Source of the DNA: Candidatus Heteroscillospira sp.
GTDB lineage: Bacteria > Bacillota > Clostridia > Oscillospirales > Oscillospiraceae
Assembly: GCA_050943935.1 (NCBI GenBank)
Contig: JBMNQC010000004.1
Span: forward strand, 107,759 to 171,758
Direction of reading: 5' to 3'
Length of the DNA: 64,000 nt
Part shown: piece after piece, positions 1-64,000 of the stretch
How positions within the stretch are numbered: position 1 is the stretch's first letter
Layout of the letters: the number at the start of each line of letters is the position of its first letter
Position numbers and translations under genes: made by a program
The notes under the pieces: generated by a model
What the model was told of the DNA's origin: nothing
Databases searched by the model: none
What the model saw: only the letters and a program-made list of their open reading frames with translations

Positions 1-110
1 GGACCCACCGTCCTTTCCGTAATACGCATATCGGTTTGTTGACTGCCTTTCTGGTTAAAATATACCACATCACGCCTGTTTTGTCAAGTATCTATGTGGA
101 TATTTACAAG

Positions 111-668
111 CTATTCCTTCACGCTGCCGTCGGGATTGAACACGGGCAGCTTCTGCAGGAAGATGATATCGTCTCTGTCGGCGGCCGCGCCCTCGGCCAG
201 TATGGCCATTTTTCCGGCTATTACGGCGCCGGCCTCGTTCACCAGCTCCTCCATGGCCCGCAGGCTCTCGCCGGTGGAGATAACGTCGTCCAGTATGAGC
301 ACGCGCTTGCCCCGGAGCAGCTCGGCGTCCTGAGCGTCCAGCACCAGGTGCTGTACCTTGTCGGTGGTGATGCTCTTCACATCCACCTCGAAGGTGCCCT
401 GCATATATAGCTTGGAGCCCTTGCGTGCAAGGAAGTATTTCTCGGCTCCGCTCTGGCGTGCCATTTCGTAGAGCAGAGGGATGCTCTTTGCTTCGGGAGC
501 AATGAGGTAGTCATATTCCGGTGCGCGCTTGAGAAGCTCGGCTGCACAGTGGACGGTAAGCTCGACGTCTCCGAAAATAACAAAGGCGCCGATGTAGAGA
601 TCGTCGCTGACACGGCAGAGCGGAAGCTCGCGCTTTAGACCGGCGACGTCTATCTCATAGGTAAGCAT
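111..668 (-). CDS. phosphoribosyltransferase-family protein (purine PRTase-like)
   Basis: ORF 111..686(-). PRPP-binding loop KRVLILDDVISTGESL. Internal Met MLTYEID (668) is the preferred start, but this is uncertain. Confidence 0.7.
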   Translation of the reverse strand: MLTYEIDVAGLKRELPLCRVSDDLYIGAFVIFGDVELTVHCAAELLKRAPEYDYLIAPEAKSIPLLYEMARQSGAEKYFLARKGSKLYMQGTFEVDVKSITTDKVQHLVLDAQDAELLRGKRVLILDDVISTGESLRAMEELVNEAGAVIAGKMAILAEGAAADRDDIIFLQKLPVFNPDGSVKE

Positions 669-762
669 GGTTAGAAATCCTCCCAAAAATTTTGCCTTTC
701 GGCTGTATTTCGGCGTAAAACGCCAGACATATTATATAAACCTTTTGCTGAAAAATCAAGAC

Positions 763-2025
763 CTAGTCCCTATGTTCCATGGGCAGTCCGCTCAGGCGGC
801 GGCGGACAAGGTCGAAGGCGTTGTTGGCGGAGGACAGGCGCACCCGCGCTCTGGTCTTGCCCAGAGTGTAGAGGCGGCAATAAACTCCGCTCTCGTCGGC
901 CAGGGAGATGAACACATCACCCACCTCGTGCCTGCCGTCGGTATCCGGACCGGCCACGCCGGTTATGCCCACGCCTATGTCTGTGCCCATTACTTCGCGG
1001 ACACGGACAGCCATCTCGCAGGCCACCTCATAACTGACGGCGCCCTTTTCGGCGATAAGGCCCGCGTCTATGCCCAGTAGCTTCGCCTTGGCCATGTCGG
1101 AATACACGGTGACGCCTCCGGGGAACACCTGAGAGGCGCCGGGAATATCGGTAAGGCGCTTAGCTACAAAGCCGCCGGTGCAGCTCTCAGCCACGGAGAG
1201 GGTGACGCCCTTTTCCTTCATAAGCTCAAACACGGCCTCCTCAAGGCTCCCGGCGTCCACGCCGTAGATATAGTCGCCTATCACGCCCCGCACCCGCTCT
1301 ATAACGGGCACCATCATGGCCTCGGCCTCAGCCTCTGTGGCGGCCTTGGCGGTCACCCGGAGCATACACTCGCCCTCCTTGGCGTAGGGGGCCAGAGTGG
1401 GATTTTTAAGCTCGTTCATCAGCTCCCGGAGCCTGAACTCCACAGCGGACTCGCCCAGGCCGAAGATACGCAGGTTGTGGGAAACTATGGTCTCGTCGCT
1501 GAGGGAGCGCAGATAGGGCATGCCGCAGTGGCGGAACATGGCGTTGCACTCCCGGGGCGGACCGGGCAGCATGAGGACTATGTTGTCCCCGGACTTGAAG
1601 GCGCAGCCGGGGGCTGTGCCCCAGAGGTTCTGGAACACGGTGCAGCCCACAGGCAGCCAGGCCTGCTGGAGGTTGTTCTCCGTCATGGGCCTGTTCAGGA
1701 CGGCAAAATGCTCCCGCATACGGTCTGCCGCCTCCTGATTGAACTCCATCTCCAGACCGAAGCACTCTGCCAGGGTCTGCTTGGTCAGGTCGTCGCAGGT
1801 GGGGCCCAGTCCGCCGGTTGTGATGATGATATCCGCGCGGCTGCGGGCTATCTCCACAGCCTGGCGCAGGCGCTGGGGATTGTCGCCCACAACGCTGTGC
1901 CAGTAGACGTTTATGCCCAGCTCAGAGAGCATTACGGACAGATCCCGGGCGTCTGTATTCACGATGTTGCCCAGCAGCAGCTCGGTGCCCACGCCCAGCA
2001 GCTCGGCTGTATATACTTTACTCAC
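763..2025 (-). CDS. cinA: CinA-family competence/damage-inducible protein (MoCF-like domain + nicotinamide-nucleotide amidase domain)
   Basis: 420 aa. N-terminal GVGTELLLGNIVNTD...ITTGGLGPTCDD; C-terminal CinA/PncC block LSVAESCTGG. Confidence 0.9.
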   Translation of the reverse strand: MSKVYTAELLGVGTELLLGNIVNTDARDLSVMLSELGINVYWHSVVGDNPQRLRQAVEIARSRADIIITTGGLGPTCDDLTKQTLAECFGLEMEFNQEAADRMREHFAVLNRPMTENNLQQAWLPVGCTVFQNLWGTAPGCAFKSGDNIVLMLPGPPRECNAMFRHCGMPYLRSLSDETIVSHNLRIFGLGESAVEFRLRELMNELKNPTLAPYAKEGECMLRVTAKAATEAEAEAMMVPVIERVRGVIGDYIYGVDAGSLEEAVFELMKEKGVTLSVAESCTGGFVAKRLTDIPGASQVFPGGVTVYSDMAKAKLLGIDAGLIAEKGAVSYEVACEMAVRVREVMGTDIGVGITGVAGPDTDGRHEVGDVFISLADESGVYCRLYTLGKTRARVRLSSANNAFDLVRRRLSGLPMEHRD

Positions 2026-3194
2026 GGCAGCAGCTTCACCCTTTCAATATTTTTAAAGGCCTCCTCCACCAGAGCCTCCACATCCAGAGCCTTCTCGGCC
2101 TCCAGAATCTCGTCAAGATGGGGCTTGGTGCGGGGGTGACGTGGGGTAAACACGGTGCAGCAGTCCTCGTAGGGCAGGATAGAGGTCTCAAAGGTGCCTA
2201 TTTTCCGCGCTATCTCCACTATATCCCGCTTGTCCATACCTATGAGGGGGCGCAGCACAGGTAGTGTCACGCACTCCTCGGTGACGGCCATGGCCTGCAT
2301 GGTCTGGCTGGCCACCTGACCCAGATTCTCGCCGGTGATAAGGGCGGAGCAGCCGTTGGAGTCGGCCACCATCTGGGATATTCGCATCATAAAGCGGCGC
2401 ATTATGAGGGTGAACAGCTCCTCGGGGCAATTCTCCCTTATCTCCTCCTGAATGTGGGTGAAGGGCACTATCTCCACGGTGAGCCGTCCGCAGTACTCGG
2501 TGAGGAGCTGCGCCAGCTCTATGACCTTCTCCTTGGCCTGCTCGGAGGTATATGGGAAGGAGAAGAAGTGCACGGGTATCACCTGCACGCCGCGCTTGGC
2601 TATCATGTAGCTGCTGACGGGGCTGTCTATGCCGCCGGACAGCAGAGTGACAGCCCGTCCGTTGCAGCCCACGGGCATACCTCCCGCGCCCTGAACGGCG
2701 TTGCCATGGACATAGGCGGCGTAGTCGCGTATCTCCACATTTACTGTGAGCTCGGGGCTGTGTACGTCCACTTTTGTGTCGGGGAAGCGCTCGGAGAGCA
2801 GGCCGCCCACATACTGGGACACCTGTATGCTGGTCTTGCCGAAGCTCTTGTCGCTGCGCTTGGTCTCCACCTTGAAGCTCTTTGCGCTCTCCATGGCCTC
2901 GCCCAGGTACTCCACGGCGGTGTTGTATATAACGTCCAGGTCCTTTTCGCAGGCCATGGCCCGGTTCAGGCTCACCACGCCGAACACCTTTTTCAGGCGC
3001 TCAAAGGCCTCGTCCATATCGCAGTCGTCGCTGAGCGGCTCCACATATATGGTGGACTGCACGGCGTAGACCTTGAACTCGCCCAGGTCCCGCAGGCGGC
3101 GGCGGGCGTTGGCCATGAGCTTCATCTCAAAGGACTTGCGGTTCAGGCCCTTGAGGACCATCTCTCCCTGCTTCAGCAGTATCATATCATTCAT
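2022..3194 (-). CDS. thiI: tRNA 4-thiouridine synthase ThiI
   Basis: 390 aa. THUMP-like N-terminus and PP-loop SGGIDSPV. Stop overlaps the cinA start. Confidence 0.9.
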   Translation of the reverse strand: MNDMILLKQGEMVLKGLNRKSFEMKLMANARRRLRDLGEFKVYAVQSTIYVEPLSDDCDMDEAFERLKKVFGVVSLNRAMACEKDLDVIYNTAVEYLGEAMESAKSFKVETKRSDKSFGKTSIQVSQYVGGLLSERFPDTKVDVHSPELTVNVEIRDYAAYVHGNAVQGAGGMPVGCNGRAVTLLSGGIDSPVSSYMIAKRGVQVIPVHFFSFPYTSEQAKEKVIELAQLLTEYCGRLTVEIVPFTHIQEEIRENCPEELFTLIMRRFMMRISQMVADSNGCSALITGENLGQVASQTMQAMAVTEECVTLPVLRPLIGMDKRDIVEIARKIGTFETSILPYEDCCTVFTPRHPRTKPHLDEILEAEKALDVEALVEEAFKNIERVKLLP

Positions 3195-3210
3195 GGGGTT
3201 TCACCTCTTG

Positions 3211-4719
3211 TCAGTTTCCAAAATCAAATGTGCGGTAGCGTATGGCCTCGGCTATGTGGGGCGCGGCCAGCTTTTCGCTGCCGGCCAGGTCGGCTATGGT
3301 GCGCGCCACCCGCAGTATGCGGTCATAGCTGCGGGCCGTGAGGCCCATGCGCTCAAAGGCCAGCTTCATGAGCGAGCGGCACTCATCGTCCAGAGCGCAC
3401 CACTCGCTCAGGGCCTTCTGGCCCATGCGGGCGTTGCAGCCCGTATCCGTGCCGGAAAAGCGCCTGTTCTGTATTTCCCGTGCGGCGTTCACCCGGCCGC
3501 GTATCTTCGCGCTGCTCTCTCCGGCCGTGCGGCGGCTCAGCTCCTCGAAGCTGAGAGCGGGCACCTCCAGAATAATGTCTATGCGGTCCAGCAGAGGGCC
3601 GGACACTCTGGAGCGGTAGGCCCGCACGGCGGAATCGGAGCAGGTGCAGCGCCCGGTACCGTACCAGCCGCATTTGCAGGGGTTCATGGCGCACACCAGC
3701 ATGAAGCCGCTGGGATAGCGCACGCTGCCCGCGGCTCTCGCCACGGTGACGCAGCCGTCCTCAAGGGGCTGGCGCAGGGTTTCCAGGGCGGCCCTGGCGT
3801 ACTCCGGCAGTTCGTCCAGAAACAGCACGCCGTTGTGGGCCAGGGAAATCTCGCCGGGCATCAGGTTCGTGCCGCCGCCGGAGAGCGCCACGGAGGACAC
3901 GGTGTGGTGGGGCGCACGGAAGGGCCGGGTGCTCACCAGGGGATGCTCCGCCGTGGTCAGGCCCCGGACGGAGTGCACCTCCGTTGTCTCTATCATCTCC
4001 CGCTCGGTCATCTCCGGCAGGATGGAGGGCAGGCGCTTGGCCAGCATGGATTTTCCCGAACCGGGCGGGCCTATGAGCAGCACATTGTGTCCGCCCGCTG
4101 CCGCCACCTCAAGGGCGCGTTTTATATTCTCCTGTCCCTTGACCTCGGAGAAGTCGGGCACGGGAACGTCATCCCGGCGCACCTCCTGCCGGGGCGCAGG
4201 CTCCATAAGCTCCTCTCCCCGGAGATGGCGCAGCAGCTGGGGCACATCCCGGACGGGATACACCCGCAGTCCCCGGGCAAATGTGGCCTCCGCCGCGTTG
4301 TCCGCCGGGAGATACAGCTCCTCTATCCCGGCTCTGGCCGCGGCCATGGCCATGGGCAGGGCGCCGCGCACGGGGCGCAGCTCTCCCGTAAGGCTCAGCT
4401 CGCCTATGAAGGCCTGTTCGGGGCGGGGATTGTCTATCTCGCCCCTGGCGCTCAGTATGCCCAGCAGCACGGGCAGGTCATAGAGCGTGCCCACCTTTTT
4501 CGTATCCGCCGGGGCCAGATTCACCGTGAGTCTGGTGGCGGGAAAGCTGAGGCCGCAGTTGCGCATGGCGGCGTACACCCGCTCCCGCGCCTCCTTTACG
4601 GAGGCGTCGGGCAGACCCACTATATCAAAGCGGGGCAGGCCGTTGGCCACGCTGCACTCAACGCCCACCGGGTAGCCGCCCACCCCCTGAAAGCCCAGGG
4701 AACGGATGGCCGATACCAT
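3211..4719 (-). CDS. comM: YifB/ComM family Mg-chelatase-like ATPase
   Basis: 502 aa. Lon-protease-like N-terminus, Walker A GPPGSGKS, AAA+ core and C-terminal Mg-chelatase subunit ChlI-like tail. Confidence 0.9.
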   Translation of the reverse strand: MVSAIRSLGFQGVGGYPVGVECSVANGLPRFDIVGLPDASVKEARERVYAAMRNCGLSFPATRLTVNLAPADTKKVGTLYDLPVLLGILSARGEIDNPRPEQAFIGELSLTGELRPVRGALPMAMAAARAGIEELYLPADNAAEATFARGLRVYPVRDVPQLLRHLRGEELMEPAPRQEVRRDDVPVPDFSEVKGQENIKRALEVAAAGGHNVLLIGPPGSGKSMLAKRLPSILPEMTEREMIETTEVHSVRGLTTAEHPLVSTRPFRAPHHTVSSVALSGGGTNLMPGEISLAHNGVLFLDELPEYARAALETLRQPLEDGCVTVARAAGSVRYPSGFMLVCAMNPCKCGWYGTGRCTCSDSAVRAYRSRVSGPLLDRIDIILEVPALSFEELSRRTAGESSAKIRGRVNAAREIQNRRFSGTDTGCNARMGQKALSEWCALDDECRSLMKLAFERMGLTARSYDRILRVARTIADLAGSEKLAAPHIAEAIRYRTFDFGN

Positions 4720-6497
4720 TATTCCTTCTCCCCGTCCGTGACGGCGATATGCAGCTCCCTGAGCTGGGCCTCGGTGACCTCGCCGGGAGCGCCCATCATG
4801 ATATCCTGGGCGTTCTTATTCATGGGGAAGGGTATGATCTCGCGTATGGAGTCCTCGCCCGCCAGGAGCATGACCATACGGTCAACGCCCGGGGCGATGC
4901 CCGCGTGGGGGGGAGCTCCGTAGCAGAAGGCGTTATACATGGCGGGGAACTTGGCCTTGACGTCGTCCTCGCCCAGACGCACCATCTCAAAGGCCTTTAT
5001 CATTATCTCGGGGTCGTGGTTACGCACAGCGCCGGAGGAGAGCTCCACTCCGTTGCACACCAGGTCGTACTGGTCGGCGGTGATGGTGAGGGGGTCGACC
5101 TCGCCCCTCTCGGCCTTCAGCAGCACCTCAAGGCCGCCGGAGGGCATGGAGAAGGGGTTGTGGCAGAATTCCAGCTCGCCGGACTCCTCGCCTATCTCAT
5201 ACATGGGGAAGTCCACTATCCAGCAGAACTCATAGCGCTCCCTGTCCATGTGTCCGGGCACGGCGGCGCCGAAGGTCTTGATGACAGCGCCGGCGGCCTT
5301 CTGGGCGGCGCCGCGCTTGCCGGCGGTGAGCAGCACCAGGGTGTTGGGCTTCAGGCCCAGCTTCTCAATTATCTCGTCCTTCTTATCCTGCAGGAACTTG
5401 GCAACGCCGCCGGCGATGGCGCCGGTGTCGTCCAGCTTGAACCAGTAGCTCTTCATGCCGGAGAGGACCTCGCAGTCGGCCAGGAGCTTGTCAATCTGCT
5501 TTCTGGTGAGGCCGCAGCCGGACACAGGCACGGCCTTTACCACATTGCCCGCAAATGGCTCGAAGCCGCAGTCGGACAGCAGCTCGGTGACGTCCTCAGC
5601 GGTCAGGTCAATGCGCAGGTCGGGCTTGTCGGAGCCGTATTTCTCCATGCTCTCGGCATAGGGGATGCGCTTGAAGGGGGCGGAGGAGGCAATGTTGTAA
5701 GCGCCGTACTTGGCAAACACGGGGGGCAGCACATCTTCCAGAACGGCAAAGACGTCCTCCTGGCCGGCGAAGGCCATCTCCATATCCAGCTGGTAGAACT
5801 CGCCGGGGCTGCGGTCGCCTCTGGCGTCCTCGTCCCGGAAGCAGGGGGCGATCTGGAAATATTTATCAAAGCCCGCGGTCATCAGCAGCTGCTTGAACTG
5901 CTGGGGAGCCTGGGGCAGGGCGTAGAACTTGCCGGGGTGCTTGCGGGCGGGAACAAGATAGTCGCGGGCGCCCTCGGGGGAGGAGGCGGTGAGTATGGGG
6001 GTGGTTATCTCCAGAAAGCCGTGCTCGGTCATGGCTTGGCGCAGGGCGGCGACCACGTTGCAGCGCAGGAGGATGTTGTTCTTCACCTCGGGGTTGCGCA
6101 GATCCAGATAGCGGTACTTGAGGCGCTGAGTCTCGTCGGCCTGACGGCTGTGGTTTATCTCAAAGGGCAGCTCGTTGTAGCGGCAGCGGCCCAGTACCTC
6201 GATGGCGGTGGGGGTCACCTCTATCTCGCCGGTGGCCTGCTTGGGGTTCTTGCTGCTGCGCTCCCGGACAAGGCCGGTGACGGCGATGGTGCTCTCCTTG
6301 TTCAGGCTCTTTATCTGCTCCATCATCTCCTCGGACTCCACCACTATCTGGGTGGTGCCGTAGAAGTCGCGGAGGACAACAAAGGCCAGAGCGGCGCTGA
6401 CCTCCCGGACGTTTTCCATCCATCCGGCCAGCTTTACGGTCTTGCCCGCGTCGGCGAGGCGCAGCTCGCCGCAGTTGTGTGTACGGTAATGTGTCAT
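4719..6497 (-). CDS. aspS: aspartate--tRNA ligase
   Basis: 592 aa. OB-fold N-terminus and class II motifs (FYQLDMEMAF, GIAPGVDRMVMLL). Confidence 0.95.
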   Translation of the reverse strand: MTHYRTHNCGELRLADAGKTVKLAGWMENVREVSAALAFVVLRDFYGTTQIVVESEEMMEQIKSLNKESTIAVTGLVRERSSKNPKQATGEIEVTPTAIEVLGRCRYNELPFEINHSRQADETQRLKYRYLDLRNPEVKNNILLRCNVVAALRQAMTEHGFLEITTPILTASSPEGARDYLVPARKHPGKFYALPQAPQQFKQLLMTAGFDKYFQIAPCFRDEDARGDRSPGEFYQLDMEMAFAGQEDVFAVLEDVLPPVFAKYGAYNIASSAPFKRIPYAESMEKYGSDKPDLRIDLTAEDVTELLSDCGFEPFAGNVVKAVPVSGCGLTRKQIDKLLADCEVLSGMKSYWFKLDDTGAIAGGVAKFLQDKKDEIIEKLGLKPNTLVLLTAGKRGAAQKAAGAVIKTFGAAVPGHMDRERYEFCWIVDFPMYEIGEESGELEFCHNPFSMPSGGLEVLLKAERGEVDPLTITADQYDLVCNGVELSSGAVRNHDPEIMIKAFEMVRLGEDDVKAKFPAMYNAFCYGAPPHAGIAPGVDRMVMLLAGEDSIREIIPFPMNKNAQDIMMGAPGEVTEAQLRELHIAVTDGEKE

Positions 6498-6519
6498 AAC
6501 AGTTTCAGCTCCAATATTT

Positions 6520-8142
6520 TTAATTATTCTCGTTTATTACTCTTTCGGCAAAATCCCTGATATCCAGCTCCCGGACAGCATCGCCCTCCGTAACCCCGGC
6601 GTTTTTTACCTGTCCGTCCAGAGCCTTCGCGGCCTCGTCCTCGCCGCAATTGGCTATGAGCTCCTCCATGAGGCTCTCATCGGCGGAGGGGTTGGCCACC
6701 AGATAGACGTACACGCCCTCCTCGTCCTCAAGCACGGGGCTGACGCCCAGGGGGCGCAGGGAGTCCAGTATTTTCCACAGCCGCGGTTCTGTCTCCTCAC
6801 GGGAGTACAGAGTGCATCTGGGGGCGGTGTAGGCACAGGTCAGATCGCGGGTCTGATATTCCAGAAAATAGTGGCTGGCACGGCCGGACAGCTCCTGGGC
6901 GAACATCTCAGCGCCGTCCCTCACGAAGTCCAGCTGGGCCTCGGTGAGGCGCTCCCCTGTTTTAAGCTCGTATTTTTCAAAGCGCACGAACTCGGCGCAG
7001 AGCCAGTCGCCGGAGGCTATGCGGGAGACTATCTCCCGCTCCTCCGGGCGCAGCTTCTCAGCCAGATGTACGGTGAGCAGTTCGTCCTCCAGCTCGGCGG
7101 CGGCGTACAGAAGGCGGCTTTCGCCCTCTATCTTGCATTCCTCCAGATATTTCTCAACGGCGTCAAGCTCCTCATCGGTCAGCTCTATGCCGTATTTATC
7201 TGCAAGCACCCGCACGGCGGCATGGTCTTTCAGCCAGTCCATGGCCCGCGCATCTGCGCTCTCAACATCCGCGGTGCTCCAGTCGGTGTCCGCCCAGCGG
7301 TTCTCGCCGCAGCTCTCGGAGAGATAGCGGCGAAAATCCACAGCCCAGGGGCCGAGGCTCCAGCTTGTAAGGTATTTTTCAAGCTCCGGGTACTCACTAA
7401 GCTGGCTTTCCGCCTCAAGCAGCTCCAGCTCCCTTGTCAGGGCGGCGGTATACAGCCCGGCGGTGACGGTATAGCCGCCTATGGTCATGACCTCCGTATC
7501 CGCGGGCACGAAGAGGCAGCTCATGGCCTCGCTGCCGTCGCCCCGCTTGGGGCGGAAGCTGAGGCGCAGGCTCTCGTCGGCTATGCGGGCAACCATGGCG
7601 GCGCACTCGGCGCGGGTGAGAGTGCGGCTGCCCCGGAAGGTACCGTAATCGTCCATACCCGTGAGTATGCCCGCCCGGTAAAAGCGCAGCACAGCCTCAT
7701 CGGAGCTGTCCGGCAGGCGGTTAACCTCATTTATGGGGTTCAGAAGCCTTGATGGCACAACGGCGTCCATCATCGCTATAAACTCAGCCCTGGTGCAGGG
7801 TGCGTCCATATTTTCGGGCATGGGACATTCCAGCCCGGCCAGATAGTCCACATAGCCCTGATACCATGGCTCAGTACTCTGAGGCAGCGTCCCGCCTGTG
7901 ATGCGTGCGTGGAGCCGGGCGGCGAGGGCGGCGCACTGGTAGCCCGTGAGGCTGCCCTCGGTGTCGAACCAGGTGTCGGACACGCCCTCCATAAGCCCCA
8001 TCTGCCAGCAGACGGAGACATAGTCCCGGGACCAGTGCAGCTCCGCGTCCGCAAAGCCCTTGTCCTCCCGCACCGGCTCCATGGCCAGGGCTGAGGATGT
8101 GAGCATTGCGGCGCATAGGATAAGTGATATTATTCTGCGCAT
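6520..8142 (-). CDS. secreted SLH-domain protein of unknown function
   Basis: 540 aa. Signal peptide MRRIISLILCAAMLTSSALA. At least two S-layer-homology-like motifs (FADAELHWSRDYVSVCWQMGLMEG; GILTGMDDYGTFRGSRTLTRAECAAMVARI). Confidence 0.6.
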   Translation of the reverse strand: MRRIISLILCAAMLTSSALAMEPVREDKGFADAELHWSRDYVSVCWQMGLMEGVSDTWFDTEGSLTGYQCAALAARLHARITGGTLPQSTEPWYQGYVDYLAGLECPMPENMDAPCTRAEFIAMMDAVVPSRLLNPINEVNRLPDSSDEAVLRFYRAGILTGMDDYGTFRGSRTLTRAECAAMVARIADESLRLSFRPKRGDGSEAMSCLFVPADTEVMTIGGYTVTAGLYTAALTRELELLEAESQLSEYPELEKYLTSWSLGPWAVDFRRYLSESCGENRWADTDWSTADVESADARAMDWLKDHAAVRVLADKYGIELTDEELDAVEKYLEECKIEGESRLLYAAAELEDELLTVHLAEKLRPEEREIVSRIASGDWLCAEFVRFEKYELKTGERLTEAQLDFVRDGAEMFAQELSGRASHYFLEYQTRDLTCAYTAPRCTLYSREETEPRLWKILDSLRPLGVSPVLEDEEGVYVYLVANPSADESLMEELIANCGEDEAAKALDGQVKNAGVTEGDAVRELDIRDFAERVINENN

Positions 8143-8144
8143 AC

Positions 8145-9506
8145 TCAGCCCTCGCGGATAAGGCTGCCGGAGTTGCGCCGGTTTACTTCTGCTGTAATAA
8201 CAGCCGCGGCCTCCTGAGCGGTGTACTGAGCCTGCTCGCCGGTGACAAGATTTTTGAGGCTTATAACGCCCGCGGCTATCTCGTCCTCGCCCACGAAAGC
8301 GGCGAAGGGGATGGCCATTTTATCGGCGTAGGATAGCTTCTGCTTGAATTTTTTCTTTTCGCAGTGGATCTGGGTGCGCACGCCTGCCTCACGCAGGGCG
8401 GTGGCGGCCTGGATGGCGTAGCTCAGGTCATCGGTCATGGGCAGCACCAGCACGTCGGCGGGGGCGGTGACCATCTCGTCGGATATGAGTCCCTGTTCGG
8501 AGAGCACATAGAACAGTCGGGTGAGGCCTATGGATATACCCACGCCGGGCAGGGTCTTGTCGGTGTAGTAGCCGGCAAGATTGTCGTAGCGTCCGCCGGA
8601 GCAGACGGAGCCTATCTCCGGGTGGTCCAGCATGGCGGTCTCGTATACGGTGCCGGTGTAGTAGTCCAGTCCCCGGGCTATGGTCAGGTCAACGGCAAAG
8701 TTTTCCTCGGGCACTCCGAAGCTGGACAGATAGCGGGTCACGGCGGTAAGCTCCTCCAGACCCATGTCGAACAGCTCGTTTCTGCCGCGGTAGCCCTCCA
8801 GAGCCTCGAGCACCTGGGCGTTGGAGCCGGTGATGGCGATAAAGCGCAAAATCTCGTCCGCCTGCTCTGGGGTGAGGCCTATCTCATCCTCCACCAGCAG
8901 GGCCTTGACCTTATCGGCGCCTATCTTGTCCAGCTTGTCCACAGTGCGCATGATATCGCCGCTCTTTTCGGTGAGGCCCAGCATGGCATAGAAGCCGTTG
9001 AGTATCTTGCGGTTGTTCACCCGGATGCAGAAGCGGCGCAGGCCCAGGGCGCTGAAGGTGCGGTAAATGACGGAGGGTATCTCAGCCTCGTTTATTATGC
9101 TCAGGCTGCCGTCGCCGATGATGTCTATATCCGCCTGATAGAACTCCCGGAAGCGGCCGCGCTGGGCACGCTCGCCCCGATACACCTTGCCTATCTGATA
9201 GCGGCGGAAGGGGAAGGAGAGCTGGCCGTAATTCAGGGCCACATACTTGGCCAGAGGCACGGTCAGGTCAAAGCGCAGGGCCAGGTCGCTGTCGCCCTTC
9301 TGAAAGCGATATATCTGCTTTTCGGTCTCGCCGCCGCCCTTGGCAAGCAGCACCTCGGCGGACTCTATTACGGGGGTGTCCAGAGCGGTAAAGCCATAGA
9401 GCGCATAGGTCTCGCGCAGCTTTTCCATAAAGCGCTCCATCTGGGCTTGCTGCCTGGGGAGAAGCTCCATAAAGCCGGAGAGCGTGCGGGGTTTGATTCT
9501 TTCCAT
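8145..9506 (-). CDS. hisS: histidine--tRNA ligase
   Basis: Class II HisRS signature RYQIGKVYRGERAQRGRFREFYQADIDIIG. Start placed at MERIKPR (9506), preceded by AAAGGAAC. Confidence 0.95.
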   Translation of the reverse strand: MERIKPRTLSGFMELLPRQQAQMERFMEKLRETYALYGFTALDTPVIESAEVLLAKGGGETEKQIYRFQKGDSDLALRFDLTVPLAKYVALNYGQLSFPFRRYQIGKVYRGERAQRGRFREFYQADIDIIGDGSLSIINEAEIPSVIYRTFSALGLRRFCIRVNNRKILNGFYAMLGLTEKSGDIMRTVDKLDKIGADKVKALLVEDEIGLTPEQADEILRFIAITGSNAQVLEALEGYRGRNELFDMGLEELTAVTRYLSSFGVPEENFAVDLTIARGLDYYTGTVYETAMLDHPEIGSVCSGGRYDNLAGYYTDKTLPGVGISIGLTRLFYVLSEQGLISDEMVTAPADVLVLPMTDDLSYAIQAATALREAGVRTQIHCEKKKFKQKLSYADKMAIPFAAFVGEDEIAAGVISLKNLVTGEQAQYTAQEAAAVITAEVNRRNSGSLIREG

Positions 9507-9526
9507 TTTTTCTGTTCCTTTCAACT

Positions 9527-9775
9527 CATCTTACATATCATCTTACATAAAAAAATACAGTCGTCCCCCAATTGGGACGACTGTATTGCAATCGTGGTAC
9601 CACCCAAGTTCGGCGCGCAGCGCCCTCGGTGCGCTCCTTAAAGCGGAGCTGACTGCGATTTCGGCCTAAGCCTTATACGCCGGCTCACAGGCTGTCTTCA
9701 CCGGAGCTTGGACCGGAGCGCTCTCAGTCGCGGCGCTCTTCCCTGTAAGCCCTGAACAATCCGGTTACTCCTGCC
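9527..9775 (-). promoter_or_regulatory. T-box leader upstream of hisS
   Basis: On the minus strand: AGAGA-type bulge (CUGAGAGCG), T-box sequence UUGGGUGGUACCACGA (complement of about 9592-9608), and a terminator AUACAGUCGUCCC-loop-GGGACGACUGUAU followed by a U-run (complement of 9549-9586). Confidence 0.8.
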
Positions 9776-9778
9776 TGC

Positions 9779-10195
9779 TCACTGCCTTCTTGCCCTATCT
9801 CTGGAGGTGACTATATCGCGCCAGTCCAGATCGCCGCGCTTCAGACCCTGGATAAGGACCTCCGCCGTGGCTACATTGGATGCAAAAGGTATATTGTAAG
9901 TATCGCACATACGCGCTATTTCGTTCACTCCGCTGCAGTCGGTACGTCCGCTGGCGTCGCAGAAATAGAGCACCAGGTCTATCTCGTTATAGGCTATTCT
10001 GGCGCCTATCTGCTGTATGCCGCCCTGGTCGCCGCTGAAATACTGAGTAACCGGCAGGCCGGTAGCGTCACTCACCAGATGCGCCGTCGTTCCGGTGGCA
10101 CAGATGTTATGACTGGCTAAAATGCCGCAGTAGGCAATACAGAACTGAACCATCAGCTCCTTTTTACCGTCGTGGGCCATCAATGCTATATTCAT
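9779..10195 (-). CDS. mgsA: methylglyoxal synthase
   Basis: 138 aa. MNIALMAHDGKKELM...ATGTTAHLV, typical MgsA N-terminus. Confidence 0.9.
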   Translation of the reverse strand: MNIALMAHDGKKELMVQFCIAYCGILASHNICATGTTAHLVSDATGLPVTQYFSGDQGGIQQIGARIAYNEIDLVLYFCDASGRTDCSGVNEIARMCDTYNIPFASNVATAEVLIQGLKRGDLDWRDIVTSRDRARRQ

Positions 10196-10315
10196 ATCGG
10201 TCGCTCACCTTCTATATTAATTATTATTCAGAATGTCATTATACACGATTCACACCAAAATCGCAACGAGAAATTTTGAAATTTTGTGTGAAGAAAGCAT
10301 AAATCGTCAAAACTC

Positions 10316-12406
10316 TCACTTCAAAAGGCTCATCTCCGTCTCCAGAGTGACGGTGCTGTTCTTAAAGCTGAAGTAATAGTCCAGCACATTGCGCGCTATC
10401 TCGGCTATTGCAGAACCGGCGCCGCCCTTTTCAACGGCCACACAAATGGCTATCTCTGGATTCTCGGCGGGGGCATAACAGACGAACACACCGTTGTTGG
10501 TTACCTTTTCACCCATTTGGGCCGTACCTGTCTTGGCAGCCACCTTCACCGGATAGTTGCCGAAGGTCTCATAAGCAGTACCCATAACGCTGTTCGCAAC
10601 GGCGTACATACCGTCGGTTACGGCCTTGAAATACTCGGGCTTGGCGTCTACGGTACTGAGTACCTCCCGCTGACGGTCATAAAGGCTCTCGGAATAGCCG
10701 TAGTTTCGCACGGATTTCAGCATGCTGCAGCTGTACCGGGTGCCGCCGTTTGCCAGCGTGGCGGTGTAGTTTGCCAGCTGCAGCGGTGTGAACTGATGCC
10801 AGCCCTGGCCTATGGCCGCCTGCAGGGTATCGCCCAGATACAGGGGCTCGCCCAGCAAGTTCATTTTGAACTCCTCGGTAGTCAATGTGCCCTCGGACTC
10901 CACCAGCTCTATTCCGGTGGGCTCGCCGAGGCCGAATTCCCTGGTATATTTATTTATCCGGTCTATGCCCAGAAAGTCGCCCACGGTGTAGAAAAAGTAG
11001 TTGCAGGAGACCTCCACGGCGCCTGTGACGTTTATGGTGCCGTGGGTTCCCTTGCCGTATATCCAGCATCGGGGGGCGTAGCCCTGGTCGGCATATTTTG
11101 TAAACTCCAGCTCGTCGGTGATAGTTGTTGTGGGAGTTATTATTCCCTCGTTCAGCGCCGCTATGGCAACGGCGGGCTTGAATGTGGAGCCGGGGGCGTA
11201 GATACCGTTCAGCGCGCGGTTGAACAGGGGATTATTCTCGTCCTCCAGCAGCTCGTTCCAGTCCTCCATAACAGAGGACAGGTCGAAGGTGGGATAGCTG
11301 GCCACAGCCAGCGGCTCGCCGGAATCAACCTTTACAACGGCTATGCCGCCGCCGGTTATAAGCTGCTTTATATCCTCGGTCTGGCCCAGGGCCTCAAACT
11401 CCGCGTTGTCCACCTCACGCTGGGCGTTTTCCTCCGCAATATAGGAAGACAGCGCCTGCTCGGCGGCCTCTTGAAGGCCTATGTCTATGGTGAGATATAC
11501 ATGGTTGCCCGGCTCCGGCTCCTCTGTATACACGGTGCTTGTAACCACGCCTGTGGCTGTTTTTGTTATCCTCGCCTCGCCGTCAGAGCCGTGGAGATAG
11601 CTTTCAAACGCTCTCTCCACGCCGTCCTGACCCACCTGGGCGTCCATATCGTAGCCCTCCTTGCGGTAGACCTCGTACTGTTCCGGGCTCATATCGTTAA
11701 TATAGCCCAAAATATGGCTGGCGTAGTCGGTTTTGTATTCGCGGATATAGGAAACCTCCACATCAAAGCCGGGCAGATTGCTCTCCAGCAGCTTGGTGAT
11801 AAGGTCTATACCCACATCCTCTGCGAAAATATACGGTGCGGTGGGCACGTCGTAGCGGCCGTTGAGCTCATAGCGCACTCCGGCTATAAGGCGGCTCTGG
11901 CGGCCGTCGTAGCTGGGGTCTATGTCGTAGCGGCTGCGGCAGTAAGCCAGCAGTTCCACGGCGCTGGTGTCCTCCGGCAGCTCTTTGGCAGCCAGATAGC
12001 CCTTCAGGAAGTAGCTCTGGAGGCTGGTCATATTTGAAACATACTCAAAAGGCGCCTCCATGGTCACGGGCATGGTGTCCGTGTGCTTCTCGCCGTAGCT
12101 CTCGCATATCTCTATGAGCTGCAGGATGATGGCGTTGGGGTCCTCCTGTTCAAACAGCTCGTCGGTATCCAGCACTATGTTGCTGCACGCCCGGTTGGAA
12201 ACCAGCAGCCGTCCGTAGCGGTCCAGTATGTCGCCTCTGGCGGCCTTTACTGTTTTTGTTGTAGGTATGGAATTGGTACTGCTCTCATAGTAGGCCGCAC
12301 CGTCCACTATCTGCAGCTTATACAGAGTGACAAGGTACAGGCCCAGCAGCAGAGCCAGGAGCAGACTCAAAAAGCCCAGTCTGCCGCGGCTGAAAAATCT
12401 GTCCAT
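10316..12406 (-). CDS. mrdA: penicillin-binding protein 2 (elongasome transpeptidase)
   Basis: 696 aa. N-terminal TM anchor, PBP dimerisation domain, transpeptidase motifs STFKP and KTGTA. Lies downstream of mreCD. Confidence 0.9.
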   Translation of the reverse strand: MDRFFSRGRLGFLSLLLALLLGLYLVTLYKLQIVDGAAYYESSTNSIPTTKTVKAARGDILDRYGRLLVSNRACSNIVLDTDELFEQEDPNAIILQLIEICESYGEKHTDTMPVTMEAPFEYVSNMTSLQSYFLKGYLAAKELPEDTSAVELLAYCRSRYDIDPSYDGRQSRLIAGVRYELNGRYDVPTAPYIFAEDVGIDLITKLLESNLPGFDVEVSYIREYKTDYASHILGYINDMSPEQYEVYRKEGYDMDAQVGQDGVERAFESYLHGSDGEARITKTATGVVTSTVYTEEPEPGNHVYLTIDIGLQEAAEQALSSYIAEENAQREVDNAEFEALGQTEDIKQLITGGGIAVVKVDSGEPLAVASYPTFDLSSVMEDWNELLEDENNPLFNRALNGIYAPGSTFKPAVAIAALNEGIITPTTTITDELEFTKYADQGYAPRCWIYGKGTHGTINVTGAVEVSCNYFFYTVGDFLGIDRINKYTREFGLGEPTGIELVESEGTLTTEEFKMNLLGEPLYLGDTLQAAIGQGWHQFTPLQLANYTATLANGGTRYSCSMLKSVRNYGYSESLYDRQREVLSTVDAKPEYFKAVTDGMYAVANSVMGTAYETFGNYPVKVAAKTGTAQMGEKVTNNGVFVCYAPAENPEIAICVAVEKGGAGSAIAEIARNVLDYYFSFKNSTVTLETEMSLLK

Positions 12407-12426
12407 TTGCAGGTCCTTTCAAACGC

Positions 12427-12939
12427 TCAGTCCAGCGCTCTCGCGGCGAGGGCGCGGCACGGATAATAAAATACGAAAACAAACGGGGTGGAATACAGCG
12501 TCTGTAAAAGCGCCACCCTCAGCATAGCCATAAGCTCGCCGTCGTACAGCACCAGCACCCGCAGGGCCTGGGCCAGGGCGCACAGCAGCAGGGCGCATAG
12601 GCAGGCGAAAAAGAACGCCACCGGCCGGCGGCTGAGGAGGAATCTCTCCCCCGCCGTAGCAAGAAAGCCTATGAAAGGCATGAGTATGGTAAACAGCACC
12701 TGCGTCTCGGCAAACATGGCGTCCGAGAGCATGCCGCAGGCCAGACCGAAGCCCATGCCCCACCAGCCGCCCTGGAGCATCCCCAGGGCCACCGGAAATA
12801 TGGGCAGTATCATGGCCCGCACGCCGAACAGGCTTATACGGGACAGTACCGTCTCCTGTACCAGCAGGGCCAGCAGCATTATGCCGGAATAGATAAGAGC
12901 GCGGCGGAGCTTATCCAGATCTATTACTTCAAGCAGCAT
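12427..12939 (-). CDS. mreD: rod shape-determining protein MreD
   Basis: Polytopic membrane protein directly after mreC. Start trimmed to MLLEVIDLDK (12939). Confidence 0.75.
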   Translation of the reverse strand: MLLEVIDLDKLRRALIYSGIMLLALLVQETVLSRISLFGVRAMILPIFPVALGMLQGGWWGMGFGLACGMLSDAMFAETQVLFTILMPFIGFLATAGERFLLSRRPVAFFFACLCALLLCALAQALRVLVLYDGELMAMLRVALLQTLYSTPFVFVFYYPCRALAARALD

Positions 12940-12949
12940 TGCCCTCTCC

Positions 12950-13798
12950 TTACTCCACGACCTCAAAGGCCGTGACCACAAACACCTGGGATACCGTATC
13001 CAGGTCGCAGCTGGGGCGCAGCACTCCATAGGGCATCTGGCCGCCCGCCTCGGTGAGTACGGACTCTATATAGCCCACCACCAGCCCCTGGGGGAAGGCT
13101 CCGCCCCGTCCGGAGGTGAGCACCACATCCTCCTCAAGGAGGCTGGTGCCCTCAGTCATGTGAAAGAGCTTGCATCTGCCCTCCTGCATCAGGGCGAAAT
13201 CGCCTATGGCCATGGCCGCGTTTCCGGCCTCGCCAACCAGCACGCCCACGTTTGTGTCCACATCTATGACGGTTTTGACATTTGCCCAGTTGTCGCCCAG
13301 CTCGGAGATCTGTCCCACCAGTTCACCTGCCTCAGTCACCACGGGCATGCCCACGGCTATGCCGGCGCTCTCGCCCTTGCTGATGGTGAAGCTGCTGGAC
13401 CAGTTGGAGCTGTTCCAGTTCACCACGCGGGCGGACTCAAAGGTGAAGTCGGAGTGCTTCTGCTTCAGGTTCAGCAGCTCCCGGAGCTTCTCGTTCTCCT
13501 CCACAGCCTCGGCGCCTCTTCTGGCCTCCTCCTGTGCCTCGGTCAGCTGGGCCTTCAGCGCCTCGTTCTCAGCCTGGAGCTTGTCATATTCATAGATATA
13601 GCCGTACAGGCTCTCGAACCAGTCTATCACCGTACTGACGGCGCCCTGAAGCGGAGCCTTTATAACGCCGGCGGTGTTTGTAACAACGCCCGCCTTGCCC
13701 TGCAGAAAATGCGCGCTGACGCCCACGATGAGCACCACACACAGCACCATGGCCAGCAGCCGCGTTCCGTATCTGCGGAGAAATTTTTTGAAATTCAA
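12950..13798 (-). CDS. mreC: rod shape-determining protein MreC
   Basis: 282 aa. N-terminal TM segment, a coiled coil (ENEALKAQLTEAQEE) and beta-barrel C-terminal domains. Confidence 0.9.
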   Translation of the reverse strand: MNFKKFLRRYGTRLLAMVLCVVLIVGVSAHFLQGKAGVVTNTAGVIKAPLQGAVSTVIDWFESLYGYIYEYDKLQAENEALKAQLTEAQEEARRGAEAVEENEKLRELLNLKQKHSDFTFESARVVNWNSSNWSSSFTISKGESAGIAVGMPVVTEAGELVGQISELGDNWANVKTVIDVDTNVGVLVGEAGNAAMAIGDFALMQEGRCKLFHMTEGTSLLEEDVVLTSGRGGAFPQGLVVGYIESVLTEAGGQMPYGVLRPSCDLDTVSQVFVVTAFEVVE

Positions 13799-14367
13799 AT
13801 CAAATCAACACCCAATCTGCCCAATATGACGCCCAGCCGGCACAGCGGCAGGCCCATCACGTTATAGTAATCTCCGGTTATCCCGCTTACGAAATAACCG
13901 CCCTTACCCTGTATGCCGTAGGCTCCGGCCTTGTCCATACATTCACCCGAGTCCGCGTAGGCGCTTATCTCCCGCCCGGTCATCTGGCGGAAGCGGACGG
14001 CGGTCTCCTCGTATTCGCACACGCTCTGCCCCCGGCATTTCACCGCAAGCCCGGTGAACACCCGGTGCTCCCGCCCGGAGAGACTGCCGAGCATGGACAC
14101 GGCCTCCTCCCGCGTACGGGGCTTGCCCAGTATCTTTCCCTCCGCCGCCACAACGGTGTCGGCGGCTATTATCAGGTCCTCCGGGCCGTATAGGGCGGCC
14201 ACCTCGGAGCATTTGCCTGCGGCCAGAGCCATAACGGTCTGTTCGGGGCCTGCTCCGGGAGGAATTATCTCCTCGCCCACGGCGGGGTGTATGGTCAGGT
14301 TCTTTACTCCCAGCATTTCCAGCAGCTCACGCCGCCGGGGTGAGCCGGAGGCCAGTATAATACGCAT
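13795..14367 (-). CDS. maf: Maf-like nucleoside triphosphate pyrophosphatase
   Basis: True start MRIILASGSPRRRELL at 14367. The upstream extension of the tracked ORF overlaps the U32 gene and is not coding. Confidence 0.9.
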   Translation of the reverse strand: MRIILASGSPRRRELLEMLGVKNLTIHPAVGEEIIPPGAGPEQTVMALAAGKCSEVAALYGPEDLIIAADTVVAAEGKILGKPRTREEAVSMLGSLSGREHRVFTGLAVKCRGQSVCEYEETAVRFRQMTGREISAYADSGECMDKAGAYGIQGKGGYFVSGITGDYYNVMGLPLCRLGVILGRLGVDLI

Positions 14368-14369
14368 TG

Positions 14370-16466
14370 TCACTTCACTCCCCGGTAATACAGTCCGCGG
14401 GTAATATTGGTAGCGCTGTAATCCGTCTGGCCCATGTAGGCCTGAGCGGTGAGCACGCACTCCCGTGCGCTCTCCGTGGTGAACAGGAGCCTCGCGCCCC
14501 AGAGGCCTATGCTCTCGTAATCGCCCCGCTTGTCGGCCAGATACAGCCGGTGGGCGTTGAGCACCACGTTGCGGCAGCCAAACTCCCTTATGACGGGAAA
14601 CACGCTGCCGCGTCGGTCGGCAAGCTGGGGATTGTTCTCGCAGTTGCATCTGCCCGCGCTGTTTTTGATGATGCACTGGTCGGACACCATGGCCGGCAGC
14701 CGGCCGTAGACTATCATCTCGGTGTCCAGAGGCTTTATCATGTCTCTTATCTGGCTCAGCCGCAGCTCAAAGCTGGCGGTAGCGGATATAAGTCCCGCGC
14801 AGCGGAGCATCTCCAGAGCGTGGGAGTTGTAGGCGTTCAGCCCGAAGTCGCCCCGCACGGCAAAGCCCAGCTGGCGGCAGATGGCGATATGGCCCAGATT
14901 GCCCACCACCACCTCGGTTATGCCCAGGGATTTTGCCCTGTGCAGCAGCTGGCGCACCGTCTCGCTCTCCGTATCGGTGATAACCCGGGGCAGCACGGCG
15001 GCAACGGCGGCTCCCTCCTGAATGAATGGGGCTATACGCCGGGCGCTCTCGTCGCTGCCCAGCATTTCCAGGGGGACATAGAGGTAATTGGGACGGGTAG
15101 CGGCCAGCTCGGGGCTGAGCTGCTCCGGACGTGTCACCTGATATATGAGCCGCGGCGCGCCGGAGGCCGCTCCGGACAGGGGCGCCGTGGGAAAATCCCC
15201 AAGGGTGCGCTGAGGCGGATTTTTCCGCATAGCCGTCAGCCTAGATATAAGCTCCCGGCGCATCTCATTCAGAGCGGAAGCCGGCAGATACAGCCCCGGG
15301 TCCACCTTGCAGTTTATCTCCACGCCGGAATATGGAGTGCCGCCGGTCTTATAAAGCTGCTCTCCCACGGCCTGTCCGGTCAGCTCTCTGGCTGCGGCGG
15401 CCTGGGGCACGCTTCCCTCGGCTGTGGCGTGATTTCCGTCCATGTCCTCAACGGCGAAGCGGGCGCGCTTGCCTGCCTCAACCACGGCATAGAATTTCAC
15501 CGGCACCCTGCGCAACTCGCTGTTTATGTAGCTCCTGTGGGCTTCGGCAAACATGCGCTCCATGGCGCCCCTGTCCGGCTCCTCCCGGACGCCGAACATA
15601 TCCGGTCCCACCTTGCCGGTGAAATAGCCGTCTGTAAAGCCCTGGCGTGAGAAGGCCAGAGTGAGCCTGTCCATATCCGCCTGAGTGGGAGCCTTTTTGT
15701 TTTTCACGGCGTTTGCGTAAATCTCGGTAACCACCGCGGCGTACTCGGGTCGCTTTGCCCGGCCCTCTATCTTGGCGCAGGCCACACCTATGCGCTCCAG
15801 CTCCTCAACATAGCGTAGCAGGCAGTTGTCCTTCAGGCTCATGGGCTTGTTGTCCATGCGCCCGCCCAGGCTGTAATCCATGCGGCAGGTCTGGGCGCAC
15901 ATGCCCCGGTTGCCGCTGTGTCCGCCTATGAGGGCGCTCATATAGCACTGGCCGGAGTGGCAGAAGCACAGAGCGCCGTGGACGAACACCTCTATCTCCA
16001 CGGGGGAGCGGGCGCATATGGCCTCTATCTGCTTCATATTCAGCTCTCTGGCCAGCACCACGCGCTTCATGCCCAGCTCGGCCGCGGCCAGCACGCCGTC
16101 CAGATTGTGGACGCTCATCTGAGTGCTGGCGTGCAGGGGCATATCCGGCAGCAGGCTTCGCAGCACCCGGGCGAGGCCCAGATCCTGCACCAGTATGGCG
16201 TCCGCGCCTATGTCGGCGGCGCGCACGGCAAGCTCGGAGGCCGCTCTCAGCTCCCTGTCAGAGGCCAGGGTGTTCAGGGTCACATAGACCTTGCAGCCCC
16301 GCACCCGGCAGTAGCGCACAGCGTCGGCAAACTCCTCGTCTGTGAAATTTTTTGCGCCCTGGCGGGCGTTAAAGCCGCCGAAGCCCATATATACGGCATC
16401 CGCACCGCTCTGCACGGCGGCAATTATGCCCTCGGGGGAGCCGGCGGGAGAAAGGATTTCAAGCAT
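14370..16466 (-). CDS. peptidase U32 family protein (long form)
   Basis: 698 aa. MLEILSPAGSPEGIIAAVQSGADAVYMGFGGFNAR N-terminus typical of the U32/PrtC family. Confidence 0.85.
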   Translation of the reverse strand: MLEILSPAGSPEGIIAAVQSGADAVYMGFGGFNARQGAKNFTDEEFADAVRYCRVRGCKVYVTLNTLASDRELRAASELAVRAADIGADAILVQDLGLARVLRSLLPDMPLHASTQMSVHNLDGVLAAAELGMKRVVLARELNMKQIEAICARSPVEIEVFVHGALCFCHSGQCYMSALIGGHSGNRGMCAQTCRMDYSLGGRMDNKPMSLKDNCLLRYVEELERIGVACAKIEGRAKRPEYAAVVTEIYANAVKNKKAPTQADMDRLTLAFSRQGFTDGYFTGKVGPDMFGVREEPDRGAMERMFAEAHRSYINSELRRVPVKFYAVVEAGKRARFAVEDMDGNHATAEGSVPQAAAARELTGQAVGEQLYKTGGTPYSGVEINCKVDPGLYLPASALNEMRRELISRLTAMRKNPPQRTLGDFPTAPLSGAASGAPRLIYQVTRPEQLSPELAATRPNYLYVPLEMLGSDESARRIAPFIQEGAAVAAVLPRVITDTESETVRQLLHRAKSLGITEVVVGNLGHIAICRQLGFAVRGDFGLNAYNSHALEMLRCAGLISATASFELRLSQIRDMIKPLDTEMIVYGRLPAMVSDQCIIKNSAGRCNCENNPQLADRRGSVFPVIREFGCRNVVLNAHRLYLADKRGDYESIGLWGARLLFTTESARECVLTAQAYMGQTDYSATNITRGLYYRGVK

Positions 16467-16518
16467 GGTTTTCCCTCTTTAAATATTATGTCACGGTATT
16501 ATACCACATTGTTTGTGA

Positions 16519-16547
16519 TTGCCACAAGGTCTTTTTAATGGTATAAT
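16519..16547 (+). promoter_or_regulatory. sigma-A type promoter for dnaD/dnaI
   Basis: TTGCCA (16519-16524), 17-nt spacer, TATAAT (16542-16547), with TG at -14/-15. Confidence 0.55.
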
Positions 16548-16610
16548 AAAGCCCGGTTCGCATTATTTTCAATTCATTCACATTTTAGCCCAAACACCGA
16601 GGATAAAGAC

Positions 16611-17543
16611 ATGAACGAGGTAAACTATATAATCGCCCGGGAGCAGGCCCTGTGCGTCTCCGCCCAGGACGCGGACAGGCTCATAGACCGTCGGGACGGT
16701 ACGGCGGCCCTGCTGTATCTGTATCTCCTGCGCCGGGGCGGCTCCTTCCGCATGGAGGAGGCCTCTCAGCGTCTGGGGATCTCCGCCATGCAGCTTCGCG
16801 CCGCGGCGGAGGCTCTGCAGAGCATGGGGCTGCTGGAAATTCGCGGCATACCGGAGCCTGCCCAGGAGCTGCCCGAATACAGCACCCAGGACATGCAGAC
16901 GCGCACCATGGACAGCGAGGAATTTGCAGCCCTCGCCATGGAGGTGCAGTCGGCCATGGGCCGGGTGCTCTCCGGCACGGAGCTGAAGCTCCTGTTCGGC
17001 ATATACGACTATCTGGCCCTGCCGCCGGAGGTGATATGTATGCTGGTGGGCTACTGCATGGAGCGCACGGAAAAGCGCCAGGGCGCGGGACGCCGCCCCT
17101 CCATGCGCACCATAGAGCGCGAGGCCTACGCCTGGGCCAACCGGGAGATAAACACCCTTGAGCTGGCCGAGGCGCACCTGCAGAATCTGGCCCGCATGGA
17201 GAGCGAGACTGAAAAGGCCAAGGCCGCCGTGGGCATCTCCGGCCGGGAGCTGAGCGCCACCGAGCGCAAATACATAGAGAGCTGGATAGCCATGGGCTTC
17301 GACGCCGACGCTCTGGCCATGGCCTACGACCGCACCGTGGTAAAGACCGGACGGCTCCAGTGGAAGTATATGAACTCCATAATAACCAGCTGGCACGGCA
17401 AGGGCCTGCACACCCCCAAAGAGATAAGCGAGGGCGACACCCTGTCCCCCCTGCACACCCCCGCCCGGAACGCCGCCGCGCCGGGACAGAACCAGCTTCA
17501 GCGCATGGAGCGGCTGATGGACAAGATAAAAAACGAGAGGTAG
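16611..17543 (+). CDS. DnaD-domain replication initiation / helicase-loading protein (DnaB/DnaD-like)
   Basis: 310 aa. DnaD-like repeat regions. Immediately followed by a DnaI/DnaC-like ATPase, as in the Firmicute dnaB-dnaI operon. Confidence 0.7.
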   Translation: MNEVNYIIAREQALCVSAQDADRLIDRRDGTAALLYLYLLRRGGSFRMEEASQRLGISAMQLRAAAEALQSMGLLEIRGIPEPAQELPEYSTQDMQTRTMDSEEFAALAMEVQSAMGRVLSGTELKLLFGIYDYLALPPEVICMLVGYCMERTEKRQGAGRRPSMRTIEREAYAWANREINTLELAEAHLQNLARMESETEKAKAAVGISGRELSATERKYIESWIAMGFDADALAMAYDRTVVKTGRLQWKYMNSIITSWHGKGLHTPKEISEGDTLSPLHTPARNAAAPGQNQLQRMERLMDKIKNER

Positions 17544-17547
17544 CACC

Positions 17548-18528
17548 ATGGACGGAAAGCTATTGGCCCAGGCCAGAGAAGAGCTGGCACAGATTAAACA
17601 GCACAATACCGACGAGGCCACGCGCCGCCGCGCGGAGGTATACCGCCGCGCCCCCCGGGTGCGCCTTATGGACAAGCGCCTGAAGGAGATCATGGTGGAG
17701 GTGTTCGGCGCCGCTATGGGTCAGGGCGGGGACATAAAGGCCCTGGAACAGGAGAGCCTCTCTCTCCAGGCACAGCGGGCGGAAATGCTCACCGCCATGG
17801 GCTTCGGCCCGGACTATCTGGACGAGCTGGTAAGCTGCCCCAAGTGCCGGGACAGCGGCTATGTCATGGGACATATGTGCTCCTGCCTGCAGGAGCTGTA
17901 CGACCGTCAGGTGGCCCAGAGCCTCTCCAGCCTCATGCTCATGGGCGACGAGCGCTTTGAGAACTTCGACCTGAGCCTATATGACGACGCTCTGAACTAC
18001 AAGACCGGCGTTTCCCCCCGCCAGTGCATGGCGGCTGTGTTCAATTTCTGCAAGACCTACGCGGAGCATTTCGCCCCCGGCGGCATAAACCTGCTGCTGC
18101 GCGGCGGCCCCGGCCTGGGAAAGACCTTCCTCTCCGCCTGCATAGCTCGGGTGGTTGCCGGAAAGGGATACTCCGTGGTATACGAGTCCGCAGGGGACGC
18201 CTTTGAGGCCTTTGAGGAGAAGAAATTCTCCCGCTATGAGGACTGTGACGCCGCGGCCCGGGTGGAGCGTATGCTCACCTGCGACCTGCTGATACTGGAC
18301 GACCTGGGTACGGAGATGCCCGGCGGCTTCGCCTCCGGCGCCCTATACGCCATACTGAACAAGCGCATATCCACGAAGGGCAGCATGATAATGAGCACCA
18401 ACCTCAGCCCCGAGGAGCTTCGCCGCCGCTACACGCCCCAGATAGCCTCCCGCATAGAGGGAGAGTTTGAGGCCCTGGAATTTTTCGGGCGGGATATAAG
18501 AGCCGTAAAAAAAGAGCGGGGAATGTAA
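17548..18528 (+). CDS. dnaI: DnaI/DnaC-like helicase loader ATPase
   Basis: 326 aa. Zinc-binding CPKCRDSGY...CSC, Walker A GGPGLGKTF, Walker B LLILDDLG. Confidence 0.8.
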   Translation: MDGKLLAQAREELAQIKQHNTDEATRRRAEVYRRAPRVRLMDKRLKEIMVEVFGAAMGQGGDIKALEQESLSLQAQRAEMLTAMGFGPDYLDELVSCPKCRDSGYVMGHMCSCLQELYDRQVAQSLSSLMLMGDERFENFDLSLYDDALNYKTGVSPRQCMAAVFNFCKTYAEHFAPGGINLLLRGGPGLGKTFLSACIARVVAGKGYSVVYESAGDAFEAFEEKKFSRYEDCDAAARVERMLTCDLLILDDLGTEMPGGFASGALYAILNKRISTKGSMIMSTNLSPEELRRRYTPQIASRIEGEFEALEFFGRDIRAVKKERGM

Positions 18529-18532
18529 AGAC

Positions 18533-18790
18533 AAATTAAGAATGAATAGTGAAAAATGAAGAATTTTGCGCCTGCCGTAGAATCTGCTCCCCTAACAGGG
18601 GAGCTGTCAGCGAAGCTGACTGAAGGGTTTAACCTATCAAGTTAGCTTGGAACTGATTTGGAGGCTTAAACCCTTCCGCCCTCTGCGGAGGGCACCTCCC
18701 CTGTTAGGGGAGGGAAGTTTTTGGTACGGCGCGCCAGCACCACTACAATTATTTACTATTACTTCTTCACTATCCACTCCCCCATATACT
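18533..18790. repeat. intergenic mosaic repeat cluster 1 (unit 3 inverted, unit 2 inverted, degenerate unit 3)
   Basis: 18575-18713 is the reverse complement of the 47299-47437 / 47705-47840 unit. 18533-18568 is the reverse complement of the AT-rich ATTCTTC-type tail. Confidence 0.9.
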
Positions 18791-18792
18791 AC

Positions 18793-18824
18793 AAACAGCG
18801 GACGCCTTTTGGCGTCCGCTGTTT
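18793..18824. terminator. bidirectional intrinsic terminator
   Basis: AAACAGCGGACGCC-TTTT-GGCGTCCGCTGTTT, with A-run and T-run flanks. Lies 3 nt from the stop of the 18828 gene. Confidence 0.75.
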
Positions 18825-18827
18825 TAT

Positions 18828-19175
18828 TTACTGGAACAAATATTCGTCAAACTCAGGTGCTATAACCCGCGACGGGTCGGGCTCTGAAGGAGCAAACCGG
18901 CGGTATCTTATCCACATGATGAGCACCAGATACAGCGCGCCCAGCAGCCATATCATGGCCGAGGCGGCTATGATATACAGGAGCTTATCCCGTGTGCCGC
19001 TGAACTTTTCCCGGGCTCTCAGGGTATGTATGGCGGTGAACACAAGCGGCGCAATGAGCAGAAAGCCCACCGCCCATTCAAGAGTGAGCTGGCGGTTCAG
19101 GAAAAAAGCGATGAGCAGAACCGGATTTCGGATATTGGCGCTGAGCTGCCAGTAGCGTTTTCTTGTCTCTGCCAC
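18828..19175 (-). CDS. hypothetical small membrane protein
   Basis: 115 aa with about three hydrophobic helices. No recognisable family. Confidence 0.5.
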   Translation of the reverse strand: MAETRKRYWQLSANIRNPVLLIAFFLNRQLTLEWAVGFLLIAPLVFTAIHTLRAREKFSGTRDKLLYIIAASAMIWLLGALYLVLIMWIRYRRFAPSEPDPSRVIAPEFDEYLFQ

Positions 19176-19215
19176 AGTCGCCGCCCCCCTTTGTTTCTCC
19201 GCCTAAAATTATATG

Positions 19216-19650
19216 CTATCTTATGCCCGTTTCGTCCAGCAGCTCTGTAAATTCATTGCCTACAGAGAAGAACGTCATCTCGCCTATCCGCACAAAGTTT
19301 TCTCCAAAAGTGTAGGGCGGGCCGTTTTTTCCGTCTCCGTACACATAGATACCGTAAGTCCAGCCGCCTCGCGGGAAAAGCCGCCGCCACCAGAACATAT
19401 AGTGCACATGGTTAAGCCGGGACACCAGCTTATCCAGTTCTTCCCCTGTGTAGACTACGCTTTTCCCGCCGCCTTTGCACACCTCTATCTTCTCAACGGA
19501 GTCGTCCAGATGAAAGACATGAAAGGGCAGCTTCGAGGCGTTGGGGTCGGAAAAAGTCAAAACGATTGGCAGCAATAAATAGACGGCGCACAAAAGCAGC
19601 AAGAAGCACTTTACACGCCTGTTCTTCACTCCACCGCCCCCCTTTTGCAC
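19216..19650 (-). CDS. hypothetical N-terminally anchored/secreted protein
   Basis: 144 aa. Hydrophobic N-terminal segment CFLLLLCAVYLLLPIVL. No recognisable family. Confidence 0.5.
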   Translation of the reverse strand: MQKGGGGVKNRRVKCFLLLLCAVYLLLPIVLTFSDPNASKLPFHVFHLDDSVEKIEVCKGGGKSVVYTGEELDKLVSRLNHVHYMFWWRRLFPRGGWTYGIYVYGDGKNGPPYTFGENFVRIGEMTFFSVGNEFTELLDETGIR

Positions 19651-19734
19651 ATATTATACTATATTCTGCCGGACGCCGTCAATCATTTTACATATTTTGA
19701 CGTTGATTCCTGACGAATCGTAAGTAAAATGGAA

Positions 19735-20152
19735 GTCTGAACGGGGCGCAGCCTGAGGTGGGCGATAGTATCAGGTGAGCTTAACGCTGAACTCCACTGC
19801 CCAATTCCACCGACTCAGGCGCGATTCAGTCGGAACTCACACTTCGCCATTTGAGTAAGGTGAGCTTTAGCTCAGCTTACGGCCCATGGCGAACGGTCAG
19901 TTTCTTTGGCGGGCGACACCGTTTCTTTCTAAAAGAAATGGGGTCGCACACCGCAGCCCGCAGGCTGCGCCCTTGCACTTTCGTTTTGAATACGCTTCCA
20001 CCAAATTTGATAGCTTAAACCCTTCCGGCCCTGCGGGGCCACCTCCCCTGTTAGGGGAGGAAAAGAGAGCGCAGCCCCGACTCCTGTTAGGGGAGGAAAG
20101 AGTTAAATCGGCGCGAAGCGCCACCTAAATTATTCATTATTCATTCTTCACT
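19735..20152. repeat. intergenic mosaic repeat cluster 2 (half of the ~450-bp element, partial unit 2, unit 3)
   Basis: 19770-19975 aligns with 43488-43690 and 47460-47650. Hairpin GACACCGTTTCTTTCTAAAAGAAATGGGGTC at 19915-19945. GGCGCGAAGCGCC at 20110-20122, followed by the AT-rich tail. Confidence 0.9.
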
Positions 20153-20186
20153 AAAAACCGCCCCCTGTTTTCAGGGGGCGGTTTTT
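20153..20186 (-). terminator. intrinsic terminator of the fumarate hydratase alpha gene
   Basis: AAAAACCGCCCCCTG-TTTT-CAGGGGGCGGTTTTT, directly after the stop codon. Confidence 0.8.
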
Positions 20187-21023
20187 CTATATCTCTATCT
20201 CCGCGTGCCGTGTGGCGTGGCAGCTCATATTCACAACGCAGGGCATGCCCGCGATATGGGTGGGGTAGGTCTCTATGTTCACGGCCAGGGCGGTAGTCCG
20301 TCCGCCGAAGCCCTGGGGGCCTATGCCCAGGTCGTTCACCTTTTTCAGCGCCTCCCGCTCCAGCTCCGCGTAGAAGCTGTCGGGATTGCGCTTGTCCATG
20401 GGGCGGCACAGGGCGCGCTTACTCAGCAGCGCCGCCTGCTCTATGGTCCCGCCCAGGCCCACGCCCATTATAATGGGCGGGCAGGGGTTGGAGCCGGCCT
20501 TCGCGGCGGTATCCACTATGAAGTCCACCACCTCGCTCTTGTCGGCGGATGGGAGGAACAGCTTCATGGCGCTCATGTTCTCGCTGCCGAAGCCCTTGGG
20601 CGCGAGGGTAAGGCGCAGCTTATCACCGGCCACCAGCTCCGTGTGTATGACGGCAGGGGTGTTGTCCCCGGTGTTCACCCGGCGCAGAGGGTCCCGCACC
20701 ACGCTCTTGCGCAGGAGCACATAGCCCCGGCGCACACCCTCGTTCACGGCGTCGGCGAAAAGGCCGTCCGTGATGTGCACCTCCTGGCCTATCTCGGCAA
20801 ACACCACCGCCATGCCCGTATCCTGGCATATTGGCAGCTGATTCAGCCCCGCGTAGACGAAATTCTCGCACAGGTCCTTCAAAACCTCCCGGGCTGTTGG
20901 GGATTCCTCGGAGTCCACGGCGCAGTCTATGAGCATGGCCGTCTCCGGCGGGAGCAGGGTGCAGGCCTTCATGCACAGGCTTTCAATTGCCTCCGTAATC
21001 TCACGGCAGCTTATCTCTCTCAT
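20187..21023 (-). CDS. Fe-S hydro-lyase, class I fumarate hydratase / tartrate dehydratase alpha subunit
   Basis: 278 aa. ...LPICQDTGMAVVFAEIGQEVHI..., typical of the FumA N-terminal/TtdA family. Confidence 0.85.
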   Translation of the reverse strand: MREISCREITEAIESLCMKACTLLPPETAMLIDCAVDSEESPTAREVLKDLCENFVYAGLNQLPICQDTGMAVVFAEIGQEVHITDGLFADAVNEGVRRGYVLLRKSVVRDPLRRVNTGDNTPAVIHTELVAGDKLRLTLAPKGFGSENMSAMKLFLPSADKSEVVDFIVDTAAKAGSNPCPPIIMGVGLGGTIEQAALLSKRALCRPMDKRNPDSFYAELEREALKKVNDLGIGPQGFGGRTTALAVNIETYPTHIAGMPCVVNMSCHATRHAEIEI

Positions 21024-21211
21024 ACAGATTTATCCTTTCGACAAAACTAGTGTTTCTTCGCTCTTTACAAAACGTCAAAGCTCTGGTATGCTCTAAGCAC
21101 AGCTTATCCAATTGGTCAAACCCAAACCCGACAGGATTGGCGTAAGACCCAGCTCATATCTTTATCCCACAACCCTGTTTTTGCGGGCCGCTTTTCGCGG
21201 CCCGCTCTTTT

Positions 21212-21505
21212 TTATGCGTTTTGAAGCAAATACCACTTCACCGCTATGATGAGCACTATCTGCAGCACCAGAATGGCGGGCAGACCAAAGCGGAAATACC
21301 AGTGGCGGGTCTTGTGGTGAAAGGCGTACATCCCGGCCACAGAGCCTATGCTTCCGCCCAGTATTGCCAGGAGAAACAGGGTCTTTTCACTTATCCGGCG
21401 CGCCCCGCGCCTGGCGCAGAACTTATCCCAGCCCATGGCCGCGAAGGCTATGAGGGTCATGACGGCCACATAAACTATGGGCAGCTTGTCCATAAATTCC
21501 TTCAT
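21212..21505 (-). CDS. DUF1294-family membrane protein
   Basis: 97 aa. GWDKFCARRGARRISEKTL...HHKTRHWYF, characteristic of DUF1294. Start overlaps the stop of ygiQ. Confidence 0.8.
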   Translation of the reverse strand: MKEFMDKLPIVYVAVMTLIAFAAMGWDKFCARRGARRISEKTLFLLAILGGSIGSVAGMYAFHHKTRHWYFRFGLPAILVLQIVLIIAVKWYLLQNA

Positions 21506-23427
21506 CGCCTGCCTCTCCCCTTCTGAGGTTTGGGCTTGGGCTTTGCCCAGCCCTGTCCCCGCTTTTTGGGCTTTTCGTGAGCCTTGGGGGGCTCCTTTTT
21601 CTCTTTTTTATCCCTGTACGCCCGCTCGGGACGCAGCAGGCACTCCCTGCCGAAGCCTATGAGGTCCTCCCGGTGGGTCTCGTGGAGGGCCTGCATGATC
21701 AGGCGGCGGTTCTCGGGCCGCTTCCATTGGAGCAGAGCCCGCTGCATTGCCTTTTCATGGGGCGTTTTCGGCACATACACAGCCTTCATGGTAAAGGGGT
21801 CAATTTCCGTGTAGTACATGCAGGTGCTGATGGTGCCTGGAGTAGGGTAGAAATCCTGCACCTGCTCCGGCTGGCGGCCGGTGCGGTTGAGATACTCCGC
21901 CAGCGCCACGGCGTCACTCAGGCGGCTGCCGGGGTGGGAGGACATGAGATAGGGCACCACATACTGTTCCTTCTCGTAGCGCTGATTAAGGCGCCTGTAG
22001 CGCTCAATGAACTTTTCATAGGTCTCCACATGGGGCTTGCCCATATAGTCCAGCACCGAGTCTATGCAGTGCTCCGGGGCGACCTTGAGCTGGCCGGAGA
22101 TGTGGTAGCGCACCAGTTCGGAGAAGAAATCCCCGCTCTTGTCACATAGCATATAGTCAAAGCGTATGCCGGAGCGCACAAACACCCGCTTTACTCCGGG
22201 TATGGAGCGCAGACGGCGCAGCAGGCGCAGATAATCCGAGTGGTCGGCGTCTATGTTTTTGCAGGGCTCGGGGGCGAGGCATTTTCTGCCCTTGCACAGG
22301 CCGTGCTCAAGCTGATTTTTGCAGGCAGGACGGCGGAAGTTTGCCGTGGGGCCGCCCACATCGGAGACATAGCCCTTCCACAGGGGGTGGTGGGTCATCT
22401 TCTCCACCTCGGCGCAGACGCTGTCGTGGCTGCGGGAGGTGACCATGCGGCCCTGATGGAAGGCCAGAGCGCAGAAGTTGCAGGCACCGAAGCAGCCCCG
22501 GTTGTGGATAACGGAAAAGCGCACCTCCTCAATGGCGGGCACTCCCCCCTGCTCATCGTACATGGGGTGCGGCTCACGGGTGTAGGGCAGGGCCGCCACC
22601 GCGTCCAGCTCCTGAGTGTTCAGGGGCATGGCGGGGGGATTGACTATCAGGCAGCGCTCACCCTCCTGCTGTATGAGGGCGTGGCCCCGGATGGGGTCGT
22701 GCTCCTCGTATTCAATGCGGGTGGCGTCGGCGTAAAAGCGTTTTTCCTCACAAACCTGCTCGTAGCTGGGCAGGATGATGGGGTCGGGAAAGGCGCAGGC
22801 CTCCGGCTCCGCGGCGAAAAAGGCCGTGCCCCGAATATCGCGCATACATGAAATGGGCTCTTTTTTCTTCAGGCGCCGGGCTATCTCACGGGTGGCGTAC
22901 TCGCCCATGCCGTACACCAGCATATCCGCGCCGGAATCGGACAGGACGCTGTGGCGCACCTTGTCGTCCCAGTAGTCGTAATGGGCAAAGCGCCGCAGGG
23001 ACGCCTCCAGAGAGCCTATGACTATGGGCATCTGGCTGCCGAAGGCCTCCCTGGCCCGGTTCGCATACACGATAGTGGCCCTGTCGGGACGCAGACCCGC
23101 CTTTTTGCCCGGAGAATAAAAATCCTCGCTTCTGGGCTTCTTGGCGGCGGTGTACTTGGCCACCATGCTGTCCAGATTTCCCGCGCCTATGAGCACACCC
23201 AGGCGGGGCGCTCCCATGGCTGTGAAGGCCGAGCAGTCGTGCCAGTCCGGCTGGACCAGCACCGCCACACGGTAGCCCTCGCTCTCCAGCAGGCGGGAGA
23301 TCACCGCCGTGCCGAAGCTGGGGTGGTCCACATAGGCGTCGCCGGTGACGACCAGAAAGTCGTACCAGTACCAGCCTCTGTCCGTCATATCCTCTTTTGA
23401 AACAGGGAGAAAATCCCATTTATCCAT
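21502..23427 (-). CDS. ygiQ: YgiQ-family radical SAM protein (UPF0313)
   Basis: 641 aa. FLPVSKEDM...DFLVVTGDAYVDHPSFG N-terminus, a CNFC-type radical SAM cluster motif (GCFGACNFCAL) and a basic Lys-rich C-terminal tail. Confidence 0.9.
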   Translation of the reverse strand: MDKWDFLPVSKEDMTDRGWYWYDFLVVTGDAYVDHPSFGTAVISRLLESEGYRVAVLVQPDWHDCSAFTAMGAPRLGVLIGAGNLDSMVAKYTAAKKPRSEDFYSPGKKAGLRPDRATIVYANRAREAFGSQMPIVIGSLEASLRRFAHYDYWDDKVRHSVLSDSGADMLVYGMGEYATREIARRLKKKEPISCMRDIRGTAFFAAEPEACAFPDPIILPSYEQVCEEKRFYADATRIEYEEHDPIRGHALIQQEGERCLIVNPPAMPLNTQELDAVAALPYTREPHPMYDEQGGVPAIEEVRFSVIHNRGCFGACNFCALAFHQGRMVTSRSHDSVCAEVEKMTHHPLWKGYVSDVGGPTANFRRPACKNQLEHGLCKGRKCLAPEPCKNIDADHSDYLRLLRRLRSIPGVKRVFVRSGIRFDYMLCDKSGDFFSELVRYHISGQLKVAPEHCIDSVLDYMGKPHVETYEKFIERYRRLNQRYEKEQYVVPYLMSSHPGSRLSDAVALAEYLNRTGRQPEQVQDFYPTPGTISTCMYYTEIDPFTMKAVYVPKTPHEKAMQRALLQWKRPENRRLIMQALHETHREDLIGFGRECLLRPERAYRDKKEKKEPPKAHEKPKKRGQGWAKPKPKPQKGRGRR

Positions 23428-23445
23428 AGCTGTTGTTCCTTTAAT

Positions 23446-24531
23446 TCATTCTGCCAGACGGCCGGTATACCAGCCGCTGACGCCGTTTTTCTTGCACAGA
23501 TATCCCCGGCTGGTCCGCCGCACAATTGAAAGACGTTCCCCGGCTTCAACGCCCAGGCGGTAATCCGTGCAATCGTTTGTGGTTATTCCATTCGGCGTTC
23601 TTTTGAGAAAATCCGTGAGTATATCCATCTCATAGCCCGTGCGTATGTGGCGGCACCTGGAAAACTCCTCGCCCTCAGCCAGGACCTCCACCAGATTATC
23701 GCCCCAGCGGATATAATAGGAGCTGACGCTCTCCGCCTGGCTGTCCAGCGCCTCTGCCGTGGGGAAGGGGTCATAGTATACCCAGGCGAAGTCCTCGCTG
23801 CCCGGCTCGGGGATGATGAGGCAGTTAAGCTGCCCGTCGTCCTTCAGCACGCAGCCGCCGTCTATGCTCACTATCTTTCTGTCCCGGAGGATGATGGGGT
23901 TCGCGTCGGTTTTGTCCTCCCGGTAGAGCACCACGGGCCAGTGGCCCACTATCTGCCACTTGCGGAAGCTCAGTCCCTGACCGAGGAAATTGTCGTTTTT
24001 CATGCACTTCTGGGGTTCAGCCTCCGCCGCCGAGGGGGCGGATATTCCACCGTGGACGAAGGTGTAGTGCTCCGTGTCGATTATTATTGGCAGCTTTTCC
24101 AGGAAAGCCATCTCATCGGCGTAGTGCTCCCGCAGGATGTGGCGCACCTGCTCCACATCGGACCATTCGTCGGTCTCCACGCCCACGGCGCGGCACATCT
24201 GCCGCAGCAGGCAGTTCTGGCGGAGGTCCATATAGTGCAGAGTGCGCCCGGCCATCTCCTCGTCCCAATGGAGTATCATGTGCCAGCCGTCGCAGTTGCC
24301 CCGCACCACATGGGTGCTGCCCCTGCGGCACAGCTCCATGATATAGCGCAGGGTATCCAGGCTGTATTTGCCCTTTTCCAGAAAATCTCCGTCTATTATC
24401 AGCACATCGCTGTCGCAGAAGCCTGCCTTATCCAGCACGCCTTTCAGATAGGGGAGATTGCCGTGGATATCCGATATGACCAGTATCCGCCGCCCGGGAG
24501 GCAGCGTCAGTCTCTCTATCTCACCGCTCAA
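23446..24531 (-). CDS. metallophosphoesterase (PPP-family Ser/Thr phosphatase-like) with C-terminal SH3-like region
   Basis: 361 aa. Motifs ISDIHGN, GDFLEKG and RGNCD. Confidence 0.8.
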   Translation of the reverse strand: MSGEIERLTLPPGRRILVISDIHGNLPYLKGVLDKAGFCDSDVLIIDGDFLEKGKYSLDTLRYIMELCRRGSTHVVRGNCDGWHMILHWDEEMAGRTLHYMDLRQNCLLRQMCRAVGVETDEWSDVEQVRHILREHYADEMAFLEKLPIIIDTEHYTFVHGGISAPSAAEAEPQKCMKNDNFLGQGLSFRKWQIVGHWPVVLYREDKTDANPIILRDRKIVSIDGGCVLKDDGQLNCLIIPEPGSEDFAWVYYDPFPTAEALDSQAESVSSYYIRWGDNLVEVLAEGEEFSRCRHIRTGYEMDILTDFLKRTPNGITTNDCTDYRLGVEAGERLSIVRRTSRGYLCKKNGVSGWYTGRLAE

Positions 24532-25667
24532 TCAAGTATCATCTCCATCTGTACGAGCATACCCAGCACGCCCATATCCCGGCCTATTTCCCTAAAGCCG
24601 TAGTGTCTGTAAAACTGCGCGGCGTGCTCGTTGCAGTCGGCAGCGTGCAGGCGCAGAGCGCCGAAGCCCCGCTCCCGGGCGGCGGTCACCGCGTAGCCCA
24701 GCAGCTGGGCGCCGAAGCCCAGGTTTCTGTGCTCACCGTCCAGATAAAACAGGCTTATCCAGCCGTAGCCCTCTTTTTTGCCCCGGAGCATATCCAGCTC
24801 CACTATGCCTATGGCCCTGTCTCCGGAAATCACCTTCACCAGGCAGTCCGGCTCGGAGGCCCGCCTTTTGGCGTTAGAGAGATACACAGCGCCGTCAAAG
24901 CCCCGGAGAGTGCCGTGCACGGTTTTCCAGGCGTCGGCGTAGCAGCCGGTGTAATAATCACTCTCTTTATTCAGGTCCAGCCTCTCGAAGCGCAGGTTGT
25001 TGTTATCCATTCCCGTGCGCTTTTTCCACCATGTCTGGTGGGCGAAGGTGCTGTTTGTCTCGTCCAGATGGCTGTTGTCGTTGCGAAATTCGGGTGTGAG
25101 TGCGCCCCGGTCCCAGATATACAGGCTAACGCAGGTGTTGTCGCCGTGGGGTATGCTCTCCACATCCCGGGAGGGCACGCCCAGAACCCGGCAATGAAGA
25201 GAGCGTATGGCCATGCCGTGGCTCACCAGAACGATGGTCTGTCCCTCGTGCTTTTCGCCCAGCTCCTGCACCACCTCCAGCATGCGGTCGCCCAGATGCC
25301 GGAAGCTCTCGCTGCCGGACACATGCCAGTTGTCCGGGTCGCTTGAAAAAGCCGCAAGCTGTTCGGGGTCCTCCCTGCCTATGTCGCCCCAGGTCCGGTT
25401 TTCCCACACACCCATGCAGACCTCCTTGAGCCTCGGTTCTACTTGTATGGGCAGGTCATGGTATTTTGTTATGGCCGTGGCCGTGGTCTGGGTACGGCTC
25501 AGGTCGCTGGCGTACAGGGCGTCCACATGTATGTCCCTGAATCTCTCGGCCAGAGCGGCTATCTGCCTGTAGCCCCGGCCGGTTATTTTTCCGTCGTGAT
25601 GTCCCTGCACCCGGCGATAGAGGTTGCCCTCCGCCTCAGCGTGGCGAATAATATAAATTTTGGTCAT
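24528..25667 (-). CDS. histidine phosphatase (PGAM-like) fused to GNAT N-acetyltransferase
   Basis: 379 aa. N-terminal IIRHAEAEGN...SDLSRT...VSHG; C-terminal GNAT core HRNLGFGAQLLGYAV...FYRHYGF. Confidence 0.8.
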   Translation of the reverse strand: MTKIYIIRHAEAEGNLYRRVQGHHDGKITGRGYRQIAALAERFRDIHVDALYASDLSRTQTTATAITKYHDLPIQVEPRLKEVCMGVWENRTWGDIGREDPEQLAAFSSDPDNWHVSGSESFRHLGDRMLEVVQELGEKHEGQTIVLVSHGMAIRSLHCRVLGVPSRDVESIPHGDNTCVSLYIWDRGALTPEFRNDNSHLDETNSTFAHQTWWKKRTGMDNNNLRFERLDLNKESDYYTGCYADAWKTVHGTLRGFDGAVYLSNAKRRASEPDCLVKVISGDRAIGIVELDMLRGKKEGYGWISLFYLDGEHRNLGFGAQLLGYAVTAARERGFGALRLHAADCNEHAAQFYRHYGFREIGRDMGVLGMLVQMEMILD

Positions 25668-25727
25668 TTCGGTCTCCTTTTTTGGAAATGCTGATTCAAA
25701 GAGCGCCGCGGAAAACGGCGCTCGGTA

Positions 25728-26786
25728 TTAGTCTATTTCAAGCACCCTGTTCAGACTGCGGCCTATGGCGGCGTTGTACTCATGCAGGTCGTCGCGCACT
25801 TTCCCTCGCCGCTGCGCCTTCATAAGCGCGGCGGGGATATCCGCGGTGGCGGGGATGCCCGGATTGTATTTTTCAAGATTCTCGGAGAGGAACAGCTCGA
25901 GTCCCACGGCCTTGGCCTCAAGTATGACTATACCCTGTCCCTCATAGCGGCTTGTAAGCACAAAGCCGTCCATCTGCCGGAGATAGGCGAAGGGATTGTG
26001 CTGGTTGCCCAGCAAAGTTACAAAGCCGTCCAGTCCAAGGCTGTGTATCTGCTTTTCCAGTTTTTCTCTGTCCGGACCGTCGCCTATAAGGTACAGGCGC
26101 ATATCGGGGCGCTCTTTGCATACGGGCGCCAGCATATCCAGCAGCAGGTCGTAGCCCTTCTGGTGGCAGAGTCTGCCCACGGAGCAGAGGTTGTAGCAGT
26201 TGGGGTCGGTCTTAAAGTCTCCGGTGGACTCTTCGGCCTTGCGGAATATCTCCTCCGTGTCCACATGGTTGGGGATGGGTGTTATGGTTTTGTCCGAGAT
26301 GCCGGACACCCGGCGGAAGCCCTCCACTATGCCGGGGGATACGGCGCAGAACTCATCGAAATACTGCAGCTTTTTGTGGAAAAAATGCCACAGGATACGG
26401 TATTTCGGCTCATTTCTGAGCTTTATCTCCACATCGTTGTGTATCCACATGACCCGCTTTTTCGCCTTCACGGTGACGGCCGCCACGGAGCACTCGTTGC
26501 GGTAGCTGTTGAAGTCTATAGCCACATCATATGTTTTGTGGGGAACATCCACAGGCATGAAGCGGCGCAGCACATCAAAATACACCAGCCGGTTCAGCCA
26601 GAAATAGGGCTTCAGAAAGTGCACCGTGAGATTTTTGTGCTCCGGAAGCTCGAAAAAGCACTCTTTATCAAACAGGTAGAGGTCCACCCGGCATTTGTCG
26701 TAGTCTATCTCGTTGAGAACGTTTACCAGCGCCTTCTGGATGCCGCCCACCCGCAGATCGGACTGAAATATTGCAATCGACTTCAT
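25728..26786 (-). CDS. glycosyltransferase family 4 (GT-B)
   Basis: 352 aa. C-terminal E-x7-E-like region (SRYEGQGIVILEAKAVG). Confidence 0.85.
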   Translation of the reverse strand: MKSIAIFQSDLRVGGIQKALVNVLNEIDYDKCRVDLYLFDKECFFELPEHKNLTVHFLKPYFWLNRLVYFDVLRRFMPVDVPHKTYDVAIDFNSYRNECSVAAVTVKAKKRVMWIHNDVEIKLRNEPKYRILWHFFHKKLQYFDEFCAVSPGIVEGFRRVSGISDKTITPIPNHVDTEEIFRKAEESTGDFKTDPNCYNLCSVGRLCHQKGYDLLLDMLAPVCKERPDMRLYLIGDGPDREKLEKQIHSLGLDGFVTLLGNQHNPFAYLRQMDGFVLTSRYEGQGIVILEAKAVGLELFLSENLEKYNPGIPATADIPAALMKAQRRGKVRDDLHEYNAAIGRSLNRVLEID

Positions 26787-26809
26787 CTATCCTCGTCCTT
26801 CGGAAAAAC

Positions 26810-26838
26810 TTGACCTTATATCAATAGAAAGGTATAAT
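26810..26838 (+). promoter_or_regulatory. sigma-A type promoter for csaB-purN
   Basis: TTGACC (26810-26815), 17-nt spacer, TATAAT (26833-26838). Confidence 0.6.
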
Positions 26839-26903
26839 AAATAATCGGAAAATCAATTTTTATTGTATAATACTTTCACCGTTTTTGCAAGGGAGAGTTC
26901 TTC

Positions 26904-28025
26904 TTGTCGGATGCACGCACAAAAAAGAATAAGCGCCGTGGCGTGCTCATCTGCGGCTCCTACGGCCACGGCAACGCCGGGGACGAGGCCATACTGGACG
27001 CCATAATTCTCTCTCTGCGGCGGGCCGAGCCGGAAGTACCCATAACGGTGTTGTCCCGCTCACCTAAGGAGACGGAGGAGCGCCACGGTGTCCGGGCCGT
27101 ATACAAGTTCAATATGCCCGCCGTCCTGCGCGTGATGCTGTCCTCGCGGCTGTATATAAACGGCGGCGGCAGTCTCATACAGGATGTCACCAGCCGCCGC
27201 AGCCTGTATTATTATCTCTTCACCATAGCCGCCGCAAAGCTGCTGGGCTGCCGGGTCATCATGTACGGCTGCGGCATAGGCCCGGTGAGCCGCCCCTACA
27301 ACCGCCGCCTGGCCCGCTTTGTGATAGATAATTTCGCGGACTCCATCACCCTCCGTGAGGACGACAGCCTCCGGGAGCTGCGGCAGTTTGGGGTGAAAAA
27401 GCCCAGAATGCTGGTGGCCTCCGACCCGGCCCTCACCCTGTCCCCCGCCCCCGATAGTGAGACGGACGGGTGTATGCGCGCCCTGGGTCTCGACCCGCGG
27501 GGAAAATATCTCTGCGTGGTGCCCCGGAAGTGGCCCGGCTTTGAGGACAAGGCCCCCTGCTTTGCCCAATGCGCTGACGCGCTGTATGAGGAATACGGCC
27601 TTGAGACCGTGTTTCTCTCCATAGACCATAAAAATGACGCCCTGGCCGCCGAGCTAATAGCCAGGCACATGGCCTCCCCGGCCCACATTGCCCGGGACGT
27701 GCTGCCGGTTGGGCAGACAATAGGCGTGCTGGCCAGGATGCAGTGCGTAATATCCATGCGCCTGCACGGGCTCATTTTCTCCGCCGGGCAGGGTGTGCCC
27801 CTCATAGGCGTGAGCTACGACCCCAAGGTGAACGCCTTTCTGCACTATATAGGCCAGACCGCCTGCATAGACCTGAGTGAGCTAACATCCGAAGGCCTCA
27901 CGGACGCTGTGCGTAGGGCCCTGGCCCTGTGGGACGACGGGGAAGAGCTTTCAGAGCGCATACGCCGCCTGCGTGAGCTGGAGAGCGTGAACATCACCGA
28001 GGCGCTCCGGCTTCTGAATGAATAA
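26904..28025 (+). CDS. csaB: polysaccharide pyruvyl transferase CsaB
   Basis: 373 aa (TTG start). GSYGHGNAGDEAIL...INGGGSLIQD..., typical CsaB/pyruvyl transferase blocks. Confidence 0.85.
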   Translation: MSDARTKKNKRRGVLICGSYGHGNAGDEAILDAIILSLRRAEPEVPITVLSRSPKETEERHGVRAVYKFNMPAVLRVMLSSRLYINGGGSLIQDVTSRRSLYYYLFTIAAAKLLGCRVIMYGCGIGPVSRPYNRRLARFVIDNFADSITLREDDSLRELRQFGVKKPRMLVASDPALTLSPAPDSETDGCMRALGLDPRGKYLCVVPRKWPGFEDKAPCFAQCADALYEEYGLETVFLSIDHKNDALAAELIARHMASPAHIARDVLPVGQTIGVLARMQCVISMRLHGLIFSAGQGVPLIGVSYDPKVNAFLHYIGQTACIDLSELTSEGLTDAVRRALALWDDGEELSERIRRLRELESVNITEALRLLNE

Positions 28026-28037
28026 GGGAGGAACCCT

Positions 28038-28664
28038 ATGGTCAGAACTGCTGTGCTTGTGTCCGGCGGAGGCCGGAATCTGCAGGCCATAATAGACAGC
28101 CGCCTGTTCGGCGAGATACCCAACTGCGATATTGCCTCCGTCATCTCCTCCAATCCCGAGGCCTACGCCCTCACAAGAGCCCGCGCCGCGGGTATAGACG
28201 CCTTTGTGGTGGACCGGGAGATTTTCCCCAACGCCCAGAGCTTTAACGAGGCTCTGTACCACAAGCTCCGTGACCTGGACATAGAGCTGGTGGTGCTGGC
28301 AGGCTTTACCCACCGCCTGTCCGACGCCATAATAAACTCCTGGCGAAACCGCATAATAAACGTCCACCCCTCCCTGCTGCCCGCCTTTTCCGGCGAGGGC
28401 ATGGACGGCGCCGCCCCCCACGAGGCGGCCATAGCCGCGGGCGTGCGCATAAGCGGCGCTACCGCTTACTTTGTAAGCGAGGTCCCCCGCCGCGGCCCCA
28501 TCATTCTTCAGCAGGCCGTGCCCGTACTGCAGGACGACACCCCCGCCTCTCTGCAGGAGCGGGTAATGGAGCAGGCCGAGTGGAGCATACTACCCCAGGC
28601 CGTAGCTCTCTACTGCACAGGGGCGCTCAGGGTGGAGAACGGACTGGTCAAAATAAGCGTCTGA
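28038..28664 (+). CDS. purN: phosphoribosylglycinamide formyltransferase
   Basis: 208 aa. VLVSGGGRNLQAIID...NVHPSLLPAF... Confidence 0.9.
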   Translation: MVRTAVLVSGGGRNLQAIIDSRLFGEIPNCDIASVISSNPEAYALTRARAAGIDAFVVDREIFPNAQSFNEALYHKLRDLDIELVVLAGFTHRLSDAIINSWRNRIINVHPSLLPAFSGEGMDGAAPHEAAIAAGVRISGATAYFVSEVPRRGPIILQQAVPVLQDDTPASLQERVMEQAEWSILPQAVALYCTGALRVENGLVKISV

Positions 28665-28752
28665 GCGGCTTTTACACAAAATTGCTTGACAAATTGCGTA
28701 AAAATGGTATCGTAATACCGTTAATAACAAATAATTCACGGAGGAATTCATT

Positions 28753-29331
28753 ATGTCTGAAAACACCGTCATCATCGAGGGCAGCGGCCGTCATATCCAC
28801 GTCACCCGCGAGCATCTGGATATTCTGTTCGGCAAGGGCTTCGAGCTGGACCAGAAGAAGATGCTCAGCCAGCCCGGCCAGTTTGCCACCAGCTGCAAGG
28901 TCACCGTCACCGGTCCCAAGGGCAGCCTGAAAATGTCCATCCTTGGCCCCTGCCGCAAGGAGACCCAGATTGAGCTGAGCTTTACCGACGCCCGCGCCAT
29001 AGGCCTGAGCTGCCCCGTACGCGAGAGCGGCGTGCTGGAAGGCACTCCCGGCTGCACCGTTGAGGGCCCCTGCGGCTCCGTTGAGCTGGAGCGCGGCTGC
29101 ATTATCGCCAAGCGCCACATCCACATGACTCCCGAGGATGCCGAGAAGTTCGGCGTTTCCGACAAGGAGATTGTTCAGGTCAAGGTCGGCGGCGAGCGCG
29201 CCCTCATCTTCGACGAGGTCATCTGCCGCGTCAGCCCCAGCTACGCCACCTTCATGCACGTTGACTACGATGAGATCAACGCCGCCTCTCTGTTTGGCAA
29301 GGATCCCACCGGCGTCATTGTAAAGAAATAA
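28753..29331 (+). CDS. pduL: phosphate propanoyl/acetyl-transferase PduL
   Basis: 192 aa. Duplicated PduL motif (GSGRHIHVTREHLDILFG and AKRHIHMTPEDAEKFG). Confidence 0.9.
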   Translation: MSENTVIIEGSGRHIHVTREHLDILFGKGFELDQKKMLSQPGQFATSCKVTVTGPKGSLKMSILGPCRKETQIELSFTDARAIGLSCPVRESGVLEGTPGCTVEGPCGSVELERGCIIAKRHIHMTPEDAEKFGVSDKEIVQVKVGGERALIFDEVICRVSPSYATFMHVDYDEINAASLFGKDPTGVIVKK

Positions 29332-29346
29332 GCAAACGCCCATCAC

Positions 29347-29382
29347 AGCCCGGAGAGAACTGTAATCTCTCCGGGCTTTTTT
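29347..29382 (+). terminator. intrinsic terminator of pduL
   Basis: AGCCCGGAGAGA-loop-TCTCTCCGGGCT followed by TTTTTT. Confidence 0.8.
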
Positions 29383-29394
29383 ACTTTTATTACA

Positions 29395-29888
29395 CAGGCT
29401 GTTGAACTTTCCGCGCAGGGCGGCTCCGAATTCGCTGAAAGCGTATTCGGAGCGTGCAGGGGCGCGCATTGCGCGCCCAGCTTTTACTTATTCGCCCGGG
29501 TGCGGCGGTGAAATCGATTCGTACTGCGGGGTCGGGTTCTGAAACCCATTTCTTTAAAGAAACGGGTTTCAAACTTCCCAAAGAACTTGCCTAGATCGAA
29601 TACTCTTTTGGGCCTCGCCGACGCGCACAACGCGCTCGTGCGTCGGTTACTGCAAGCCCTGGCCTGCGTCTTAGTGCAGTACTGTCAGGTGAGCTTTACG
29701 CTGAACTCTACTGCCCAATTCCATCGACTCAGGCGCGATTTGGTGGCACTACCACTTCGCCATTTGAATAAGGTGAGCTTTAGCACACTATAGTTCCCTC
29801 CTCGCGGCACAGCCGCTGCGGTCGGCGGCTAAAAACGTGCCACCGGCACGTTTTTTTAACGCCCCCGGTTATTCACTATTCACTAAAA
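29395..29888. repeat. intergenic mosaic repeat cluster 3 (5' two-thirds of the ~450-bp element + unit 3 remnant)
   Basis: Palindrome GGGGCGCGCATTGCGCGCCC at 29459-29478. Hairpin GAAACCCATTTCTTTAAAGAAACGGGTTTC at 29541-29570. 29571-29785 aligns with 43372-43585. Confidence 0.9.
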
Positions 29889-29895
29889 ACCACCC

Positions 29896-29903
29896 CCTGT
29901 TGG
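29896..29903 (+). repeat. left junction core CCTGTTGG (attL side)
   Basis: Identical octamer at 37480-37487. The left half-hairpin AAAAACCACCCCC precedes it. Confidence 0.7.
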
Positions 29904-30025
29904 CAGTCGTCCATAAAACAGGCAAATGAACAACACATCGTTTATGGGTGACTGTCATACGGGGTTAGGTGAATGAAATATGCTGGACATGGTTGAAATC
30001 AACCGTGTCCAGCATATTTTTTCGC

Positions 30026-30862
30026 TTATTTGTGTTTCCCTTTTCCGTGGGTCATGCTTGCTTTTCCCCGCTGGTTCATCGGATTTTTCAAGTGTTTGGA
30101 CAGCTTCAAAATCTCAATCAAGGTCACAAACTGCTCCATTGAGATGGCGTCATAGTCCACACCGTACTGCCGAAGAAAAATCCTTGCCCGCTTTTCATCG
30201 TCGCTGCCCTCATAGTTCATGGCCTCTTGCAGTTGCTTTTGGGCTTCAAGGGCAACGGATGGGGCGTCTGCCGTGGTAGTATCGTCCCGGTGAGCCTCCC
30301 GAATGTCACGGAGTATGGTCGTCAAATCCTCAGAGATCACATGACCGAAGTATTCATCCTCCCGCACCTGCGCCAGTTCCAAAGTCCGCAGATGCAGATC
30401 GTCAGCGTTTCCCTCCTGCTTCAACAGCACCATTTGACGGACAGATTCAAGAACAACGTTCATGTCGTTGATCCTCATATCCGCAATCCGATCCACGAAA
30501 ATCTCACCGTCCAGCATCATGCGCTGAAAATCCTTGTGGCATATAATTTCTGACAGCAGCCGCTTATTGAACTTTCCTTCTTTCAAAACATCAATCGCAT
30601 CATCACTCAAATGCAGAGCGTTCAACTCTGCGTTTGGGTGATTTTTTTGTTCCGTCATGCCCAGCAGATAATCCGTGGATACACTGTAGAACTTCGCCAG
30701 CGTCACGATAGCAAAGAGACTGATGTCCTTGAAATCGTCGTTTTCATATTTGCCCAGAGCCGACTTGGAAAGCCCGGTCTGCTCCGCAAGCTGTTCCAGC
30801 GTCAGTCTGCGCTCCACCCGCAAATCCTTCAATTTTTCCTGTATGGTTAAGGTCGTATTCAT
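30026..30862 (-). CDS. XRE-family HTH regulator with long C-terminal domain
   Basis: 278 aa. N-terminal HTH LTLEQLAEQTGLSKSALGKYEND. Confidence 0.8.
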   Translation of the reverse strand: MNTTLTIQEKLKDLRVERRLTLEQLAEQTGLSKSALGKYENDDFKDISLFAIVTLAKFYSVSTDYLLGMTEQKNHPNAELNALHLSDDAIDVLKEGKFNKRLLSEIICHKDFQRMMLDGEIFVDRIADMRINDMNVVLESVRQMVLLKQEGNADDLHLRTLELAQVREDEYFGHVISEDLTTILRDIREAHRDDTTTADAPSVALEAQKQLQEAMNYEGSDDEKRARIFLRQYGVDYDAISMEQFVTLIEILKLSKHLKNPMNQRGKASMTHGKGKHK

Positions 30863-30987
30863 ACCGTGTCCCCCTTGCGCCCGTTGGTATTGTTCGTTAT
30901 TTCCATTATATCACAGCTTGTCCATAAGCGTGGAAATATTCGCTTTTGGATGCCAATTTCCGACCTTTTGGATATACGGGAACGGTC

Positions 30988-31016
30988 ATATATTTTCGCT
31001 AAAATGTAATTGTCAA
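30988..31016 (-). promoter_or_regulatory. putative promoter of the XRE gene
   Basis: Minus strand: TTGACA (complement of 31011-31016), 17-nt spacer, ATATAT (complement of 30988-30993). Flanked by the 9/10 inverted repeat ACGGTCATAT / ACATGACCGT. Confidence 0.45.
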
Positions 31017-31526
31017 CAGACATTGCAGCTTGAAAACCACATGACCGTCCGAATGAGATATGCCGACTGGTGAAGCACCGCCAAGACCTTACCTCTGGTC
31101 ACCGTGACCAGAGGTGACTTCGGGACAAATTGTCCCAAAGCTAAGAGCGTGCCAAGGCCGGGGATACGCCGGGGTGAGATTCCCGGGCAGGAACGACGTT
31201 CGGGAAGAACGGCACTTAAAAATGCAACTCAAAATCAAGCCATGTGAAATCAGCGAACATTCCGCAATCTGAGTATTGCTAACCACACCAAAGAGCGTTG
31301 CGCCGAACAGCGCACACGGTACGGCATCCGGCGTGGATGTTCGCCGTTTCGCATGACTTCACACAAAACTGTGAAACCGAAAGACCGCCCTACTGGACAG
31401 GGCATCATGGGCGGCAATCTGAGCGGAAATTCACTTTCAGAAAAACAACGCTCCACAGCGAACAGAGCTTGCCGTTGGGCATATCCGGTTCACTGCGGAG
31501 ACTACGAAAAAAGGATGATTTTCAGT

Positions 31527-32370
<844 letters not shown>

Positions 32371-32388
32371 AGGGGGGGGATTTACAGG

Positions 32389-32404
32389 AATGTGTACCTT
32401 TCTG
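32389..32404 (+). repeat. inverted repeat, left arm (AATGTGTACCTTTCTG)
   Basis: Exact reverse complement of 32523-32538. Confidence 0.9.
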
Positions 32405-32522
32405 TAAATCATCACAGAAATTTAAACACAGTTATTATAGCACAACGCAACAAGATTTTCTATATAAAAATGGCGAAATCATTCACGATTTAGTGAACAG
32501 GAAAATGTGCGTTTTCACCTTG

Positions 32523-32538
32523 CAGAAAGGTACACATT
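32523..32538 (-). repeat. inverted repeat, right arm (CAGAAAGGTACACATT)
   Basis: Exact reverse complement of 32389-32404. Ends 21 nt before the ATG at 32559. Confidence 0.9.
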
Positions 32539-32558
32539 TTTGTTGGGGGACATGCACC

Positions 32559-33338
32559 ATGAAGATTGTAGCAATACTGTTCGGCTACGCGATCATTTTT
32601 GTGTTTTTCTTCTGGCTGGCCAAAACGATTGGCCGCGCAGTGAATCGGAAGAAAACTGCAACAGCCTTCCGCAGCCATGCTGTGGATCGCGCCAGCGTAA
32701 ATAAGGCGTCAAGTTTCAGCGACATTCAGAGCATTTTCAAGTCAGTGATCTCGTGCAAGCGCTGCGGCGCCAAACTTCGGGTTCCCTGCAACAGGGGAAT
32801 CATTGAGGTGAACTGTCCTAAATGTGGAAATAAATTTCGGCACGACAGCGGGGCAAAGGATAAGGCAGCAGCAAAATCGTCCACGCCCACAAATCCACCC
32901 AAATCATCTAAATCCACCGACGAGTTGGACAACTACCGGCCAGGCGGAGCCTTGCGAAGGGAAATCAACCCAAATCCCACCAGCGATCGGGAAGCGCTTT
33001 TGAACCTCATCGCCACCTGGGCAGCTGCCTGTATAAGAACCCAGCTTTTTGACCGCACCAGCGGCCTTTGGCAGATGGTGCAAAAGCGCGGGGGCAGTCT
33101 CCAGTCGGCGAGTATAAACTTTGCTGCCTGTCAGGTGAATTTCGATTTCCGTTTTTCCAATGCTCCGGCACCGGGACACACTTTCCAATACAGCTACAAT
33201 GAGATAACCAACGAAGAAGGAAAAGCCCCCATCTTCCTCAACAATATGGAGATTGAATGGGTACGTTGCGCTGCGCTGTCCCACTTGGCAGACACGGCCC
33301 CCGGCGCTAAGATGAAAAACGGACGTATCTGGTATTAA
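32559..33338 (+). CDS. hypothetical membrane-anchored zinc-ribbon protein
   Basis: N-terminal TM helix IVAILFGYAIIFVFFFWLA, then CKRCGAKLRVPC...NCPKCGNKF (CxxC...CxxC). Alternative start at 32505 lies inside the inverted-repeat-bounded segment. Confidence 0.6.
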   Translation: MKIVAILFGYAIIFVFFFWLAKTIGRAVNRKKTATAFRSHAVDRASVNKASSFSDIQSIFKSVISCKRCGAKLRVPCNRGIIEVNCPKCGNKFRHDSGAKDKAAAKSSTPTNPPKSSKSTDELDNYRPGGALRREINPNPTSDREALLNLIATWAAACIRTQLFDRTSGLWQMVQKRGGSLQSASINFAACQVNFDFRFSNAPAPGHTFQYSYNEITNEEGKAPIFLNNMEIEWVRCAALSHLADTAPGAKMKNGRIWY

Positions 33339-33398
33339 AAAGCAAGCCTGCTGAATTTACAATTCGGAGGACTAAAACAAAAGGAGAGGAAATGAATT

Positions 33399-33572
33399 AT
33401 GAATTCCAGCGATTACAACAAATACCTTGCATCCATTAAGGCGGCCAATGACTGCGAGGCATCTCGCGCACGGGAGCTTTTGAGGCAAATTCAGGCAGAC
33501 ATGATTGCGCGGTATGGCTCGGGCGATAGGGATGTGGATTACTTAATCCGTCAGTTTCGCTACAATGTATAA
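33399..33572 (+). CDS. hypothetical 57-aa protein (below the ORF-track cut-off)
   Basis: Hand translation MNSSDYNKYLASIKAANDCEASRARELLRQIQADMIARYGSGDRDVDYLIRQFRYNV. AAGGAGAGGA lies 8 nt upstream. Tight spacing to both neighbours. Confidence 0.5.
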   Translation: MNSSDYNKYLASIKAANDCEASRARELLRQIQADMIARYGSGDRDVDYLIRQFRYNV

Positions 33573-33585
33573 GGGGGCGTGAAAC

Positions 33586-34839
33586 GTGGCTGCAAAGTGT
33601 GATTTGTGCGGTGGCGCACTTATTATGGGCGCCGACGGCCAAAGCGCCACATGCAAAACCTGCGGGATGGAGTATTCTGTTGAACGGGTGCGGGAACTGA
33701 TGGCCTTGGATACAGTTGCGGTGGCCCCCCAAGCCGACAGGCAGGAGCAAGCGACGACGTGCGTGCTGTTCGATGACTATCATGCGGTGCTACTGGAGTT
33801 GTTTGAAGAGCACACAGGCATCTCTGCGGCGGATATGTCGCTTGATGAAGAGGAATTGGAACACGCTGTATTCGACATGATCCCTCTTGCATCAAAAGTC
33901 TCGACAATCGACTTTGGGGATTATGCTATTATAGCGACGACAAAGGGCGTGATGACCAAAGTGCTGGATGCAGCCATGCGCAAAACGCTCTCCCGTTATA
34001 AAAAGGGACAGAGAGGTGCAAAGCTTTGGTGCCGCATATTCCTTTCTACACATTATAGAGACGAATTTATCCAGTTTGTTTTACCAGACAATGTGCTTTG
34101 GGAGGTCTCAGGGCTTTCAGAAGGGACACTGGAACAGGCCGTGGCCGAGCTGCAGCAGGAGCTCCCCTTCGGAATTGCGCTAAAGGGGCGAAACGATATC
34201 GTGCAGAATACCGCGCCGACGCCCGCATTGCAGGAAGATGTGCTTGAAGCGACCTGGGAGGAAACTTCAGATGCCGATGTTGCTGCCCAACCACCAGAAA
34301 TGTTTCATATGACAGGCAAATGCGAGTATTACGGTTCTGTAATCAGAGGGGAGGAATCAAGCGCAAATTTTGATGTGGTAAAAGCTATTGCGTTATGTGA
34401 AAAAGCTGACGCAGCCTATAATAGAAATAGCATAGGCAAAGCAATAAGTTACCTCGAAGAGGCCTTGAGATATGATGCGGACAATTATATAGTATGGAAC
34501 AAATTGGGTAGAGCTTATAGGGCATTAAGCTATCTGGACGAAGCAAGAAAGTGTTACCAAAAGGCACTTGAAATAAAACCTGGTGCTATTGATGTGATTG
34601 CAAATATTGGGGTTCTCGAGTTTTCATGTAATAATTATCAGCTTGCGTATCAATATTGCAAACAAGCTTTTGAAGTAGGAGGAGCAACACGAGCAGATAA
34701 CGCAGTATACGCAGCGAACTACGCCATGATGATAGCTAAAATTGGAGATAAGGAAGAAGCTCTTAGAGTATTAGAAATAGCACGAAAAAGAGGGTATCGC
34801 AATTACACTACACTCAAAAGAATGATAAGACAAAACTAA
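33586..34839 (+). CDS. hypothetical zinc-ribbon / TPR-repeat protein
   Basis: 417 aa (GTG start). N-terminal CDLCGG...CKTCGMEY zinc ribbon. C-terminal TPR-like repeats (AISYLEEALRYDADNYIVWNKLGRAYRALSYLDEARKCYQKALEIKP...). Confidence 0.65.
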   Translation: MAAKCDLCGGALIMGADGQSATCKTCGMEYSVERVRELMALDTVAVAPQADRQEQATTCVLFDDYHAVLLELFEEHTGISAADMSLDEEELEHAVFDMIPLASKVSTIDFGDYAIIATTKGVMTKVLDAAMRKTLSRYKKGQRGAKLWCRIFLSTHYRDEFIQFVLPDNVLWEVSGLSEGTLEQAVAELQQELPFGIALKGRNDIVQNTAPTPALQEDVLEATWEETSDADVAAQPPEMFHMTGKCEYYGSVIRGEESSANFDVVKAIALCEKADAAYNRNSIGKAISYLEEALRYDADNYIVWNKLGRAYRALSYLDEARKCYQKALEIKPGAIDVIANIGVLEFSCNNYQLAYQYCKQAFEVGGATRADNAVYAANYAMMIAKIGDKEEALRVLEIARKRGYRNYTTLKRMIRQN

Positions 34840-34849
34840 ATAAAAAAAC

Positions 34850-34893
34850 AAGCCAAAAGCGGCCAACCGTAACAAGTTGGTTTCTTTTGGCTT
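34850..34893 (+). terminator. intrinsic terminator after the TPR gene
   Basis: AAGCCAAAAG...CTTTTGGCTT hairpin, followed by a T-rich stretch. Confidence 0.6.
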
Positions 34894-34984
34894 ACTTATT
34901 TTTAAGAAGAGGCACCGCCATGAGGCTAAAATCAGCACCGATGTCAAGCCCAATTGAGATGTAGAAACGTCGTTCGTTTCTCAT
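34892..34984 (-). pseudogene. 30-codon stub of a RuvC/DEDD-type (IS110-like?) transposase N-terminus
   Basis: Hand translation MRNERRFYISIGLDIGADFSLMAVPLLKNK*, with GAAGGA 7 nt upstream. The IGLDIG motif resembles the first catalytic-Asp motif of RuvC-like/DEDD enzymes. Confidence 0.35.
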
Positions 34985-35178
34985 ATTCTATCCTTCTTCC
35001 CGTTAATGGTTACAGGGATTTCTTTTTGAAATAGTGTGATATATCCTCGTACGGAATCCCGAAATAGACAAATAGACCCCAACCGGCCAAATCATGAAAC
35101 ATAACTGTGGGGATAGACTGATCTCAGTATGATTTCATGACTGGCTTTTGTCGATGAGAGCCTGTTGCCCAGAAGGCT

Positions 35179-35472
35179 TTGCCAGTGAAGCTGTCTTTAT
35201 CCCTTAGTGTAATTATACTAAGGGCGCACTTCTATCTGGCCCGCCGGGAATTGAAACCCTATCTGGAGGAGGGCGGCAAGCTGCCTGTGGCCCAATGGGA
35301 GGCAGAGCGTACCCGGCTGAAACAGGAGTATGCGGCGGAGAGCGAGGCATACAAGCCCATTCTTGCCGATTTGAAAAGCTTGCGGCAAATCCAGTACGCC
35401 GTCGATAGCGCCCGCCATGAGCAGGAGCGCAGCGAACAGGCGCAGAACCGAAAATACGAACAGGAACGATGA
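35179..35472 (+). pseudogene. probable C-terminal remnant of a mobilisation/relaxase gene
   Basis: The coding-like part starts just after the hairpin CCCTTAGTGTAATTATACTAAGGG. A Glu/Arg/Gln-rich coiled tail sits upstream of the TnpW-like gene, as in clostridial Tn4451-like elements. Confidence 0.35.
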
Positions 35473-35487
35473 AAGGAGAAACCGACT

Positions 35488-37424
<1,937 letters not shown>

Positions 37425-37479
37425 CCCAAAGGCCATGCCATTCCCTGTTAAATACGGATTACTGTTTTATTAGCCGCCG

Positions 37480-37487
37480 CCTGTTGG
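37480..37487 (+). repeat. right junction core CCTGTTGG (attR side)
   Basis: Identical to 29896-29903. Followed by GGGGGTGGTTTTTT, which complements AAAAACCACCCCC at 29886-29898. Confidence 0.7.
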
Positions 37488-37502
37488 GGGTGGTTTTTTC
37501 AT

Positions 37503-37910
37503 TCATCTGCTTCCCAGATAACCCTCCAGGATAAGGGAGGCGGCCACGGCGTCCACCTTTTGACGGTGCTTTTTCATTTTAAGCCCAGAGTCGTGGAGGA
37601 TGCGGTGGGCGTCTATGCTGGTGCGGCGCTCATCCCAGAGTATCACCTTTGGCGAGCCCAAGCTCTCCAGCAAAACGGCAAATTCGCGGCTTTTTTCGGC
37701 TCGGGGGCCTTCGGTACCGTCCATGTTTTTGGGAAGTCCCAGGACAAGCTCCGAAACTCCGCGCTCACTACACTCGCGGACTATGGACTCCGCGGCGCGC
37801 TGCATATTCCACTCGTTGAGGGTCCACGCCTCGCCGCAGATACTGCCCAGCAGGTCGGATACTGCCAGACCTATGCGGGCGTCACCGTAGTCGATTGCCA
37901 GCACACGCAT
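37503..37910 (-). CDS. ruvX: Holliday junction resolvase-like RNase RuvX/YqgF
   Basis: 135 aa. MRVLAIDYGDARIGLAVSD N-terminus. Confidence 0.9.
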   Translation of the reverse strand: MRVLAIDYGDARIGLAVSDLLGSICGEAWTLNEWNMQRAAESIVRECSERGVSELVLGLPKNMDGTEGPRAEKSREFAVLLESLGSPKVILWDERRTSIDAHRILHDSGLKMKKHRQKVDAVAASLILEGYLGSR

Positions 37911-37935
37911 AAAAAACCTCCAAAAATAAGCGGGA

Positions 37936-38451
37936 TTAAGCCGCGGCCACCAGGCCGTGCTTTTTAAGGGACCTGCTGAGCTGAACCAGAACGGGGATGA
38001 CCACCAGCTCGGCTATCATGCAGGCTATACCCTGGGGCATGCGGATACCAAGCTGAACCCAGAAGGGGCTGCCGTACATGAGGGAGAGGGCGCCGGTGGT
38101 GATGAGCATGCTGCACAGAAAGCTGCCGGCGGCTGCAAACACCACGTCGGGGAAGAAGCGGACGTTTTCCCGGTGCAGGAACAGGCCGTAAAAGAAGCCG
38201 CAGACCATAACGGACAGGGTGATGCCGGGGTTGATGCTGCCGTAGAAAACAGACGCGCCTATGCAGTCGGCCACGCCGTAGGCCACGGCAGTCCACACAG
38301 GCCCGAACAGCAGGCCGCACATGGCCATAGGCACGAAGCCGAAGCCTATACGCAGGCTGTCGGTGTTGATGGAGCACAGGCGGCTGAGCACCAGCTGCAG
38401 GGCAATGAGCATGGAAATTTGAGTGAGCATTCTCACGTTCATTTTTTTCAT
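37936..38451 (-). CDS. folT: folate ECF transporter S component
   Basis: 171 aa polytopic protein (…LSRLCSINTDSLRIGFGFVPMAM…). Preceded by a THF riboswitch and next to folC. Confidence 0.8.
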   Translation of the reverse strand: MKKMNVRMLTQISMLIALQLVLSRLCSINTDSLRIGFGFVPMAMCGLLFGPVWTAVAYGVADCIGASVFYGSINPGITLSVMVCGFFYGLFLHRENVRFFPDVVFAAAGSFLCSMLITTGALSLMYGSPFWVQLGIRMPQGIACMIAELVVIPVLVQLSRSLKKHGLVAAA

Positions 38452-38532
38452 TATTCAATTCTCCTTTCGCGTTTTACCACGATCAATTCTGATGTGCCAC
38501 GAAAGGAGAACTTACAGGACTCTCCTCCGGTG

Positions 38533-38650
38533 GCAGCGGATGCGGATACGGCACCGCAGCGTCATTCCGGTGCGACCAACACCGGCAAGGGCTTTCGTCC
38601 GGCGGCAACTTCCCATCCGCCGACACTTAACGCGCCGTTCCTACTCTGTC
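38533..38650 (-). promoter_or_regulatory. THF (tetrahydrofolate) riboswitch
   Basis: Minus strand reads CAGAGUAGGAACGGCGCGUUAAGUGUCGGCGGAUGGGAAGUUGCCGCCGGACGAAAGCC...CGCAUCCGCUG. This matches the conserved AGAGUAG / CGCGUUAAGUG / GGAUGGGA / CAUCCGCU blocks of the folT motif. Confidence 0.75.
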
Positions 38651-38724
38651 ATTCAGTTTTGTTGGAAAGTCCTTATCACCTCAATTTCAAAAAGTGGATT
38701 TTGCTCTCAGCTTCCGGCTCCGGC

Positions 38725-39990
38725 CTATTCAAGGCCGAAGCAATCCCTGATGGGTCCCGCCATGTAGAGCGAGCCTACAGCCACCACAAGGCCGTTTTCT
38801 CCGGCCAGGGCGCGGGCTTTTTCCACGCCCTCGGCTATGCTGCCGCAGGCTGTGACGGGCTTGCCGTATTTCTCCAGATGCTTCGCGTAATTCTCCGCGC
38901 TCAGCGCCCGGGGGCACTGGGGAGTGACGGTGACGTATTCGTGGGCCACCGTGTCCAGTATATCCGTCAGCGCGCCGTAGTCCTTGTCCGCAAGGACGCC
39001 GGTGAGCAGCACGGTCCGGGTATCGGGGAAATAGCGGCGTATATTATCAGCCACGGTCTCGGCGCACTGGGGATTGTGTCCCCCGTCCACCACAAACCAG
39101 GGCTTTTTGGCGATTATCTCAAAGCGCGCGGGCCAATTGACGGTCTCCAGTCCGGCGCGGACAGCCTCATCAGGTATACTGTATCCCTTTATGCGCAGCC
39201 TGTCAACTATCTCAAGCACAACGGCGGCGTTTTTTGCCTGATGCACGCCCAGCAGGGGCGTTGCGTATTTTTCGCCGCGATATATAAACTCCAGTCTGCC
39301 CACATCTCCCGGCAGCACTTCAAGCTGTCCGGGATCGGTTATGGTAAGCAGAGAGCCGGTCTCGGCGCAGCGGCGGCGGACAACGTCCATAACGCTCTCC
39401 GTCTGATAATACATGACCGCGTCGCAGCCGGGCTTTATGATGCCCGCCTTTTCGGCGGCTATCTTTTCCAGAGTGTCGCCCAGTTCACGGGTATGGTCAA
39501 GCCCGATGTTCATAATAACGGAGCAGAGAGGCTTTTCCACAATATTGGTGGCGTCCAGCCTGCCGCCCATGCCGACTTCAACCACCGCGATATCGCACTT
39601 TTTCCAGGCGAAATACAGGAAGGTCATGGCGCAGACCAGTTCAAACTCCGTGGGCGGATTTTCCATGGCGTCCGCATGGGGCTTTATAAACTCCGTCAGC
39701 CTGCACAGTTCCTCATCTGTCACCTGCCGGCCGCAGCACTGCATACGCTCGTTGAATTTAAAAATATACGGAGAGGTGCAAAGTCCGGTCACATAGCCCG
39801 CCTTCGTGAGAATATTGGAAAGCGTCATGGCCGTGGAGCCTTTGCCGTTGGTTCCTGCGATATGTACCACGGGGATCTGCTTCTGGGGGTCGCCCAAACG
39901 GTGCAGCAGCTCGCTCACCCGCTCCAGTCCGGGCACGGAGCCCAGCCAGGACACGCTGTGTATATAGTCCAGCGCCTCGTTTATATCCAT
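38725..39990 (-). CDS. folC: bifunctional folylpolyglutamate synthase / dihydrofolate synthase
   Basis: 421 aa. Mur-ligase P-loop HIAGTNGKGST. Confidence 0.9.
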   Translation of the reverse strand: MDINEALDYIHSVSWLGSVPGLERVSELLHRLGDPQKQIPVVHIAGTNGKGSTAMTLSNILTKAGYVTGLCTSPYIFKFNERMQCCGRQVTDEELCRLTEFIKPHADAMENPPTEFELVCAMTFLYFAWKKCDIAVVEVGMGGRLDATNIVEKPLCSVIMNIGLDHTRELGDTLEKIAAEKAGIIKPGCDAVMYYQTESVMDVVRRRCAETGSLLTITDPGQLEVLPGDVGRLEFIYRGEKYATPLLGVHQAKNAAVVLEIVDRLRIKGYSIPDEAVRAGLETVNWPARFEIIAKKPWFVVDGGHNPQCAETVADNIRRYFPDTRTVLLTGVLADKDYGALTDILDTVAHEYVTVTPQCPRALSAENYAKHLEKYGKPVTACGSIAEGVEKARALAGENGLVVAVGSLYMAGPIRDCFGLE

Positions 39991-40124
39991 TGTGTCTCAC
40001 CTCTGAAAAACTGCGCGGTAAATCAAGCCGGGAATGATTAAAGCGCTTACTGCGTGGTATTATATCATTACCGAACCGCAGTTGCAATAGATAAGGCATC
40101 GCTTTGTCAGAATTATGACGATTT

Positions 40125-40715
40125 TGCGCTCCGCACCTGCCGTAGAATCCGCAGAGCGCTAATTCAGAACTTGTAGAAGCGCGCATTGCGCGCCCGCAGG
40201 GAGAACGTGGCGCAGCCTGCGGTGGGCGGTGTGCGACCCCATTTCTTTCAAAAGAAACGGTGTCGCCCGCCAAAGAAACTGACCGTTCGCCATGGGCCAT
40301 AAGCTGAGCCTGCGGCTCACCTTATTCAAATGGCGAAGGGTGAGTTCCGACTTAATTGCGCCTGAGTCGGTGGAATTGGGCAGTAAGTTTCAGCATAAAG
40401 CTCACCTGTTACTCTTGCACCAAGACGCAGGCCAGAGCTTACATCTACCGCCGCACGAGCGCGTTGTGCGCGTCGGCGAGGCCCAAAAGAGTATTCGATT
40501 TAGGCAAGTTCTTTGGGAAGTCTGAAACCCGTTTCTTTAAAGAAATGGGTTTCAGAACACGACCCCCGCCCGCCGCAGACTGCGCCACGTGCTCTAATGT
40601 CAACTCACATGGGCGCGCATTGCGCGCCCCTGCACGCTCTGAATTTGACCTCAGCAAATTTGAAAGCTTAAACCCTTCCGCCCCTTGCAAAGGTCACCTA
40701 CCCTGTTAGAGGAGG
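40125..40715. repeat. intergenic mosaic repeat cluster 4 (full ~450-bp element, inverted orientation, + partial unit 2)
   Basis: Terminal palindromes at 40179-40193 and 40611-40629. Hairpins at 40235-40264 and 40524-40553. The reverse complement aligns end to end with 43262-43730. Confidence 0.9.
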
Positions 40716-40777
40716 AGATTATCGCGCACGCAGGAAAAAGATGGTTACAATATTATATAAAAATCCGCAAAAACCTG

Positions 40778-40806
40778 TTGACCGTGGGCTTTTCCTGTGT
40801 TATATT
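40778..40806 (+). promoter_or_regulatory. sigma-A type promoter for rpmG-secE-nusG-rplK-rplA
   Basis: TTGACC (40778-40783), 17-nt spacer, TATATT (40801-40806). Confidence 0.6.
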
Positions 40807-40941
40807 AATTCTACCTGTGGCCGTAGGGCCTTATTTTTGTGCGCCCAAATGCGCATTAAGTGGTTTTGCCCATGCGGCGTAACGCAGGGAGGCAACAAAA
40901 GTCCCGTACAGCGGGCGAATAAAACAAGGAGGTGCCGAAAA

Positions 40942-41103
40942 ATGGCTGTTGGCGCTAGAGTCAAAGTTACCCTGAGATGCAGCGAGTGCAAGCAGAGAAA
41001 CTACAATACTATGAAGAACAAGAAGAACACCCCTGACCGTCTTGAACTCAAGAAGTATTGCCCCTTCTGCCGCAAGCACACAGTGCATAATGAAACGAAG
41101 TAA
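40942..41103 (+). CDS. rpmG: 50S ribosomal protein L33
   Basis: 53 aa. [63 protein letters not shown]. Confidence 0.95.
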
Positions 41104-41127
41104 GGCTTTCAGAAAGGATGCGTAAAA

Positions 41128-41412
41128 ATGGCTGAAGAAAAGAAGACCACCGCTCCCGCATACGACAAGGTGGATCGCGCCGCCGTGAAGAAAGTCGACA
41201 GTAATGAAAAGCTCGGATTTTTCCAGCGTACCAAGAAATGGTTCCGGGAAATGAAGAGCGAGCTGAAGAAGGTCGTATGGCCCACCCGTCAGCAGACGCT
41301 GAACAACACCGGCGTCGCCCTGCTGGTCATGGCAGTCTCTGCGGTAGTGATCTGGGGATTTGATCAGATCGCACAGAACGCAGTTCAGGCTCTCATCAAG
41401 CTCGTAGGTTAA
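41128..41412 (+). CDS. secE: preprotein translocase subunit SecE
   Basis: 94 aa. ELKKVVWPTRQQT plus a single C-terminal TM helix. Confidence 0.9.
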   Translation: MAEEKKTTAPAYDKVDRAAVKKVDSNEKLGFFQRTKKWFREMKSELKKVVWPTRQQTLNNTGVALLVMAVSAVVIWGFDQIAQNAVQALIKLVG

Positions 41413-41418
41413 TCTGCC

Positions 41419-41943
41419 ATGGCAGGAAATGCTAAATGGTATGTGGTTCACACATACTCCGGTTATGAAAATGCCGTTGCCGCCGCGATTCTCAAGGCGG
41501 CCGAAAATCGTAAAATGCAGGATCTCATCCTGGAGGTAAACATCCCTCTGGAGACCGTTGTGGAGCACACCGACACCGGCGACAAGGAAGTTGAGCGCAA
41601 GGTGTTCCCCGGCTATGTGCTTGTGAAAATGGTCATGACCGACGAGAGCTGGTATCTGGTGCGCAACGTGCGCGGCGCTACCGGATTTGTCGGAAGCGAC
41701 GGAGATCCCATCCCTCTCACCGAACAGGAAATTCTGGACATGGGCGTTGAGCGCCGGGAGTACAAGCTCGGCTTCGACGTTGGCGATAAGGTCAAGGTCA
41801 TTGACGGCCCCCTGGATGGCTTCTTCGGCATCGTGGACGAGCTGGACCCCGACAAGGGCATGGTCCGCGTTGTTGTTTCCATGTTCGGCAGAGAGAACCT
41901 CGTCGACTTTGAGCTCGACCAGGTAGAACCCGTAACAGAATAA
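41419..41943 (+). CDS. nusG: transcription termination/antitermination factor NusG
   Basis: 174 aa. [17 protein letters not shown] domain and a KOW C-terminus. Confidence 0.95.
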
Positions 41944-41959
41944 TAGGAGGTGCTTTACA

Positions 41960-42388
41960 TTGGCACAGAAAGTAGTTGGATACGTTAGATTCCAGGTTCC
42001 CGCAGGCAAGGCGACTCCCGCCCCCCCTGTAGGTCCCGCACTCGGTCAGTACGGCGTCAACATTGCTCAGTTCACCAAGGACTTCAATGAGCGCACCAAG
42101 GGCGACATGGGCATGATGATTCCCGTTGTCATCACCGTTTACGCCGACCGCAGCTTTACCTTTATCACCAAGACTCCCCCCACCGCCCTTCTCGTCAAGA
42201 AGGCCTGCGGTATAGAGACTGCCTCCGGCGTGCCCCAGCGCGACAAGGTCGCCACTCTCAGCCGCGAGGATCTCCGCAGAATCGCCGAGCAGAAGATGCC
42301 CGACCTCAACTGCAGCGATATCGAGGCCGCTATGAGCATGGTGGCCGGCACCTGCCGCAGCATGGGCATTCTCGTCGCCGCCGAGTAA
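41960..42388 (+). CDS. rplK: 50S ribosomal protein L11
   Basis: 142 aa (TTG start). [17 protein letters not shown]. Confidence 0.95.
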
Positions 42389-42492
42389 AAAGCGGCTCTT
42401 GGGGCGGGGACTTCATTTCCCCTGCCTGAACGTGGGAGGATATGCCCCCGGGGCAGTCATCCGACGAACCACAATACAAGGAGGAAATCAAA

Positions 42493-43179
42493 TTGTTCAG
42501 AGGTAAGAATTACAAAGAGAGCGCAAAGCTCATAGATAAGCAGGCACTCTACGATTCCGCCGAGGCTTTCGACCTGGTCATTAAGGCCAGCAAGGCCAAG
42601 TTCGACGAGACCGTTGAGCTGCACGTCAAGCTGGGCGTCGATTCCCGCCACGCCGACCAGCAGGTCCGCGGCGCCATCGTCCTGCCCCACGGCACCGGCA
42701 AAACCGTCCGCGTGCTGGTGTTCTGCAAGCCCGAGCGCGAGGAAGAGGCCAAGGCAGCCGGTGCTGATTACGCCGGCGGCATGGAGCTGGTTGAGAAGAT
42801 CCAGAAGGAAAACTGGTTCGAGTTCGACACCGTCATCGCTTCTCCCGACATGATGGGCGTTGTTGGCCGTCTCGGTAAGGTCCTGGGCCCCAAGGGTCTG
42901 ATGCCCTCTCCCAAGGCCGGCACCGTCACCCCCAACATTGCCAACGCTGTCACCGAAGCCAAGGCCGGTAAGATCGAGTATCGTCTCGACAAGACCAACA
43001 TCATCCACTGCCCCATCGGCAAGGTCTCCTTCGGCGCTGAGAAGCTGAATGAGAACTACAACGCTCTGCTGGGCGCCATCATCAAGGCCAAGCCCGCAGC
43101 CGCCAAGGGCCAGTACATCCGCTCCTGCGTCACCGCATCCACCATGGGCCCCGGTGTGAAGATCAACGCAAAGATCTAA
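42493..43179 (+). CDS. rplA: 50S ribosomal protein L1
   Basis: TTG start giving (M)[15 protein letters not shown], after AAGGAGGAAA. The rest is typical L1. Confidence 0.9.
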
Positions 43180-43190
43180 GTGATTTTCAA

Positions 43191-43219
43191 AAAGACCGCT
43201 TCATACGAAGCGGTCTTTT
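43191..43219 (+). terminator. intrinsic terminator after rplA
   Basis: AAAGACCGCTTC-ATAC-GAAGCGGTCTTTT. Confidence 0.8.
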
Positions 43220-43225
43220 CCTTTT

Positions 43226-43845
43226 GCAGCCGAATTTGCAGAAAACTCATTCGAAGCGTTCAGGGGCACGCATTGCGGTGGGCGCATACTTATTCGCCAG
43301 GTATGGCTGTGAAACCGGCCTGTACCGCGGGGTCGTGATATGAAACCCATTTCTTTAAAGAAACGGGTTTCAGACTTCCCAAAGAATCTGCCTATGTCGA
43401 ATACTCTTTTGGGCCTCGCCGACGCGCACAACGCGCTCGTGCGGCGGTTGCTGCAAGCCTTGGCCTACGTCTAAATGCAGTGCTGTCAGGTGAGCTTTAT
43501 GCTGAACTCTACTGCCCAATTCCACCGACTCAGGCGCGACTGACACCGCACTCACCCTTCGCCATTTGAGTAAGGTGAGCTTTAGCTCAGCTTACGGCCC
43601 ATGGCGAACCGGTAAGTTTCTTTGGCGGGCGACACCGTTTCTTTTAAAAGAAATGGGGTCGCTCACCGCAATCCGCAGACTGCGCCACGTTCTCCCGCTG
43701 CGGATATCGCGGGCGCGCAATGCGCGCCCCTACACGGATGATGCTGTAACGGCAACCCCTCCCCTCGCCTCCCCTTACGCAGGGGAGGCGGGGGGAGGCC
43801 TCAGTCAGCTTCGCTGACAGCTCCCTTTGCACAAGGGAGCCTTTG
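43226..43845. repeat. intergenic mosaic repeat cluster 5 (full ~450-bp element, forward, + degenerate unit 2)
   Basis: Degenerate terminal palindrome at about 43262-43285 and intact GGGCGCGCAATGCGCGCCCC at 43711-43730. Hairpins at 43342-43371 and 43631-43660. Confidence 0.9.
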
Positions 43846-43872
43846 TGGGCCATCTGCACTTATCCATACAAG

Positions 43873-43911
43873 AAAAGCCCTGGCATCTGATAGACAGACA
43901 CCAGGGCTTTT
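43873..43911 (-). terminator. intrinsic (bidirectional-looking) terminator after the ACP gene
   Basis: AAAAGCCCTGG-loop-CCAGGGCTTTT. Confidence 0.7.
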
Positions 43912-43913
43912 TG

Positions 43914-44141
43914 CTATTTTTTCACGCTCTCTATGAGAGCCACCAGTTGACCGACGGTGCGGATATCCTGCATAGCCCGGGCCGTGGGCGGCAGCGAAAA
44001 TTCTTCTTCCACCAGGACAACCAGTTCGGCCAGGTCGACAGAGTCGACGCCGAGGTCTGCGATGATATCGGTGCCGGCGGTTATATCGCCGCTGACATCC
44101 AGCTGGGAACGGATCAGTTCACATACCCGTTCAAAGATCAT
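43914..44141 (-). CDS. acyl carrier protein-like (phosphopantetheine attachment DSV motif)
   Basis: 75 aa. ...IIADLGVDSVDLAELVVLVEEEF... Confidence 0.75.
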   Translation of the reverse strand: MIFERVCELIRSQLDVSGDITAGTDIIADLGVDSVDLAELVVLVEEEFSLPPTARAMQDIRTVGQLVALIESVKK

Positions 44142-44161
44142 CTGTATTCCCCCTGTTTAAT

Positions 44162-44830
44162 TCAGCTCCACTCCCGGACGGCGGGCTTGCTCTTCTTTGG
44201 CTCCGGGCGGACGTAGGACACCACCACGCGGCGGTTTGGCTCGGTGCCGGTAGAGCTGGTGGTCACGCCCTCAAAGTCCTGCAGGGCTGTGTGGATAACA
44301 TGGCGCTCATAGCTGTTCATGGGCTCGAGAGCCATGCTGCGGCGGTACTTGACCACCTTGGCGGCCATTTTCTCGGCCAGGTGGACCAGGGAGTCCTCAC
44401 GCTTGGAGCGGTAGTTCTCTGCGTCCACATTGATGTAGAGGCGCTTTTCGGCGCCGCGGTTCACGGCGTAGTTGGTGAGGTGCTGGATGGCGTCCAGAGT
44501 CTCGCCCCGGCGGCCGATGATGACGCCCATGCTGTCGCCGGTGAGGGTGACGTTCAGGCCCTTTTCACGCTCGGTAATGGTGATATCAGCATCGGCGCCC
44601 ATGTGCCGGAGCAGGCCGCGGATAAAAGTCTCGACCTTTTCCCTCTGGGATTCGGTCTTTTCGTAGCTGACCTTAATTACGGCAGGAGATGCGCCCAGCC
44701 CGAGAAAGCCGGATTTTGCGCGCTCGATTATCTCCACGTTTACCTCGTCGCGCTCCATCCCCAACTGTTTGAGAGCTGCAGCAATAGCCTCATCCTCAGT
44801 CTTGCCGGTTACTTGGATAGATTCTATCAT
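44162..44830 (-). CDS. jag: Jag/KhpB RNA-binding protein (Jag_N, KH, R3H)
   Basis: 222 aa. C-terminal R3H block LEPMNSYERHVIHTAL. Sits downstream of yidC. Confidence 0.9.
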   Translation of the reverse strand: MIESIQVTGKTEDEAIAAALKQLGMERDEVNVEIIERAKSGFLGLGASPAVIKVSYEKTESQREKVETFIRGLLRHMGADADITITEREKGLNVTLTGDSMGVIIGRRGETLDAIQHLTNYAVNRGAEKRLYINVDAENYRSKREDSLVHLAEKMAAKVVKYRRSMALEPMNSYERHVIHTALQDFEGVTTSSTGTEPNRRVVVSYVRPEPKKSKPAVREWS

Positions 44831-44844
44831 AGGTTATACTCCCG

Positions 44845-46107
44845 TTATTCTTCTTCGGCGGGGGCGGCAGTTTCGACAGCGTCGCAGACGCTCTCTGTCT
44901 GTTCATCCTCAACATCGCCGATGTTATCGACGTCGGACACCTCTCCCGCATAGCCGTAGCGGTCAGAGACATATGCTCTGCCTCGGGCATAGCGGCGTGA
45001 ACCCACCTGGGATTCGGGCTTTTTATCCTCAGGCAGTCCTGATGCCGCGCGTTCGGCGGCGCGCTCTGCGGCGCGGCGCTCTGCCTCGCGGGTACGGGCC
45101 TTGGCGTCCAGCTTGCGCTTGCTGGTGTTTTTGTTGCTCAGTATCTCGCCCTCGGCTTTTCTGCGCTCGGCCTCCTCGCGCTTACGCTCCGCCTCGGCCA
45201 TGCGGGCCTCAATACGTGCATTGCGCTCGGCAGCCTCAGCATCCAGCACCTTTTTGAAATGGCTGTTCAGAATGATCTCCTGGATGATGGCGAAAACGCT
45301 GTTGGCTATCCAGTATACACCCATGGCCGCAGGCATAATAAAGCCGATGTAAGCAGACATAAGCGGCATCATAATATTCATGCTGCGCATCATGCCCGCC
45401 TGCTCGGGAGCGGCGGCGGTCTGAGCGCTGCTGCTGACCTTCATGGTGAGCCAGGACAGGAAAGCGGAGACGAAGGGGATGAGGAACAGCCCCAGGGCGG
45501 GAGCCCAGCTCTCGGCAAGGGACCAGTCCACCTGGCTGAAGAAGTTCAGCTTGGGAAAATCGCACAGGTTCATACCCAGGAACTCGAAGTTGAGGTCAAG
45601 CAGGCCGGGAGCCACAGTCTTGAGCTCCTCGAAGTGTGCTCCAACATGCTTGGCCATCTCCAGCTCGCCGTAAACGCCGCCGGATAGTGTCACACCGTAT
45701 TCGCCGAGCTTTTCGGCAATAGCGGAGATCTCATCCTGGCTCAGGCGCATAACGTGGGTCAGCGGGGAGCGGACAACGCTGTAGAGCGCGATGAGTATGG
45801 GAAATGGAATGAGAGTCCAGAGACAACCCGACATGGGGTTAATCTTCTCTTCCTGATACAGCTTGGACACTTCCATTTGATATTTCTGCTTGTTGCCGCC
45901 ATGCTTTTTCTCCAGCTCCTTGAGCATAGGAGTCAAGCTGCTCATGCGCATCATGCTGCGCTTGCTTTTGAGCTGGAAAGGCAGGAGAACGAGCTTTACA
46001 ACCAGGGCGAACAGAATAATGGCGACGCCGAAATTCTGCACCGGCTCATAAAGCTTCAGCAGCAGCCACGAAAAGGGCACGGTTATAATGGACATTGAAT
46101 TCTCCAA
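44845..46107 (-). CDS. yidC: membrane protein insertase YidC with long charged C-terminal tail
   Basis: 420 aa. YidC/Oxa1 core (…QLKSKRSMMRMSSLTPMLKELEKK…MMPLMS…) followed by a roughly 130-aa Glu/Arg/Ala-rich tail. Confidence 0.9.
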   Translation of the reverse strand: MENSMSIITVPFSWLLLKLYEPVQNFGVAIILFALVVKLVLLPFQLKSKRSMMRMSSLTPMLKELEKKHGGNKQKYQMEVSKLYQEEKINPMSGCLWTLIPFPILIALYSVVRSPLTHVMRLSQDEISAIAEKLGEYGVTLSGGVYGELEMAKHVGAHFEELKTVAPGLLDLNFEFLGMNLCDFPKLNFFSQVDWSLAESWAPALGLFLIPFVSAFLSWLTMKVSSSAQTAAAPEQAGMMRSMNIMMPLMSAYIGFIMPAAMGVYWIANSVFAIIQEIILNSHFKKVLDAEAAERNARIEARMAEAERKREEAERRKAEGEILSNKNTSKRKLDAKARTREAERRAAERAAERAASGLPEDKKPESQVGSRRYARGRAYVSDRYGYAGEVSDVDNIGDVEDEQTESVCDAVETAAPAEEE

Positions 46108-46122
46108 TCTGTCTTGCTGTCC

Positions 46123-46344
46123 TTATGGGACAGGATCGTAAAAATCGTGGTTCTTGTCCCTGTGAAAGGGATGGCACTTGCTCAGGCGCTTGAGGGTGAG
46201 CCACAGGCCCTTTTTAGCGCCGTATTTTTCCAGAGCCTCCAGGGCGTACTCCGAACAGGTAGGCACGAAGCGGCAGGAGGGCGGAAAAAGGGGGGAGATG
46301 GCGCGGCGGTAAAACCGAACCAGAGCTATAAGCACAGCTTTCAC
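46123..46344 (-). CDS. yidD: membrane protein insertion efficiency factor YidD
   Basis: 73 aa. [27 protein letters not shown]. Confidence 0.95.
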
Positions 46345-46709
46345 TTTTCCACCCGCTTTTCCGCATCCGACAGCAGGCCCAGCCTGGAACAGGCGGCCAG
46401 ATAGGCCTCATCCAGCTGGCGGTATTCGGCCGTGCGGCTGCGCATACGGGCCACAACTATGATGTCGTAACCCTGCTTCAGCTTATCCGCATTCAGCCGG
46501 TAGATCTCTCTGAACCGGCGGCGAATACGGTTGCGCTCTACGGCCTTGCCCATCTTTGCTGTTACGGTTATACCCAGGCGGTTGTGGTCGCGGCGTGTTT
46601 TCCGGCAGTATACCACCAGAAAGGGCGTCGCGGCGCTTTTGCCTTTGGAGTACAGGCGGCGGAACTCATAATTATTCTTGATTGAAACAGATGATTTCAG
46701 CTTCCTCAC
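46341..46709 (-). CDS. rnpA: ribonuclease P protein component
   Basis: 122 aa. ...[24 protein letters not shown]... Confidence 0.9.
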
Positions 46710-46749
46710 CCCGCAACGGCATTTGGGGGAACTCTCTCCCCGGACGAAA

Positions 46750-46884
46750 TTAGTAGCTCAGCTGAGCTCTGCCCTTTGCTCTGCGGCGGGCGAGGACCTT
46801 GCGGCCGTTCTTGGTGGCCATTCTCTTGCGGAAGCCGTGCACCTTCTGGCGCTGACGCTTCTTGGGCTGATAGGTACGAAGCAT
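46750..46884 (-). CDS. rpmH: 50S ribosomal protein L34 (not in the ORF track; hand-translated)
   Basis: Minus strand gives [51 protein letters not shown] lies upstream. Confidence 0.95.
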
Positions 46885-47021
46885 GTGTTACACCTCCTTG
46901 CAGTGTTCTGGGGCATGAGATTCAAAGCCCCGACAATACTCAACATCGGCCTTTGGCCGAAGTAGTTGACCTGTGCTTTTTGGGCATAATTCGCCCATGG
47001 GCGCAAACGCGCTTAGGATAC

Positions 47022-47051
47022 ATTTTACCCCATATTCACCTAACCTGTCAA
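47022..47051 (-). promoter_or_regulatory. sigma-A type promoter for rpmH-rnpA-yidD-yidC-jag
   Basis: Minus strand: TTGACA (complement of 47046-47051), 18-nt spacer, TAAAAT (complement of 47022-47027). Confidence 0.55.
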
Positions 47052-47084
47052 TGTTTTTTTCATTACAGGCCATTCTTTTCACCC

Positions 47085-47915
47085 ATGGGCACATTGCGCG
47101 CCCCTGTACTTATGCGCCCGGGTGCGGCGGTGAAATCGATTCGTACTGCGGGGTCGTGATATGAAACCCATTTCTTTAAAGAAACGGGTTTCAAACTTCC
47201 CAAAGAATCTGCCTAAGTCGAATACTCTTTTGGGCCTCGCCGACGCGCACAACGCGCTCGTGCGGTGGTGGATGTTAGCCTGCCGTGCCCCGGCTTTTCC
47301 TCCCCTAACAGGGGAGGTGCCCTCCGCAGAGGGCGGAAGGGTTTAAGCCTCCGAATTTGCTCTGAGCTGACTTGATAGGTTAAACCCTTCAGTCAGCTTC
47401 GCTGACAGCTCCCCTGTTAGGGGAGCGGATTCTACGGTAGTGTGGAGTGTTGGGGTGTGCTTAATGCTGAAACCTACTGCCCGATTCCATCGATTCAGGC
47501 GCGATTTGGTGGCACTACCACTTCGCCATTTGAGTAAGGTGAGCCGAAGGCTCAGCTTACGGACATTGGCGAACCGTAAGTTTCTTTGGCGGGCGACACC
47601 GTTTCTTTTGAAAGAAATGGGGTCGCACACCGCCCACCGCAGGCTGCGCCCCGTTCTCTCTGCGGACATCGTGGGCGCGCAATGCGCGCCCCTACACGTC
47701 AAAGCCTCCCCTGAGTAAGGGGAGGTGGCCCCGCAGGGCCGGAAGGGTTTAAGCCTCCGAATTTGCTCTGAGCTGACTTGATAGGTTAAACCCTTCAGTC
47801 GCTCCGCGACAGCTCCCCTGTTAGGGGAGCGGATTCTAGGGAGGTATGGAAAAAATTTTCAATCGGCGCGAAGCGCCACATCAATTCTTCATTCTTCACT
47901 ATTCATTCTTCATTA
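47085..47915. repeat. intergenic mosaic repeat cluster 6 (~450-bp element with nested unit 2, second unit 2, unit 3)
   Basis: Terminal palindromes at 47087-47104 (degenerate) and 47673-47692. Hairpins at 47163-47192 and 47595-47624. Unit 2 at 47299-47437 and 47705-47840. GGCGCGAAGCGCC at 47865-47877, then the ATTCTTC-type tail at 47883-47914. Confidence 0.9.
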
Positions 47916-47977
47916 TATTTTATAAACCTTCCGCCCCTTGGGCAAACTACCTTAAAATCACGAGAGGAGCAGCACCA

Positions 47978-48811
47978 ATGGGCGATTTATTCTGCGGCTG
48001 GTATTTCCGCTGCGTATCACAAAATAGGAGCCTCGCCGTCATACCGGCCGCCCACGGGCGGAGCTTTTCCATACAGCTCATAACCGGCACGGGCAGTTGG
48101 AGCGTGCCTGTGTCCGCCCCCGGCTCTTTTGTCTCCCCAGCAGAGCCAAGGGCAGCGCTGGGTGAAAATCTCTTTTCTCCGGAGGGAGTCAGCCTGCATC
48201 TGGAAGCGCCGGGGCTTGCCGCCAAAGGTGAGCTGCGCTTTCACGGACTCAGCCCCTTCAAGCCGGACATAATGGGCCCGTTTCGCCATGTGCCCTTTAT
48301 GGAGTGCCGTCACAGCCTGTATAGTCTGCGCCATATGGTGAGCGGCAGGCTGCGGGTAAACGGCACGGACTACGTTTTTGACGACGACTGCGGCTACATC
48401 GAGGGCGACAGGGGGCGCTCCTTCCCCCGGCGCTACGCATGGAGCCAGTGCCCTCTGCCCGAGGGCGCTCTCATGCTGGCCGCCGCGGACATACCTATAG
48501 GCCCCATTGGCTTCACCGGCGTCATCAGCGCCGTGAGCTGGCGGGGCGAGCAGTACCGGCTGGCCACCTACAACGGCGCAGCCCTCCGCCGCCCCGCTCC
48601 CGGAGAGCTGGAAATACGCCGGGGCGGCCTAAAACTGCGCGCCCGGCTGCTGGAGGAGAACTCCCGCCCCCTGGCCGCGCCCAACATGGGCCGCATGGGG
48701 CGCACCATACACGAGAGCGTATCCTGCCGGGCCTTTTACAGCATGGAAAAAGACGGCGAAACTCTCTTTGCCCTTGAAAGCCCTCTCGCCGCCTTTGAAT
48801 ATGAATATTAG
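47978..48811 (+). CDS. hypothetical protein, tocopherol-cyclase-like fold suspected
   Basis: Start MGDLFCGWYFR after GAGAGGAG. The blocks GWYFR, DIMGPF and GYIEGDRGRSFPRRYAWSQC resemble the tocopherol cyclase family. Confidence 0.55.
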   Translation: MGDLFCGWYFRCVSQNRSLAVIPAAHGRSFSIQLITGTGSWSVPVSAPGSFVSPAEPRAALGENLFSPEGVSLHLEAPGLAAKGELRFHGLSPFKPDIMGPFRHVPFMECRHSLYSLRHMVSGRLRVNGTDYVFDDDCGYIEGDRGRSFPRRYAWSQCPLPEGALMLAAADIPIGPIGFTGVISAVSWRGEQYRLATYNGAALRRPAPGELEIRRGGLKLRARLLEENSRPLAAPNMGRMGRTIHESVSCRAFYSMEKDGETLFALESPLAAFEYEY

Positions 48812-49944
48812 CGCACTTCCCTGTTTACCAGCCGCGCGGGCAGCGTCCTGCCCACATACAGCGCTCCCACAGGACAGAATTCCTGGCAGCAGAAGCAGCG
48901 TATACACTTTTTCCGGTCTATGGACGGGCGTCCCCCGCCCATGGCTATGGCCTTGGCGGGGCATATCTCCGCACATTTTCCGCAGCCCACGCATTTGCCC
49001 TTTTCCAGCTCCGGTCGGGTCTGCAGCACCCGGGACATCACCGTGCTGCGCAGTCTGCCCCAGATGCCCCCATGCCCCTCAAAAAGCAGGCCGCCGTCAG
49101 CCGGGAGGACAAAGTCCCTCAGCGGCTCCGGCCGGCCCAGGACGCTGAGCTTATCCGGTATAAGCCCCCGACGCTTCGCCGCAGCCAGCGTGGGCACCGA
49201 ATCCGGTTCAAGACCTATGAGCCTGGCGAGGCACTCGTCCATAGCGTGGGGATTCACCGCCGCGGCCAGATATCCCACATGGCGGGGCGTGCCCGCCGTG
49301 GGCCCGTTGCCCTCCATGGCCTCCACAGCGTCGCATATGGTGAGCACTGGACGGAAATGCCCGCATATATCCACCAGCGCATCGGCAAAATCCTCATGCC
49401 TTGGGAAGCGGAAGTGATACTCGGGCTTTTTAGCCCCGGGTATTGCGCCGAACATATTTTTCACTCCCGCGGTGAGCTTCATCATACCGTGGGTCTTGAG
49501 CTTGCACAGGCTGATAACTGCGTCAGCCTCCTCGAGATAAGCCGTGCAGTCAAATTCCCGGCATTTTTCGCCGTTTTTATCGCTGACGTGCTTTTCGGAA
49601 AAATCCCGGTTCAGCTCAGCGCCGTATTTTTCCGCCTCATACATACCGCACTGGGCGTATACGCGCTCCACCCAGGCGGCATTATATACTCCGCCGGGGG
49701 AATCGCCCACCACCACATCCGCACCCCTCTCTTTTAGTATGGCGCACAGGGCGCAGGCTACCGCCGGATGGGTGGTAACGGCCCTGTCCGGATGGGCGCC
49801 CGACACCAGATTGACCTTTACCGCCACGCGCATCCCCGGCCGAAGCCACGCAAAATCCGTTACGTTTTCCAACGCAAGCCCAAGCTTACGGCGCACAGTA
49901 TCAATATCATAATTCGCGCAAGGTATAAAGGCCGCGTCATACAT
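48808..49944 (-). CDS. DUF362 domain protein with C-terminal 2x[4Fe-4S] ferredoxin domain
   Basis: 378 aa. CVGCGKCAEICP and CIRCFCCQEFCP cluster motifs. Confidence 0.8.
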   Translation of the reverse strand: MYDAAFIPCANYDIDTVRRKLGLALENVTDFAWLRPGMRVAVKVNLVSGAHPDRAVTTHPAVACALCAILKERGADVVVGDSPGGVYNAAWVERVYAQCGMYEAEKYGAELNRDFSEKHVSDKNGEKCREFDCTAYLEEADAVISLCKLKTHGMMKLTAGVKNMFGAIPGAKKPEYHFRFPRHEDFADALVDICGHFRPVLTICDAVEAMEGNGPTAGTPRHVGYLAAAVNPHAMDECLARLIGLEPDSVPTLAAAKRRGLIPDKLSVLGRPEPLRDFVLPADGGLLFEGHGGIWGRLRSTVMSRVLQTRPELEKGKCVGCGKCAEICPAKAIAMGGGRPSIDRKKCIRCFCCQEFCPVGALYVGRTLPARLVNREVR

Positions 49945-50147
49945 GGTTTTTCCCCCAATTGCTGATTTACTGAGTCAGGGTTTATATGTATTAATTATAT
50001 AATTTCTGCCCATCCCGGTCAAGGCGGGCGCATTTTTACAAATAGTCAAAAATTTTTGTTCAATTTATTTTTTCTTTATTCATTTTTTCTTAATATTTCT
50101 TGGTTAGAATAAGCACAATAAAACGATTCCCCAAGGAGGATTTAAAT

Positions 50148-51611
50148 ATGTACGACCCCAATGAAAATCTCAACCATGACGAGAGCTTTGACGAGAGCGC
50201 CGTATCCGATTCCGTAGCCGAGCATGTGGAAAAGCAGCTTGAGCACATGGAGCCTGACCACGACCCCAGCTATGCGGACGCAGGCTATATACTCTCGGAC
50301 GAGGCACCCACCACGCCCCGCCGCTACTATACTCCTCCCGAGCGCGAGGAAAAGCCGAAGCCCGAAAAGTCCGACCGTCCCCGGAAAAAGTCCGGCGCCT
50401 TCGGCAAGGTAATGGCCGGCGTTCTGGCCGGCCTGCTCATGGGCTCAGCCATAGGCGTAGGCGTAATGGGCATGATCAATCCCAAAGAAGCGCCGGAGGC
50501 GGACGTACCGCCCGCAGTTACTGCGGCCCCCACGCCCACCCCCATGCTCACAGTGAGCAGCGGCAGCAGCGACGAGAAATCCGCCACCGACATTTACAGC
50601 ATTGCCACGAGCCAGGTGGTCGGTATCCGCACCGAGATAACCGGCTACAACATCTGGGGCCAGCCCACTACCAACGCCGTGTCCGGCACCGGCTTTATCG
50701 TCTCTGAGAACGGATATATAATCACAAACCATCACGTCATAGAGGACGCCTATGAAGGCGGCTACGATGTGAATGTCATACTCTACAACGGCGACAGCTA
50801 TGTGGCCGAGATAGTGGGCTTCGAAAACAGCGACAGCGACATCGCCGTTCTTAAAATAGACGCCACAGGCCTCACTCCCGCTGCAATAGGTGACAGCAGC
50901 GAGCTGGCTGTGGGCGAGACGGTATACGCCGTGGGCAACCCCCTGGGCGAGCTCACATACACAATGACCCGCGGCATGGTCAGCGCTCTTGACCGCGAGA
51001 TAACCACCGCCTCCTATGACCAGTACGGCAACACCGTAACCAGCACAACCAATATGTTCCAGATAGACGCAGCCGTAAACTCCGGCAACTCCGGCGGCCC
51101 TGTCTACAACAGCCGCGGCGAGGTTGTGGGCGTTGTAACCGCCAAATCCTCTGAGACCGGCACCGAGGGCCTTGGCTTCGCCATCCCCATTAACGACGCC
51201 ATCGATATAGCCAACGACCTTATCACCCAGGGCTATGTCAGCGGCAAGCCCTATATGGGCATAACCGTACAGACCATGCCCCAGAATGTTTCCAGCTACT
51301 ATGGCGTGCCAACCGGCGCCTATGTGTATTATATTGAAAGCGGCAGCTGCGCCGAGAAGGCAGGCCTGCAGCTTGGCGATATTATTACCAGCATGGATGA
51401 CCACACCATTACCGGCACTTCCGACCTGATGGCCGCAAAGAAAAACTACAGCGCCGGCGACATCGTTCAGCTCACCGTATTCCGGGACAGCCAGTCCATT
51501 ACGCTGAGCCTCACCTTTGATGAGGCGCACCCCACTACCGAAACTCAGTCCAGTTCCAACTCCAGCGACTCAAATCCCTTCTTCACCGGCAACGGAGCAA
51601 AAAATTACTAA
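50148..51611 (+). CDS. htrA: HtrA/DegP-family serine protease with PDZ domain
   Basis: Start MYDPNEN after AAGGAGGA. TM segment, then the catalytic triad context HVI...D...GNSGGP, and a PDZ C-terminus. Confidence 0.9.
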   Translation: MYDPNENLNHDESFDESAVSDSVAEHVEKQLEHMEPDHDPSYADAGYILSDEAPTTPRRYYTPPEREEKPKPEKSDRPRKKSGAFGKVMAGVLAGLLMGSAIGVGVMGMINPKEAPEADVPPAVTAAPTPTPMLTVSSGSSDEKSATDIYSIATSQVVGIRTEITGYNIWGQPTTNAVSGTGFIVSENGYIITNHHVIEDAYEGGYDVNVILYNGDSYVAEIVGFENSDSDIAVLKIDATGLTPAAIGDSSELAVGETVYAVGNPLGELTYTMTRGMVSALDREITTASYDQYGNTVTSTTNMFQIDAAVNSGNSGGPVYNSRGEVVGVVTAKSSETGTEGLGFAIPINDAIDIANDLITQGYVSGKPYMGITVQTMPQNVSSYYGVPTGAYVYYIESGSCAEKAGLQLGDIITSMDDHTITGTSDLMAAKKNYSAGDIVQLTVFRDSQSITLSLTFDEAHPTTETQSSSNSSDSNPFFTGNGAKNY

Positions 51612-51680
51612 GGCAAACACTCTCTCCTCTAAACAGCAAAACAGGAAGGCTTTATAAAGCCTTCCTGTTTTACTGTTTTC

Positions 51681-52199
51681 TTACAGCTCTATCTCAAAAA
51701 ACTTCTGCACTTCCGGAATGAGGCCCTCCAGCATCACGGACTGGATGCCCGCTATGCGGAAGCCCAGGCTCAGGTACAGGCCGGTGGCCGGTGAATTGCC
51801 GTCGTCGGTGTCCAGCCGCATAACCCGGCCGCCCCGGCGTCTGGCTTCATCCAGCGCCCAGAGCATCATGCGCTTTCCCGCTCCCCGCCGGGCAAAGCTT
51901 GGAGGCACGCAGAGGGTGTGCACCACAAAAACCTCATCGTCTCCGGCAGGGTATATCCAGTCTATATTCTCATAGCCAACACCCTGCTCCCGGTTCAGGC
52001 GCATACTGGCGCACACCAGCCCGTCCTCCTCAAGGACATACAGATTGCCCGCCTCAAGTTCCCGCTGGGCCAGCTCACGGGTGGGATATACGCCGAGCTG
52101 CCAGTTGGAGTGGCCGCCGTTGGCTTTTTCATAGGTGAGCAGCTCAATATAGCCCTGCTCCACAGCGTCAATATCCGCCGCCTCAGCTTTTCTTATCAA
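51681..52199 (-). CDS. GNAT family N-acetyltransferase
   Basis: 172 aa. ...FARRGAGKRMMLWALDEARRRG...YLSLGF. Confidence 0.8.
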   Translation of the reverse strand: MIRKAEAADIDAVEQGYIELLTYEKANGGHSNWQLGVYPTRELAQRELEAGNLYVLEEDGLVCASMRLNREQGVGYENIDWIYPAGDDEVFVVHTLCVPPSFARRGAGKRMMLWALDEARRRGGRVMRLDTDDGNSPATGLYLSLGFRIAGIQSVMLEGLIPEVQKFFEIEL

Positions 52200-52234
52200 C
52201 GTGAACCACCTCTTTTTTCTCTGAGAATATCATA

Positions 52235-52906
52235 TCAGTCCGGTCTTGTCCAGTACCATTCCGTGCCGTAGCCGGTTTCGTCTATGCCATCCATACTGCA
52301 CAGCGGTATGCGCTGCTTTGCGCCATCCAGCTCCAGCTCCGCGGTGAAGGTCTGAGTCCCGTATATTATGGGTATCTCTGCGCAAAAATAGGCCCCCTCC
52401 TCAAGCAGCTCATACTCTGTGTGCTTCACTCCCGGTGTGCTGTCTACCATAACGCGCACCACAAGCCCCTCCGCTGGCCGCTCCGGCATAAGCTTTACGC
52501 TCCACACCCGCTGATTCTTATCGTTCCAATCCCAGCTTATCTGCACGTCCGCCAGCACTATATCTTCCGGTGGCTGCGCCGTCACAGTCACCGTACGCGG
52601 AAATACCGCGCGGCCCGCAAAAACACCCAGGGCAAAAATCAGCGCGGCGCACAATATGAGCAGGCCGTATCTTTTGCCCGGGGCCGGCGGCGCAGATTTC
52701 TCCTCCGGCTGTTTATCCAGGCAAAGCCAGTCCATGCTCAGCCCCAGCTCCCTGCACAAAGCGGCCAGCTTATCCACATCGGGCCGGGCCTCCCCTGTCT
52801 CCCATTTGCTTACAGCCTGCCGTGACACGCCCAGCCGTGCGGCCAGCTCCTCCTGGGAAAGCCCCGCCTCCCGCCGGGCTTTAAGCAGCTTTTCGCAGAA
52901 TTTCAT
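52235..52906 (-). CDS. XRE-family HTH protein with TM segment and extracytoplasmic domain
   Basis: Start MKFCEKLLKARREAGLSQEELAARLGVSRQAVSKWETGE (52906). Mid-protein TM helix YGLLILCAALIFALGVFA. Confidence 0.75.
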   Translation of the reverse strand: MKFCEKLLKARREAGLSQEELAARLGVSRQAVSKWETGEARPDVDKLAALCRELGLSMDWLCLDKQPEEKSAPPAPGKRYGLLILCAALIFALGVFAGRAVFPRTVTVTAQPPEDIVLADVQISWDWNDKNQRVWSVKLMPERPAEGLVVRVMVDSTPGVKHTEYELLEEGAYFCAEIPIIYGTQTFTAELELDGAKQRIPLCSMDGIDETGYGTEWYWTRPD

Positions 52907-53048
52907 ATCCGCCCTCCTTCGGTTTTTATGTCCCAATAATACCGCAAAATGCGGTTGCGGACAACCATTCGCGGCTGGAAATTCCGCAACGCCGGGTTGC
53001 GTGGAGCCTTCCCGCTCCGCAGCAGACAAAAAAAGTCAAAAAACTGTA

Positions 53049-53077
53049 TTGACAATTTCTGATTTAGGGTGTAAAAT
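53049..53077 (+). promoter_or_regulatory. sigma-A type promoter for the Trp T-box/trpB2 transcript
   Basis: TTGACA (53049-53054), 17-nt spacer, TAAAAT (53072-53077). Confidence 0.7.
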
Positions 53078-53083
53078 GTGCCA

Positions 53084-53380
53084 AACCGTTGAGGAAGAGT
53101 GAGTAGGCTTCATTGTTTTTCTCCAGAGAGTCGCAGATGGTGGAATTGCGATGTAAGGCGTGTTGCTGAATGGACTTCTGAGGGCGAGCAGAAAAATTGT
53201 TTTCGGGAACAATTTAGTATGCGAGACGGAGCATGACTCTCCGTGAACAAAGGTCTGCATATGTTGGTATGCGCAAAGTGGGCGTATTATAAGGATACGT
53301 CAAGCCGGGTGGCACCGCAGGATTGTATTTAACATCCTGTCCCAGCAGATTATTATCTGGGACAGGATGTTTTTGTTTTC
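53084..53380 (+). promoter_or_regulatory. T-box leader, apparent Trp (UGG) specifier
   Basis: AGAGA bulge (CCAGAGAGUC), distal loop GGUGGAA, specifier context GAA-UGG-A (UGG at 53171-53173), T-box CCGGGUGGCACCGCAGG (53305-53321), and a terminator at 53331-53378 (AACATCCTGTCCCAG...CTGGGACAGGATGTTTTT). Confidence 0.85.
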
Positions 53381-53411
53381 TGTCCCGAACATTCAGAAAG
53401 GAGACAGAAAT

Positions 53412-54782
53412 ATGTCTAACGAGAAAATCCCCTACAAAATTTATCTTGACGAGAAGGAGATGCCCAAGGCATGGTACAACCTCCGCGCCGATATGAAAAA
53501 CAAGCCGGCGCCTCTGCTGAATCCCGGCACCCTCCAGCCCATGACGGCCGAAGAGCTCTCGGGCGTGTTCTGCCGGGAGCTTGTAAAGCAGGAGCTTGAC
53601 AACGACACTCCCTACTTTGATATCCCCGAAGATATCAGAAACTTTTACAAGATGTACCGTCCCTCGCCTCTTGTCCGCGCATACTGCCTTGAGGAAAAGC
53701 TGGGTACGCCCGCAAAAATTTACTACAAATTTGAAGGCAACAATACCAGCGGCAGCCACAAGCTGAACTCTGCAATCGCCCAGGCCTATTACGCAAAGCA
53801 TCAGGGCCTGAAGGGCGTTACCACCGAGACCGGAGCCGGACAGTGGGGCACGGCGCTGTCCATGGCCTGCGCCTATCTGGGACTGGACTGCAAGGTATAC
53901 ATGGTAAAATGCTCCTATGAGCAGAAGCCCTTCCGCCGCGAGGTGATGCGCACCTACGGCGCCTCCGTAACCCCTTCCCCGTCCATGGAGACCGAGGTCG
54001 GCAGGAAGATTCTCGCCGAGCATCCGGACACCACCGGCAGCCTTGGCTGCGCCATCTCCGAGGCCGTGGAAAAAGCGGTAAGCTCCGACGGCTACCGTTA
54101 TGTTCTGGGCAGCGTACTCAATCAGGTTCTGCTTCATCAGTCCGTAATCGGACTTGAAGCAAAAGCAGCCATGGACAAATACGGCGTGAAGCCGGATATT
54201 ATAATAGGCTGCGCCGGCGGCGGCTCCAACCTGGGCGGTCTTATAGCTCCTTTTATGGGCCAAAAGCTGAGGGGCGAGGCCGACTACCGCTTCATCGCCG
54301 TTGAGCCGGCATCCTGCCCCAGTCTGACCCGGGGCGTATATGCCTACGATTTCTGCGACACCGGCATGGTCTGCCCGCTGGCAAAGATGTATACCCTCGG
54401 CCACGATTTCATCCCCTCGGCCAACCACGCCGGCGGACTGCGCTATCACGGCATGAGCTCCGTTCTCTCCCAGCTCTATGACGACGGGCTTATGGAGGCC
54501 GTCTCCGTGAAGCAAACCGATGTATTTGAAGCGGCGGAATACTTTGCGAGAGTGGAGGGCATCCTCCCCGCTCCCGAAAGCTCACACGCTATACGGACAG
54601 CCATTGACGAAGCTCTGAAATGCAAGGAGAGCGGAGAGGAAAAGACCATTCTCTTCGGCCTTACCGGCACCGGATATTTCGATATGGTGGCCTACGAAAA
54701 ATTCCACGACGGCCAGATGAGCGACTATATCCCCACAGACAGCGAGCTTGAAAAGTATCGCGATATGCTTCCCAAGGTATAA
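53412..54782 (+). CDS. TrpB-like PLP-dependent enzyme (tryptophan synthase beta, TrpB2 type)
   Basis: Start MSNEKIPYKIYLDEKEMPKAWYN. Long-form TrpB2 N-terminus and PLP-lysine context NTSGSHKLNSA. Confidence 0.85.
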   Translation: MSNEKIPYKIYLDEKEMPKAWYNLRADMKNKPAPLLNPGTLQPMTAEELSGVFCRELVKQELDNDTPYFDIPEDIRNFYKMYRPSPLVRAYCLEEKLGTPAKIYYKFEGNNTSGSHKLNSAIAQAYYAKHQGLKGVTTETGAGQWGTALSMACAYLGLDCKVYMVKCSYEQKPFRREVMRTYGASVTPSPSMETEVGRKILAEHPDTTGSLGCAISEAVEKAVSSDGYRYVLGSVLNQVLLHQSVIGLEAKAAMDKYGVKPDIIIGCAGGGSNLGGLIAPFMGQKLRGEADYRFIAVEPASCPSLTRGVYAYDFCDTGMVCPLAKMYTLGHDFIPSANHAGGLRYHGMSSVLSQLYDDGLMEAVSVKQTDVFEAAEYFARVEGILPAPESSHAIRTAIDEALKCKESGEEKTILFGLTGTGYFDMVAYEKFHDGQMSDYIPTDSELEKYRDMLPKV

Positions 54783-54800
54783 AAATCAAGAGACAAACTG

Positions 54801-54830
54801 AAACGGACACGGTAAATACCGTGTCCGTTT
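54801..54830 (+). terminator. intrinsic terminator after trpB2
   Basis: AAACGGACACGG-TAAATA-CCGTGTCCGTTT. Confidence 0.7.
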
Positions 54831-55017
54831 ACTATATAGTAAAGAAAACGCCGTCGCGAACGATATGACGTCCGCGACGACGTGGAACATCGCAACAGTA
54901 TAGATGCCGCAAGCTTCAGGATTACACCCGAAACCAAATCGCAACCCAGCGCAAGCGGTTGTGATTTGGAAAGGAGGAGCAAGGTAGCGGGCGGATGACG
55001 TCTTTTTTGACAAAAAA

Positions 55018-55049
55018 GACGTCGGAGCAAAGCGGACTTTGCTCCGACG
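55018..55049 (-). terminator. intrinsic terminator after tRNA-Leu
   Basis: Minus strand: ACGTCGGAGCAAAG-loop-CTTTGCTCCGACGTC, followed by TTTTTTG. Confidence 0.7.
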
Positions 55050-55136
55050 TGGTACCGGAGACCGGGTTCGAACCGGCATGGGATTGCTCCCGGCGGATTT
55101 TAAGTCCGCGGCGTCTGCCTATTCCGCCACTCCGGC
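55050..55136 (-). tRNA. tRNA-Leu (anticodon UAA), CCA encoded
   Basis: Minus strand GCCGGAGUGGCGGAAUAGGCAGACGCCGCGGACUUAAAAUCCGCCGGGAGCAAUCCCAUGCCGGUUCGAACCCGGUCUCCGGUACCA. Cloverleaf with long variable arm, anticodon loop CUUAAAA and T-loop UUCGAAC. I read a G1-U72 wobble. Confidence 0.9.
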
Positions 55137-55145
55137 GTTGGTCTT

Positions 55146-55174
55146 ATAATAACACCTATTTAAAACTCCGTCAA
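55146..55174 (-). promoter_or_regulatory. promoter for tRNA-Leu
   Basis: Minus strand: TTGACG (complement of 55169-55174), 17-nt spacer, TATTAT (complement of 55146-55151). Lies 9 nt before the mature 5' end. Confidence 0.6.
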
Positions 55175-55210
55175 GGCACCCCGCAATGAGACGGCGGGGA
55201 ATATTTTTCG

Positions 55211-55239
55211 TTGCAAACGGGCGATTTTTAGAGTAAAAT
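55211..55239 (+). promoter_or_regulatory. promoter for recJ-relA-dtd operon
   Basis: TTGCAA (55211-55216), 17-nt spacer, TAAAAT (55234-55239). Confidence 0.55.
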
Positions 55240-55272
55240 AAACTATTATATATAATATACGGAAAAGAGAGC

Positions 55273-57324
55273 ATGAAGCAGAAAATTAAATGGAACATCC
55301 CTCGGGGGGAAACGGCCATTCCCCGGGAGCTTACAGACGCAGGGCTAAACCCTCTGCTGGCCGCCATGCTGTGCAGCCGGGGTATAACCGGCGCGCAGGA
55401 GGCCCTGGCCTTTATATACGGCGCCAACTGCATTTCCCTGTCCGAAATGGACTTCACGGATCTTGACAAGGCCTGTGACAGAATACGCCTGGCTGTCCGG
55501 AACGGCGAAAAGTGCGCCGTATTCGGCGACTACGATGTGGACGGCATAACCTCTACCTGTTTGATGACGGATTTTCTCCGCAATCACATGGGACTGAACT
55601 GCATCTCCTATATCCCCGACCGTATAGAGGAGGGCTACGGTCTGAACACCGCAGCGGTGAAATCTCTGGCTGAGCAGGGCGTAAAACTCATAGTCACCGT
55701 GGACTGCGGCATAACCGCCATGGAGGAAACGGCCTATGCCAAAAGCCTCGGTGTGGACATGATAATAACAGACCACCACGAGTGTCAGGAGCATCTGCCG
55801 GACGCTGCCGCCGTTGTGGACCCCAAGCGGGACGGCAGCTGTCACGAGGGCCATGCTCTCGCAGGCGTGGGTGTGGCTTTCCGTCTGGCCTGCGCCCTCA
55901 GCGGCGACACTCAGGCCATGCTGAAAGAATATGCCGACCTGGTTGCGGTTGGCACGGTGGCGGATGTTATGCCCCTCACAGGCTTCAACCGCGCCGTTGT
56001 TAAGGCCGGGCTTCGGAAGCTCTCGGACGATCCCCGCCCCGGTATAGGCGCCCTGCTGCACGAGACCGGCATGGACGCCCGCCGGGCCAGCGCCACTACC
56101 GTGGGCTTCACTCTGGCACCACGGCTCAACGCCGCGGGCCGTCTGGGCTGCGCCTGGCGCGCCGCCGAGCTGCTGATGGCCGCGGACTCGGACACCGCCG
56201 CCAGACTGGCCGCCGAGCTGTGTGAGCTCAACCGCTCCCGTCAGGACATGGAGCATGAGATATGGAATCAGGCCCGGGAAATGCTGAAATCTCACCCGGC
56301 CGGAAGGCCCATAGTGCTGGTGGCCGAAAACTGGCATCAGGGCGTGGTGGGCATAGTGGCCTCCCGTCTGGCCGAAACCTATTCCCTGCCCACGGTTATG
56401 ATATGTCTGGACGGCAACAGAGGCAAGGGCTCCTGCCGCAGCTGCGGCAGCTTCAATCTCTTTGACGCTTTGAGCGCCTGTTCCCCTTATCTGGAGAGCT
56501 TCGGCGGTCACGCCCTGGCAGCCGGACTGAACATAAGCCGGGAAAACATACCCGCCTTTGAGCAGGCGCTGGCCGATTACTACAGGGACAATCCCCCTGC
56601 AGAGCCGCCCAGTCTGGAGCTGGACCTGCGTATAGACGACCCCGAGATGCTGAGTATAGACTGCGTTCGCTCTCTGGATATGCTGGAGCCCTGCGGCAAC
56701 GGCAATCCCCGCCCAAGACTGTGCATAGTGAACGCCAGGCTGGACAGCATAATTCCCATGGGAGGAGGCCGGCATCTGCGCCTCGGTATAACCAAGCGCG
56801 GCCAGCGGCTGGAGTGCGTGTTTTTCTCCCACACGGAGAAGGAGCTGGGCCTCAAGGCCGGAGAGCTGGTGGACATCGCCTTTTATCCCCAGATAAATGA
56901 GTACCGCTCCAGAGTCTCCGTTCAGCTGATACTAACGGACATCCGCCCCAGCGACCAGCAAAAGCTGTGCAGCCGCCTGCTGCAAGGCTACGCTCCCGAA
57001 TATGGCGAGGCCGGTGACATATTGCCCGGCCGCCGGGATTTTGCCGCTTGCTGGAGATATTTGGAAAGCCTTGGCGGCCATCTGCGCTGTGCTCAGGGCG
57101 AGATAGACTATGTCCTGCACCCGCTGGGACTGCCGTCGGCCGTACTCTGCGCCGTACTGCGTGTTTTTTCAGAGGTTGGACTTCTCCGCCTGAACATAGA
57201 CGGAGACAAAATAGAAATCACTCAGGCTCACACCCGCGGCAAGGCAGATTTAAACGCCGCGCCTTTTATGAAAACGCTAAGCGCCGCAGCGAACACAGGG
57301 GGTATCAGTTATGGCAATCAGTAA
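55273..57324 (+). CDS. recJ: single-stranded-DNA-specific exonuclease RecJ
   Basis: 683 aa. DHH motifs (VFGDYDVDGITS, ITDHH) and DHHA1 (GGHALAAG). Confidence 0.9.
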   Translation: MKQKIKWNIPRGETAIPRELTDAGLNPLLAAMLCSRGITGAQEALAFIYGANCISLSEMDFTDLDKACDRIRLAVRNGEKCAVFGDYDVDGITSTCLMTDFLRNHMGLNCISYIPDRIEEGYGLNTAAVKSLAEQGVKLIVTVDCGITAMEETAYAKSLGVDMIITDHHECQEHLPDAAAVVDPKRDGSCHEGHALAGVGVAFRLACALSGDTQAMLKEYADLVAVGTVADVMPLTGFNRAVVKAGLRKLSDDPRPGIGALLHETGMDARRASATTVGFTLAPRLNAAGRLGCAWRAAELLMAADSDTAARLAAELCELNRSRQDMEHEIWNQAREMLKSHPAGRPIVLVAENWHQGVVGIVASRLAETYSLPTVMICLDGNRGKGSCRSCGSFNLFDALSACSPYLESFGGHALAAGLNISRENIPAFEQALADYYRDNPPAEPPSLELDLRIDDPEMLSIDCVRSLDMLEPCGNGNPRPRLCIVNARLDSIIPMGGGRHLRLGITKRGQRLECVFFSHTEKELGLKAGELVDIAFYPQINEYRSRVSVQLILTDIRPSDQQKLCSRLLQGYAPEYGEAGDILPGRRDFAACWRYLESLGGHLRCAQGEIDYVLHPLGLPSAVLCAVLRVFSEVGLLRLNIDGDKIEITQAHTRGKADLNAAPFMKTLSAAANTGGISYGNQ

Positions 57325-59569
57325 AACAGTACCGGAAATGTATCAGGACCTGGAAAAGACCGTACTTAAATACAATCCCAATGCGGATATGGGCCGGGTT
57401 CACGCCGCCTTTGACTGCGCCGAGAGGGCACACTCCGGCCAGAAACGCAAGGACGGCTCTCCATATGTAACCCACGCCATCGCCGCGGCCCAGATAGCCG
57501 CCGAGATGGGTCTGGACGAGGACAGCGTAGTATCCGCCCTTCTGCACGACTGCATAGAGGACACCAGTCTGGAATACGACGACATAGCCCGCCAGTTCGG
57601 CACAGAAGTTGCCGACATAGTGGACGGCGTCACCAAACTGACGAGAGTGCAGTACACCTCCAAAGAGGATGAGCAGATGGAGAACATGCGGAAAATGCTC
57701 ATGGCCATGAGCAAGGACATCCGCGTTATCCTTATAAAGATCGCCGACCGCCTGCACAATATGCGCACCATGGAGTACCAGACTCCAGAGAAGCAGCGCA
57801 GCAAATCCCGGGAGACCATGCAGATTTACGCTCCCATCGCCCACCGTCTCGGTATGCAGAGGGTAAAGTGGGAGCTGGAGGACCTCTCCCTGCTGTATCT
57901 GGATCCCGTGGGCTACAAGGAGATAACCGACGCTCTGGAGTCCCGCCGCCCGGAGCTGGAGAAGTTCATGCACGGCATGGAGGACAAGATTAAGGCCCGG
58001 CTGGAGGAAAACGGCATCAAGTCCACCGTATACAGCCGCATAAAGCACATCTACAGCATATACCGCAAGATGTACACCCAGCATCTGGACCTTTCGGAGA
58101 TATTCGACCTGTGCGCCCTGCGGGTGATAGTGGATGAGCTGGGCGACTGCTACAACGTGCTGGGCTATGTGCACGAGATGTTCAACCCCGTGCCCGGCCG
58201 CTTCAAGGACTATGTATCCACCCCCAAGCCCAACGGCTATCAGAGCATACACACCACAGTAATAGGAACCGAGGGCATACCCTTCGAGGTGCAGATACGC
58301 ACCTGGGATATGCACCACACAGCGGAATACGGCGTAGCCGCCCACTGGAAATACAAGAGCGGCTCCCGTGGCGTAAGAACCGGCGACGAGGAGAAGTTCG
58401 CCTGGGTGCGCCGTCTGCTGGAAACCCAGCAGGAATCCGAGGCTCAGGACTTTTTCCACGACCTGAAGGTGGATATGTTTGCCGACGAGGTTTTCGTATT
58501 CTCCCCAAAGGGCGACGTTATAAATCTGCCCGCCGGCGCAACTCCCATAGACTTTGCCTACAACATCCATTCCGCCGTGGGCAACCGCATGGTGGGCGCA
58601 AAGATAAACGGCCGCATAGTCCCAATCGGCCATGTGCTGCAAAACGGCGATATAGTGGATATCATCACCGCAAAGAACTCCACCGGACCCAGCCGTGACT
58701 GGCTGAACATTGCAAAGAGCGGTACGGCCCGCACCAAGATAAAGCAGTGGTTCAAAAAGGAGAAGCGCGAAGAAAACATAGTCACCGGCCGGGACATGTT
58801 CGAGTCGGAGCTGAAGAAAAACGCCATCTCCGTCAGCGCAGTTATGGACGACGAGCTGCTGCCCCAGATAATCAAAAAGCTCAGCTTCGCCAGCATGGAC
58901 GATATGTACGCCGCCATAGGCTACGGCGGCATCACCTCCACCCGGGTCGTAAACCGCATAAAGGATGAAATGATACGCGCCCACAAGCCCCTGCACAAGA
59001 CCGTGCTGGACAAGCTGAACGAGCAGGCGGACCGCCGCCAGAAGAAGCCCCAGAAGGCCGTGCACGGTATACTTGTGGAGGGCCTGGACAACTGCCTCAT
59101 CAAATTCTCCCGCTGCTGCACACCCATCCCCGGAGACGAGGTGGTGGGCTTCATCACCCGTGGCAACGGCGTTTCCGTCCACTGCCGCGACTGCACCAAC
59201 TTCACAAATTCCACCGATTCCGGCAGCGGACGCTGGATAAGCGTCTCCTGGGCCGACGACACCTCCGGCGACAAATATTCCTGTACCCTGCACATATCCT
59301 CGGTTCAGCGCAACGGCCTCATAATGGATGTGGCCACGGTGCTCAACAGCCTCAACGCCCAGGTGCGCAGCGTAAACGCCAAGGATCTGCCCGCTCAGGG
59401 CCTGTCGGTTGCCAGCGTCACCGTGGAGGTAAAAAACACCGACGAAGTACGCACCATCATAAACCGCCTGAACACCATAAAGGGCGTTGTAGAGGTGCTC
59501 CGCGCCGGGCATCAGACCGGCATACAGAAGCTTAGGGAAGCAATTCATGAGGAGAAGGAGAACCAATGA
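57311..59569 (+). CDS. relA: bifunctional (p)ppGpp synthetase/hydrolase RelA/SpoT (Rel)
   Basis: 752 aa. HD domain (HDCIEDT), synthetase block (YQSIHTTV), TGS and ACT C-terminal domains. Confidence 0.95.
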   Translation: MAISKTVPEMYQDLEKTVLKYNPNADMGRVHAAFDCAERAHSGQKRKDGSPYVTHAIAAAQIAAEMGLDEDSVVSALLHDCIEDTSLEYDDIARQFGTEVADIVDGVTKLTRVQYTSKEDEQMENMRKMLMAMSKDIRVILIKIADRLHNMRTMEYQTPEKQRSKSRETMQIYAPIAHRLGMQRVKWELEDLSLLYLDPVGYKEITDALESRRPELEKFMHGMEDKIKARLEENGIKSTVYSRIKHIYSIYRKMYTQHLDLSEIFDLCALRVIVDELGDCYNVLGYVHEMFNPVPGRFKDYVSTPKPNGYQSIHTTVIGTEGIPFEVQIRTWDMHHTAEYGVAAHWKYKSGSRGVRTGDEEKFAWVRRLLETQQESEAQDFFHDLKVDMFADEVFVFSPKGDVINLPAGATPIDFAYNIHSAVGNRMVGAKINGRIVPIGHVLQNGDIVDIITAKNSTGPSRDWLNIAKSGTARTKIKQWFKKEKREENIVTGRDMFESELKKNAISVSAVMDDELLPQIIKKLSFASMDDMYAAIGYGGITSTRVVNRIKDEMIRAHKPLHKTVLDKLNEQADRRQKKPQKAVHGILVEGLDNCLIKFSRCCTPIPGDEVVGFITRGNGVSVHCRDCTNFTNSTDSGSGRWISVSWADDTSGDKYSCTLHISSVQRNGLIMDVATVLNSLNAQVRSVNAKDLPAQGLSVASVTVEVKNTDEVRTIINRLNTIKGVVEVLRAGHQTGIQKLREAIHEEKENQ

Positions 59570-60009
59570 GAGCCGTACTCACACGAGTAAAAGAGGCCTC
59601 CGTCGCCATTGACGGAGACATACACGGAAAAATAGCGAAGGGTTTTCTGGTGCTGCTGGGCGTGCATACGTCCGACACCCAGGCTCAGGCCGACAAAATA
59701 GCAGAGAAGATATGCCATATGCGCATCTTTGAGGATGAAAACGGCAAAATGAATATAGGCCCCGCCGACGCGGGGGCGGAAATACTCATAATCAGCCAGT
59801 TCACCCTGTACGGCGACTGCCGCTCACGCCGTCCCGGTTTTACCGACGCGGCCCGTCCGGAAACCGCCGTCCCCCTCTATGAGCGGGTCATAGCCCGCTG
59901 CCGGGAAAATGGCTTCCATGTGGAGACCGGAGTTTTCGGCGCAGATATGCAGGTTTCCTCCGTAAACGACGGTCCCGTGACCCTTATTCTGGATACCGAC
60001 ACACTTTGA
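59566..60009 (+). CDS. dtd: D-aminoacyl-tRNA deacylase
   Basis: 147 aa. MRAVLTRVKEASV...SQFTLYGD...GRRPGF-like block. Confidence 0.9.
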   Translation: MRAVLTRVKEASVAIDGDIHGKIAKGFLVLLGVHTSDTQAQADKIAEKICHMRIFEDENGKMNIGPADAGAEILIISQFTLYGDCRSRRPGFTDAARPETAVPLYERVIARCRENGFHVETGVFGADMQVSSVNDGPVTLILDTDTL

Positions 60010-60023
60010 CAGGAGGAATATTC

Positions 60024-60635
60024 ATGCTTATTAAAGACTTTCAGCTTGGACAGCTGGAGACCAACTGCTATGTGGTCACCGACGAGGCCACAATGGAATG
60101 TGCCGTAATTGACCCGGGCGATGAGGCCAACACCGTTCTGGACTATCTTGAGGAGCACAAGCTCACCTGCCGCTTCATCTTCCTTACGCACGGCCACTTT
60201 GACCACACTATGGCCGTGAACGAGCTGGCCGCCGAGACCGGCGCCAAGGTGTGCATAAACGAAAAAGACACCCATGTAAGCGGGGAAACTGTCCAGTTCG
60301 CCTTCTCTCCTCCCGACGGCTCCGTGCTCTACTCCGAGGGCGCCGTTATCCACATGGGTTCCCTGGACTTCAAGGTGCTGGAGACGCCCGGCCACTCTCC
60401 GGGAAGCGTCACTCTGCAGTGCGGAAATGTGCTCTTCACCGGAGACACCCTTTTCCGGGATTCCTGCGGCCGCACCGACCTGCCCGGCGGCGATATGGGC
60501 GCTCTTATGGCCTCGCTGCGGCGTCTGGCTCTGCTGCCCGGCGATTACGAGGTATATCCCGGCCACATGGATTCCACCACGCTGGAGCACGAGAGGCGCT
60601 TCAACTACTACATCACCTGTGCTCTTAACCGTTAA
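60024..60635 (+). CDS. MBL-fold metallo-hydrolase (glyoxalase II-like)
   Basis: Start MLIKDF after AGGAGG. Metal motif THGHFDH. Confidence 0.85.
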   Translation: MLIKDFQLGQLETNCYVVTDEATMECAVIDPGDEANTVLDYLEEHKLTCRFIFLTHGHFDHTMAVNELAAETGAKVCINEKDTHVSGETVQFAFSPPDGSVLYSEGAVIHMGSLDFKVLETPGHSPGSVTLQCGNVLFTGDTLFRDSCGRTDLPGGDMGALMASLRRLALLPGDYEVYPGHMDSTTLEHERRFNYYITCALNR

Positions 60636-60704
60636 AAATCAAACTCCCCGGCAGCTCTTATCGGAGCTGCCGGGGAGTTTTTTATTTTGGAGGTAATTGA
60701 AAGC

Positions 60705-62219
60705 TCAGTTGGCAACCGTCTGCTTGGCAGCCTTTTTCTCCTTCCAGGCGCTGAGCAGAGAGTTTGCCACAAAGATGAAGGAGAGAACTACAAACACACA
60801 GGTCACGGGACGGGTAATAAAGATACTCCAGTCGTTGTGGCTGCTGCGCAGGGCCATACGGACCTCGCGCTCGAACATGGTGCCCAGCACCAGGCCCAGA
60901 ACGGTGGGCGCGGTGGGGAAACCGGAACGGGCCATTACATATCCAACCAGGCCCAGGAAAATAGTGATGGCCACATCAAAGAGGTTATTGCGCAGGGCAA
61001 AAGAGCCTACAAGAGACAGAACTACCAGGCAGGCATTCAGGTAGTTGGTAGGCACATCCAGCACGCGAACAAAAAGGCGCATTGCCACCAGCTGAATAAG
61101 GACCATGAAGATGGTGCCCACAAGCAGTGTGGTGAACATACCGATGACAACATCCATGTGCTCGGTAAAGAGCAGAGAACCGGGAGTGAGGCCCTGAATC
61201 ATCAGGCCGCCCAGCAGGACGGAGGTAACTGCGTCGCCGGGAATACCAAGAGTCATCATGGGCACCAGAGCGCCGCCGCATACGCCGTTGTTGGATGCCT
61301 CGGAAGCGATAACGCCGTTGTAGTTGCCCTTGCCGAAGCTGTCGGGATCCTTGGAGAAGCGCTTGGCCTGGTCATAGGCCAGGAAAGTAGCGATATTGGC
61401 GCCGGCTGCGGGAACAATACCGATAGCCGTGCCTATGAGGCTTGAACGCATGATGTTCCACTTTGCCTCTTTCCACTCACTCCAGGGAGGAATGAAGGAG
61501 CGCAGACTGTAATCGGAAATTTTCCTGGCCTTTACATTGCTGCTTTCCTCACAAACGCTGGCCAGAATCTGAGGGATTGAGTAGAGGCCTATCATGGCCG
61601 GAAGCAGGTTGATGCCGCTCATGAGGTTAACATTGTGGAAGGTGAAGCGGAGCTCGCCCCAGATGGGGTCAACGCCCACGAAGGACATTACCAGACCGAT
61701 GCAGCCTGCCACAAGGCCTTTGGCCAGGTTCTTGCCGGATACAGCAGCTATGATGGTCAGGCCGAACAGAGCCAGGGAGGCATACTCGGGAGCGGAAAAG
61801 CTGGTGCAGAGGGAGGCCAGCGCCGGAGCCAGAGTCACCAGAATCAGCCAGCTCACCAGGCTTCCTGCGCCGGAGGCAAAAACAGCCCAGCCCAGAGCCT
61901 TGTTGGCCTGGCCGTTCTGGGCCATAGGGTGGCCGTCAATTGTGGTTACAACCGCGGAGGGGGTGCCGGGGATGTTCAGCAGGATGGCGGAGATTGCGCC
62001 GCCGGCCATGCCGCCCACATAGCAGCCCAGCATCATGCCTATGGCGGTTACGGGGTCGAGAGTAAAGGTCAGGGGGATAAGCAGGGCTATGCCCATTGAT
62101 GCAGTCAGGCCGGGCAGGCAGCCGAACACCAGACCCATGAAGGTTCCCACAAAGACCATGACCATGGTCAGAGGGTCAGTTATGGTGTTGAGCACACCGC
62201 TTACATAAACTTCAAACAT
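60705..62219 (-). CDS. tctA: tripartite tricarboxylate transporter permease TctA
   Basis: 504 aa polytopic protein with TctA-type repeats. Confidence 0.85.
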   Translation of the reverse strand: MFEVYVSGVLNTITDPLTMVMVFVGTFMGLVFGCLPGLTASMGIALLIPLTFTLDPVTAIGMMLGCYVGGMAGGAISAILLNIPGTPSAVVTTIDGHPMAQNGQANKALGWAVFASGAGSLVSWLILVTLAPALASLCTSFSAPEYASLALFGLTIIAAVSGKNLAKGLVAGCIGLVMSFVGVDPIWGELRFTFHNVNLMSGINLLPAMIGLYSIPQILASVCEESSNVKARKISDYSLRSFIPPWSEWKEAKWNIMRSSLIGTAIGIVPAAGANIATFLAYDQAKRFSKDPDSFGKGNYNGVIASEASNNGVCGGALVPMMTLGIPGDAVTSVLLGGLMIQGLTPGSLLFTEHMDVVIGMFTTLLVGTIFMVLIQLVAMRLFVRVLDVPTNYLNACLVVLSLVGSFALRNNLFDVAITIFLGLVGYVMARSGFPTAPTVLGLVLGTMFEREVRMALRSSHNDWSIFITRPVTCVFVVLSFIFVANSLLSAWKEKKAAKQTVAN

Positions 62220-62237
62220 CTCTTCTCTCTCCTCTCA

Positions 62238-62741
62238 TTAAATACCGCGAATCATGTCCATCAGAGGGTCAGGGAAGGAAACCTTGAAGAACACGCCGAA
62301 AACTACATACATCACCACACAGGCAATTACGGCGATAAGCACAGTAAGCTTCATGGGACGGGAGCGGTCCAGCATCAGGGACTCAGCAAGGACAAAGATA
62401 AAGGTGCTCAGGGTAAAACCAATAACATTCCACATTGCCGCATATGCACATATGAAAAGGAAAGTGAGCACGGCCTTGCGGGGCACAAGCGGCACCTTTT
62501 CAGAGCTTTTGTCCACAGGATGGCGCTTCAGCCATGCAATATTAACAGCCAGGAGATATGCGTTGAGCAGCAGGATAGCAATATAAACCGCCTTTGGAAA
62601 GGCCATGGATGACATGGAGCCGTCAGACGTGGGCATGCCCGTAGTCTGCGCAATATAGAGCATAAATACCGATACGGCCATCAGCGTCAGAATGAATACC
62701 AGCTCAAAATACTTTTTGTTCCTCTCTTTGTACGTGACCAT
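62238..62741 (-). CDS. tctB: tripartite tricarboxylate transporter TctB small membrane subunit
   Basis: Start MVTYKERNKKYF (62741). Four TM helices. Located between tctC and tctA. Confidence 0.7.
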   Translation of the reverse strand: MVTYKERNKKYFELVFILTLMAVSVFMLYIAQTTGMPTSDGSMSSMAFPKAVYIAILLLNAYLLAVNIAWLKRHPVDKSSEKVPLVPRKAVLTFLFICAYAAMWNVIGFTLSTFIFVLAESLMLDRSRPMKLTVLIAVIACVVMYVVFGVFFKVSFPDPLMDMIRGI

Positions 62742-62899
62742 ATTTGACCTCCTTAAAATACTGCCTGACCAGCGGCCTACAGGGGCACACACCTGCGTAT
62801 ATTCCGGGTATATGCTCCTGTCGGTCGATGGTCACGCTCAAATTTGGGAGGGCGAAGGCGATCCCCCGCCCTCCTTTTAAACTTTTAAGCGCTTTGGAC

Positions 62900-63985
62900 T
62901 CAGGCGGTGAAAACCTTCTCGGCCAGAACCTCGGCACCGGCATAGAGAGTGTCAACAACATAGGTGTCCAGCTCGGAACCGTGCAGGCCGGGAGCATCGA
63001 AGCCGCTCTCTGCGGCCAGAGCCTGGAACTTCTCGGACTGAGTGGCATTGTAGAGCATCTCAGACAGAGCGGTCTTTATCTCGGGATCCAGACCAGCAGG
63101 AGCCAGAGCGAAGCAGACGGTCTGAGCAACATCGCCGTAGGGGAAGACATCGAGATCATACTCGGCAAAGGTGGGGACATCGGGGAAAGCCTCAAGGCGC
63201 TCCTCGGTGAAGGTGCCGATAATGACCAGCTCGCCGGACTTAATCTGGCTCATGCAGCTGTTGGGCTTCAGAACGCCGGCATCCAGGTGGCCGCCCAGAA
63301 GCTCGGTGACAACGCGGGCGTCGCCGTCGGAGTAAGGAGTCAGCTGGAAGGTGCCCTCGCCCATAGCCATGTCCAGGAACTTGGCGGTAGCCTGGTTGGT
63401 GTTGTTGGTGCCGGGGTTGCCCAGAGTGATGGTGCCGGGGTTGGCCTTGGCGGCATCCAGGTACTTCTCCAGAGTGTCGTACTCGCCGCCGGCCTTGGCA
63501 ACGAGAACCATGGGGTCAGAGGAAATCTGGCACAGGAAGTCGGCATCCTCAACCTTGGCCTCCATACGGCCCTGAGCAATCAGGCCCAGATAAGAGGTGG
63601 AGCCGAAAGCGATGGTGTAGCCGTCGGCCTTGGAGGTGAGAGCCTGGGTGATACCAACGGCAGAGCCGCCACCGGAAACACAGGTGACAACGATATTAAC
63701 ATCGTACATCTCTGCAACTATGGCCTGGATATTGCGGGCCATGACGTCGAAGGCGCCGCCGGCAGCGAAGGGAACAATAAGGGTGATTTCCTTCTTGGGG
63801 AAGCCCTCGGGCCATACGACCTCGTGAGTGTCCTCACCGGGAGCAGAGGACTCGGGAGCAGTAGACTCCGGAGCGCTGGATTCGGGAGCGGTGGACTCGG
63901 GAGTCTTGTTGCCGCCGCAGCCAACCAGCACGGTCAGCATCATGGCAACAGCAAGAATCAGTGCGAGGGTTCTGTTCAGTTTCAT
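62900..63985 (-). CDS. tctC: tripartite tricarboxylate transporter substrate-binding lipoprotein TctC
   Basis: 361 aa. Lipobox LVGC, a Pro/Glu/Ser linker with APES(S/T) repeats, and a Bug/TctC fold. Confidence 0.85.
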   Translation of the reverse strand: MKLNRTLALILAVAMMLTVLVGCGGNKTPESTAPESSAPESTAPESSAPGEDTHEVVWPEGFPKKEITLIVPFAAGGAFDVMARNIQAIVAEMYDVNIVVTCVSGGGSAVGITQALTSKADGYTIAFGSTSYLGLIAQGRMEAKVEDADFLCQISSDPMVLVAKAGGEYDTLEKYLDAAKANPGTITLGNPGTNNTNQATAKFLDMAMGEGTFQLTPYSDGDARVVTELLGGHLDAGVLKPNSCMSQIKSGELVIIGTFTEERLEAFPDVPTFAEYDLDVFPYGDVAQTVCFALAPAGLDPEIKTALSEMLYNATQSEKFQALAAESGFDAPGLHGSELDTYVVDTLYAGAEVLAEKVFTA

Positions 63986-64000
63986 TTTTATTCCTCCATT

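Follow-up and report, generated by a model that had tools for sequence, protein, structure and literature searches.

Repeat clusters between the genes

What are the hairpin-dense sequences that recur between the genes of this gut-type Clostridia (Oscillospiraceae) chromosome, and how did they get there? In the window (the whole 64-kb stretch of DNA that was analysed, to which all positions refer) these non-coding palindromic repeat mosaics form six clusters, at 18533-18790, 19735-20152, 29395-29888, 40125-40715, 43226-43845 and 47085-47915. Together they occupy 3,212 nt (5% of the window, or ~32% of its ~9.9 kb of non-coding DNA), the sizeable intergenic share that an earlier note had claimed. 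Every module listed in that note was seen again on reading the six intervals, and each has 4-7 copies in the window against 0-0.05 expected by chance from dinucleotide-preserving shuffles. The 38-mer CTTTTGGGCC...CTCGTGCG is present in four copies, all identical (0.00 expected), CTCCCCTGTTAGGGGAG in seven with up to 2 mismatches (0.03 expected) and GGGCGCGCAWTGCGCGCCC in five with up to 3 mismatches (0.05 expected). The clusters are connected by long repeats, both direct and inverted: one of 243 nt has three copies, and two inverted pairs measure 252 nt (87% identity) and 168 nt (88%). A search by blastn-short with the clusters against the whole window gave no additional copies outside them.

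None of the main called ORFs overlaps with a cluster. To this extent the clusters are intergenic, as had been claimed, but not strictly so, because they are overlapped by short ORFs of 40-120 aa, presumably spurious, and by a single ORF of 265 aa (28672-29469, minus strand). Clusters 40125-40715 and 47085-47915 are positioned between divergent gene starts, in promoter regions and not at 3' ends.

Such a picture could also result from contig ends that were collapsed or duplicated, or from chimeric joining, and the genome of the window is absent from the searched collections, hence there is no independent assembly to compare. However, the copies are 85-93% identical and not 100% (7-15% divergence), their flanks are unique and each cluster lies between different intact housekeeping genes. 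Hundreds of independent assemblies, and also finished replicons from cultured strains, contain related units. We regard an assembly or sequencing artefact as extremely improbable.

The clusters are mosaics of several elements

The repeats had been described as a single family. They are real and modular, but each mosaic draws on a set of at least three distinct elements (A, B and a tail) plus solitary hairpins. The features are given below, with the supporting analyses and repeat families in brackets.

18534-18565, minus strand: AT-rich heptad tail with no G on this strand, forming the outer edge of cluster 1 (94% complementary to 47883-47914, I16)
18572-18739, minus strand: B1, full copy of B (168-nt inverted repeat I3, 88% to 47273-47440; unit parse; consensus fold)
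18722-18775, plus strand: GC palindrome GGCGCGCC, then AT-rich tail (D12 member, 60-85% to 20103-20150 and 47858-47905)
19739-19975, plus strand: A2, short variant of A (alignments; D2, D4, D7)
19982-20065, plus strand: right half of B, the central-hairpin half and a type-2 unit at 20020-20059, minus strand (D3, D5, D6, I11; unit parse)
20069-20152, plus strand: extra CTCC-TGTTA-GGGGAG hairpin, GGCGC-GAA-GCGCC mini-hairpin and AT-rich heptad tail (D6, D12, D18)
29421-29787, plus strand: A3, truncated copy of A (sequence reading, alignments, 38-mer and palindrome searches)
29869-29886, plus strand: short AT-rich tail beside the ruvX terminator (D18, I24)
40133-40150, plus strand: terminal fragment of B, CTGCCGTAGAATCCGC (motif also at 18572-18589, reverse complement at 47425-47440)
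40173-40633, minus strand: A4, full copy of A (I1, I2, I4, 213-252 nt, 87-91%; alignments; palindrome search)
40635-40716, plus strand: degenerate right half of B, CTACCCTGTTAGAGGAG (D3, D14, I10; module search)
43260-43733, plus strand: A5, full copy of A (sequence, alignments, palindrome search)
43764-43841, minus strand: CCTCCCC-TTACGCA-GGGGAGG hairpin, then a solitary type-1-like B unit (sequence; architecture as in the parsed units)
47087-47695, plus strand: A6, interrupted by B6 (D1, D2, I4, I5; alignment)
47273-47440, plus strand: B6, nested in A6 (I3, 168 nt, 88% to B1; unit parse)
47703-47841, plus strand: B7 (unit parse; consensus fold)
47858-47914, plus strand: GC mini-hairpin GGCGC-GAA-GCGCC, then AT-rich heptad tail with ATTCTTC repeated (D12, I16)

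The shuffling, nesting and use of both orientations reported earlier are evident from this list: hairpins and palindromes lie either way round, B sits within A at 47273-47440, and truncated copies end at hairpins or in hairpin loops. The tail, an AT-rich heptad run beside a GC mini-hairpin, is found at cluster edges. The tail at 18534-18565 begins 5 nt past the stop codon of a DnaC-like gene and the one in 18722-18775, inverted relative to it, bounds cluster 1 on the other side. The tail in 20069-20152 adjoins the terminator of the fumarate hydratase gene (assigned by Pfam), while the ruvX terminator is split by the 29395-29888 island.

Element A is a long foldback between REP-like palindromes

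REPs are imperfect palindromes of 20-40 nt outside genes, with a GT[AG]G head, tens to hundreds of copies per genome and a REP-flanked RAYT gene. A REPIN consists of two inverted REPs with a short spacer, which form one long hairpin and are copied as a unit. Element A, a foldback of 460-610 nt, is bounded by inverted GTAG- or GCAG-headed palindromes, GTAG-GGGCGCGC-ATT-GCGCGCCC, which resembles the published REP format of GTAGG followed by a palindrome (PMC2817692). The 19-nt terminal palindrome, GGGCGCGCA(A/T)TGCGCGCCC, occurs in five copies with up to 3 mismatches and one degenerate copy, giving six in the 64-kb window, all intergenic. Their heads are GTAG in three cases (40173; 43733 and 47695 as reverse complement), GCAG in two (29456; 40633 as reverse complement) and a degenerate TCAG in one; all are placed on the 9+9 palindrome and face outward. 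The arms are imperfect inverted repeats of ~120 nt, 60-63% identical over the 135 nt compared, whereas shuffles gave 48% (maximum 54%). The fold is predicted to have a closing helix, and that of A5 has a z-score of about -6 on either strand. A can therefore be read as a putative REP doublet, similar to a REPIN but with an unusually long interior of ~430 nt, several times longer than known spacers and holding its own nested hairpins and the invariant 38-mer.

A4 runs from GTAG-AAGCGCGCATTGCGCGCCC at 40173-40195 to GGGCGCGCATTGCGCGCCC-CTGC at 40611-40633, and its arms are 63% inverted repeats. A5 has a degenerate left palindrome; its right palindrome, GGGCGCGCAATGCGCGCCC-CTAC, lies at 43711-43733. 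The left part of A6 extends to ~47272 and the right part starts at ~47441, with the right palindrome and head at 47673-47695; once B6 is removed, A6 can be aligned with A4 and A5 over its full length. A3 contains the left arm hairpin, the GCAG-GGGCGCGCATTGCGCGCCC head and palindrome (29456-29478), hairpin 1 and the 38-mer core, and stops within the GGTGAGC hairpin loop. A2 is the right half of A between inverted copies of GAACGGGGCGCAGCCTG(A/C)GGTGGGCG, without hairpin 1 and the 38-mer core.

We found no match to A outside the window in GTDB genomes, JGI metagenomes, IMG/VR, PLSDB or 5.8 billion proteins, and an ORF read through A had no homologue among the same number of proteins. A thus appears to be a lineage-restricted element. 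The possibility raised earlier, that the copies are confined to the window, does not hold for the B unit, which is widespread in metagenomes and replicons. Palindromes of the class GTAG-GGGC(N4-6)-loop-(N4-6)GCCC were also present in Vescimonas fastidiosa and many gut contigs, and are common in related contigs. Their stems differ but remain complementary, and they often form outward-facing inverted pairs 77-242 nt apart.

Element B is built like a BIME

In element B (~170 nt) a long central hairpin is flanked by two inverted two-hairpin units, and the terminal inverted repeats measure ~45 nt. A unit reads [CTCCCC-loop-GGGGAG][hairpin, usually with a GNA three-base loop][GA-RRGG], and seven were parsed in the window. 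The type-1 unit is GGGGAG-C-TGTCAGC-GAA-GCTGACT-GA-AGGG. The type-2 unit, GGGGAG-G-TGCCCTC-CGCA-GAGGGCG-GA-AGGG, is inverted relative to it, with a 55-nt linker hairpin between them. Two unit types, inverted, joined by a linker hairpin and found in mosaics are the build of a BIME; together with the GTAG-type head and GC palindrome at the A termini, this bears out the earlier comparison with BOX/REP/BIME/MITE-type mosaics. The B units themselves have no GTAG head.

In B1 the central hairpin GAAGGGTTTAA...TTAAACCCTTC separates a type-1 unit (18587-18627, plus strand) from a type-2 unit (18671-18712, minus strand). The units of B6 are at 47300-47341 (plus) and 47385-47425 (minus), and the solitary type-1-like unit within 43764-43841 is CCTCAGTCAGCTTCGCTGACAGCTCCC-TTTGCACAA-GGGAGCC. 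The hairpins of B7 have changed in sequence yet still pair: the loop is TGAGTAA, the stems are GGCCC/GGGCC and GTCGC/GCGAC, and two pairs are altered on both sides.

The B unit is found in several phyla

An exact 26-mer of the B unit was found in at least 120 metagenome contigs of 36-72% GC. Replicons of Deinococcus, Rhizobium, Sphingomonas and Vescimonas carry the unit too, and its sequence is nearly the same in three phyla. The Rhizobium unit, ATCTCCCCC-TTGA-GGGGGAGAT GCCAGCGAAGCTGAC AGAGGGGG, is almost identical to type-1 of the window; we take it to be possibly the one published as RIME1.

The hairpins persist as their sequence changes. Of 90 anchor-defined units taken from other loci, all carrying a second hairpin different from the one searched for, 57% had a Watson-Crick hairpin of at least 5 bp, compared with 2.9% in shuffled sequences. 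Three-base loops in units from other loci were GNA in 35 of 42 cases. In full B elements the end loops were exact reverse complements in 9 of 29 (0.7 expected), which suggests that both ends evolve together. A co-directional ORF preceded the type-1 unit in 47 of 77 occurrences; the unit started at a median of 17 nt past its stop codon, and in 26 of these within 0-19 nt. At other loci, near-identical contigs are separated by unit-sized indels, with junction overlaps of 0, 7 and 14 nt and the duplications at the junctions inside the shared GAGGGGA motif.

How the repeats could have spread

The anatomy, the nesting of B in A, the truncation in loops, the hairpins kept despite sequence change and the gains and losses of units between strains elsewhere were observed directly. 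We consider it likely, at a probability of roughly 70%, that the clusters are BIME-like mosaics of non-autonomous repeats of the REP/BIME/REPIN class, which exist and evolve at the DNA level. Copies would reach new intergenic sites through an enzyme encoded elsewhere in the genome that recognises hairpins in single-stranded DNA; for the GTAG palindromes, a RAYT or other HUH/Y1 transposase would be the obvious candidate. Recombination and replication slippage between shared short motifs (GGGGAG/CTCCCC and GC mini-hairpins) would then shuffle, nest and truncate them. Given the short and fixed distance between stop codons and the B unit, the resident hairpins probably act on transcripts, where they would block 3' exonucleases or hinder ribosomes during termination.

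The earlier note had proposed looking for a transposase. A Pfam scan of ~50 ORFs, which are housekeeping genes except for a serine-recombinase island, revealed no Y1/RAYT or DDE transposase in the window, and tblastn with E. coli RayT and IS200 TnpA (approximate sequence) gave no match, either in the window or in the fetched loci (~0.78 Mb). The mobilising enzyme is therefore purely inferred. IS200/IS605-derived palindrome-associated elements were considered and rejected, since A and B both have clear inverted termini and no constant flanking tetranucleotide was seen.

Classical MITEs are recognised by terminal inverted repeats, a target-site duplication of fixed length and a parent IS with the same ends. 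A and B could accordingly be deletion derivatives of a DDE-type IS, whose terminal inverted repeats would allow mobilisation in trans, with target-site duplications left behind. Both have such repeats (~120 nt in A, ~45 nt in B) and, as counted here, are shorter than 600 nt; B is nested in A, inverted AT-rich tails bound cluster 1, and one metagenome strain indel (L031 versus L051) is flanked by an imperfect 14-nt direct duplication. However, the strain-indel duplications overlap the conserved motif of the repeat itself, so slippage or recombination fits better, and no target-site duplication could be defined at the B-in-A junction. Neither the window nor the fetched loci (0.78 Mb) contained a parent IS sharing the ends of A or B, or a DDE transposase. 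The units are often single or paired in the opposite order, as in Deinococcus and Rhizobium, which is how REPs and BIMEs behave and not MITEs. Moreover, stems that vary yet pair and conserved GNA loops would not be needed by a DDE enzyme binding duplex DNA. We find a MITE origin unlikely.

The hairpin units, and possibly A as a structured RNA of ~470 nt, could instead be under selection, as cis-acting structures of 3' UTRs or leaders or as RNA genes, and their spread would then reflect function and not selfish mobility. The strong folding (z about -6), the stems altered on both sides, the position of the type-1 unit 0-19 nt past stops in fixed orientation to the upstream gene and the 26-nt sequence conserved across phyla agree with this, and REP-type elements in Bradyrhizobium 3' UTRs are transcribed (PMC5082802). 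But the palindromic nature of the elements makes the two strands fold equally well, and paired changes in palindromes can come from template switching with no need for selection. A occurs in both orientations to its neighbouring genes and in divergent promoter regions, we found neither a consistent promoter nor promoter or terminator signals belonging to A itself, and the nested, truncated and shuffled copies resemble decaying mobile DNA and not maintained genes. In Rfam, no cluster matched at the gathering score and only chance-level matches appeared at E up to 5; 20 loci carrying B-type elements gave no match. A functional RNA is, in our view, quite unlikely.

REP families are normally genus- or species-specific, and the near-identity of the B unit in three phyla is poorly explained by a purely selfish, lineage-bound model. 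Together with the fixed distance behind stops, it is unexpected for selfish repeats. We tentatively entertain, though we doubt it, that the B unit is one widespread REP-like system common to Bacillota, Pseudomonadota and Deinococcota. In this doubtful scheme, a conserved partner (a domesticated HUH-type enzyme or an RNA- or ssDNA-binding factor) would keep the sequence near constant and the 26-mer exact, and the unit would be placed deliberately ~10-20 nt past stop codons, where its targets would be ribosomes during termination or the 3' ends of mRNAs. Repeats named after single lineages, the rhizobial mosaic elements among them, would in that case be local forms of one system that spans phyla. 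The 26-mer offers a concrete handle for finding the protein that recognises the B unit.

Relation to described repeats

REP, BIME and REPIN sequences are well studied in Gammaproteobacteria and, to our knowledge, hardly described in Clostridia; REP/BIME-like repeats filling about a third of the local intergenic space of a gut Oscillospiraceae chromosome are new. As had been suspected, the family has no name in Rfam or in full-text literature searches by sequence. With the REP/BIME repeats of Enterobacteria and Pseudomonas (RAYT/TnpA-REP) it shares extragenic GC-rich imperfect palindromes, the hallmark 5' GTAG at three of the A termini, units that are single or in alternating-orientation pairs of two types joined by linkers, and mosaic clusters mostly at gene 3' ends. 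GCGAAGC-type hairpin apices are common to both and are tabulated for enterobacterial REPs (PMC2817692). It differs in the clostridial host, in a B unit that is a double hairpin without GTAG shared by several phyla, and in having no RAYT in the 64-kb window or the fetched loci; Group 1 RAYTs have been reported in Clostridia (PMC5581495).

Much as in REPINs (Bertels and Rainey 2011), two inverted REP-like palindromes make one foldback with correlated evolution of the arms (A arms, end loops of B-type elements); related gut contigs contain smaller GTAG doublets, also facing outward. The RIMEs, Sm-repeats and Br-REP of Alphaproteobacteria are likewise intergenic mosaics of several palindromes, in 3' UTRs and of unknown function (PMC2573895, PMC5082802). 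A Rhizobium replicon carries the near-identical type-1 unit, while Br-REP1 and Br-REP2 differ in sequence from the window units. BOX, RUP and SPRITE of pneumococcus, Correia elements and other MITEs are also modular short intergenic hairpin repeats in both orientations, sometimes nested, but they have no sequence similarity to the present repeats, for which no parent IS or defined target duplication was found.

Such repeats will confuse gene callers and gut-metagenome assemblers. They are also located where gene order differs from that of relatives: rplJ-rplL do not come after rplA, and two direct copies of A lie on either side of the rpmH block. The repeats may therefore drive genome rearrangements.

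Six clusters and their gene context

Every module quoted in the earlier note was found when we read the six intervals. Chance expectation was taken from dinucleotide-preserving shuffles of the window. The 38-mer CTTTTGGGCC...CTCGTGCG occurs in four copies, all identical (0.00 expected), CTCCCCTGTTAGGGGAG in seven copies with up to 2 mismatches (0.03 expected) and GGGCGCGCAWTGCGCGCCC in five copies with up to 3 mismatches (0.05 expected). A repeat finder joined the clusters through repeats, direct as well as inverted, that are up to 252 nt long and 87-93% identical, and a sensitive self-search of the window gave no further copies outside them. In total the clusters span 3,212 nt, or 5% of the window; of its approximately 9.9 kb of non-coding DNA they make up about 32%, in line with the sizeable intergenic share claimed from the sequence. 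Four of the six clusters are hosted by gene 3' ends and two by divergent promoter regions.

Clusters and their neighbouring genes
18533-18790, cluster 1, between a DnaC-like gene and a convergent small ORF
19735-20152, cluster 2, downstream of fumarate hydratase
29395-29888, cluster 3, downstream of pduL
40125-40715, cluster 4, between divergent folC and rpmG
43226-43845, cluster 5, between convergent rplA and jag
47085-47915, cluster 6, between divergent rpmH and an unknown gene

An assembly artefact is not credible, since the copies differ from each other and are flanked by different intact housekeeping genes (Pfam). Apart from two serine recombinases that sit in an unrelated island of 7.6 kb, we found no transposase in the window. 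For its ribosomal protein L1, the best genuine homologues were 86-93% identical, one of them named as Oscillospiraceae; the relatives have flanking genes in common with the window, while their intergenic DNA does not align. The top-scoring L1 'homologues' (P0001-P0011, 294-364 aa) have about 100-130 residues duplicated internally, with two alleles mixed, and are most likely chimeric metagenome assemblies rather than real proteins.

Three elements instead of one family

The modules are indeed shared, as the earlier note described, but they do not make up a single family. They belong to three elements: a long foldback repeat (element A), a repeat of about 170 nt made of two inverted two-hairpin units (element B), and an AT-rich tail.

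Copies of elements A and B in the window (element A delimited by alignment)
43260-43733, plus strand, full element A
40173-40633, minus strand, full element A
47087-47695, plus strand, full element A interrupted by element B (A6)
29421-29787, truncated element A that stops in a hairpin loop
19739-19975, short variant of element A with its own inverted ends
18572-18739, minus strand, full element B, 168 nt, 88% identical to 47273-47440
47273-47440, plus strand, full element B (B6), 168 nt, 88% identical to 18572-18739
47703-47841, third copy of element B
19982-20065, half of element B
40635-40716, half of element B

Both ends of element A are GC palindromes with an outward-pointing head, GTAG-GGGCGCGC-ATT-GCGCGCCC; three copies of the head read GTAG and two GCAG, and one is degenerate. 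The outer 135 nt or so of the two arms are mutual inverted repeats (60-63% identity vs 48% in shuffles, maximum 54%). In each arm, a near-perfect AT-centred palindrome (GAAACCCATTTCTTTAAAGAAACGGGTTTC or GACACCGTTTCTTTTAAAAGAAATGGGGTC) precedes CCAAAGAA or TTCTTTGG. The invariant 38-mer lies in the interior along with other hairpins, some of which change shape compatibly between copies (GAGC-TTTA-GCTC vs GAGCC-GAA/GCA-GGCTC).

The element folds strongly on either strand (z about -6), as is expected of a palindrome. An RNA-gene or cis-RNA function of A, for which such folding might be taken, is unlikely: A is found either way round, lacks its own promoter (no independent promoter inside A is common to the copies) and is truncated in a decay-like manner.

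Once 47273-47440 is removed, A6 aligns end to end with the copies in clusters 4 and 5, which means that B6 was inserted into an A copy. No target-site duplication could be defined at the junction.

The two units of element B lie in inverted orientation and flank a long hairpin, GAAGGGTTTAA...TTAAACCCTTC. Each unit is built as [CTCCCC-loop-GGGGAG]-(C/G)-[second hairpin]-GA-RRGG, and the second hairpins differ within one B (GTCAGC-GAA-GCTGAC vs GCCCTC-CGCA-GAGGGC or GGCCC-CGCA-GGGCC). BIMEs are built likewise: their units are of two types, alternate in orientation and are joined by a linker. The consensus was predicted by RNAalifold to fold into a four-way junction whose end hairpins can alternatively pair together. 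The tail, a run of ATTCTTC-like heptads that contains no G, borders clusters 2, 3 and 6 on their outer side and cluster 1 on both sides, where the two tails are inverted; the mini-hairpin GGCGC-GAA-GCGCC usually precedes it. Short tandem repeats also adjoin B-type units in three metagenome contigs from other organisms (L121, L122 and L011), namely CAGCTAT heptads, the 14-mer GCAGGCCGCAGTTC and CTGAGC hexamers, which recall these tails.

Element A and the GTAG palindromes

Element A appears to be lineage-restricted by sequence searches. Its 22-mer core had four matches in 185,579 GTDB representative genomes, all in unrelated high-GC MAGs where the other modules are absent, and we regard them as chance matches. 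Hairpin 1 had no matches in JGI metagenomes or IMG/VR, the core 26-mer none in IMG/VR, and blastn with A none in PLSDB. A 117-aa ORF read through A had no homologues among 5.8 billion proteins. Elsewhere we found only a diverged hairpin 2, in a relative fetched via its L1 gene (L008) and in a metagenome contig (L126).

The format of the A ends recurs more widely. GTAG-GGGC(N4-6)-loop-(N4-6)GCCC is present in Vescimonas and a dozen gut contigs, with many different but complementary stems, often in inverted pairs that face outward and are 77-242 nt apart. The same GTAG-palindrome format is seen in published RAYT-associated REPs, e.g. GTAGGGTGGGTCTTGACCCACC (PMC2817692). Judged by this format, the A ends would fall within a REP class that gut Oscillospiraceae commonly carry, and A can be read as an oversized doublet of that class. 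A gut contig (L059, 4899-5138) carries an outward-facing GTAG palindrome pair that encloses a complete B-type element, which shows that both repeat classes combine outside the window too.

RAYT group 1 has been reported in Clostridia (PMC5581495). We searched for Y1/RAYT by tblastn with an IS200 TnpA query and with E. coli RayT, and neither gave a match in the window or the fetched loci; a RayT search of PLSDB also gave no Oscillospiraceae match. The RAYT/IS200-IS605-type transposase raised in the earlier note was thus not found in the window, the fetched loci or the Vescimonas replicon, so the link to an enzyme can only be inferred. When 2,737 ORFs taken from 120 loci with the B 26-mer were compared all against all, no recurrent transposase-like family emerged near B.

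The B unit across phyla

The most interesting result is the cross-phylum B unit and its placement, rather than the six clusters as such. The exact 26-mer GGGGAGCTGTCAGCGAAGCTGACTGA was found in at least 120 metagenome contigs with a GC content of 36-72%, from human gut, soil, rhizosphere and freshwater samples. Its context was constant among the matches listed, with GCTCCCC-loop before and GGGG after it. Cultured strains with finished replicons carry the unit too, at 86-93% identity: three Deinococcus species, three Rhizobium strains and Vescimonas fastidiosa, which belongs to the Oscillospiraceae. A full B-type query matched Sphingomonas, Pleomorphomonas, Chelatococcus and Hyphomicrobiales bacterium replicons with 72-89% identity, the last three through the other half of the element.

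The second hairpin is kept as structure and not as sequence. Among 90 units defined by the anchors alone and carrying other sequences, 57% had a Watson-Crick hairpin of at least 5 bp, vs 2.9% of shuffles. The loop was GNA in 35 of the 42 three-base loops, mostly GAA, GCA and GTA. C-GNA-G loops, e.g. d(GCGAAGC), form unusually stable DNA mini-hairpins, and by this analogy the GNA loops of B may be a lead towards a single-stranded DNA stage. Both ends of a full B-type element also evolve in concert: in 9 of 29 elements one end loop is the exact reverse complement of the other (0.7 expected, maximum 4 in 1,000 permutations), and several more are one base off.

The placement of the B unit is non-random. 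In 47 of 77 occurrences, an open frame of 90 codons or more that runs in the same direction ends no further than 120 nt upstream (median 17 nt), and 26 of these 47 frames end 0-19 nt before the unit, whereas on the opposite side the distances are evenly spread. This fixed position after stop codons and the cross-phylum conservation both call for explanation, and the B unit may have an RNA-gene or cis-RNA function.

Type-2 units read GCCACCTCCCC...GGGGAGGTGGC (18696-18712, 20036-20059 and 47300-47322 in the window, and many loci), with high-GC variants reading GATCCACCTCCCCC. They contain CACCTCC, which matches the 3' end of 16S rRNA (anti-Shine-Dalgarno), and the complement GGAGGTG is a strong Shine-Dalgarno sequence. 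This may be a coincidence or relevant to ribosomes terminating just upstream.

Contigs that are otherwise nearly identical differ by the gain or loss of B units (L031 vs L051, L074 vs L088). The junction overlaps, of 14 and 7 nt, fall in the repeat's own GAGGGGA motif and so point to slippage or recombination between shared motifs. In Deinococcus and Rhizobium, single units and pairs in opposite order are also seen, as with REPs.

Origin of the repeats and known systems

The best-supported reading of the window repeats is that they are non-autonomous DNA repeats of the REP/BIME/REPIN class. A hairpin-recognising enzyme encoded elsewhere would seed them at new sites, recombination between short shared motifs would then shuffle, nest and truncate the copies, and the repeats would have side effects on transcripts. 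Classical DDE MITEs are less likely, given that there is no definable target duplication, that no parent IS was found in the window or the fetched loci, that units occur singly and in both pairing orders, and that the stems vary yet remain paired.

The REP-class reading places the repeats in a kind of element that is already known, as REP/BIME, REPIN, rhizobial mosaic elements and Br-REP (PMC5082802, PMC2573895). To this kind element A adds a new member, one restricted to its lineage. The B unit departs from the REP definition as it is a double hairpin, lacks the GTAG head and is common to three phyla. It may overlap with elements published as RIME1. A known RNA family was rejected, as the repeats of the window and 20 related loci had no Rfam match at gathering score or permissive thresholds. 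We also found no paper printing these repeat sequences, and the earlier remark that the family was not recognised still stands.

Gene order and neighbouring features

In two relatives (L005 and L008) the gene order is rplK-rplA-rplJ-rplL. Downstream of rplA the window instead has cluster 5 and then a jag-yidC-rnpA-rpmH block in the opposite orientation; rplJ-rplL do not come next, and rpmH is not adjacent to dnaA (40957-46884). Two A copies that point the same way (clusters 5 and 6) flank the jag-yidC-rnpA-rpmH block, and two that are inverted relative to each other (clusters 4 and 5) flank the rpmG-rplA block. The arrangement suggests repeat-mediated rearrangement, with which it is compatible as a correlation only. 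In a relative with 91% L1 identity (L006, 10690-11044; L007, 2660-3021), rplJ is also absent after rplA, and the stretch there is a different, equally hairpin-dense non-coding sequence with at least 8 GC hairpins and no similarity to the window repeats.

The low-GC island at 29885-37499 (about 7.6 kb, 43-53% GC) carries an HTH gene, a TPR protein, a small resolvase (31669-32370) and a large serine recombinase (35624-37210). The island interrupts the terminator hairpin of ruvX, AAAAACCACCCCC-TGTT-GGGGGTGGTTTTT, and each of its junctions has a CTGTTGG (29897-29903 and 37480-37486). Beside folC, a THF riboswitch (Rfam RF01831, 71 bits; 38532-38650, minus strand) lies upstream of an ECF-transporter S component (37936-38451), which is probably folT.

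Follow-up and report, generated by a model that had tools for sequence, protein, structure and literature searches.

Most of what is understood about phase variation in gut bacteria comes from the Bacteroidales and from Clostridioides difficile, where tyrosine recombinases dominate. The fimS switch of E. coli, which is inverted by FimB and FimE, and the RecV-dependent switches of C. difficile are short chromosomal promoter or regulatory invertons that control surface structures through tyrosine recombinases, and in fim the recombinase gene lies beside the switch and is under orientational control. Serine recombinases do comparable work in the Hin/hix system and its relatives Gin, Cin and Pin, in which a small serine recombinase inverts a promoter segment between dyad sites with a 2-bp crossover and switches a surface protein ON or OFF. 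The hin gene lies inside the invertible segment of about 1 kb, a Fis-bound enhancer is required, and the hix sites have a 12+2+12 layout. Mpi of Bacteroides fragilis is a serine recombinase that flips the promoter invertons of surface structures and can act in trans on several sites. The Sin, Bin3 and beta recombinases of Gram-positive plasmids and Tn552 act at res sites with an accessory site and HU/Hbsu and carry out mainly resolution, and the beta recombinase can catalyse inversion as well.

The closest architectural analogue of the locus studied here is found among the invertible promoters of Bacteroidales ICEs (IP-ARG classes; Yan et al. 2022, PMC8748976), which share with it an invertase, an invertible promoter, variable cargo and a mobile carrier. 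In these elements the invertase gene lies immediately upstream of the promoter and the variable cargo downstream of it, on a horizontally transferred element, and the outgroup root of the invertase tree was formed by tyrosine integrases (PMC8748976). In contrast, our locus combines a small serine recombinase and a TG-extended sigma-70 promoter with Clostridia as hosts, it is carried by a small element that encodes a large serine recombinase, and no antibiotic-resistance cargo was seen at the switch loci.

Here, we analysed a window of 64 kb, which is the whole stretch of DNA presented above, and a locus near its middle which, as judged from its sequence, is very probably a promoter inverton, that is, a phase-variation switch with a serine recombinase upstream of two inverted 28-bp sites. 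By analogy, the nearest mechanistic models would be Hin/hix and Mpi. The likeness to Hin/hix lies in the small serine recombinase, the promoter segment and the short inverted dyad sites with a 2-bp core, whereas the recombinase gene of the window lies outside the 118-bp segment and the sites are 13+2+13. To our knowledge, the Firmicutes hosts lack Fis. With Mpi the locus shares a serine recombinase and a promoter inverton, and action in trans, as suggested by one orphan locus described below, may occur here too; however, the window holds one site pair only and its protein falls far below the cutoff of the Mpi model. The Sin/Bin3/beta group, which includes the closest solved relative (2r0q), is alike in size and domain order, but the sites here are inverted and bracket a promoter, and no accessory site was identified. 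The orientational control of fim is a possible parallel to the antisense-facing OFF state of the window, but unlike fimS and the RecV switches, this locus has a serine recombinase and a mobile cargo module. Inverton group 145 (PMC11892184), which spans phyla and carries a relaxase, was considered as a relative and set aside, being an hsdS/tyrosine-recombinase shufflon. In full-text literature searches, we found no description of a Clostridial Sin-like inverton family, and an uncommented entry in the PhaseFinder tables (Jiang 2019) is possible.

The recombinase, its sites and the promoter

The features of the locus and of the element around it are collected in Table 1. The gene of the small serine recombinase, the presumed invertase, is intact, and its product carries the YIRVS(T/S) nucleophile motif, SIDRLGRN and the C-terminal helix-turn-helix region, all of them conserved. 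More than 120 protein clusters are at least 81% identical to it, most of them at least 86%. The homologues align from YGYIRVS onward only, so that translation may begin at a point beyond the ATG at 31720; an exact-protein look-up from this ATG found no such protein on record, and gene callers chose other starts. The best solved relative was Sin/Bin3 (2r0q_C, E=4.8e-29, residues 6-155 aligned), followed by the gamma-delta and Tn3 resolvases and by Gin at 4.5e-16 to 7e-16, so that the protein stands nearer to Sin than to Gin; the Mpi family model (NF009949) gave 53.2 bits against a cutoff of 272, which is below the curated family cutoff. An earlier note on this DNA had called the enzyme Hin/resolvase-type. 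Its placement among serine recombinases stands (PF00239), while membership of the Hin/Gin subfamily does not, as Sin/Bin3 is closest. We suggest that the recombinase would work like a Hin-type invertase and yet belong outside the Hin/Gin subfamily. The layout also differs from the res type, since each locus has two sites, inverted, with no third site, and no enhancer or accessory site was identified at the window locus.

Table 1. Features of the switch and of its host element (positions in the window).
Feature	Position	Strand or state	Basis and remarks
Host mobile element, approximate extent	29952..37444		Backbone, variable cargo slot and large serine recombinase end
XRE-type helix-turn-helix regulator	30026..30862	-	PF01381 HTH_3, E=2.8e-11; within the conserved backbone
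Small backbone ORF, 134 aa, overlapping the recombinase	31353..31757	+	Sub-threshold Pfam matches (Clr5, DUF6471)
Small serine recombinase, presumed invertase	31720..32370	+	PF00239, E=4.8e-29; start maybe near 31759-31768
Left recombination site, 13+2+13 dyad	32381..32408	+	TTTACAGGAATGT-GT-ACCTTTCTGTAAA; central GT 32394-32395
Left arm, perfect 16-nt inverted repeat	32389..32404	+	Sequence, repeat search, shuffles
Invertible inner segment, 118 bp	32405..32522	State A, OFF for cargo	Relatives: both orientations, identical flanks
Predicted promoter	32434..32462	-	-35 TAGAAA 32462-32457, 17-nt spacer, TG-extended -10 TGcTATAAT 32442-32434
Right recombination site	32519..32546	-	Central AC 32532-32533; outer, cargo-side half-site degenerate
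Right arm, perfect 16-nt inverted repeat	32523..32538	-	Sequence, repeat search, shuffles
Junction sequences of the window inverton			State A GTACCTTTCTGTAAATCATC; state B GTACCTTTCTGCAAGGTGAA
RBS GGGGGA of the first cargo gene	32545..32550	+	Sequence
Cargo gene 1, 259 aa	32559..33338	+	N-terminal hydrophobic stretch, then zinc-ribbon motifs
Cargo gene 2, 57-aa ORF	33399..33572	+	Called in L001 and L052; without family match
Cargo gene 3	33586..34839	+	Cys-pair zinc-ribbon-like N-terminus (by eye); C-terminal TPR repeats, TPR_2 E=4e-11
Relaxase C-terminus remnant, 97 aa	35179..35472	+	Likeness to the 443-aa relaxase-like ORF of L007, by eye
Large serine recombinase (element integrase)	35792..37421	+	PF00239, PF07508, PF13408

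The two arms, AATGTGTACCTTTCTG and its exact reverse complement, match perfectly over 16 nt and can be extended to an imperfect repeat of 24 nt (32384-32407 and 32520-32543, 88%). No perfect 16-nt inverted repeat with a spacer of 20-500 nt appeared in 30 Markov shuffles of the 64-kb window, and a search of the 64 kb with three mismatches allowed found these two copies alone, with 0.27 expected. Mismatch and symmetrised-site searches revealed no further site, either elsewhere in the window or at the distal boundary of the cargo, which leaves the models of a multi-site shufflon and of a two-site cassette exchange unsupported. In nearly all related loci, the recombinase gene ends 18-19 nt before the left repeat. 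At each crossover site, two half-sites are inverted around a 2-bp core as in Hin/Gin-type sites, from which they differ in length. The 13-nt halves of the left site agree at 11 of 13 positions, and the site, whose arm is itself a local palindrome, shows no mismatch to the symmetrised 28-mer on one strand and two on the other and is strongly conserved across loci. The right site has six mismatches to the same 28-mer; the cargo-side half-sites vary between cargo classes, with an A/T-rich pattern kept. Such a dyad has the layout expected for a serine recombinase dimer that cuts at the central dinucleotide, and the non-palindromic GT, as the putative crossover position, would set the polarity of the site.

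The promoter is predicted from sequence. In a scan of 31300-33400, the minus-strand TAGAAA-17-TATAAT ranked as the top promoter-like site (10/12 plus the TG extension), a near-consensus sigma-70 type promoter which is currently directed at the recombinase, and on the plus strand a weak match, ATCACA-16-TATTAT (9/12), was found. Of 27 unique invertons, 26 retain the pattern T[G/A/T]GAAA-17-TGnTATAAT, with variable positions adjoining it. When the invertons were aligned in promoter orientation, the -35 element read TGGAAA in 23, TAGAAA in two and TTGAAA in one of them, the spacer was 17 nt in 25 of the 26, and TGnTATAAT was present in 23 of the 26. Upstream of the promoter, the segment holds the conserved blocks TTCGCTG.TTTGTG and CTTTTCGCCAAAAC. 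The inner segment of the window is the most divergent of the family. There was no convincing terminator within the segment and no terminator-like T-run after a hairpin, and Rfam models run over the whole window gave no match in or near the switch. Taken together, the sequence and the searches confirm what the earlier note had claimed about the 16-nt inverted repeats bracketing 118 bp, about the left arm 19 nt past the recombinase stop (stop codon 32368-32370), about the minus-strand promoter and about the RBS and ATG (32559) directly beyond the right arm; the statement that no strong plus-strand promoter lies in the segment was fair, given just the weak match mentioned above.

We propose that the two sites, once occupied by recombinase dimers, would be brought into synapsis and undergo strand exchange at the central GT/AC, leaving the segment inverted. 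In the orientation captured in the window, which we call state A, transcription from the promoter would run leftward and enter the 3′ end of the recombinase gene in antisense. With only 20 nt between the right repeat and the ATG, the cargo operon (32559-34839) has no separate promoter, and read-through from the recombinase gene could still give some cargo expression in this state. Mirror transformation of the segment would place the -35 element of the opposite orientation, state B, at 32465-32470, the -10 element at 32488-32493 and the transcription start near 32500. The state B transcript, starting about 59 nt before the ATG, would then cross the right repeat into the RBS and the start codon and turn the cargo ON.

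The mobile element and its cargo

Most of the loci that are long enough are homologous to the window from 29952 to about 32540 and again over 35731-37444, and the ends of the element were placed by these homology breaks only. Because the homology spans the regulator to the right repeat and resumes in the large recombinase, the switch belongs, by this comparison, to the backbone of a transposon-like element that measures about 7.5 kb and has its variable cargo slot just downstream of the promoter. The layout of this family of small elements from gut Clostridia is an XRE regulator, the small recombinase, the inverton, the cargo slot (with a MobC-like gene and a relaxase after it) and the large serine recombinase; in relatives, a DUF3847/MobC-like gene and a relaxase-like ORF lie between the cargo and the integrase. 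The small ORF overlapping the recombinase, for which other callers predicted a 76-aa version, may encode a DNA-binding protein. Considering the features of mobilisable transposons or IMEs with a large serine recombinase (Tn4451-like in the broad sense), the large serine recombinase is present in the window but interrupted, and the relaxase is a remnant, while relatives have a full-length relaxase-like ORF. The interruption consists of a stop at 37208-37210 and a frameshift near 37255, which were placed by a tblastn comparison with the intact homologue of L050 that split into two frames. The element of the window is thus decayed in appearance and probably immobile, or the MAG carries sequence errors here.

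Near the left homology boundary, 24 nt inside it, we observed a near-perfect 44-nt palindrome (AAATATGCTGGACA...TGTCCAGCATATTT, 29976-30019), which is 93-95% conserved among relatives and gives matches on either strand. It might terminate transcription of the XRE gene or else belong to the end of the element. A tetrahydrofolate (THF) riboswitch on the minus strand at 38532-38650 (71 bits against a gathering score of 36) lies just beyond the right end of the element, and therefore host DNA has resumed by there. Elsewhere in the window, a palindromic repeat element of about 125 nt occurs in three copies (18587-18712, 47300-47425 and about 47745-47829), the one at 18587 being inverted relative to the others. 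Its boundaries are CTCCCCTAACAGGGGAG and CTCCCCTGTTAGGGGAG, with an inner pair GAAGGGTTTAA...TTAAACCCTTC, and it looks like a REP/MITE-like intergenic repeat. The sole tRNA of the window is a tRNA-Leu (anticodon TAA) at 55050-55136 on the minus strand, and two more perfect GC-rich inverted-repeat pairs of 14-15 nt are present (15172-15186 with 15564-15578, and 24487-24500 with 24672-24685), with spacers of 170-380 nt.

The switch is joined to at least 15 unrelated cargo sets, most of which begin with membrane proteins that have N-terminal zinc ribbons. The window's cargo fits this membrane/zinc-ribbon theme: the hydrophobic stretch of its first gene product was read by eye as a putative transmembrane helix, and an identical gene call is present on a Logan contig. 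The cargo genes of the window gave no family match when compared with curated families. Among the other cargo are a TM2-domain protein, an SPFH+SHOCT protein, a lipoprotein with Ltp repeats (Pfam 2e-77; PHROG 'superinfection exclusion' 3e-105), a Sie-like protein (2e-17), a DNA glycosylase, surface proteins of more than 1000 aa and an SIR2-like protein with weak similarity to ThsA. PADLOC on the cargo proteins returned a weak ThsA/SIR2-like match in L051 only and nothing convincing for the cargo of the window. From these sequences, one may reasonably guess that the cargo of the family acts in surface variation or in the exclusion of phages. In L029, which is in state B, an ORF that resembles IS605 OrfB/TnpB by eye lies directly downstream of the inverton (from oriented position 943 onward); if so, the cargo slot has taken up an insertion sequence.

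Orientation of the switch in related loci

Species-representative genomes and metagenomes were scanned for GTGTACCTTTCTG-N(100-130)-CAGAAAGGTACAC, which yielded 15 genome loci and 35 metagenome loci, 50 further loci in all; the same scan of viral contigs found none, and a distant blastn search of a plasmid collection with 31759-32560 gave no match. The loci come mainly from Oscillospiraceae, Flavonifractor and human-gut metagenomes, and the hosts include Flavonifractor, Oscillibacter, several Oscillospiraceae MAGs, Fusicatenibacter, Allofournierella, a Peptococcaceae MAG and a Granulicatella isolate. With the window itself and one locus from an exact-protein look-up, 52 sequences were available, and each was oriented by its recombinase gene (tblastn). 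The promoter pointed toward the recombinase (state A) in 34 of the 52 and toward the cargo (state B) in 17, with one unclear. Both states were seen within each of four cargo classes, and several inner segments occur with identical sequence in both orientations. Two pairs of loci are especially direct. L014 (state A) and L007 (state B) are identical over 400/400 nt on either side of the inverton, and the inner segment of one matches the reverse complement of the other at 117/117 positions; L026 (state A) and L022 (state B) have the same flank identity, 400/400 on both sides, and an inner match of 116/116 to the reverse complement. These pairs show precise inversion between the repeats. Moreover, the isolate Flavonifractor sp. 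HCP28S3_F3 has two copies with different cargo, L003 in state A and L005 in state B, and the isolate Granulicatella seriolae S8 is in state B.

Downstream of the state B promoter lie, in each cargo class examined, the right repeat, an RBS and a start codon, in this order, and the predicted promoter within the segment faces the cargo in one orientation only. These relatives support the proposal of the earlier note that inversion would aim the promoter at the gene at 32559. The note had also asked for the flipped orientation in related elements, which was found as described above, and had regarded the captured orientation as OFF for the cargo, as it indeed is, facing the recombinase. We infer from the relatives that the window's own copy would flip in the same manner.

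Several related loci deserve mention for other reasons. L014 belongs to an Oscillospiraceae MAG and L007 to Granulicatella seriolae S8, a member of the Lactobacillales, so the 400/400 identity of both their flanks would imply a very recent cross-order transfer, or contamination. In L056, in which the arms have diverged and the recombinase is 97% identical, both arms carry the identical C-to-T change. Two loci in one 'Tannerellaceae' MAG, JAJQES01 (L009:1433-1584 and L010:4191-4342), form a diverged subfamily with an inner segment of 126 bp, the promoter TTGTAT-17-TGcTAAAAT and surface proteins of more than 1000 aa as the controlled genes. The promoter of L009 points toward the cargo, and a recombinase 75% identical to that of the window lies about 150 nt away; the promoter of L010 points away from the cargo, no recombinase is present on its contig, and this orphan suggests recombinase action in trans. 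In both loci, the strong half-site is on the cargo side. By eye, the surface proteins are Gram-positive in style, and the MAG may therefore be mis-binned.

Given that the inversion was seen in relatives, the switch family may be real while the copy in the window has become a relic, locked or decayed, and has lost the ability to invert. The window's own variant (window, L001 and L052-L055) is in state A in six of six cases, the large serine recombinase is broken by a premature stop and a frameshift, all that remains of the relaxase is the 97-aa remnant, and no inner segment of the family has diverged further, all of which would fit a relic. However, the small recombinase ORF is intact with all its conserved motifs, both 16-nt arms are perfect and identical to the arms of flipping relatives, and the promoter is intact. 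Six observations in state A, which are partly non-independent, are also unsurprising in a family in which state A makes up about two thirds. We therefore consider loss of inversion in the window possible but unlikely, and a working promoter inverton remains the preferred reading.

A second alternative concerns the target of the switch. The antisense RNA made in state A over the 3′ end of the recombinase gene might, in a fimE-like manner, make the recombinase itself the main target and cargo control secondary. A near-consensus promoter does point into the recombinase gene in state A, about 60 nt from its stop codon, and assemblies show state A twice as often as state B, a bias which self-repression of leaving state A would give. 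On the other hand, the promoter in state B is always followed by the RBS and start codon of the cargo, with no space for another promoter, and an antisense ORF has no support. This role would be compatible with cargo control, as the two are not exclusive, and we think it rather improbable that the recombinase is the main target and not the cargo.

The repeats could also be read as a pair of operators, as an RNA hairpin or terminator, or as the termini of a miniature transposable element that had inserted either way round, since palindromic operators and MITE-like elements are common, the left arm is palindromic in itself and the repeat pair of L010 has no recombinase on its contig. The earlier note had held that conservation of the repeat pair in elements without a recombinase would speak for an operator or terminator. 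L010 was the one orphan of this kind, and it lends no support to that view because the same MAG encodes the cognate recombinase beside L009; nor is there a T-run after the hairpin. The inner segment is exactly reverse-complemented between identical flanks, in four independent cargo contexts, and independent insertions of a MITE at the same site, in both orientations and without target duplication, are implausible. On the evidence of the flipped pairs, these readings were rejected as very improbable. Equally hard to credit is that the two orientations in public assemblies are artefacts of the inverted repeat: the contig of L017 does end in a fold-back artefact, with the recombinase-side flank on both sides of the inverton (L017:2638-2806), but the repeats, at 16-24 nt, are shorter than assembler k-mers normally are, both states occur in isolate genomes and in long contigs from many independent studies and assemblers, and the flipped contigs are colinear for at least 400 nt on both sides.

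A family of mobile switches

Returning to the promoter inverton as the preferred reading, we may ask what such a switch does on a mobile element. The homology between loci ends within about 10 nt of the right crossover site, and every cargo class has its own degenerate outer half-site. This pattern would fit the capture of cargo by the recombinase at pseudo-sites, in a loosely integron-like manner. By analogy, and as a speculation, the antisense promoter of state A might give orientation-dependent control of switching and relate to the 2:1 excess of state A. Combining these ideas, the recombinase and the inverton might form a portable 'phase-variable expression platform' at the cargo slot of Clostridial mobilisable elements, with pseudo-site capture and antisense control of switching as its parts, a scheme which in its entirety we regard as a long shot.

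The mechanism put forward here is classical, and the value of the finding lies in a new family and its context and not in a new principle. The comparative evidence defines a widespread inverton family in Oscillospiraceae and other Clostridia, with a serine recombinase as its presumed driver. The family resides on a horizontally transferred element and appears to place swappable membrane, surface and phage-exclusion-like cargo under stochastic ON/OFF control. Its parts are compact, namely a recombinase of about 200 aa, two 28-bp sites and a promoter segment of 118 bp, and might serve as a genetic tool for Gram-positive anaerobes. For the elements themselves, such a switch may be one way in which they could reduce the cost of the cargo that they carry.

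Follow-up and report, generated by a model that had tools for sequence, protein, structure and literature searches.

What are the three genes that lie behind a putative promoter switch in the genome of Candidatus Heteroscillospira sp., and what might their products do for the element that carries them or for its host? The locus forms part of a stretch of 64,000 nucleotides (assembly GCA_050943935.1, contig JBMNQC010000004.1, positions 107,759 to 171,758), referred to here as the window, and a first-pass annotation made from the sequence alone had described it as a cargo of unknown function on a mobile island, none of whose proteins matched a family that it recognised. Three co-oriented open reading frames of 259, 57 and 417 aa, each with a ribosome binding site (RBS), were indeed recovered on the plus strand at this locus, and are called genes 1, 2 and 3 below (Table 1).

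Cargo of a small mobilisable element

The mobile-island context was borne out, since the cassette lies in a low-GC island that includes a serine recombinase and inverted repeats and is found at differing chromosomal sites. Compared by blastn with an intact copy of about 9 kb (L040), the window element matches at 96% over 29901-34312 and at 94.5% over 35229-37482. The regulatory and cargo half of L040 comprises an XRE regulator, a small HTH protein (whose gene is also called in L042), a Hin-type serine invertase, a promoter flanked by inverted repeats and genes 1, 2 and 3, and downstream of gene 3 follow DUF3847, a MobA/MobL relaxase (444 aa) and a large serine recombinase (576 aa, with DUF4368). 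L040 is thus organised like Tn4451, being bounded by a serine recombinase with DUF4368 and a Mob relaxase and occupying variable sites; in four genomes the element was found at four chromosomal sites, namely the ruvX terminator, rpoC/rpsL, a position near nrdD and the trp genes. The window element is a decayed copy, in which the relaxase has been deleted, the integrase is frameshifted and the native end of gene 3 is gone, and its large serine recombinase is probably inactive through the frameshift.

Table 1. Features of the cassette and its carrier element, in window coordinates
Feature	Position	Strand	Basis and remarks
Decayed Tn4451-like mobilisable integrative element (IME)	29901..37482		7.6 kb, G+C below flanks; blastn to L040 and composition
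XRE-type HTH regulator, 278 aa	30026..30862	-	Pfam HTH_3 2.8e-11; same place in L040 and L042
Small HTH protein, 76 aa	31527..31757	+	DUF6471/Clr5-like, weak match; precedes invertase
Small serine recombinase / DNA invertase, 220 aa	31708..32370	+	Resolvase 4.1e-29; NCBIfam master DNA invertase Mpi family 3.1e-14
Putative invertible promoter	32384..32543		Inverted repeats 32384-32407 and 32520-32543; 24 nt, 88% complementary, 112-bp spacer
Gene 1, 259 aa	32559..33338	+	TM residues 3-22, Zn ribbon 65-90, P/S/K linker 98-120, C-domain 121-259
Gene 2, 57 aa	33399..33572	+	Soluble helical protein, no family match; RBS AAAGGAGAGG
Gene 3, 417 aa, chimera	33586..34839	+	Zn ribbon, uL16-like domain and acidic Trp motif, then foreign TPR tail
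Gene 3 N-terminal 4-Cys zinc ribbon, residues 1-40	33586..33705	+	Promiscuous head module in many Clostridia proteins
Gene 3 uL16-like domain, residues 100-200	33883..34185	+	Homologous to uL16 residues ~20-128
Conserved acidic Trp motif EDVLEATWEETS	34228..34263	+	Alignment of relatives
Foreign low-GC replacement segment, 916 bp	34313..35228		GC ~0.39; blastn vs L040
MobA/MobL relaxase, C-terminal remnant	35229..35472	+	Inside ORF 35179-35472; aligns with L040 from 12859
Large serine recombinase	35792..37424	+	Resolvase, Recombinase, Zn_ribbon_recom; DUF4368 tail out of frame at 37221-37424

The cassette is wired directly behind the Hin-type invertase and the promoter flanked by inverted repeats, and, as the first-pass annotation had proposed, this linkage is constant, the order invertase, inverted repeats, gene 1, gene 2, gene 3 being identical in every close copy (the window, L001/L002, L040, L041, L042 and L043). 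In anaerobic Clostridia of gut and digester origin, a small mobilisable integrative element carries this trio as its invariant cargo. That the genes occur together and beside an invertase holds for these close copies only; more distant homologues, both of gene 1 and of gene 3, are linked neither to each other nor to an invertase. Purifying selection was found wherever divergence allows it to be measured (omega about 0.4 for gene 1 and 0-0.17 for gene 2; gene 3 shows too little divergence within the element for a firm dN/dS), and the invertase gave a dN/dS of 0.05-0.11. Among RNA runs, none was found to contain the trio.

The locus has the layout of an inverton, with an adjoining invertase, inverted repeats and a promoter within the putative invertible segment. 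The best promoter in the spacer (TAGAAA-17-TG-TATAAT) lies on the minus strand, running from 32462 to 32434, and is directed away from gene 1; the switch has this same, apparently OFF, orientation in all five assembled cargo-bearing copies (5/5), and the opposite orientation was not found in cargo-bearing copies among assembled contigs. A pattern search for the inverted promoter in 400 genomes of the family returned the window only, via its own right junction, the repeats being symmetric.

The position of the cassette as the sole non-backbone content of a minimal IME, between the regulatory and invertase genes and the mob genes, raises the question of whether it serves upkeep of the element (as an addiction or toxin-antitoxin system, an exclusion system or a transfer accessory) and not the host. 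A small protein accompanied by a larger one would suit such a role, as would the difference in dS between copies, which is 0.01-0.03 for the cargo and 0.26-0.31 for the adjoining invertase and suggests that the cassette moves among related backbones. However, no toxin, antitoxin or exclusion family was matched in Pfam, PADLOC, PHROGs or NCBIfam, and in the two decayed copies (window and L001) genes 1 and 2 have stayed intact as the mobility genes decayed, with L001 dropping gene 3 domains, which a strict addiction module is unlikely to tolerate. We therefore hold service to the element alone to be quite improbable.

The proteins encoded by genes 1 and 2

Gene 1 encodes, as had been seen at first reading, a single-pass membrane protein with a CxxC...CxxC ribbon and a Pro/Ser/Lys-rich linker, to which can be added a conserved alpha/beta C-terminal domain of about 140 aa. 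Its single N-terminal hydrophobic helix (best 19-residue Kyte-Doolittle mean of 2.67, from residue 3) is followed by a basic stretch, so that almost the whole protein is predicted to be cytoplasmic. On this predicted topology gene 1 is not a surface or secreted antigen, and the suggestion that the trio might be a surface module gained no support.

The fold search that had been proposed gave no match for gene 1: an AF2 model built from a 7-sequence alignment reached a pLDDT of about 75-90 in the C-terminal domain, for which Foldseek found nothing better than E 0.09 in the PDB and BFVD, and neither the gene 1 profile nor the neighbour protein P0178 had a match in the PDB. Neither gene 1 nor gene 2 matched PHROGs, PADLOC or NCBIfam. 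No full-length relative of gene 1 was found in 185,579 GTDB species genomes, JGI metagenomes, IMG/VR or 300 genomes of the same family, and in the wider genomes the ribbon alone finds a match, in a host protein of about 130 aa that is ubiquitous. The C-terminal domain of gene 1, along with the architecture of gene 3, is kept down to 34-55% identity. The 57-aa helical reading frame of gene 2, with its strong RBS, also proved to be a gene, having been called as such by annotation pipelines on 13 other contigs, with 55 of its 57 residues identical in all other copies.

A non-ribosomal relative of uL16

Gene 3 starts at a GTG preceded by a GGGGG RBS; this start is backed by relatives, and the genome's own call begins at M14, removing part of the ribbon. 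The outline drawn earlier, of 417 aa with an N-terminal CxxC...CxxC ribbon and C-terminal TPR repeats, was correct (TPR_2 4e-11, TPR_1 2.1e-10 and TPR_16 1.2e-9 in Pfam, over residues 272-411). The ribbon segment is the sole part shared with some 140 unrelated proteins. What had been called an uncharacterised middle domain is, by contrast, genuinely homologous to the uL16 globular body, so that the statement that no family could be recognised stands for genes 1 and 2 and falls for gene 3, whose middle reaches the Pfam gathering score of Ribosomal_L16 (PF00252; 28.1-30.9 bits for the window protein against a gathering score of 27.9, and 49-55 bits for its relatives). Comparison with uL16 in the PDB gave E 9e-7 for the protein and 4e-19 for the family profile, and hhalign of the domain with the host's own L16 gave 99.1% (E 1.7e-18). 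The aligned elements comprise the FGxYGL strand, the EAxR..L.R helix, the GxKxWxRxF strand and the PGxVLxExxG strand. A single-sequence AF2 model of gene 3 (pLDDT 43.7, below 50 over residues 38-265) was too poor for a check of the fold.

These alignments indicate a homologous domain and not a ribosomal protein L16. The domain has no basic N-terminal tail and shows a 15-residue gap at the RMGKGKG loop, scores 35.5 bits against the rplP equivalog TIGR01164 (cut-off 76.85), and carries a net charge of +2 across the matching span, compared with +7 in true L16. A normal rplP is present elsewhere in the genome, and the identity to it of just 25% points to an old paralogue and excludes rplP or tuf of the host as a recently captured source.

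The family is rare: among 1.84 billion cluster representatives, only 8 proteins match residues 1-245 of gene 3, its front half, with E ≤ 1e-10, and two of these are the window's own protein and a truncated remnant of the L001 type. Its members combine a constant ribbon and uL16-like core with a variable C-terminal module, which may be an EF-Tu domain-II-like barrel (D2), a Walker-degenerate ABC domain or TPR repeats. In the ABC variants the acidic Trp motif recurs at the extreme C-terminus, and the gene is again preceded by one for a protein with a TM segment, a P/K linker and a ribbon resembling that of gene 1. Some distant relatives lie in a chromosomal arg-ruv locus, adjoining an ADP-ribosylglycohydrolase. 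No relatives were found in phages, IMG/VR or plasmids, and a literature search on non-ribosomal L16-like domains turned up no account of the uL16 body serving away from the ribosome. Gene 3 is a previously undescribed non-ribosomal copy of uL16, which in this genome has been cut short and fused to a foreign TPR tail. Joining the uL16 body to a zinc ribbon at one end and to one of three modules (EF-Tu domain II, a dead ABC domain or TPR repeats) at the other, these proteins are paralogues of a new kind.

In intact copies gene 3 ends in the EF-Tu domain-II-like barrel, which is missing from the window copy. EF-Tu domain II (PF03144) was matched in this native form with E-values of 2.5e-6 to 2.3e-7, the bit scores falling on either side of the gathering score of 30.3 (28.3 for P0005, below it, and 31.6 for P0028, above it), and the NCBIfam EF-Tu model gave 1.5e-12. 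In the window, 2170 bp of the intact element, encoding gene 3's EF-Tu-D2-like end together with DUF3847 and the larger part of the relaxase, have given way to the 916-bp segment, which supplies gene 3 with its TPR C-terminus (34313-34839) and otherwise consists of a terminator-like hairpin (34861-34882) and non-coding junk. This alignment and the composition of the segment show the TPR end to be a secondary, foreign replacement. Gene 3 and the insert had no match in plasmid and phage collections. The junction was recovered with about 3% divergence in a contig from another run, and identical pieces occur in a further run, which excludes an assembly chimera and indicates that the fusion has persisted and spread.

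Since native sequence in the window's cassette is limited to genes 1 and 2 and the first half of gene 3, the cassette may no longer work, and it could be regarded as a non-functional relic, with gene 3 as an accidental in-frame TPR fusion on an immobilised fossil of an element. The displacement of the native gene 3 end, DUF3847 and the relaxase by foreign DNA, the frameshifted integrase and the promoter directed away from the trio all agree with this, as does L001, a copy of the same lineage that is decaying through microhomology deletions and has lost gene 3 domains while keeping the rest. Yet all three reading frames are intact, genes 1 and 2 are fully conserved, and the diverged TPR junction recurs in other runs, making a mere relic distinctly unlikely in our view.

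Proposed role of the cassette

Our preferred reading, to which we would give a probability of about 40%, is that the cassette, carried as cargo of the IME, encodes an intracellular module that is tethered to the membrane and imitates part of the translation machinery. Its products would form a complex tethered to the membrane from within the cell, in which gene 3 would act as the recognition subunit, combining the zinc ribbon with a stripped-down uL16 body and, natively, the EF-Tu domain-II barrel. The corresponding parts of uL16 and EF-Tu are surfaces that meet A-site aminoacyl-tRNA on the ribosome, and gene 3 may for this reason bind whatever recognises that part of the machinery: candidate ligands are aminoacyl-tRNA, or else some factor, drug, toxin or phage protein directed against the site. 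RNA binding is nevertheless not assured, because the uL16-like domain is without most of the positive charge and without the tail and loop that contact rRNA and tRNA. Gene 1, with its novel, cytoplasm-facing C-terminal domain, and the 57-aa protein would serve as membrane partner or effector of gene 3. A translation mimic is likely to be costly, which would explain a dependence of transcription on the putative invertible promoter, apparently OFF in all assembled copies.

A more specific version of this proposal holds that the zinc-ribbon/uL16-like proteins make up a new family of non-ribosomal paralogues mimicking the A-site tRNA-binding face, and that the native protein and its membrane partner form a phase-switchable sensor or neutraliser of an agent directed at translation. 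We consider this unlikely as it stands; if true, candidates for the agent include a phage factor, an ADP-ribosylating toxin and an antibiotic acting at the uL16 site, and the kind of protection would be one not yet described.

The cassette might instead be an anti-phage or abortive-infection module, in which gene 3 serves as a decoy or guard with uL16/EF-Tu-like surfaces, gene 1 as effector and gene 2 as regulator or antitoxin. Phase-gated cargo on a mobile element would fit such a role, and at one locus (L003) a homologue with 52% identity to gene 1 is flanked by a large TPR protein on one side and a TIR-TPR protein (TIR_2 7.4e-12) on the other. Every C-terminal module in the gene 3 family is an interaction domain, and the chromosomal relatives are paired with an ADP-ribosylglycohydrolase, which belongs to a class of enzymes that undo ADP-ribosylation. 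These relatives, however, occupy a stable arg-ruv housekeeping neighbourhood and not a defence island, the single-TM protein of gene 1 has no recognisable effector fold, and phages, IMG/VR and plasmids yielded no relatives. The first-pass suggestion of a defence or phase-variable interaction system likewise gained no PADLOC, PHROG or viral match, PADLOC-DB v2 returning a 20.6-bit TPR match to PDC-M71B, a 12.5-bit ribbon match and nothing else. On balance a defence function is possible but unlikely.

Protection by target mimicry is a narrower proposal, in which gene 3 would sequester or displace an inhibitor bound at uL16 and the A-site tRNA elbow, such as the orthosomycins used in livestock. 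Mobilisable transposons of the Tn4451 type are known to carry resistance genes, and cargo words were present in runs from chicken, pig, sheep and bovine gut, faeces and wastewater. The helix aligned to what we take to be the avilamycin-contacting part of L16 is the best conserved in the domain, a tentative mapping that depends on a remote alignment. Avilamycin contacts uL16 (PMC10497419), resistance to it has been linked to L16 variation (PMC8908370), and costly resistance genes on mobile elements can be gated by invertible promoters (PMC8748976). This support is circumstantial, however: the trio matched no named resistance or ribosomal-protection family in NCBIfam or Pfam and resembles no known resistance protein, the roles of the membrane protein and its 57-aa partner are left unexplained, and the chromosomal relatives adjoining an ADP-ribosylglycohydrolase do not fit. 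Such protection therefore seems very unlikely.

If gene 3 does bind components of the translation apparatus, it would show a mobile element mimicking a ribosomal protein and would offer a handle on what targets uL16 and the A-site corner of the ribosome in gut anaerobes. The pairing with an ADP-ribosylglycohydrolase in the chromosomal relatives provides a concrete biochemical lead.

Comparison with known systems

The outer layer of this system, i.e., invertase-gated accessory genes on a mobilisable element, is familiar, but the content of the cargo is not. The mobilisable transposons Tn4451 and Tn4453 of clostridia encode the large serine recombinase TnpX, with DUF4368, and the Mob relaxase TnpZ; L040 resembles them in its 576-aa recombinase with DUF4368, its MobA/MobL relaxase, its small accessory ORFs, its size of about 9 kb and its varied sites, and differs in carrying three genes and an invertase switch in place of catP. 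The window copy departs further from them, retaining only a remnant of the relaxase and a frameshifted recombinase.

EF-G-like ribosomal protection proteins are translation-factor paralogues used off the ribosome cycle, and the same logic, by which a core translation paralogue becomes an accessory gene on a mobile element, can be seen here; there is no sequence relationship between the two, and the present proteins have isolated domains only, a uL16 body and an EF-Tu domain II without the GTPase. With uL16 itself (PF00252, TIGR01164), gene 3 shares the globular body, residues ~100-200 aligning with residues ~20-128. It differs in having neither the basic tail nor the RMGKGKG loop, in being near-neutral, in placing the domain behind a zinc ribbon within a multidomain protein, and in residing on a mobile element while the genome keeps its normal rplP.

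A close parallel to the switch is found in integrative and conjugative elements (ICEs) of Bacteroidales, where IP-ARG classes of cargo regulated by invertible promoters have been described and switches of resistance genes were found only in that order (Yan, Hall & Jiang 2022, PMC8748976). Common to both is an invertase next to a promoter, flanked by inverted repeats, that faces or opposes an accessory operon on an integrative element. Here, in contrast, the switch is putative and its invertase a serine recombinase, while the genes behind it are not known resistance or glycan genes and travel on a small mobilisable IME instead of an ICE. The host is a Firmicute of the Clostridia type, so that invertase-gated mobile cargo is extended to such hosts.

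A mobile element and its three-gene cargo

The first-pass annotation had placed three co-oriented genes, the second of them a 57-residue ORF with a ribosome-binding site, on a mobile island behind a serine recombinase and inverted repeats, and this description holds: the ORF listing and translations agree with it, the recombinase belongs to the Resolvase family, the repeats were located (see the table) and the same core of invertase, inverted repeats and genes 1, 2 and 3 is common to further copies (L042, L041, L043, L001 and L002) as well as to an intact copy, L040, on a 91-kb NCBI MAG contig reached by exact-sequence look-up of cluster members.

Features of the module in the window, with dN/dS between element copies
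Feature	Coordinates	Orientation	Description	dN/dS
Serine recombinase/invertase	31708-32370		Resolvase family, 4.1e-29 (Pfam)	0.05-0.11
Inverted repeats, 24 nt each	32384-32407 and 32520-32543		112-bp spacer between	
Gene 1	32559-33338	co-oriented with genes 2 and 3	259 aa; ORF listing and translation	about 0.4; one pair 1.6, on ten changes
Gene 2	33399-33572	co-oriented with genes 1 and 3	57 aa; RBS AAAGGAGAGG	0-0.17
Gene 3	33586-34839	co-oriented with genes 1 and 2	417 aa; GTG start, GGGGG upstream	front half 0.2-1.0, on fewer than ten changes
Acidic Trp motif of gene 3	34228-34263		EDVLEATWEE	
Foreign insert	34313-35228		916 bp, G+C ~0.39	
Perfect 18-nt inverted repeat	30510-30527 and 35881-35898		TCCAGCATCATGCGCTGA; arms 5.3 kb apart	

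The closest NCBIfam models to the window invertase are XisF and the Mpi master invertase, the G+C content of the island is below that of its flanks and a terminator-like hairpin lies 3' of gene 3. In L040 an XRE regulator (minus strand), a 76-aa HTH protein and a 220-aa invertase precede genes 1, 2 and 3, which are followed by DUF3847, a 444-aa MobA/MobL relaxase, a 71-aa ORF and a 576-aa large serine recombinase with DUF4368. The insertion sites differ, lying downstream of ruvX (window copy), between rpoC and rpsL (L001), near nrdD (L040) and among trp genes (L042). The element is a small mobilisable integrative element of the Tn4451 kind; its constant cargo consists of the three genes, which are linked, conserved and mobile.

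Comparison of the window with L040 by blastn aligned 29901-34312 with L040 6270-10688 (96%) and 35229-37482 with L040 12859-15118 (94.5%), the foreign insert standing in place of 2170 bp of the intact element in which lie the native gene 3 end, DUF3847 and the greater part of the relaxase; a search of plasmids gave no near source for this insert. The window's large serine recombinase is split as well, the DUF4368 tail being read in a different frame, and in view of these losses the window copy, which is decayed and chimeric, is probably immobile. L001/L002 belong to the same lineage but followed another route of decay, in which gene 3 lost its uL16-like middle domain and its EF-Tu domain-II-like (D2) barrel to a pair of deletions, each flanked by a short direct repeat (CGACG and GGGCGCA; L001:9028-9516); the gene 3 ribbon and genes 1 and 2 remain intact. 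The 18-nt inverted repeat, with one arm in the XRE gene and the other in the 5' part of the large serine recombinase gene, could be due to chance or be a recombination relic.

Gene 3 and its uL16-like domain

The zinc ribbon and TPR repeats initially ascribed to gene 3 were both recovered (N-terminal CxxC...CxxC; C-terminal Pfam TPR_2, 4e-11), but its middle domain, then called uncharacterised, passes the gathering score of Pfam Ribosomal_L16 (27.9) with 28.1 bits for the full protein and 30.9 for the excised region, and the statement that no family is matched therefore stands only for genes 1 and 2, for which family and fold searches returned nothing. The middle domain also matches solved PDB uL16 chains (residues 20-128, E 9e-7). 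An exhaustive HMMER search with gene 3 residues 1-245 against 1.84 billion cluster representatives yielded a small family, made up of proteins with ribbon, uL16-like domain and D2 barrel (P0005, P0028, P0029, P0033), proteins with ribbon, uL16-like domain and ABC domain (P0031, P0032), whose Walker A, signature and Walker B motifs are degenerate when the sequences are read by eye, and uL16-like proteins standing alone (139-149 aa; P0065, P0108, P0116). About 140 more matches have the N-terminal ribbon alone in common, and this ribbon reads as a promiscuous head module.

Relatives of gene 3 score 49-55 bits on PF00252, and a 9-sequence domain profile matches PDB uL16 at E 4e-19 and the host's own L16 with an hhalign probability of 99.1% (E 1.7e-18). 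The domain is without the basic N-terminal tail of L16, has a 15-residue gap at the RMGKGKG loop, carries a net charge of +2 versus +7 for the equivalent span of host L16 and scores well under the rplP equivalog cut-off; a normal rplP is kept on another contig of the genome. A captured rplP fragment was rejected, since identity to host L16 is only 25%, as was a true ribosomal protein, given the absent tail and loop, the equivalog score and the normal rplP elsewhere. On these profiles the domain is an old uL16 paralogue, and it and its relatives form a new non-ribosomal uL16-like family with interchangeable C-terminal interaction modules. The acidic Trp motif that follows the domain (family form (E/D)(I/V)L(E/D/N)A.W) lies at the extreme C-terminus in the ABC variants P0031 and P0032 and looks like a portable docking peptide.

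At the C-terminal end of gene 3, the window, L001 and L007 are collinear as far as ...TTTCATATGA (34312) and divergent beyond, where every other element copy has a 90-aa D2 barrel (PF03144 2.5e-6; NCBIfam EF-Tu models 4e-7, and 1.5e-12 in P0028). The TPR continuation is of the window type only, and the TPR end is, on this alignment, secondary. An assembly artefact was excluded by a contig from another run which crosses the junction at ~3% divergence; a further run holds identical pieces either side of it. The genome's own gene 3 call (P0004, 404 aa) begins at Met14 and loses the first ribbon CxxC (window 33586-33624), which is kept in all relatives.

Genes 1 and 2 and the neighbourhoods of relatives

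Gene 1 has the single-pass membrane architecture, with ribbon and Pro/Ser/Lys linker, first read from it: a single strongly hydrophobic N-terminal helix (best 19-residue Kyte-Doolittle mean 2.67, from residue 3) is followed by a basic segment, the CxxC...CxxC ribbon, the linker and a C-terminal domain of ~140 aa. Because the basic segment comes after the helix, everything beyond it is predicted to be cytoplasmic. Among 5.8 billion proteins its homologues form six clusters, one 90% identical and from the same element and five 50-55% identical; in these five the C-terminal 140 residues are strongly conserved and the N-terminus is variable and in one case replaced. Searches of 185,579 species genomes, JGI metagenomes, IMG/VR and 300 same-family genomes, four being of the same genus, gave no full-length relative. 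The first-pass annotation had proposed a fold comparison, and the AF2 model of the C-terminal domain, fair at pLDDT about 75-90 from a 7-sequence alignment, matched no PDB or BFVD structure. The gene 1 ribbon alone resembles a ubiquitous host protein of ~130 aa with TM and ribbon; a protein of 130 aa, which has two hydrophobic helices and the C-terminal ribbon FTCPSCKNILRVPRGKGKIQITCPKCGQRF, is encoded on the minus strand of contig C14 of genome G000 (L009:1495-1887), just upstream of an rsmG-like gene, and similar ribbons, of the same class as that of gene 1, occur in 264/301 family genomes. Gene 2 matched no family in Pfam, PHROG and NCBIfam searches, and 55 of its 57 residues are identical in all other copies.

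As to whether the genes always travel together beside an invertase, the trio and invertase do so in element copies, whereas the diverged gene 1 homologues adjoin no invertase, gene 2 or gene 3 relative. At L003:1-6387 such a homologue (52-55% identical) is flanked on one side by a large protein of TPR repeats and on the other by a TIR-TPR protein of 1008 aa, and at L004-L006 what is left of that first TPR gene precedes it (L004:3233-3690; N- and C-terminal remnants). In several assemblies, one of them a MAG titled Candidatus Ruminococcus gallistercoris, the D2-type relatives of gene 3 (31-39% identity) have a stable place on the chromosome, in the order argF, ribbon-uL16-like-D2 gene, 442-aa ADP-ribosylglycohydrolase and ruvCAB; the ADP-ribosylglycohydrolase is always next, before ruvC (L016:8001-10458, L018:1452-3881, L033-L036), and the two are a conserved pair. 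Upstream of the ABC-type relatives (L013:162-2470, L015:2-2037) lies a membrane protein that has CVGH(V/I)DS.GN.Y repeats at its N-terminus, a P/K-rich linker of PPKQT repeats and a C-terminal ribbon similar to that of gene 1, so that a ribbon membrane protein is paired with a uL16-like protein more than once. Only this element has the exact trio.

Probable cassette exchange, the putative switch and possible functions

Between copies (window versus L040, L042 and L001), dS is 0.01-0.03 for the cargo (32559-34311) and 0.26-0.31 for the invertase; the former is far below the latter, as would follow if related backbones had recently exchanged the cargo cassette. Cargo and invertase backbone therefore have different histories, which implies that recombination took place at the inverted repeats or close to them. 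In metagenome runs X1-X4 the contig depth over the HTH/invertase part (31434-32400) is heterogeneous and reaches a sum of up to ~1000, against 25 for the cargo, and one metagenome contig departs from the window sequence straight after the left repeat (32405), both of which fit cassette exchange; the invertase/switch module seems to occur widely, coupled to other cargoes. Cargo words occur in at least 24 runs, from chicken, pig, sheep and bovine gut, faeces, wastewater, digesters and bioreactors, with no RNA runs among those listed.

Phase variation of the cargo by the putative switch is plausible. The best promoter predicted in the inverted-repeat segment (TAGAAA-17-TG-TATAAT) is on the minus strand and directed away from gene 1, an orientation found in 5/5 assembled copies, and a junction-pattern search of 400 family genomes matched the window alone.

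Of the tRNA, uL16 touches the elbow, while EF-Tu domain II touches the acceptor end. Gene 3 may mimic the face that the translation apparatus presents to A-site aminoacyl-tRNA, and would then bind tRNA or something aimed at that face, with genes 1 and 2 as its membrane-proximal partners and the invertase switch holding a costly module silent. The pay-off may be phage defence, one of the accessory roles first suggested for these genes, protection from a translation inhibitor or a selfish function of the element; in Pfam, PADLOC, PHROG and NCBIfam the cargo matched no known defence, resistance or toxin family. A circumstantial case can be made for protection: avilamycin contacts uL16 (PMC10497419), L16 variation is tied to avilamycin resistance (PMC8908370) and control of resistance genes by invertible promoters is known, to date from Bacteroidales only (PMC8748976).
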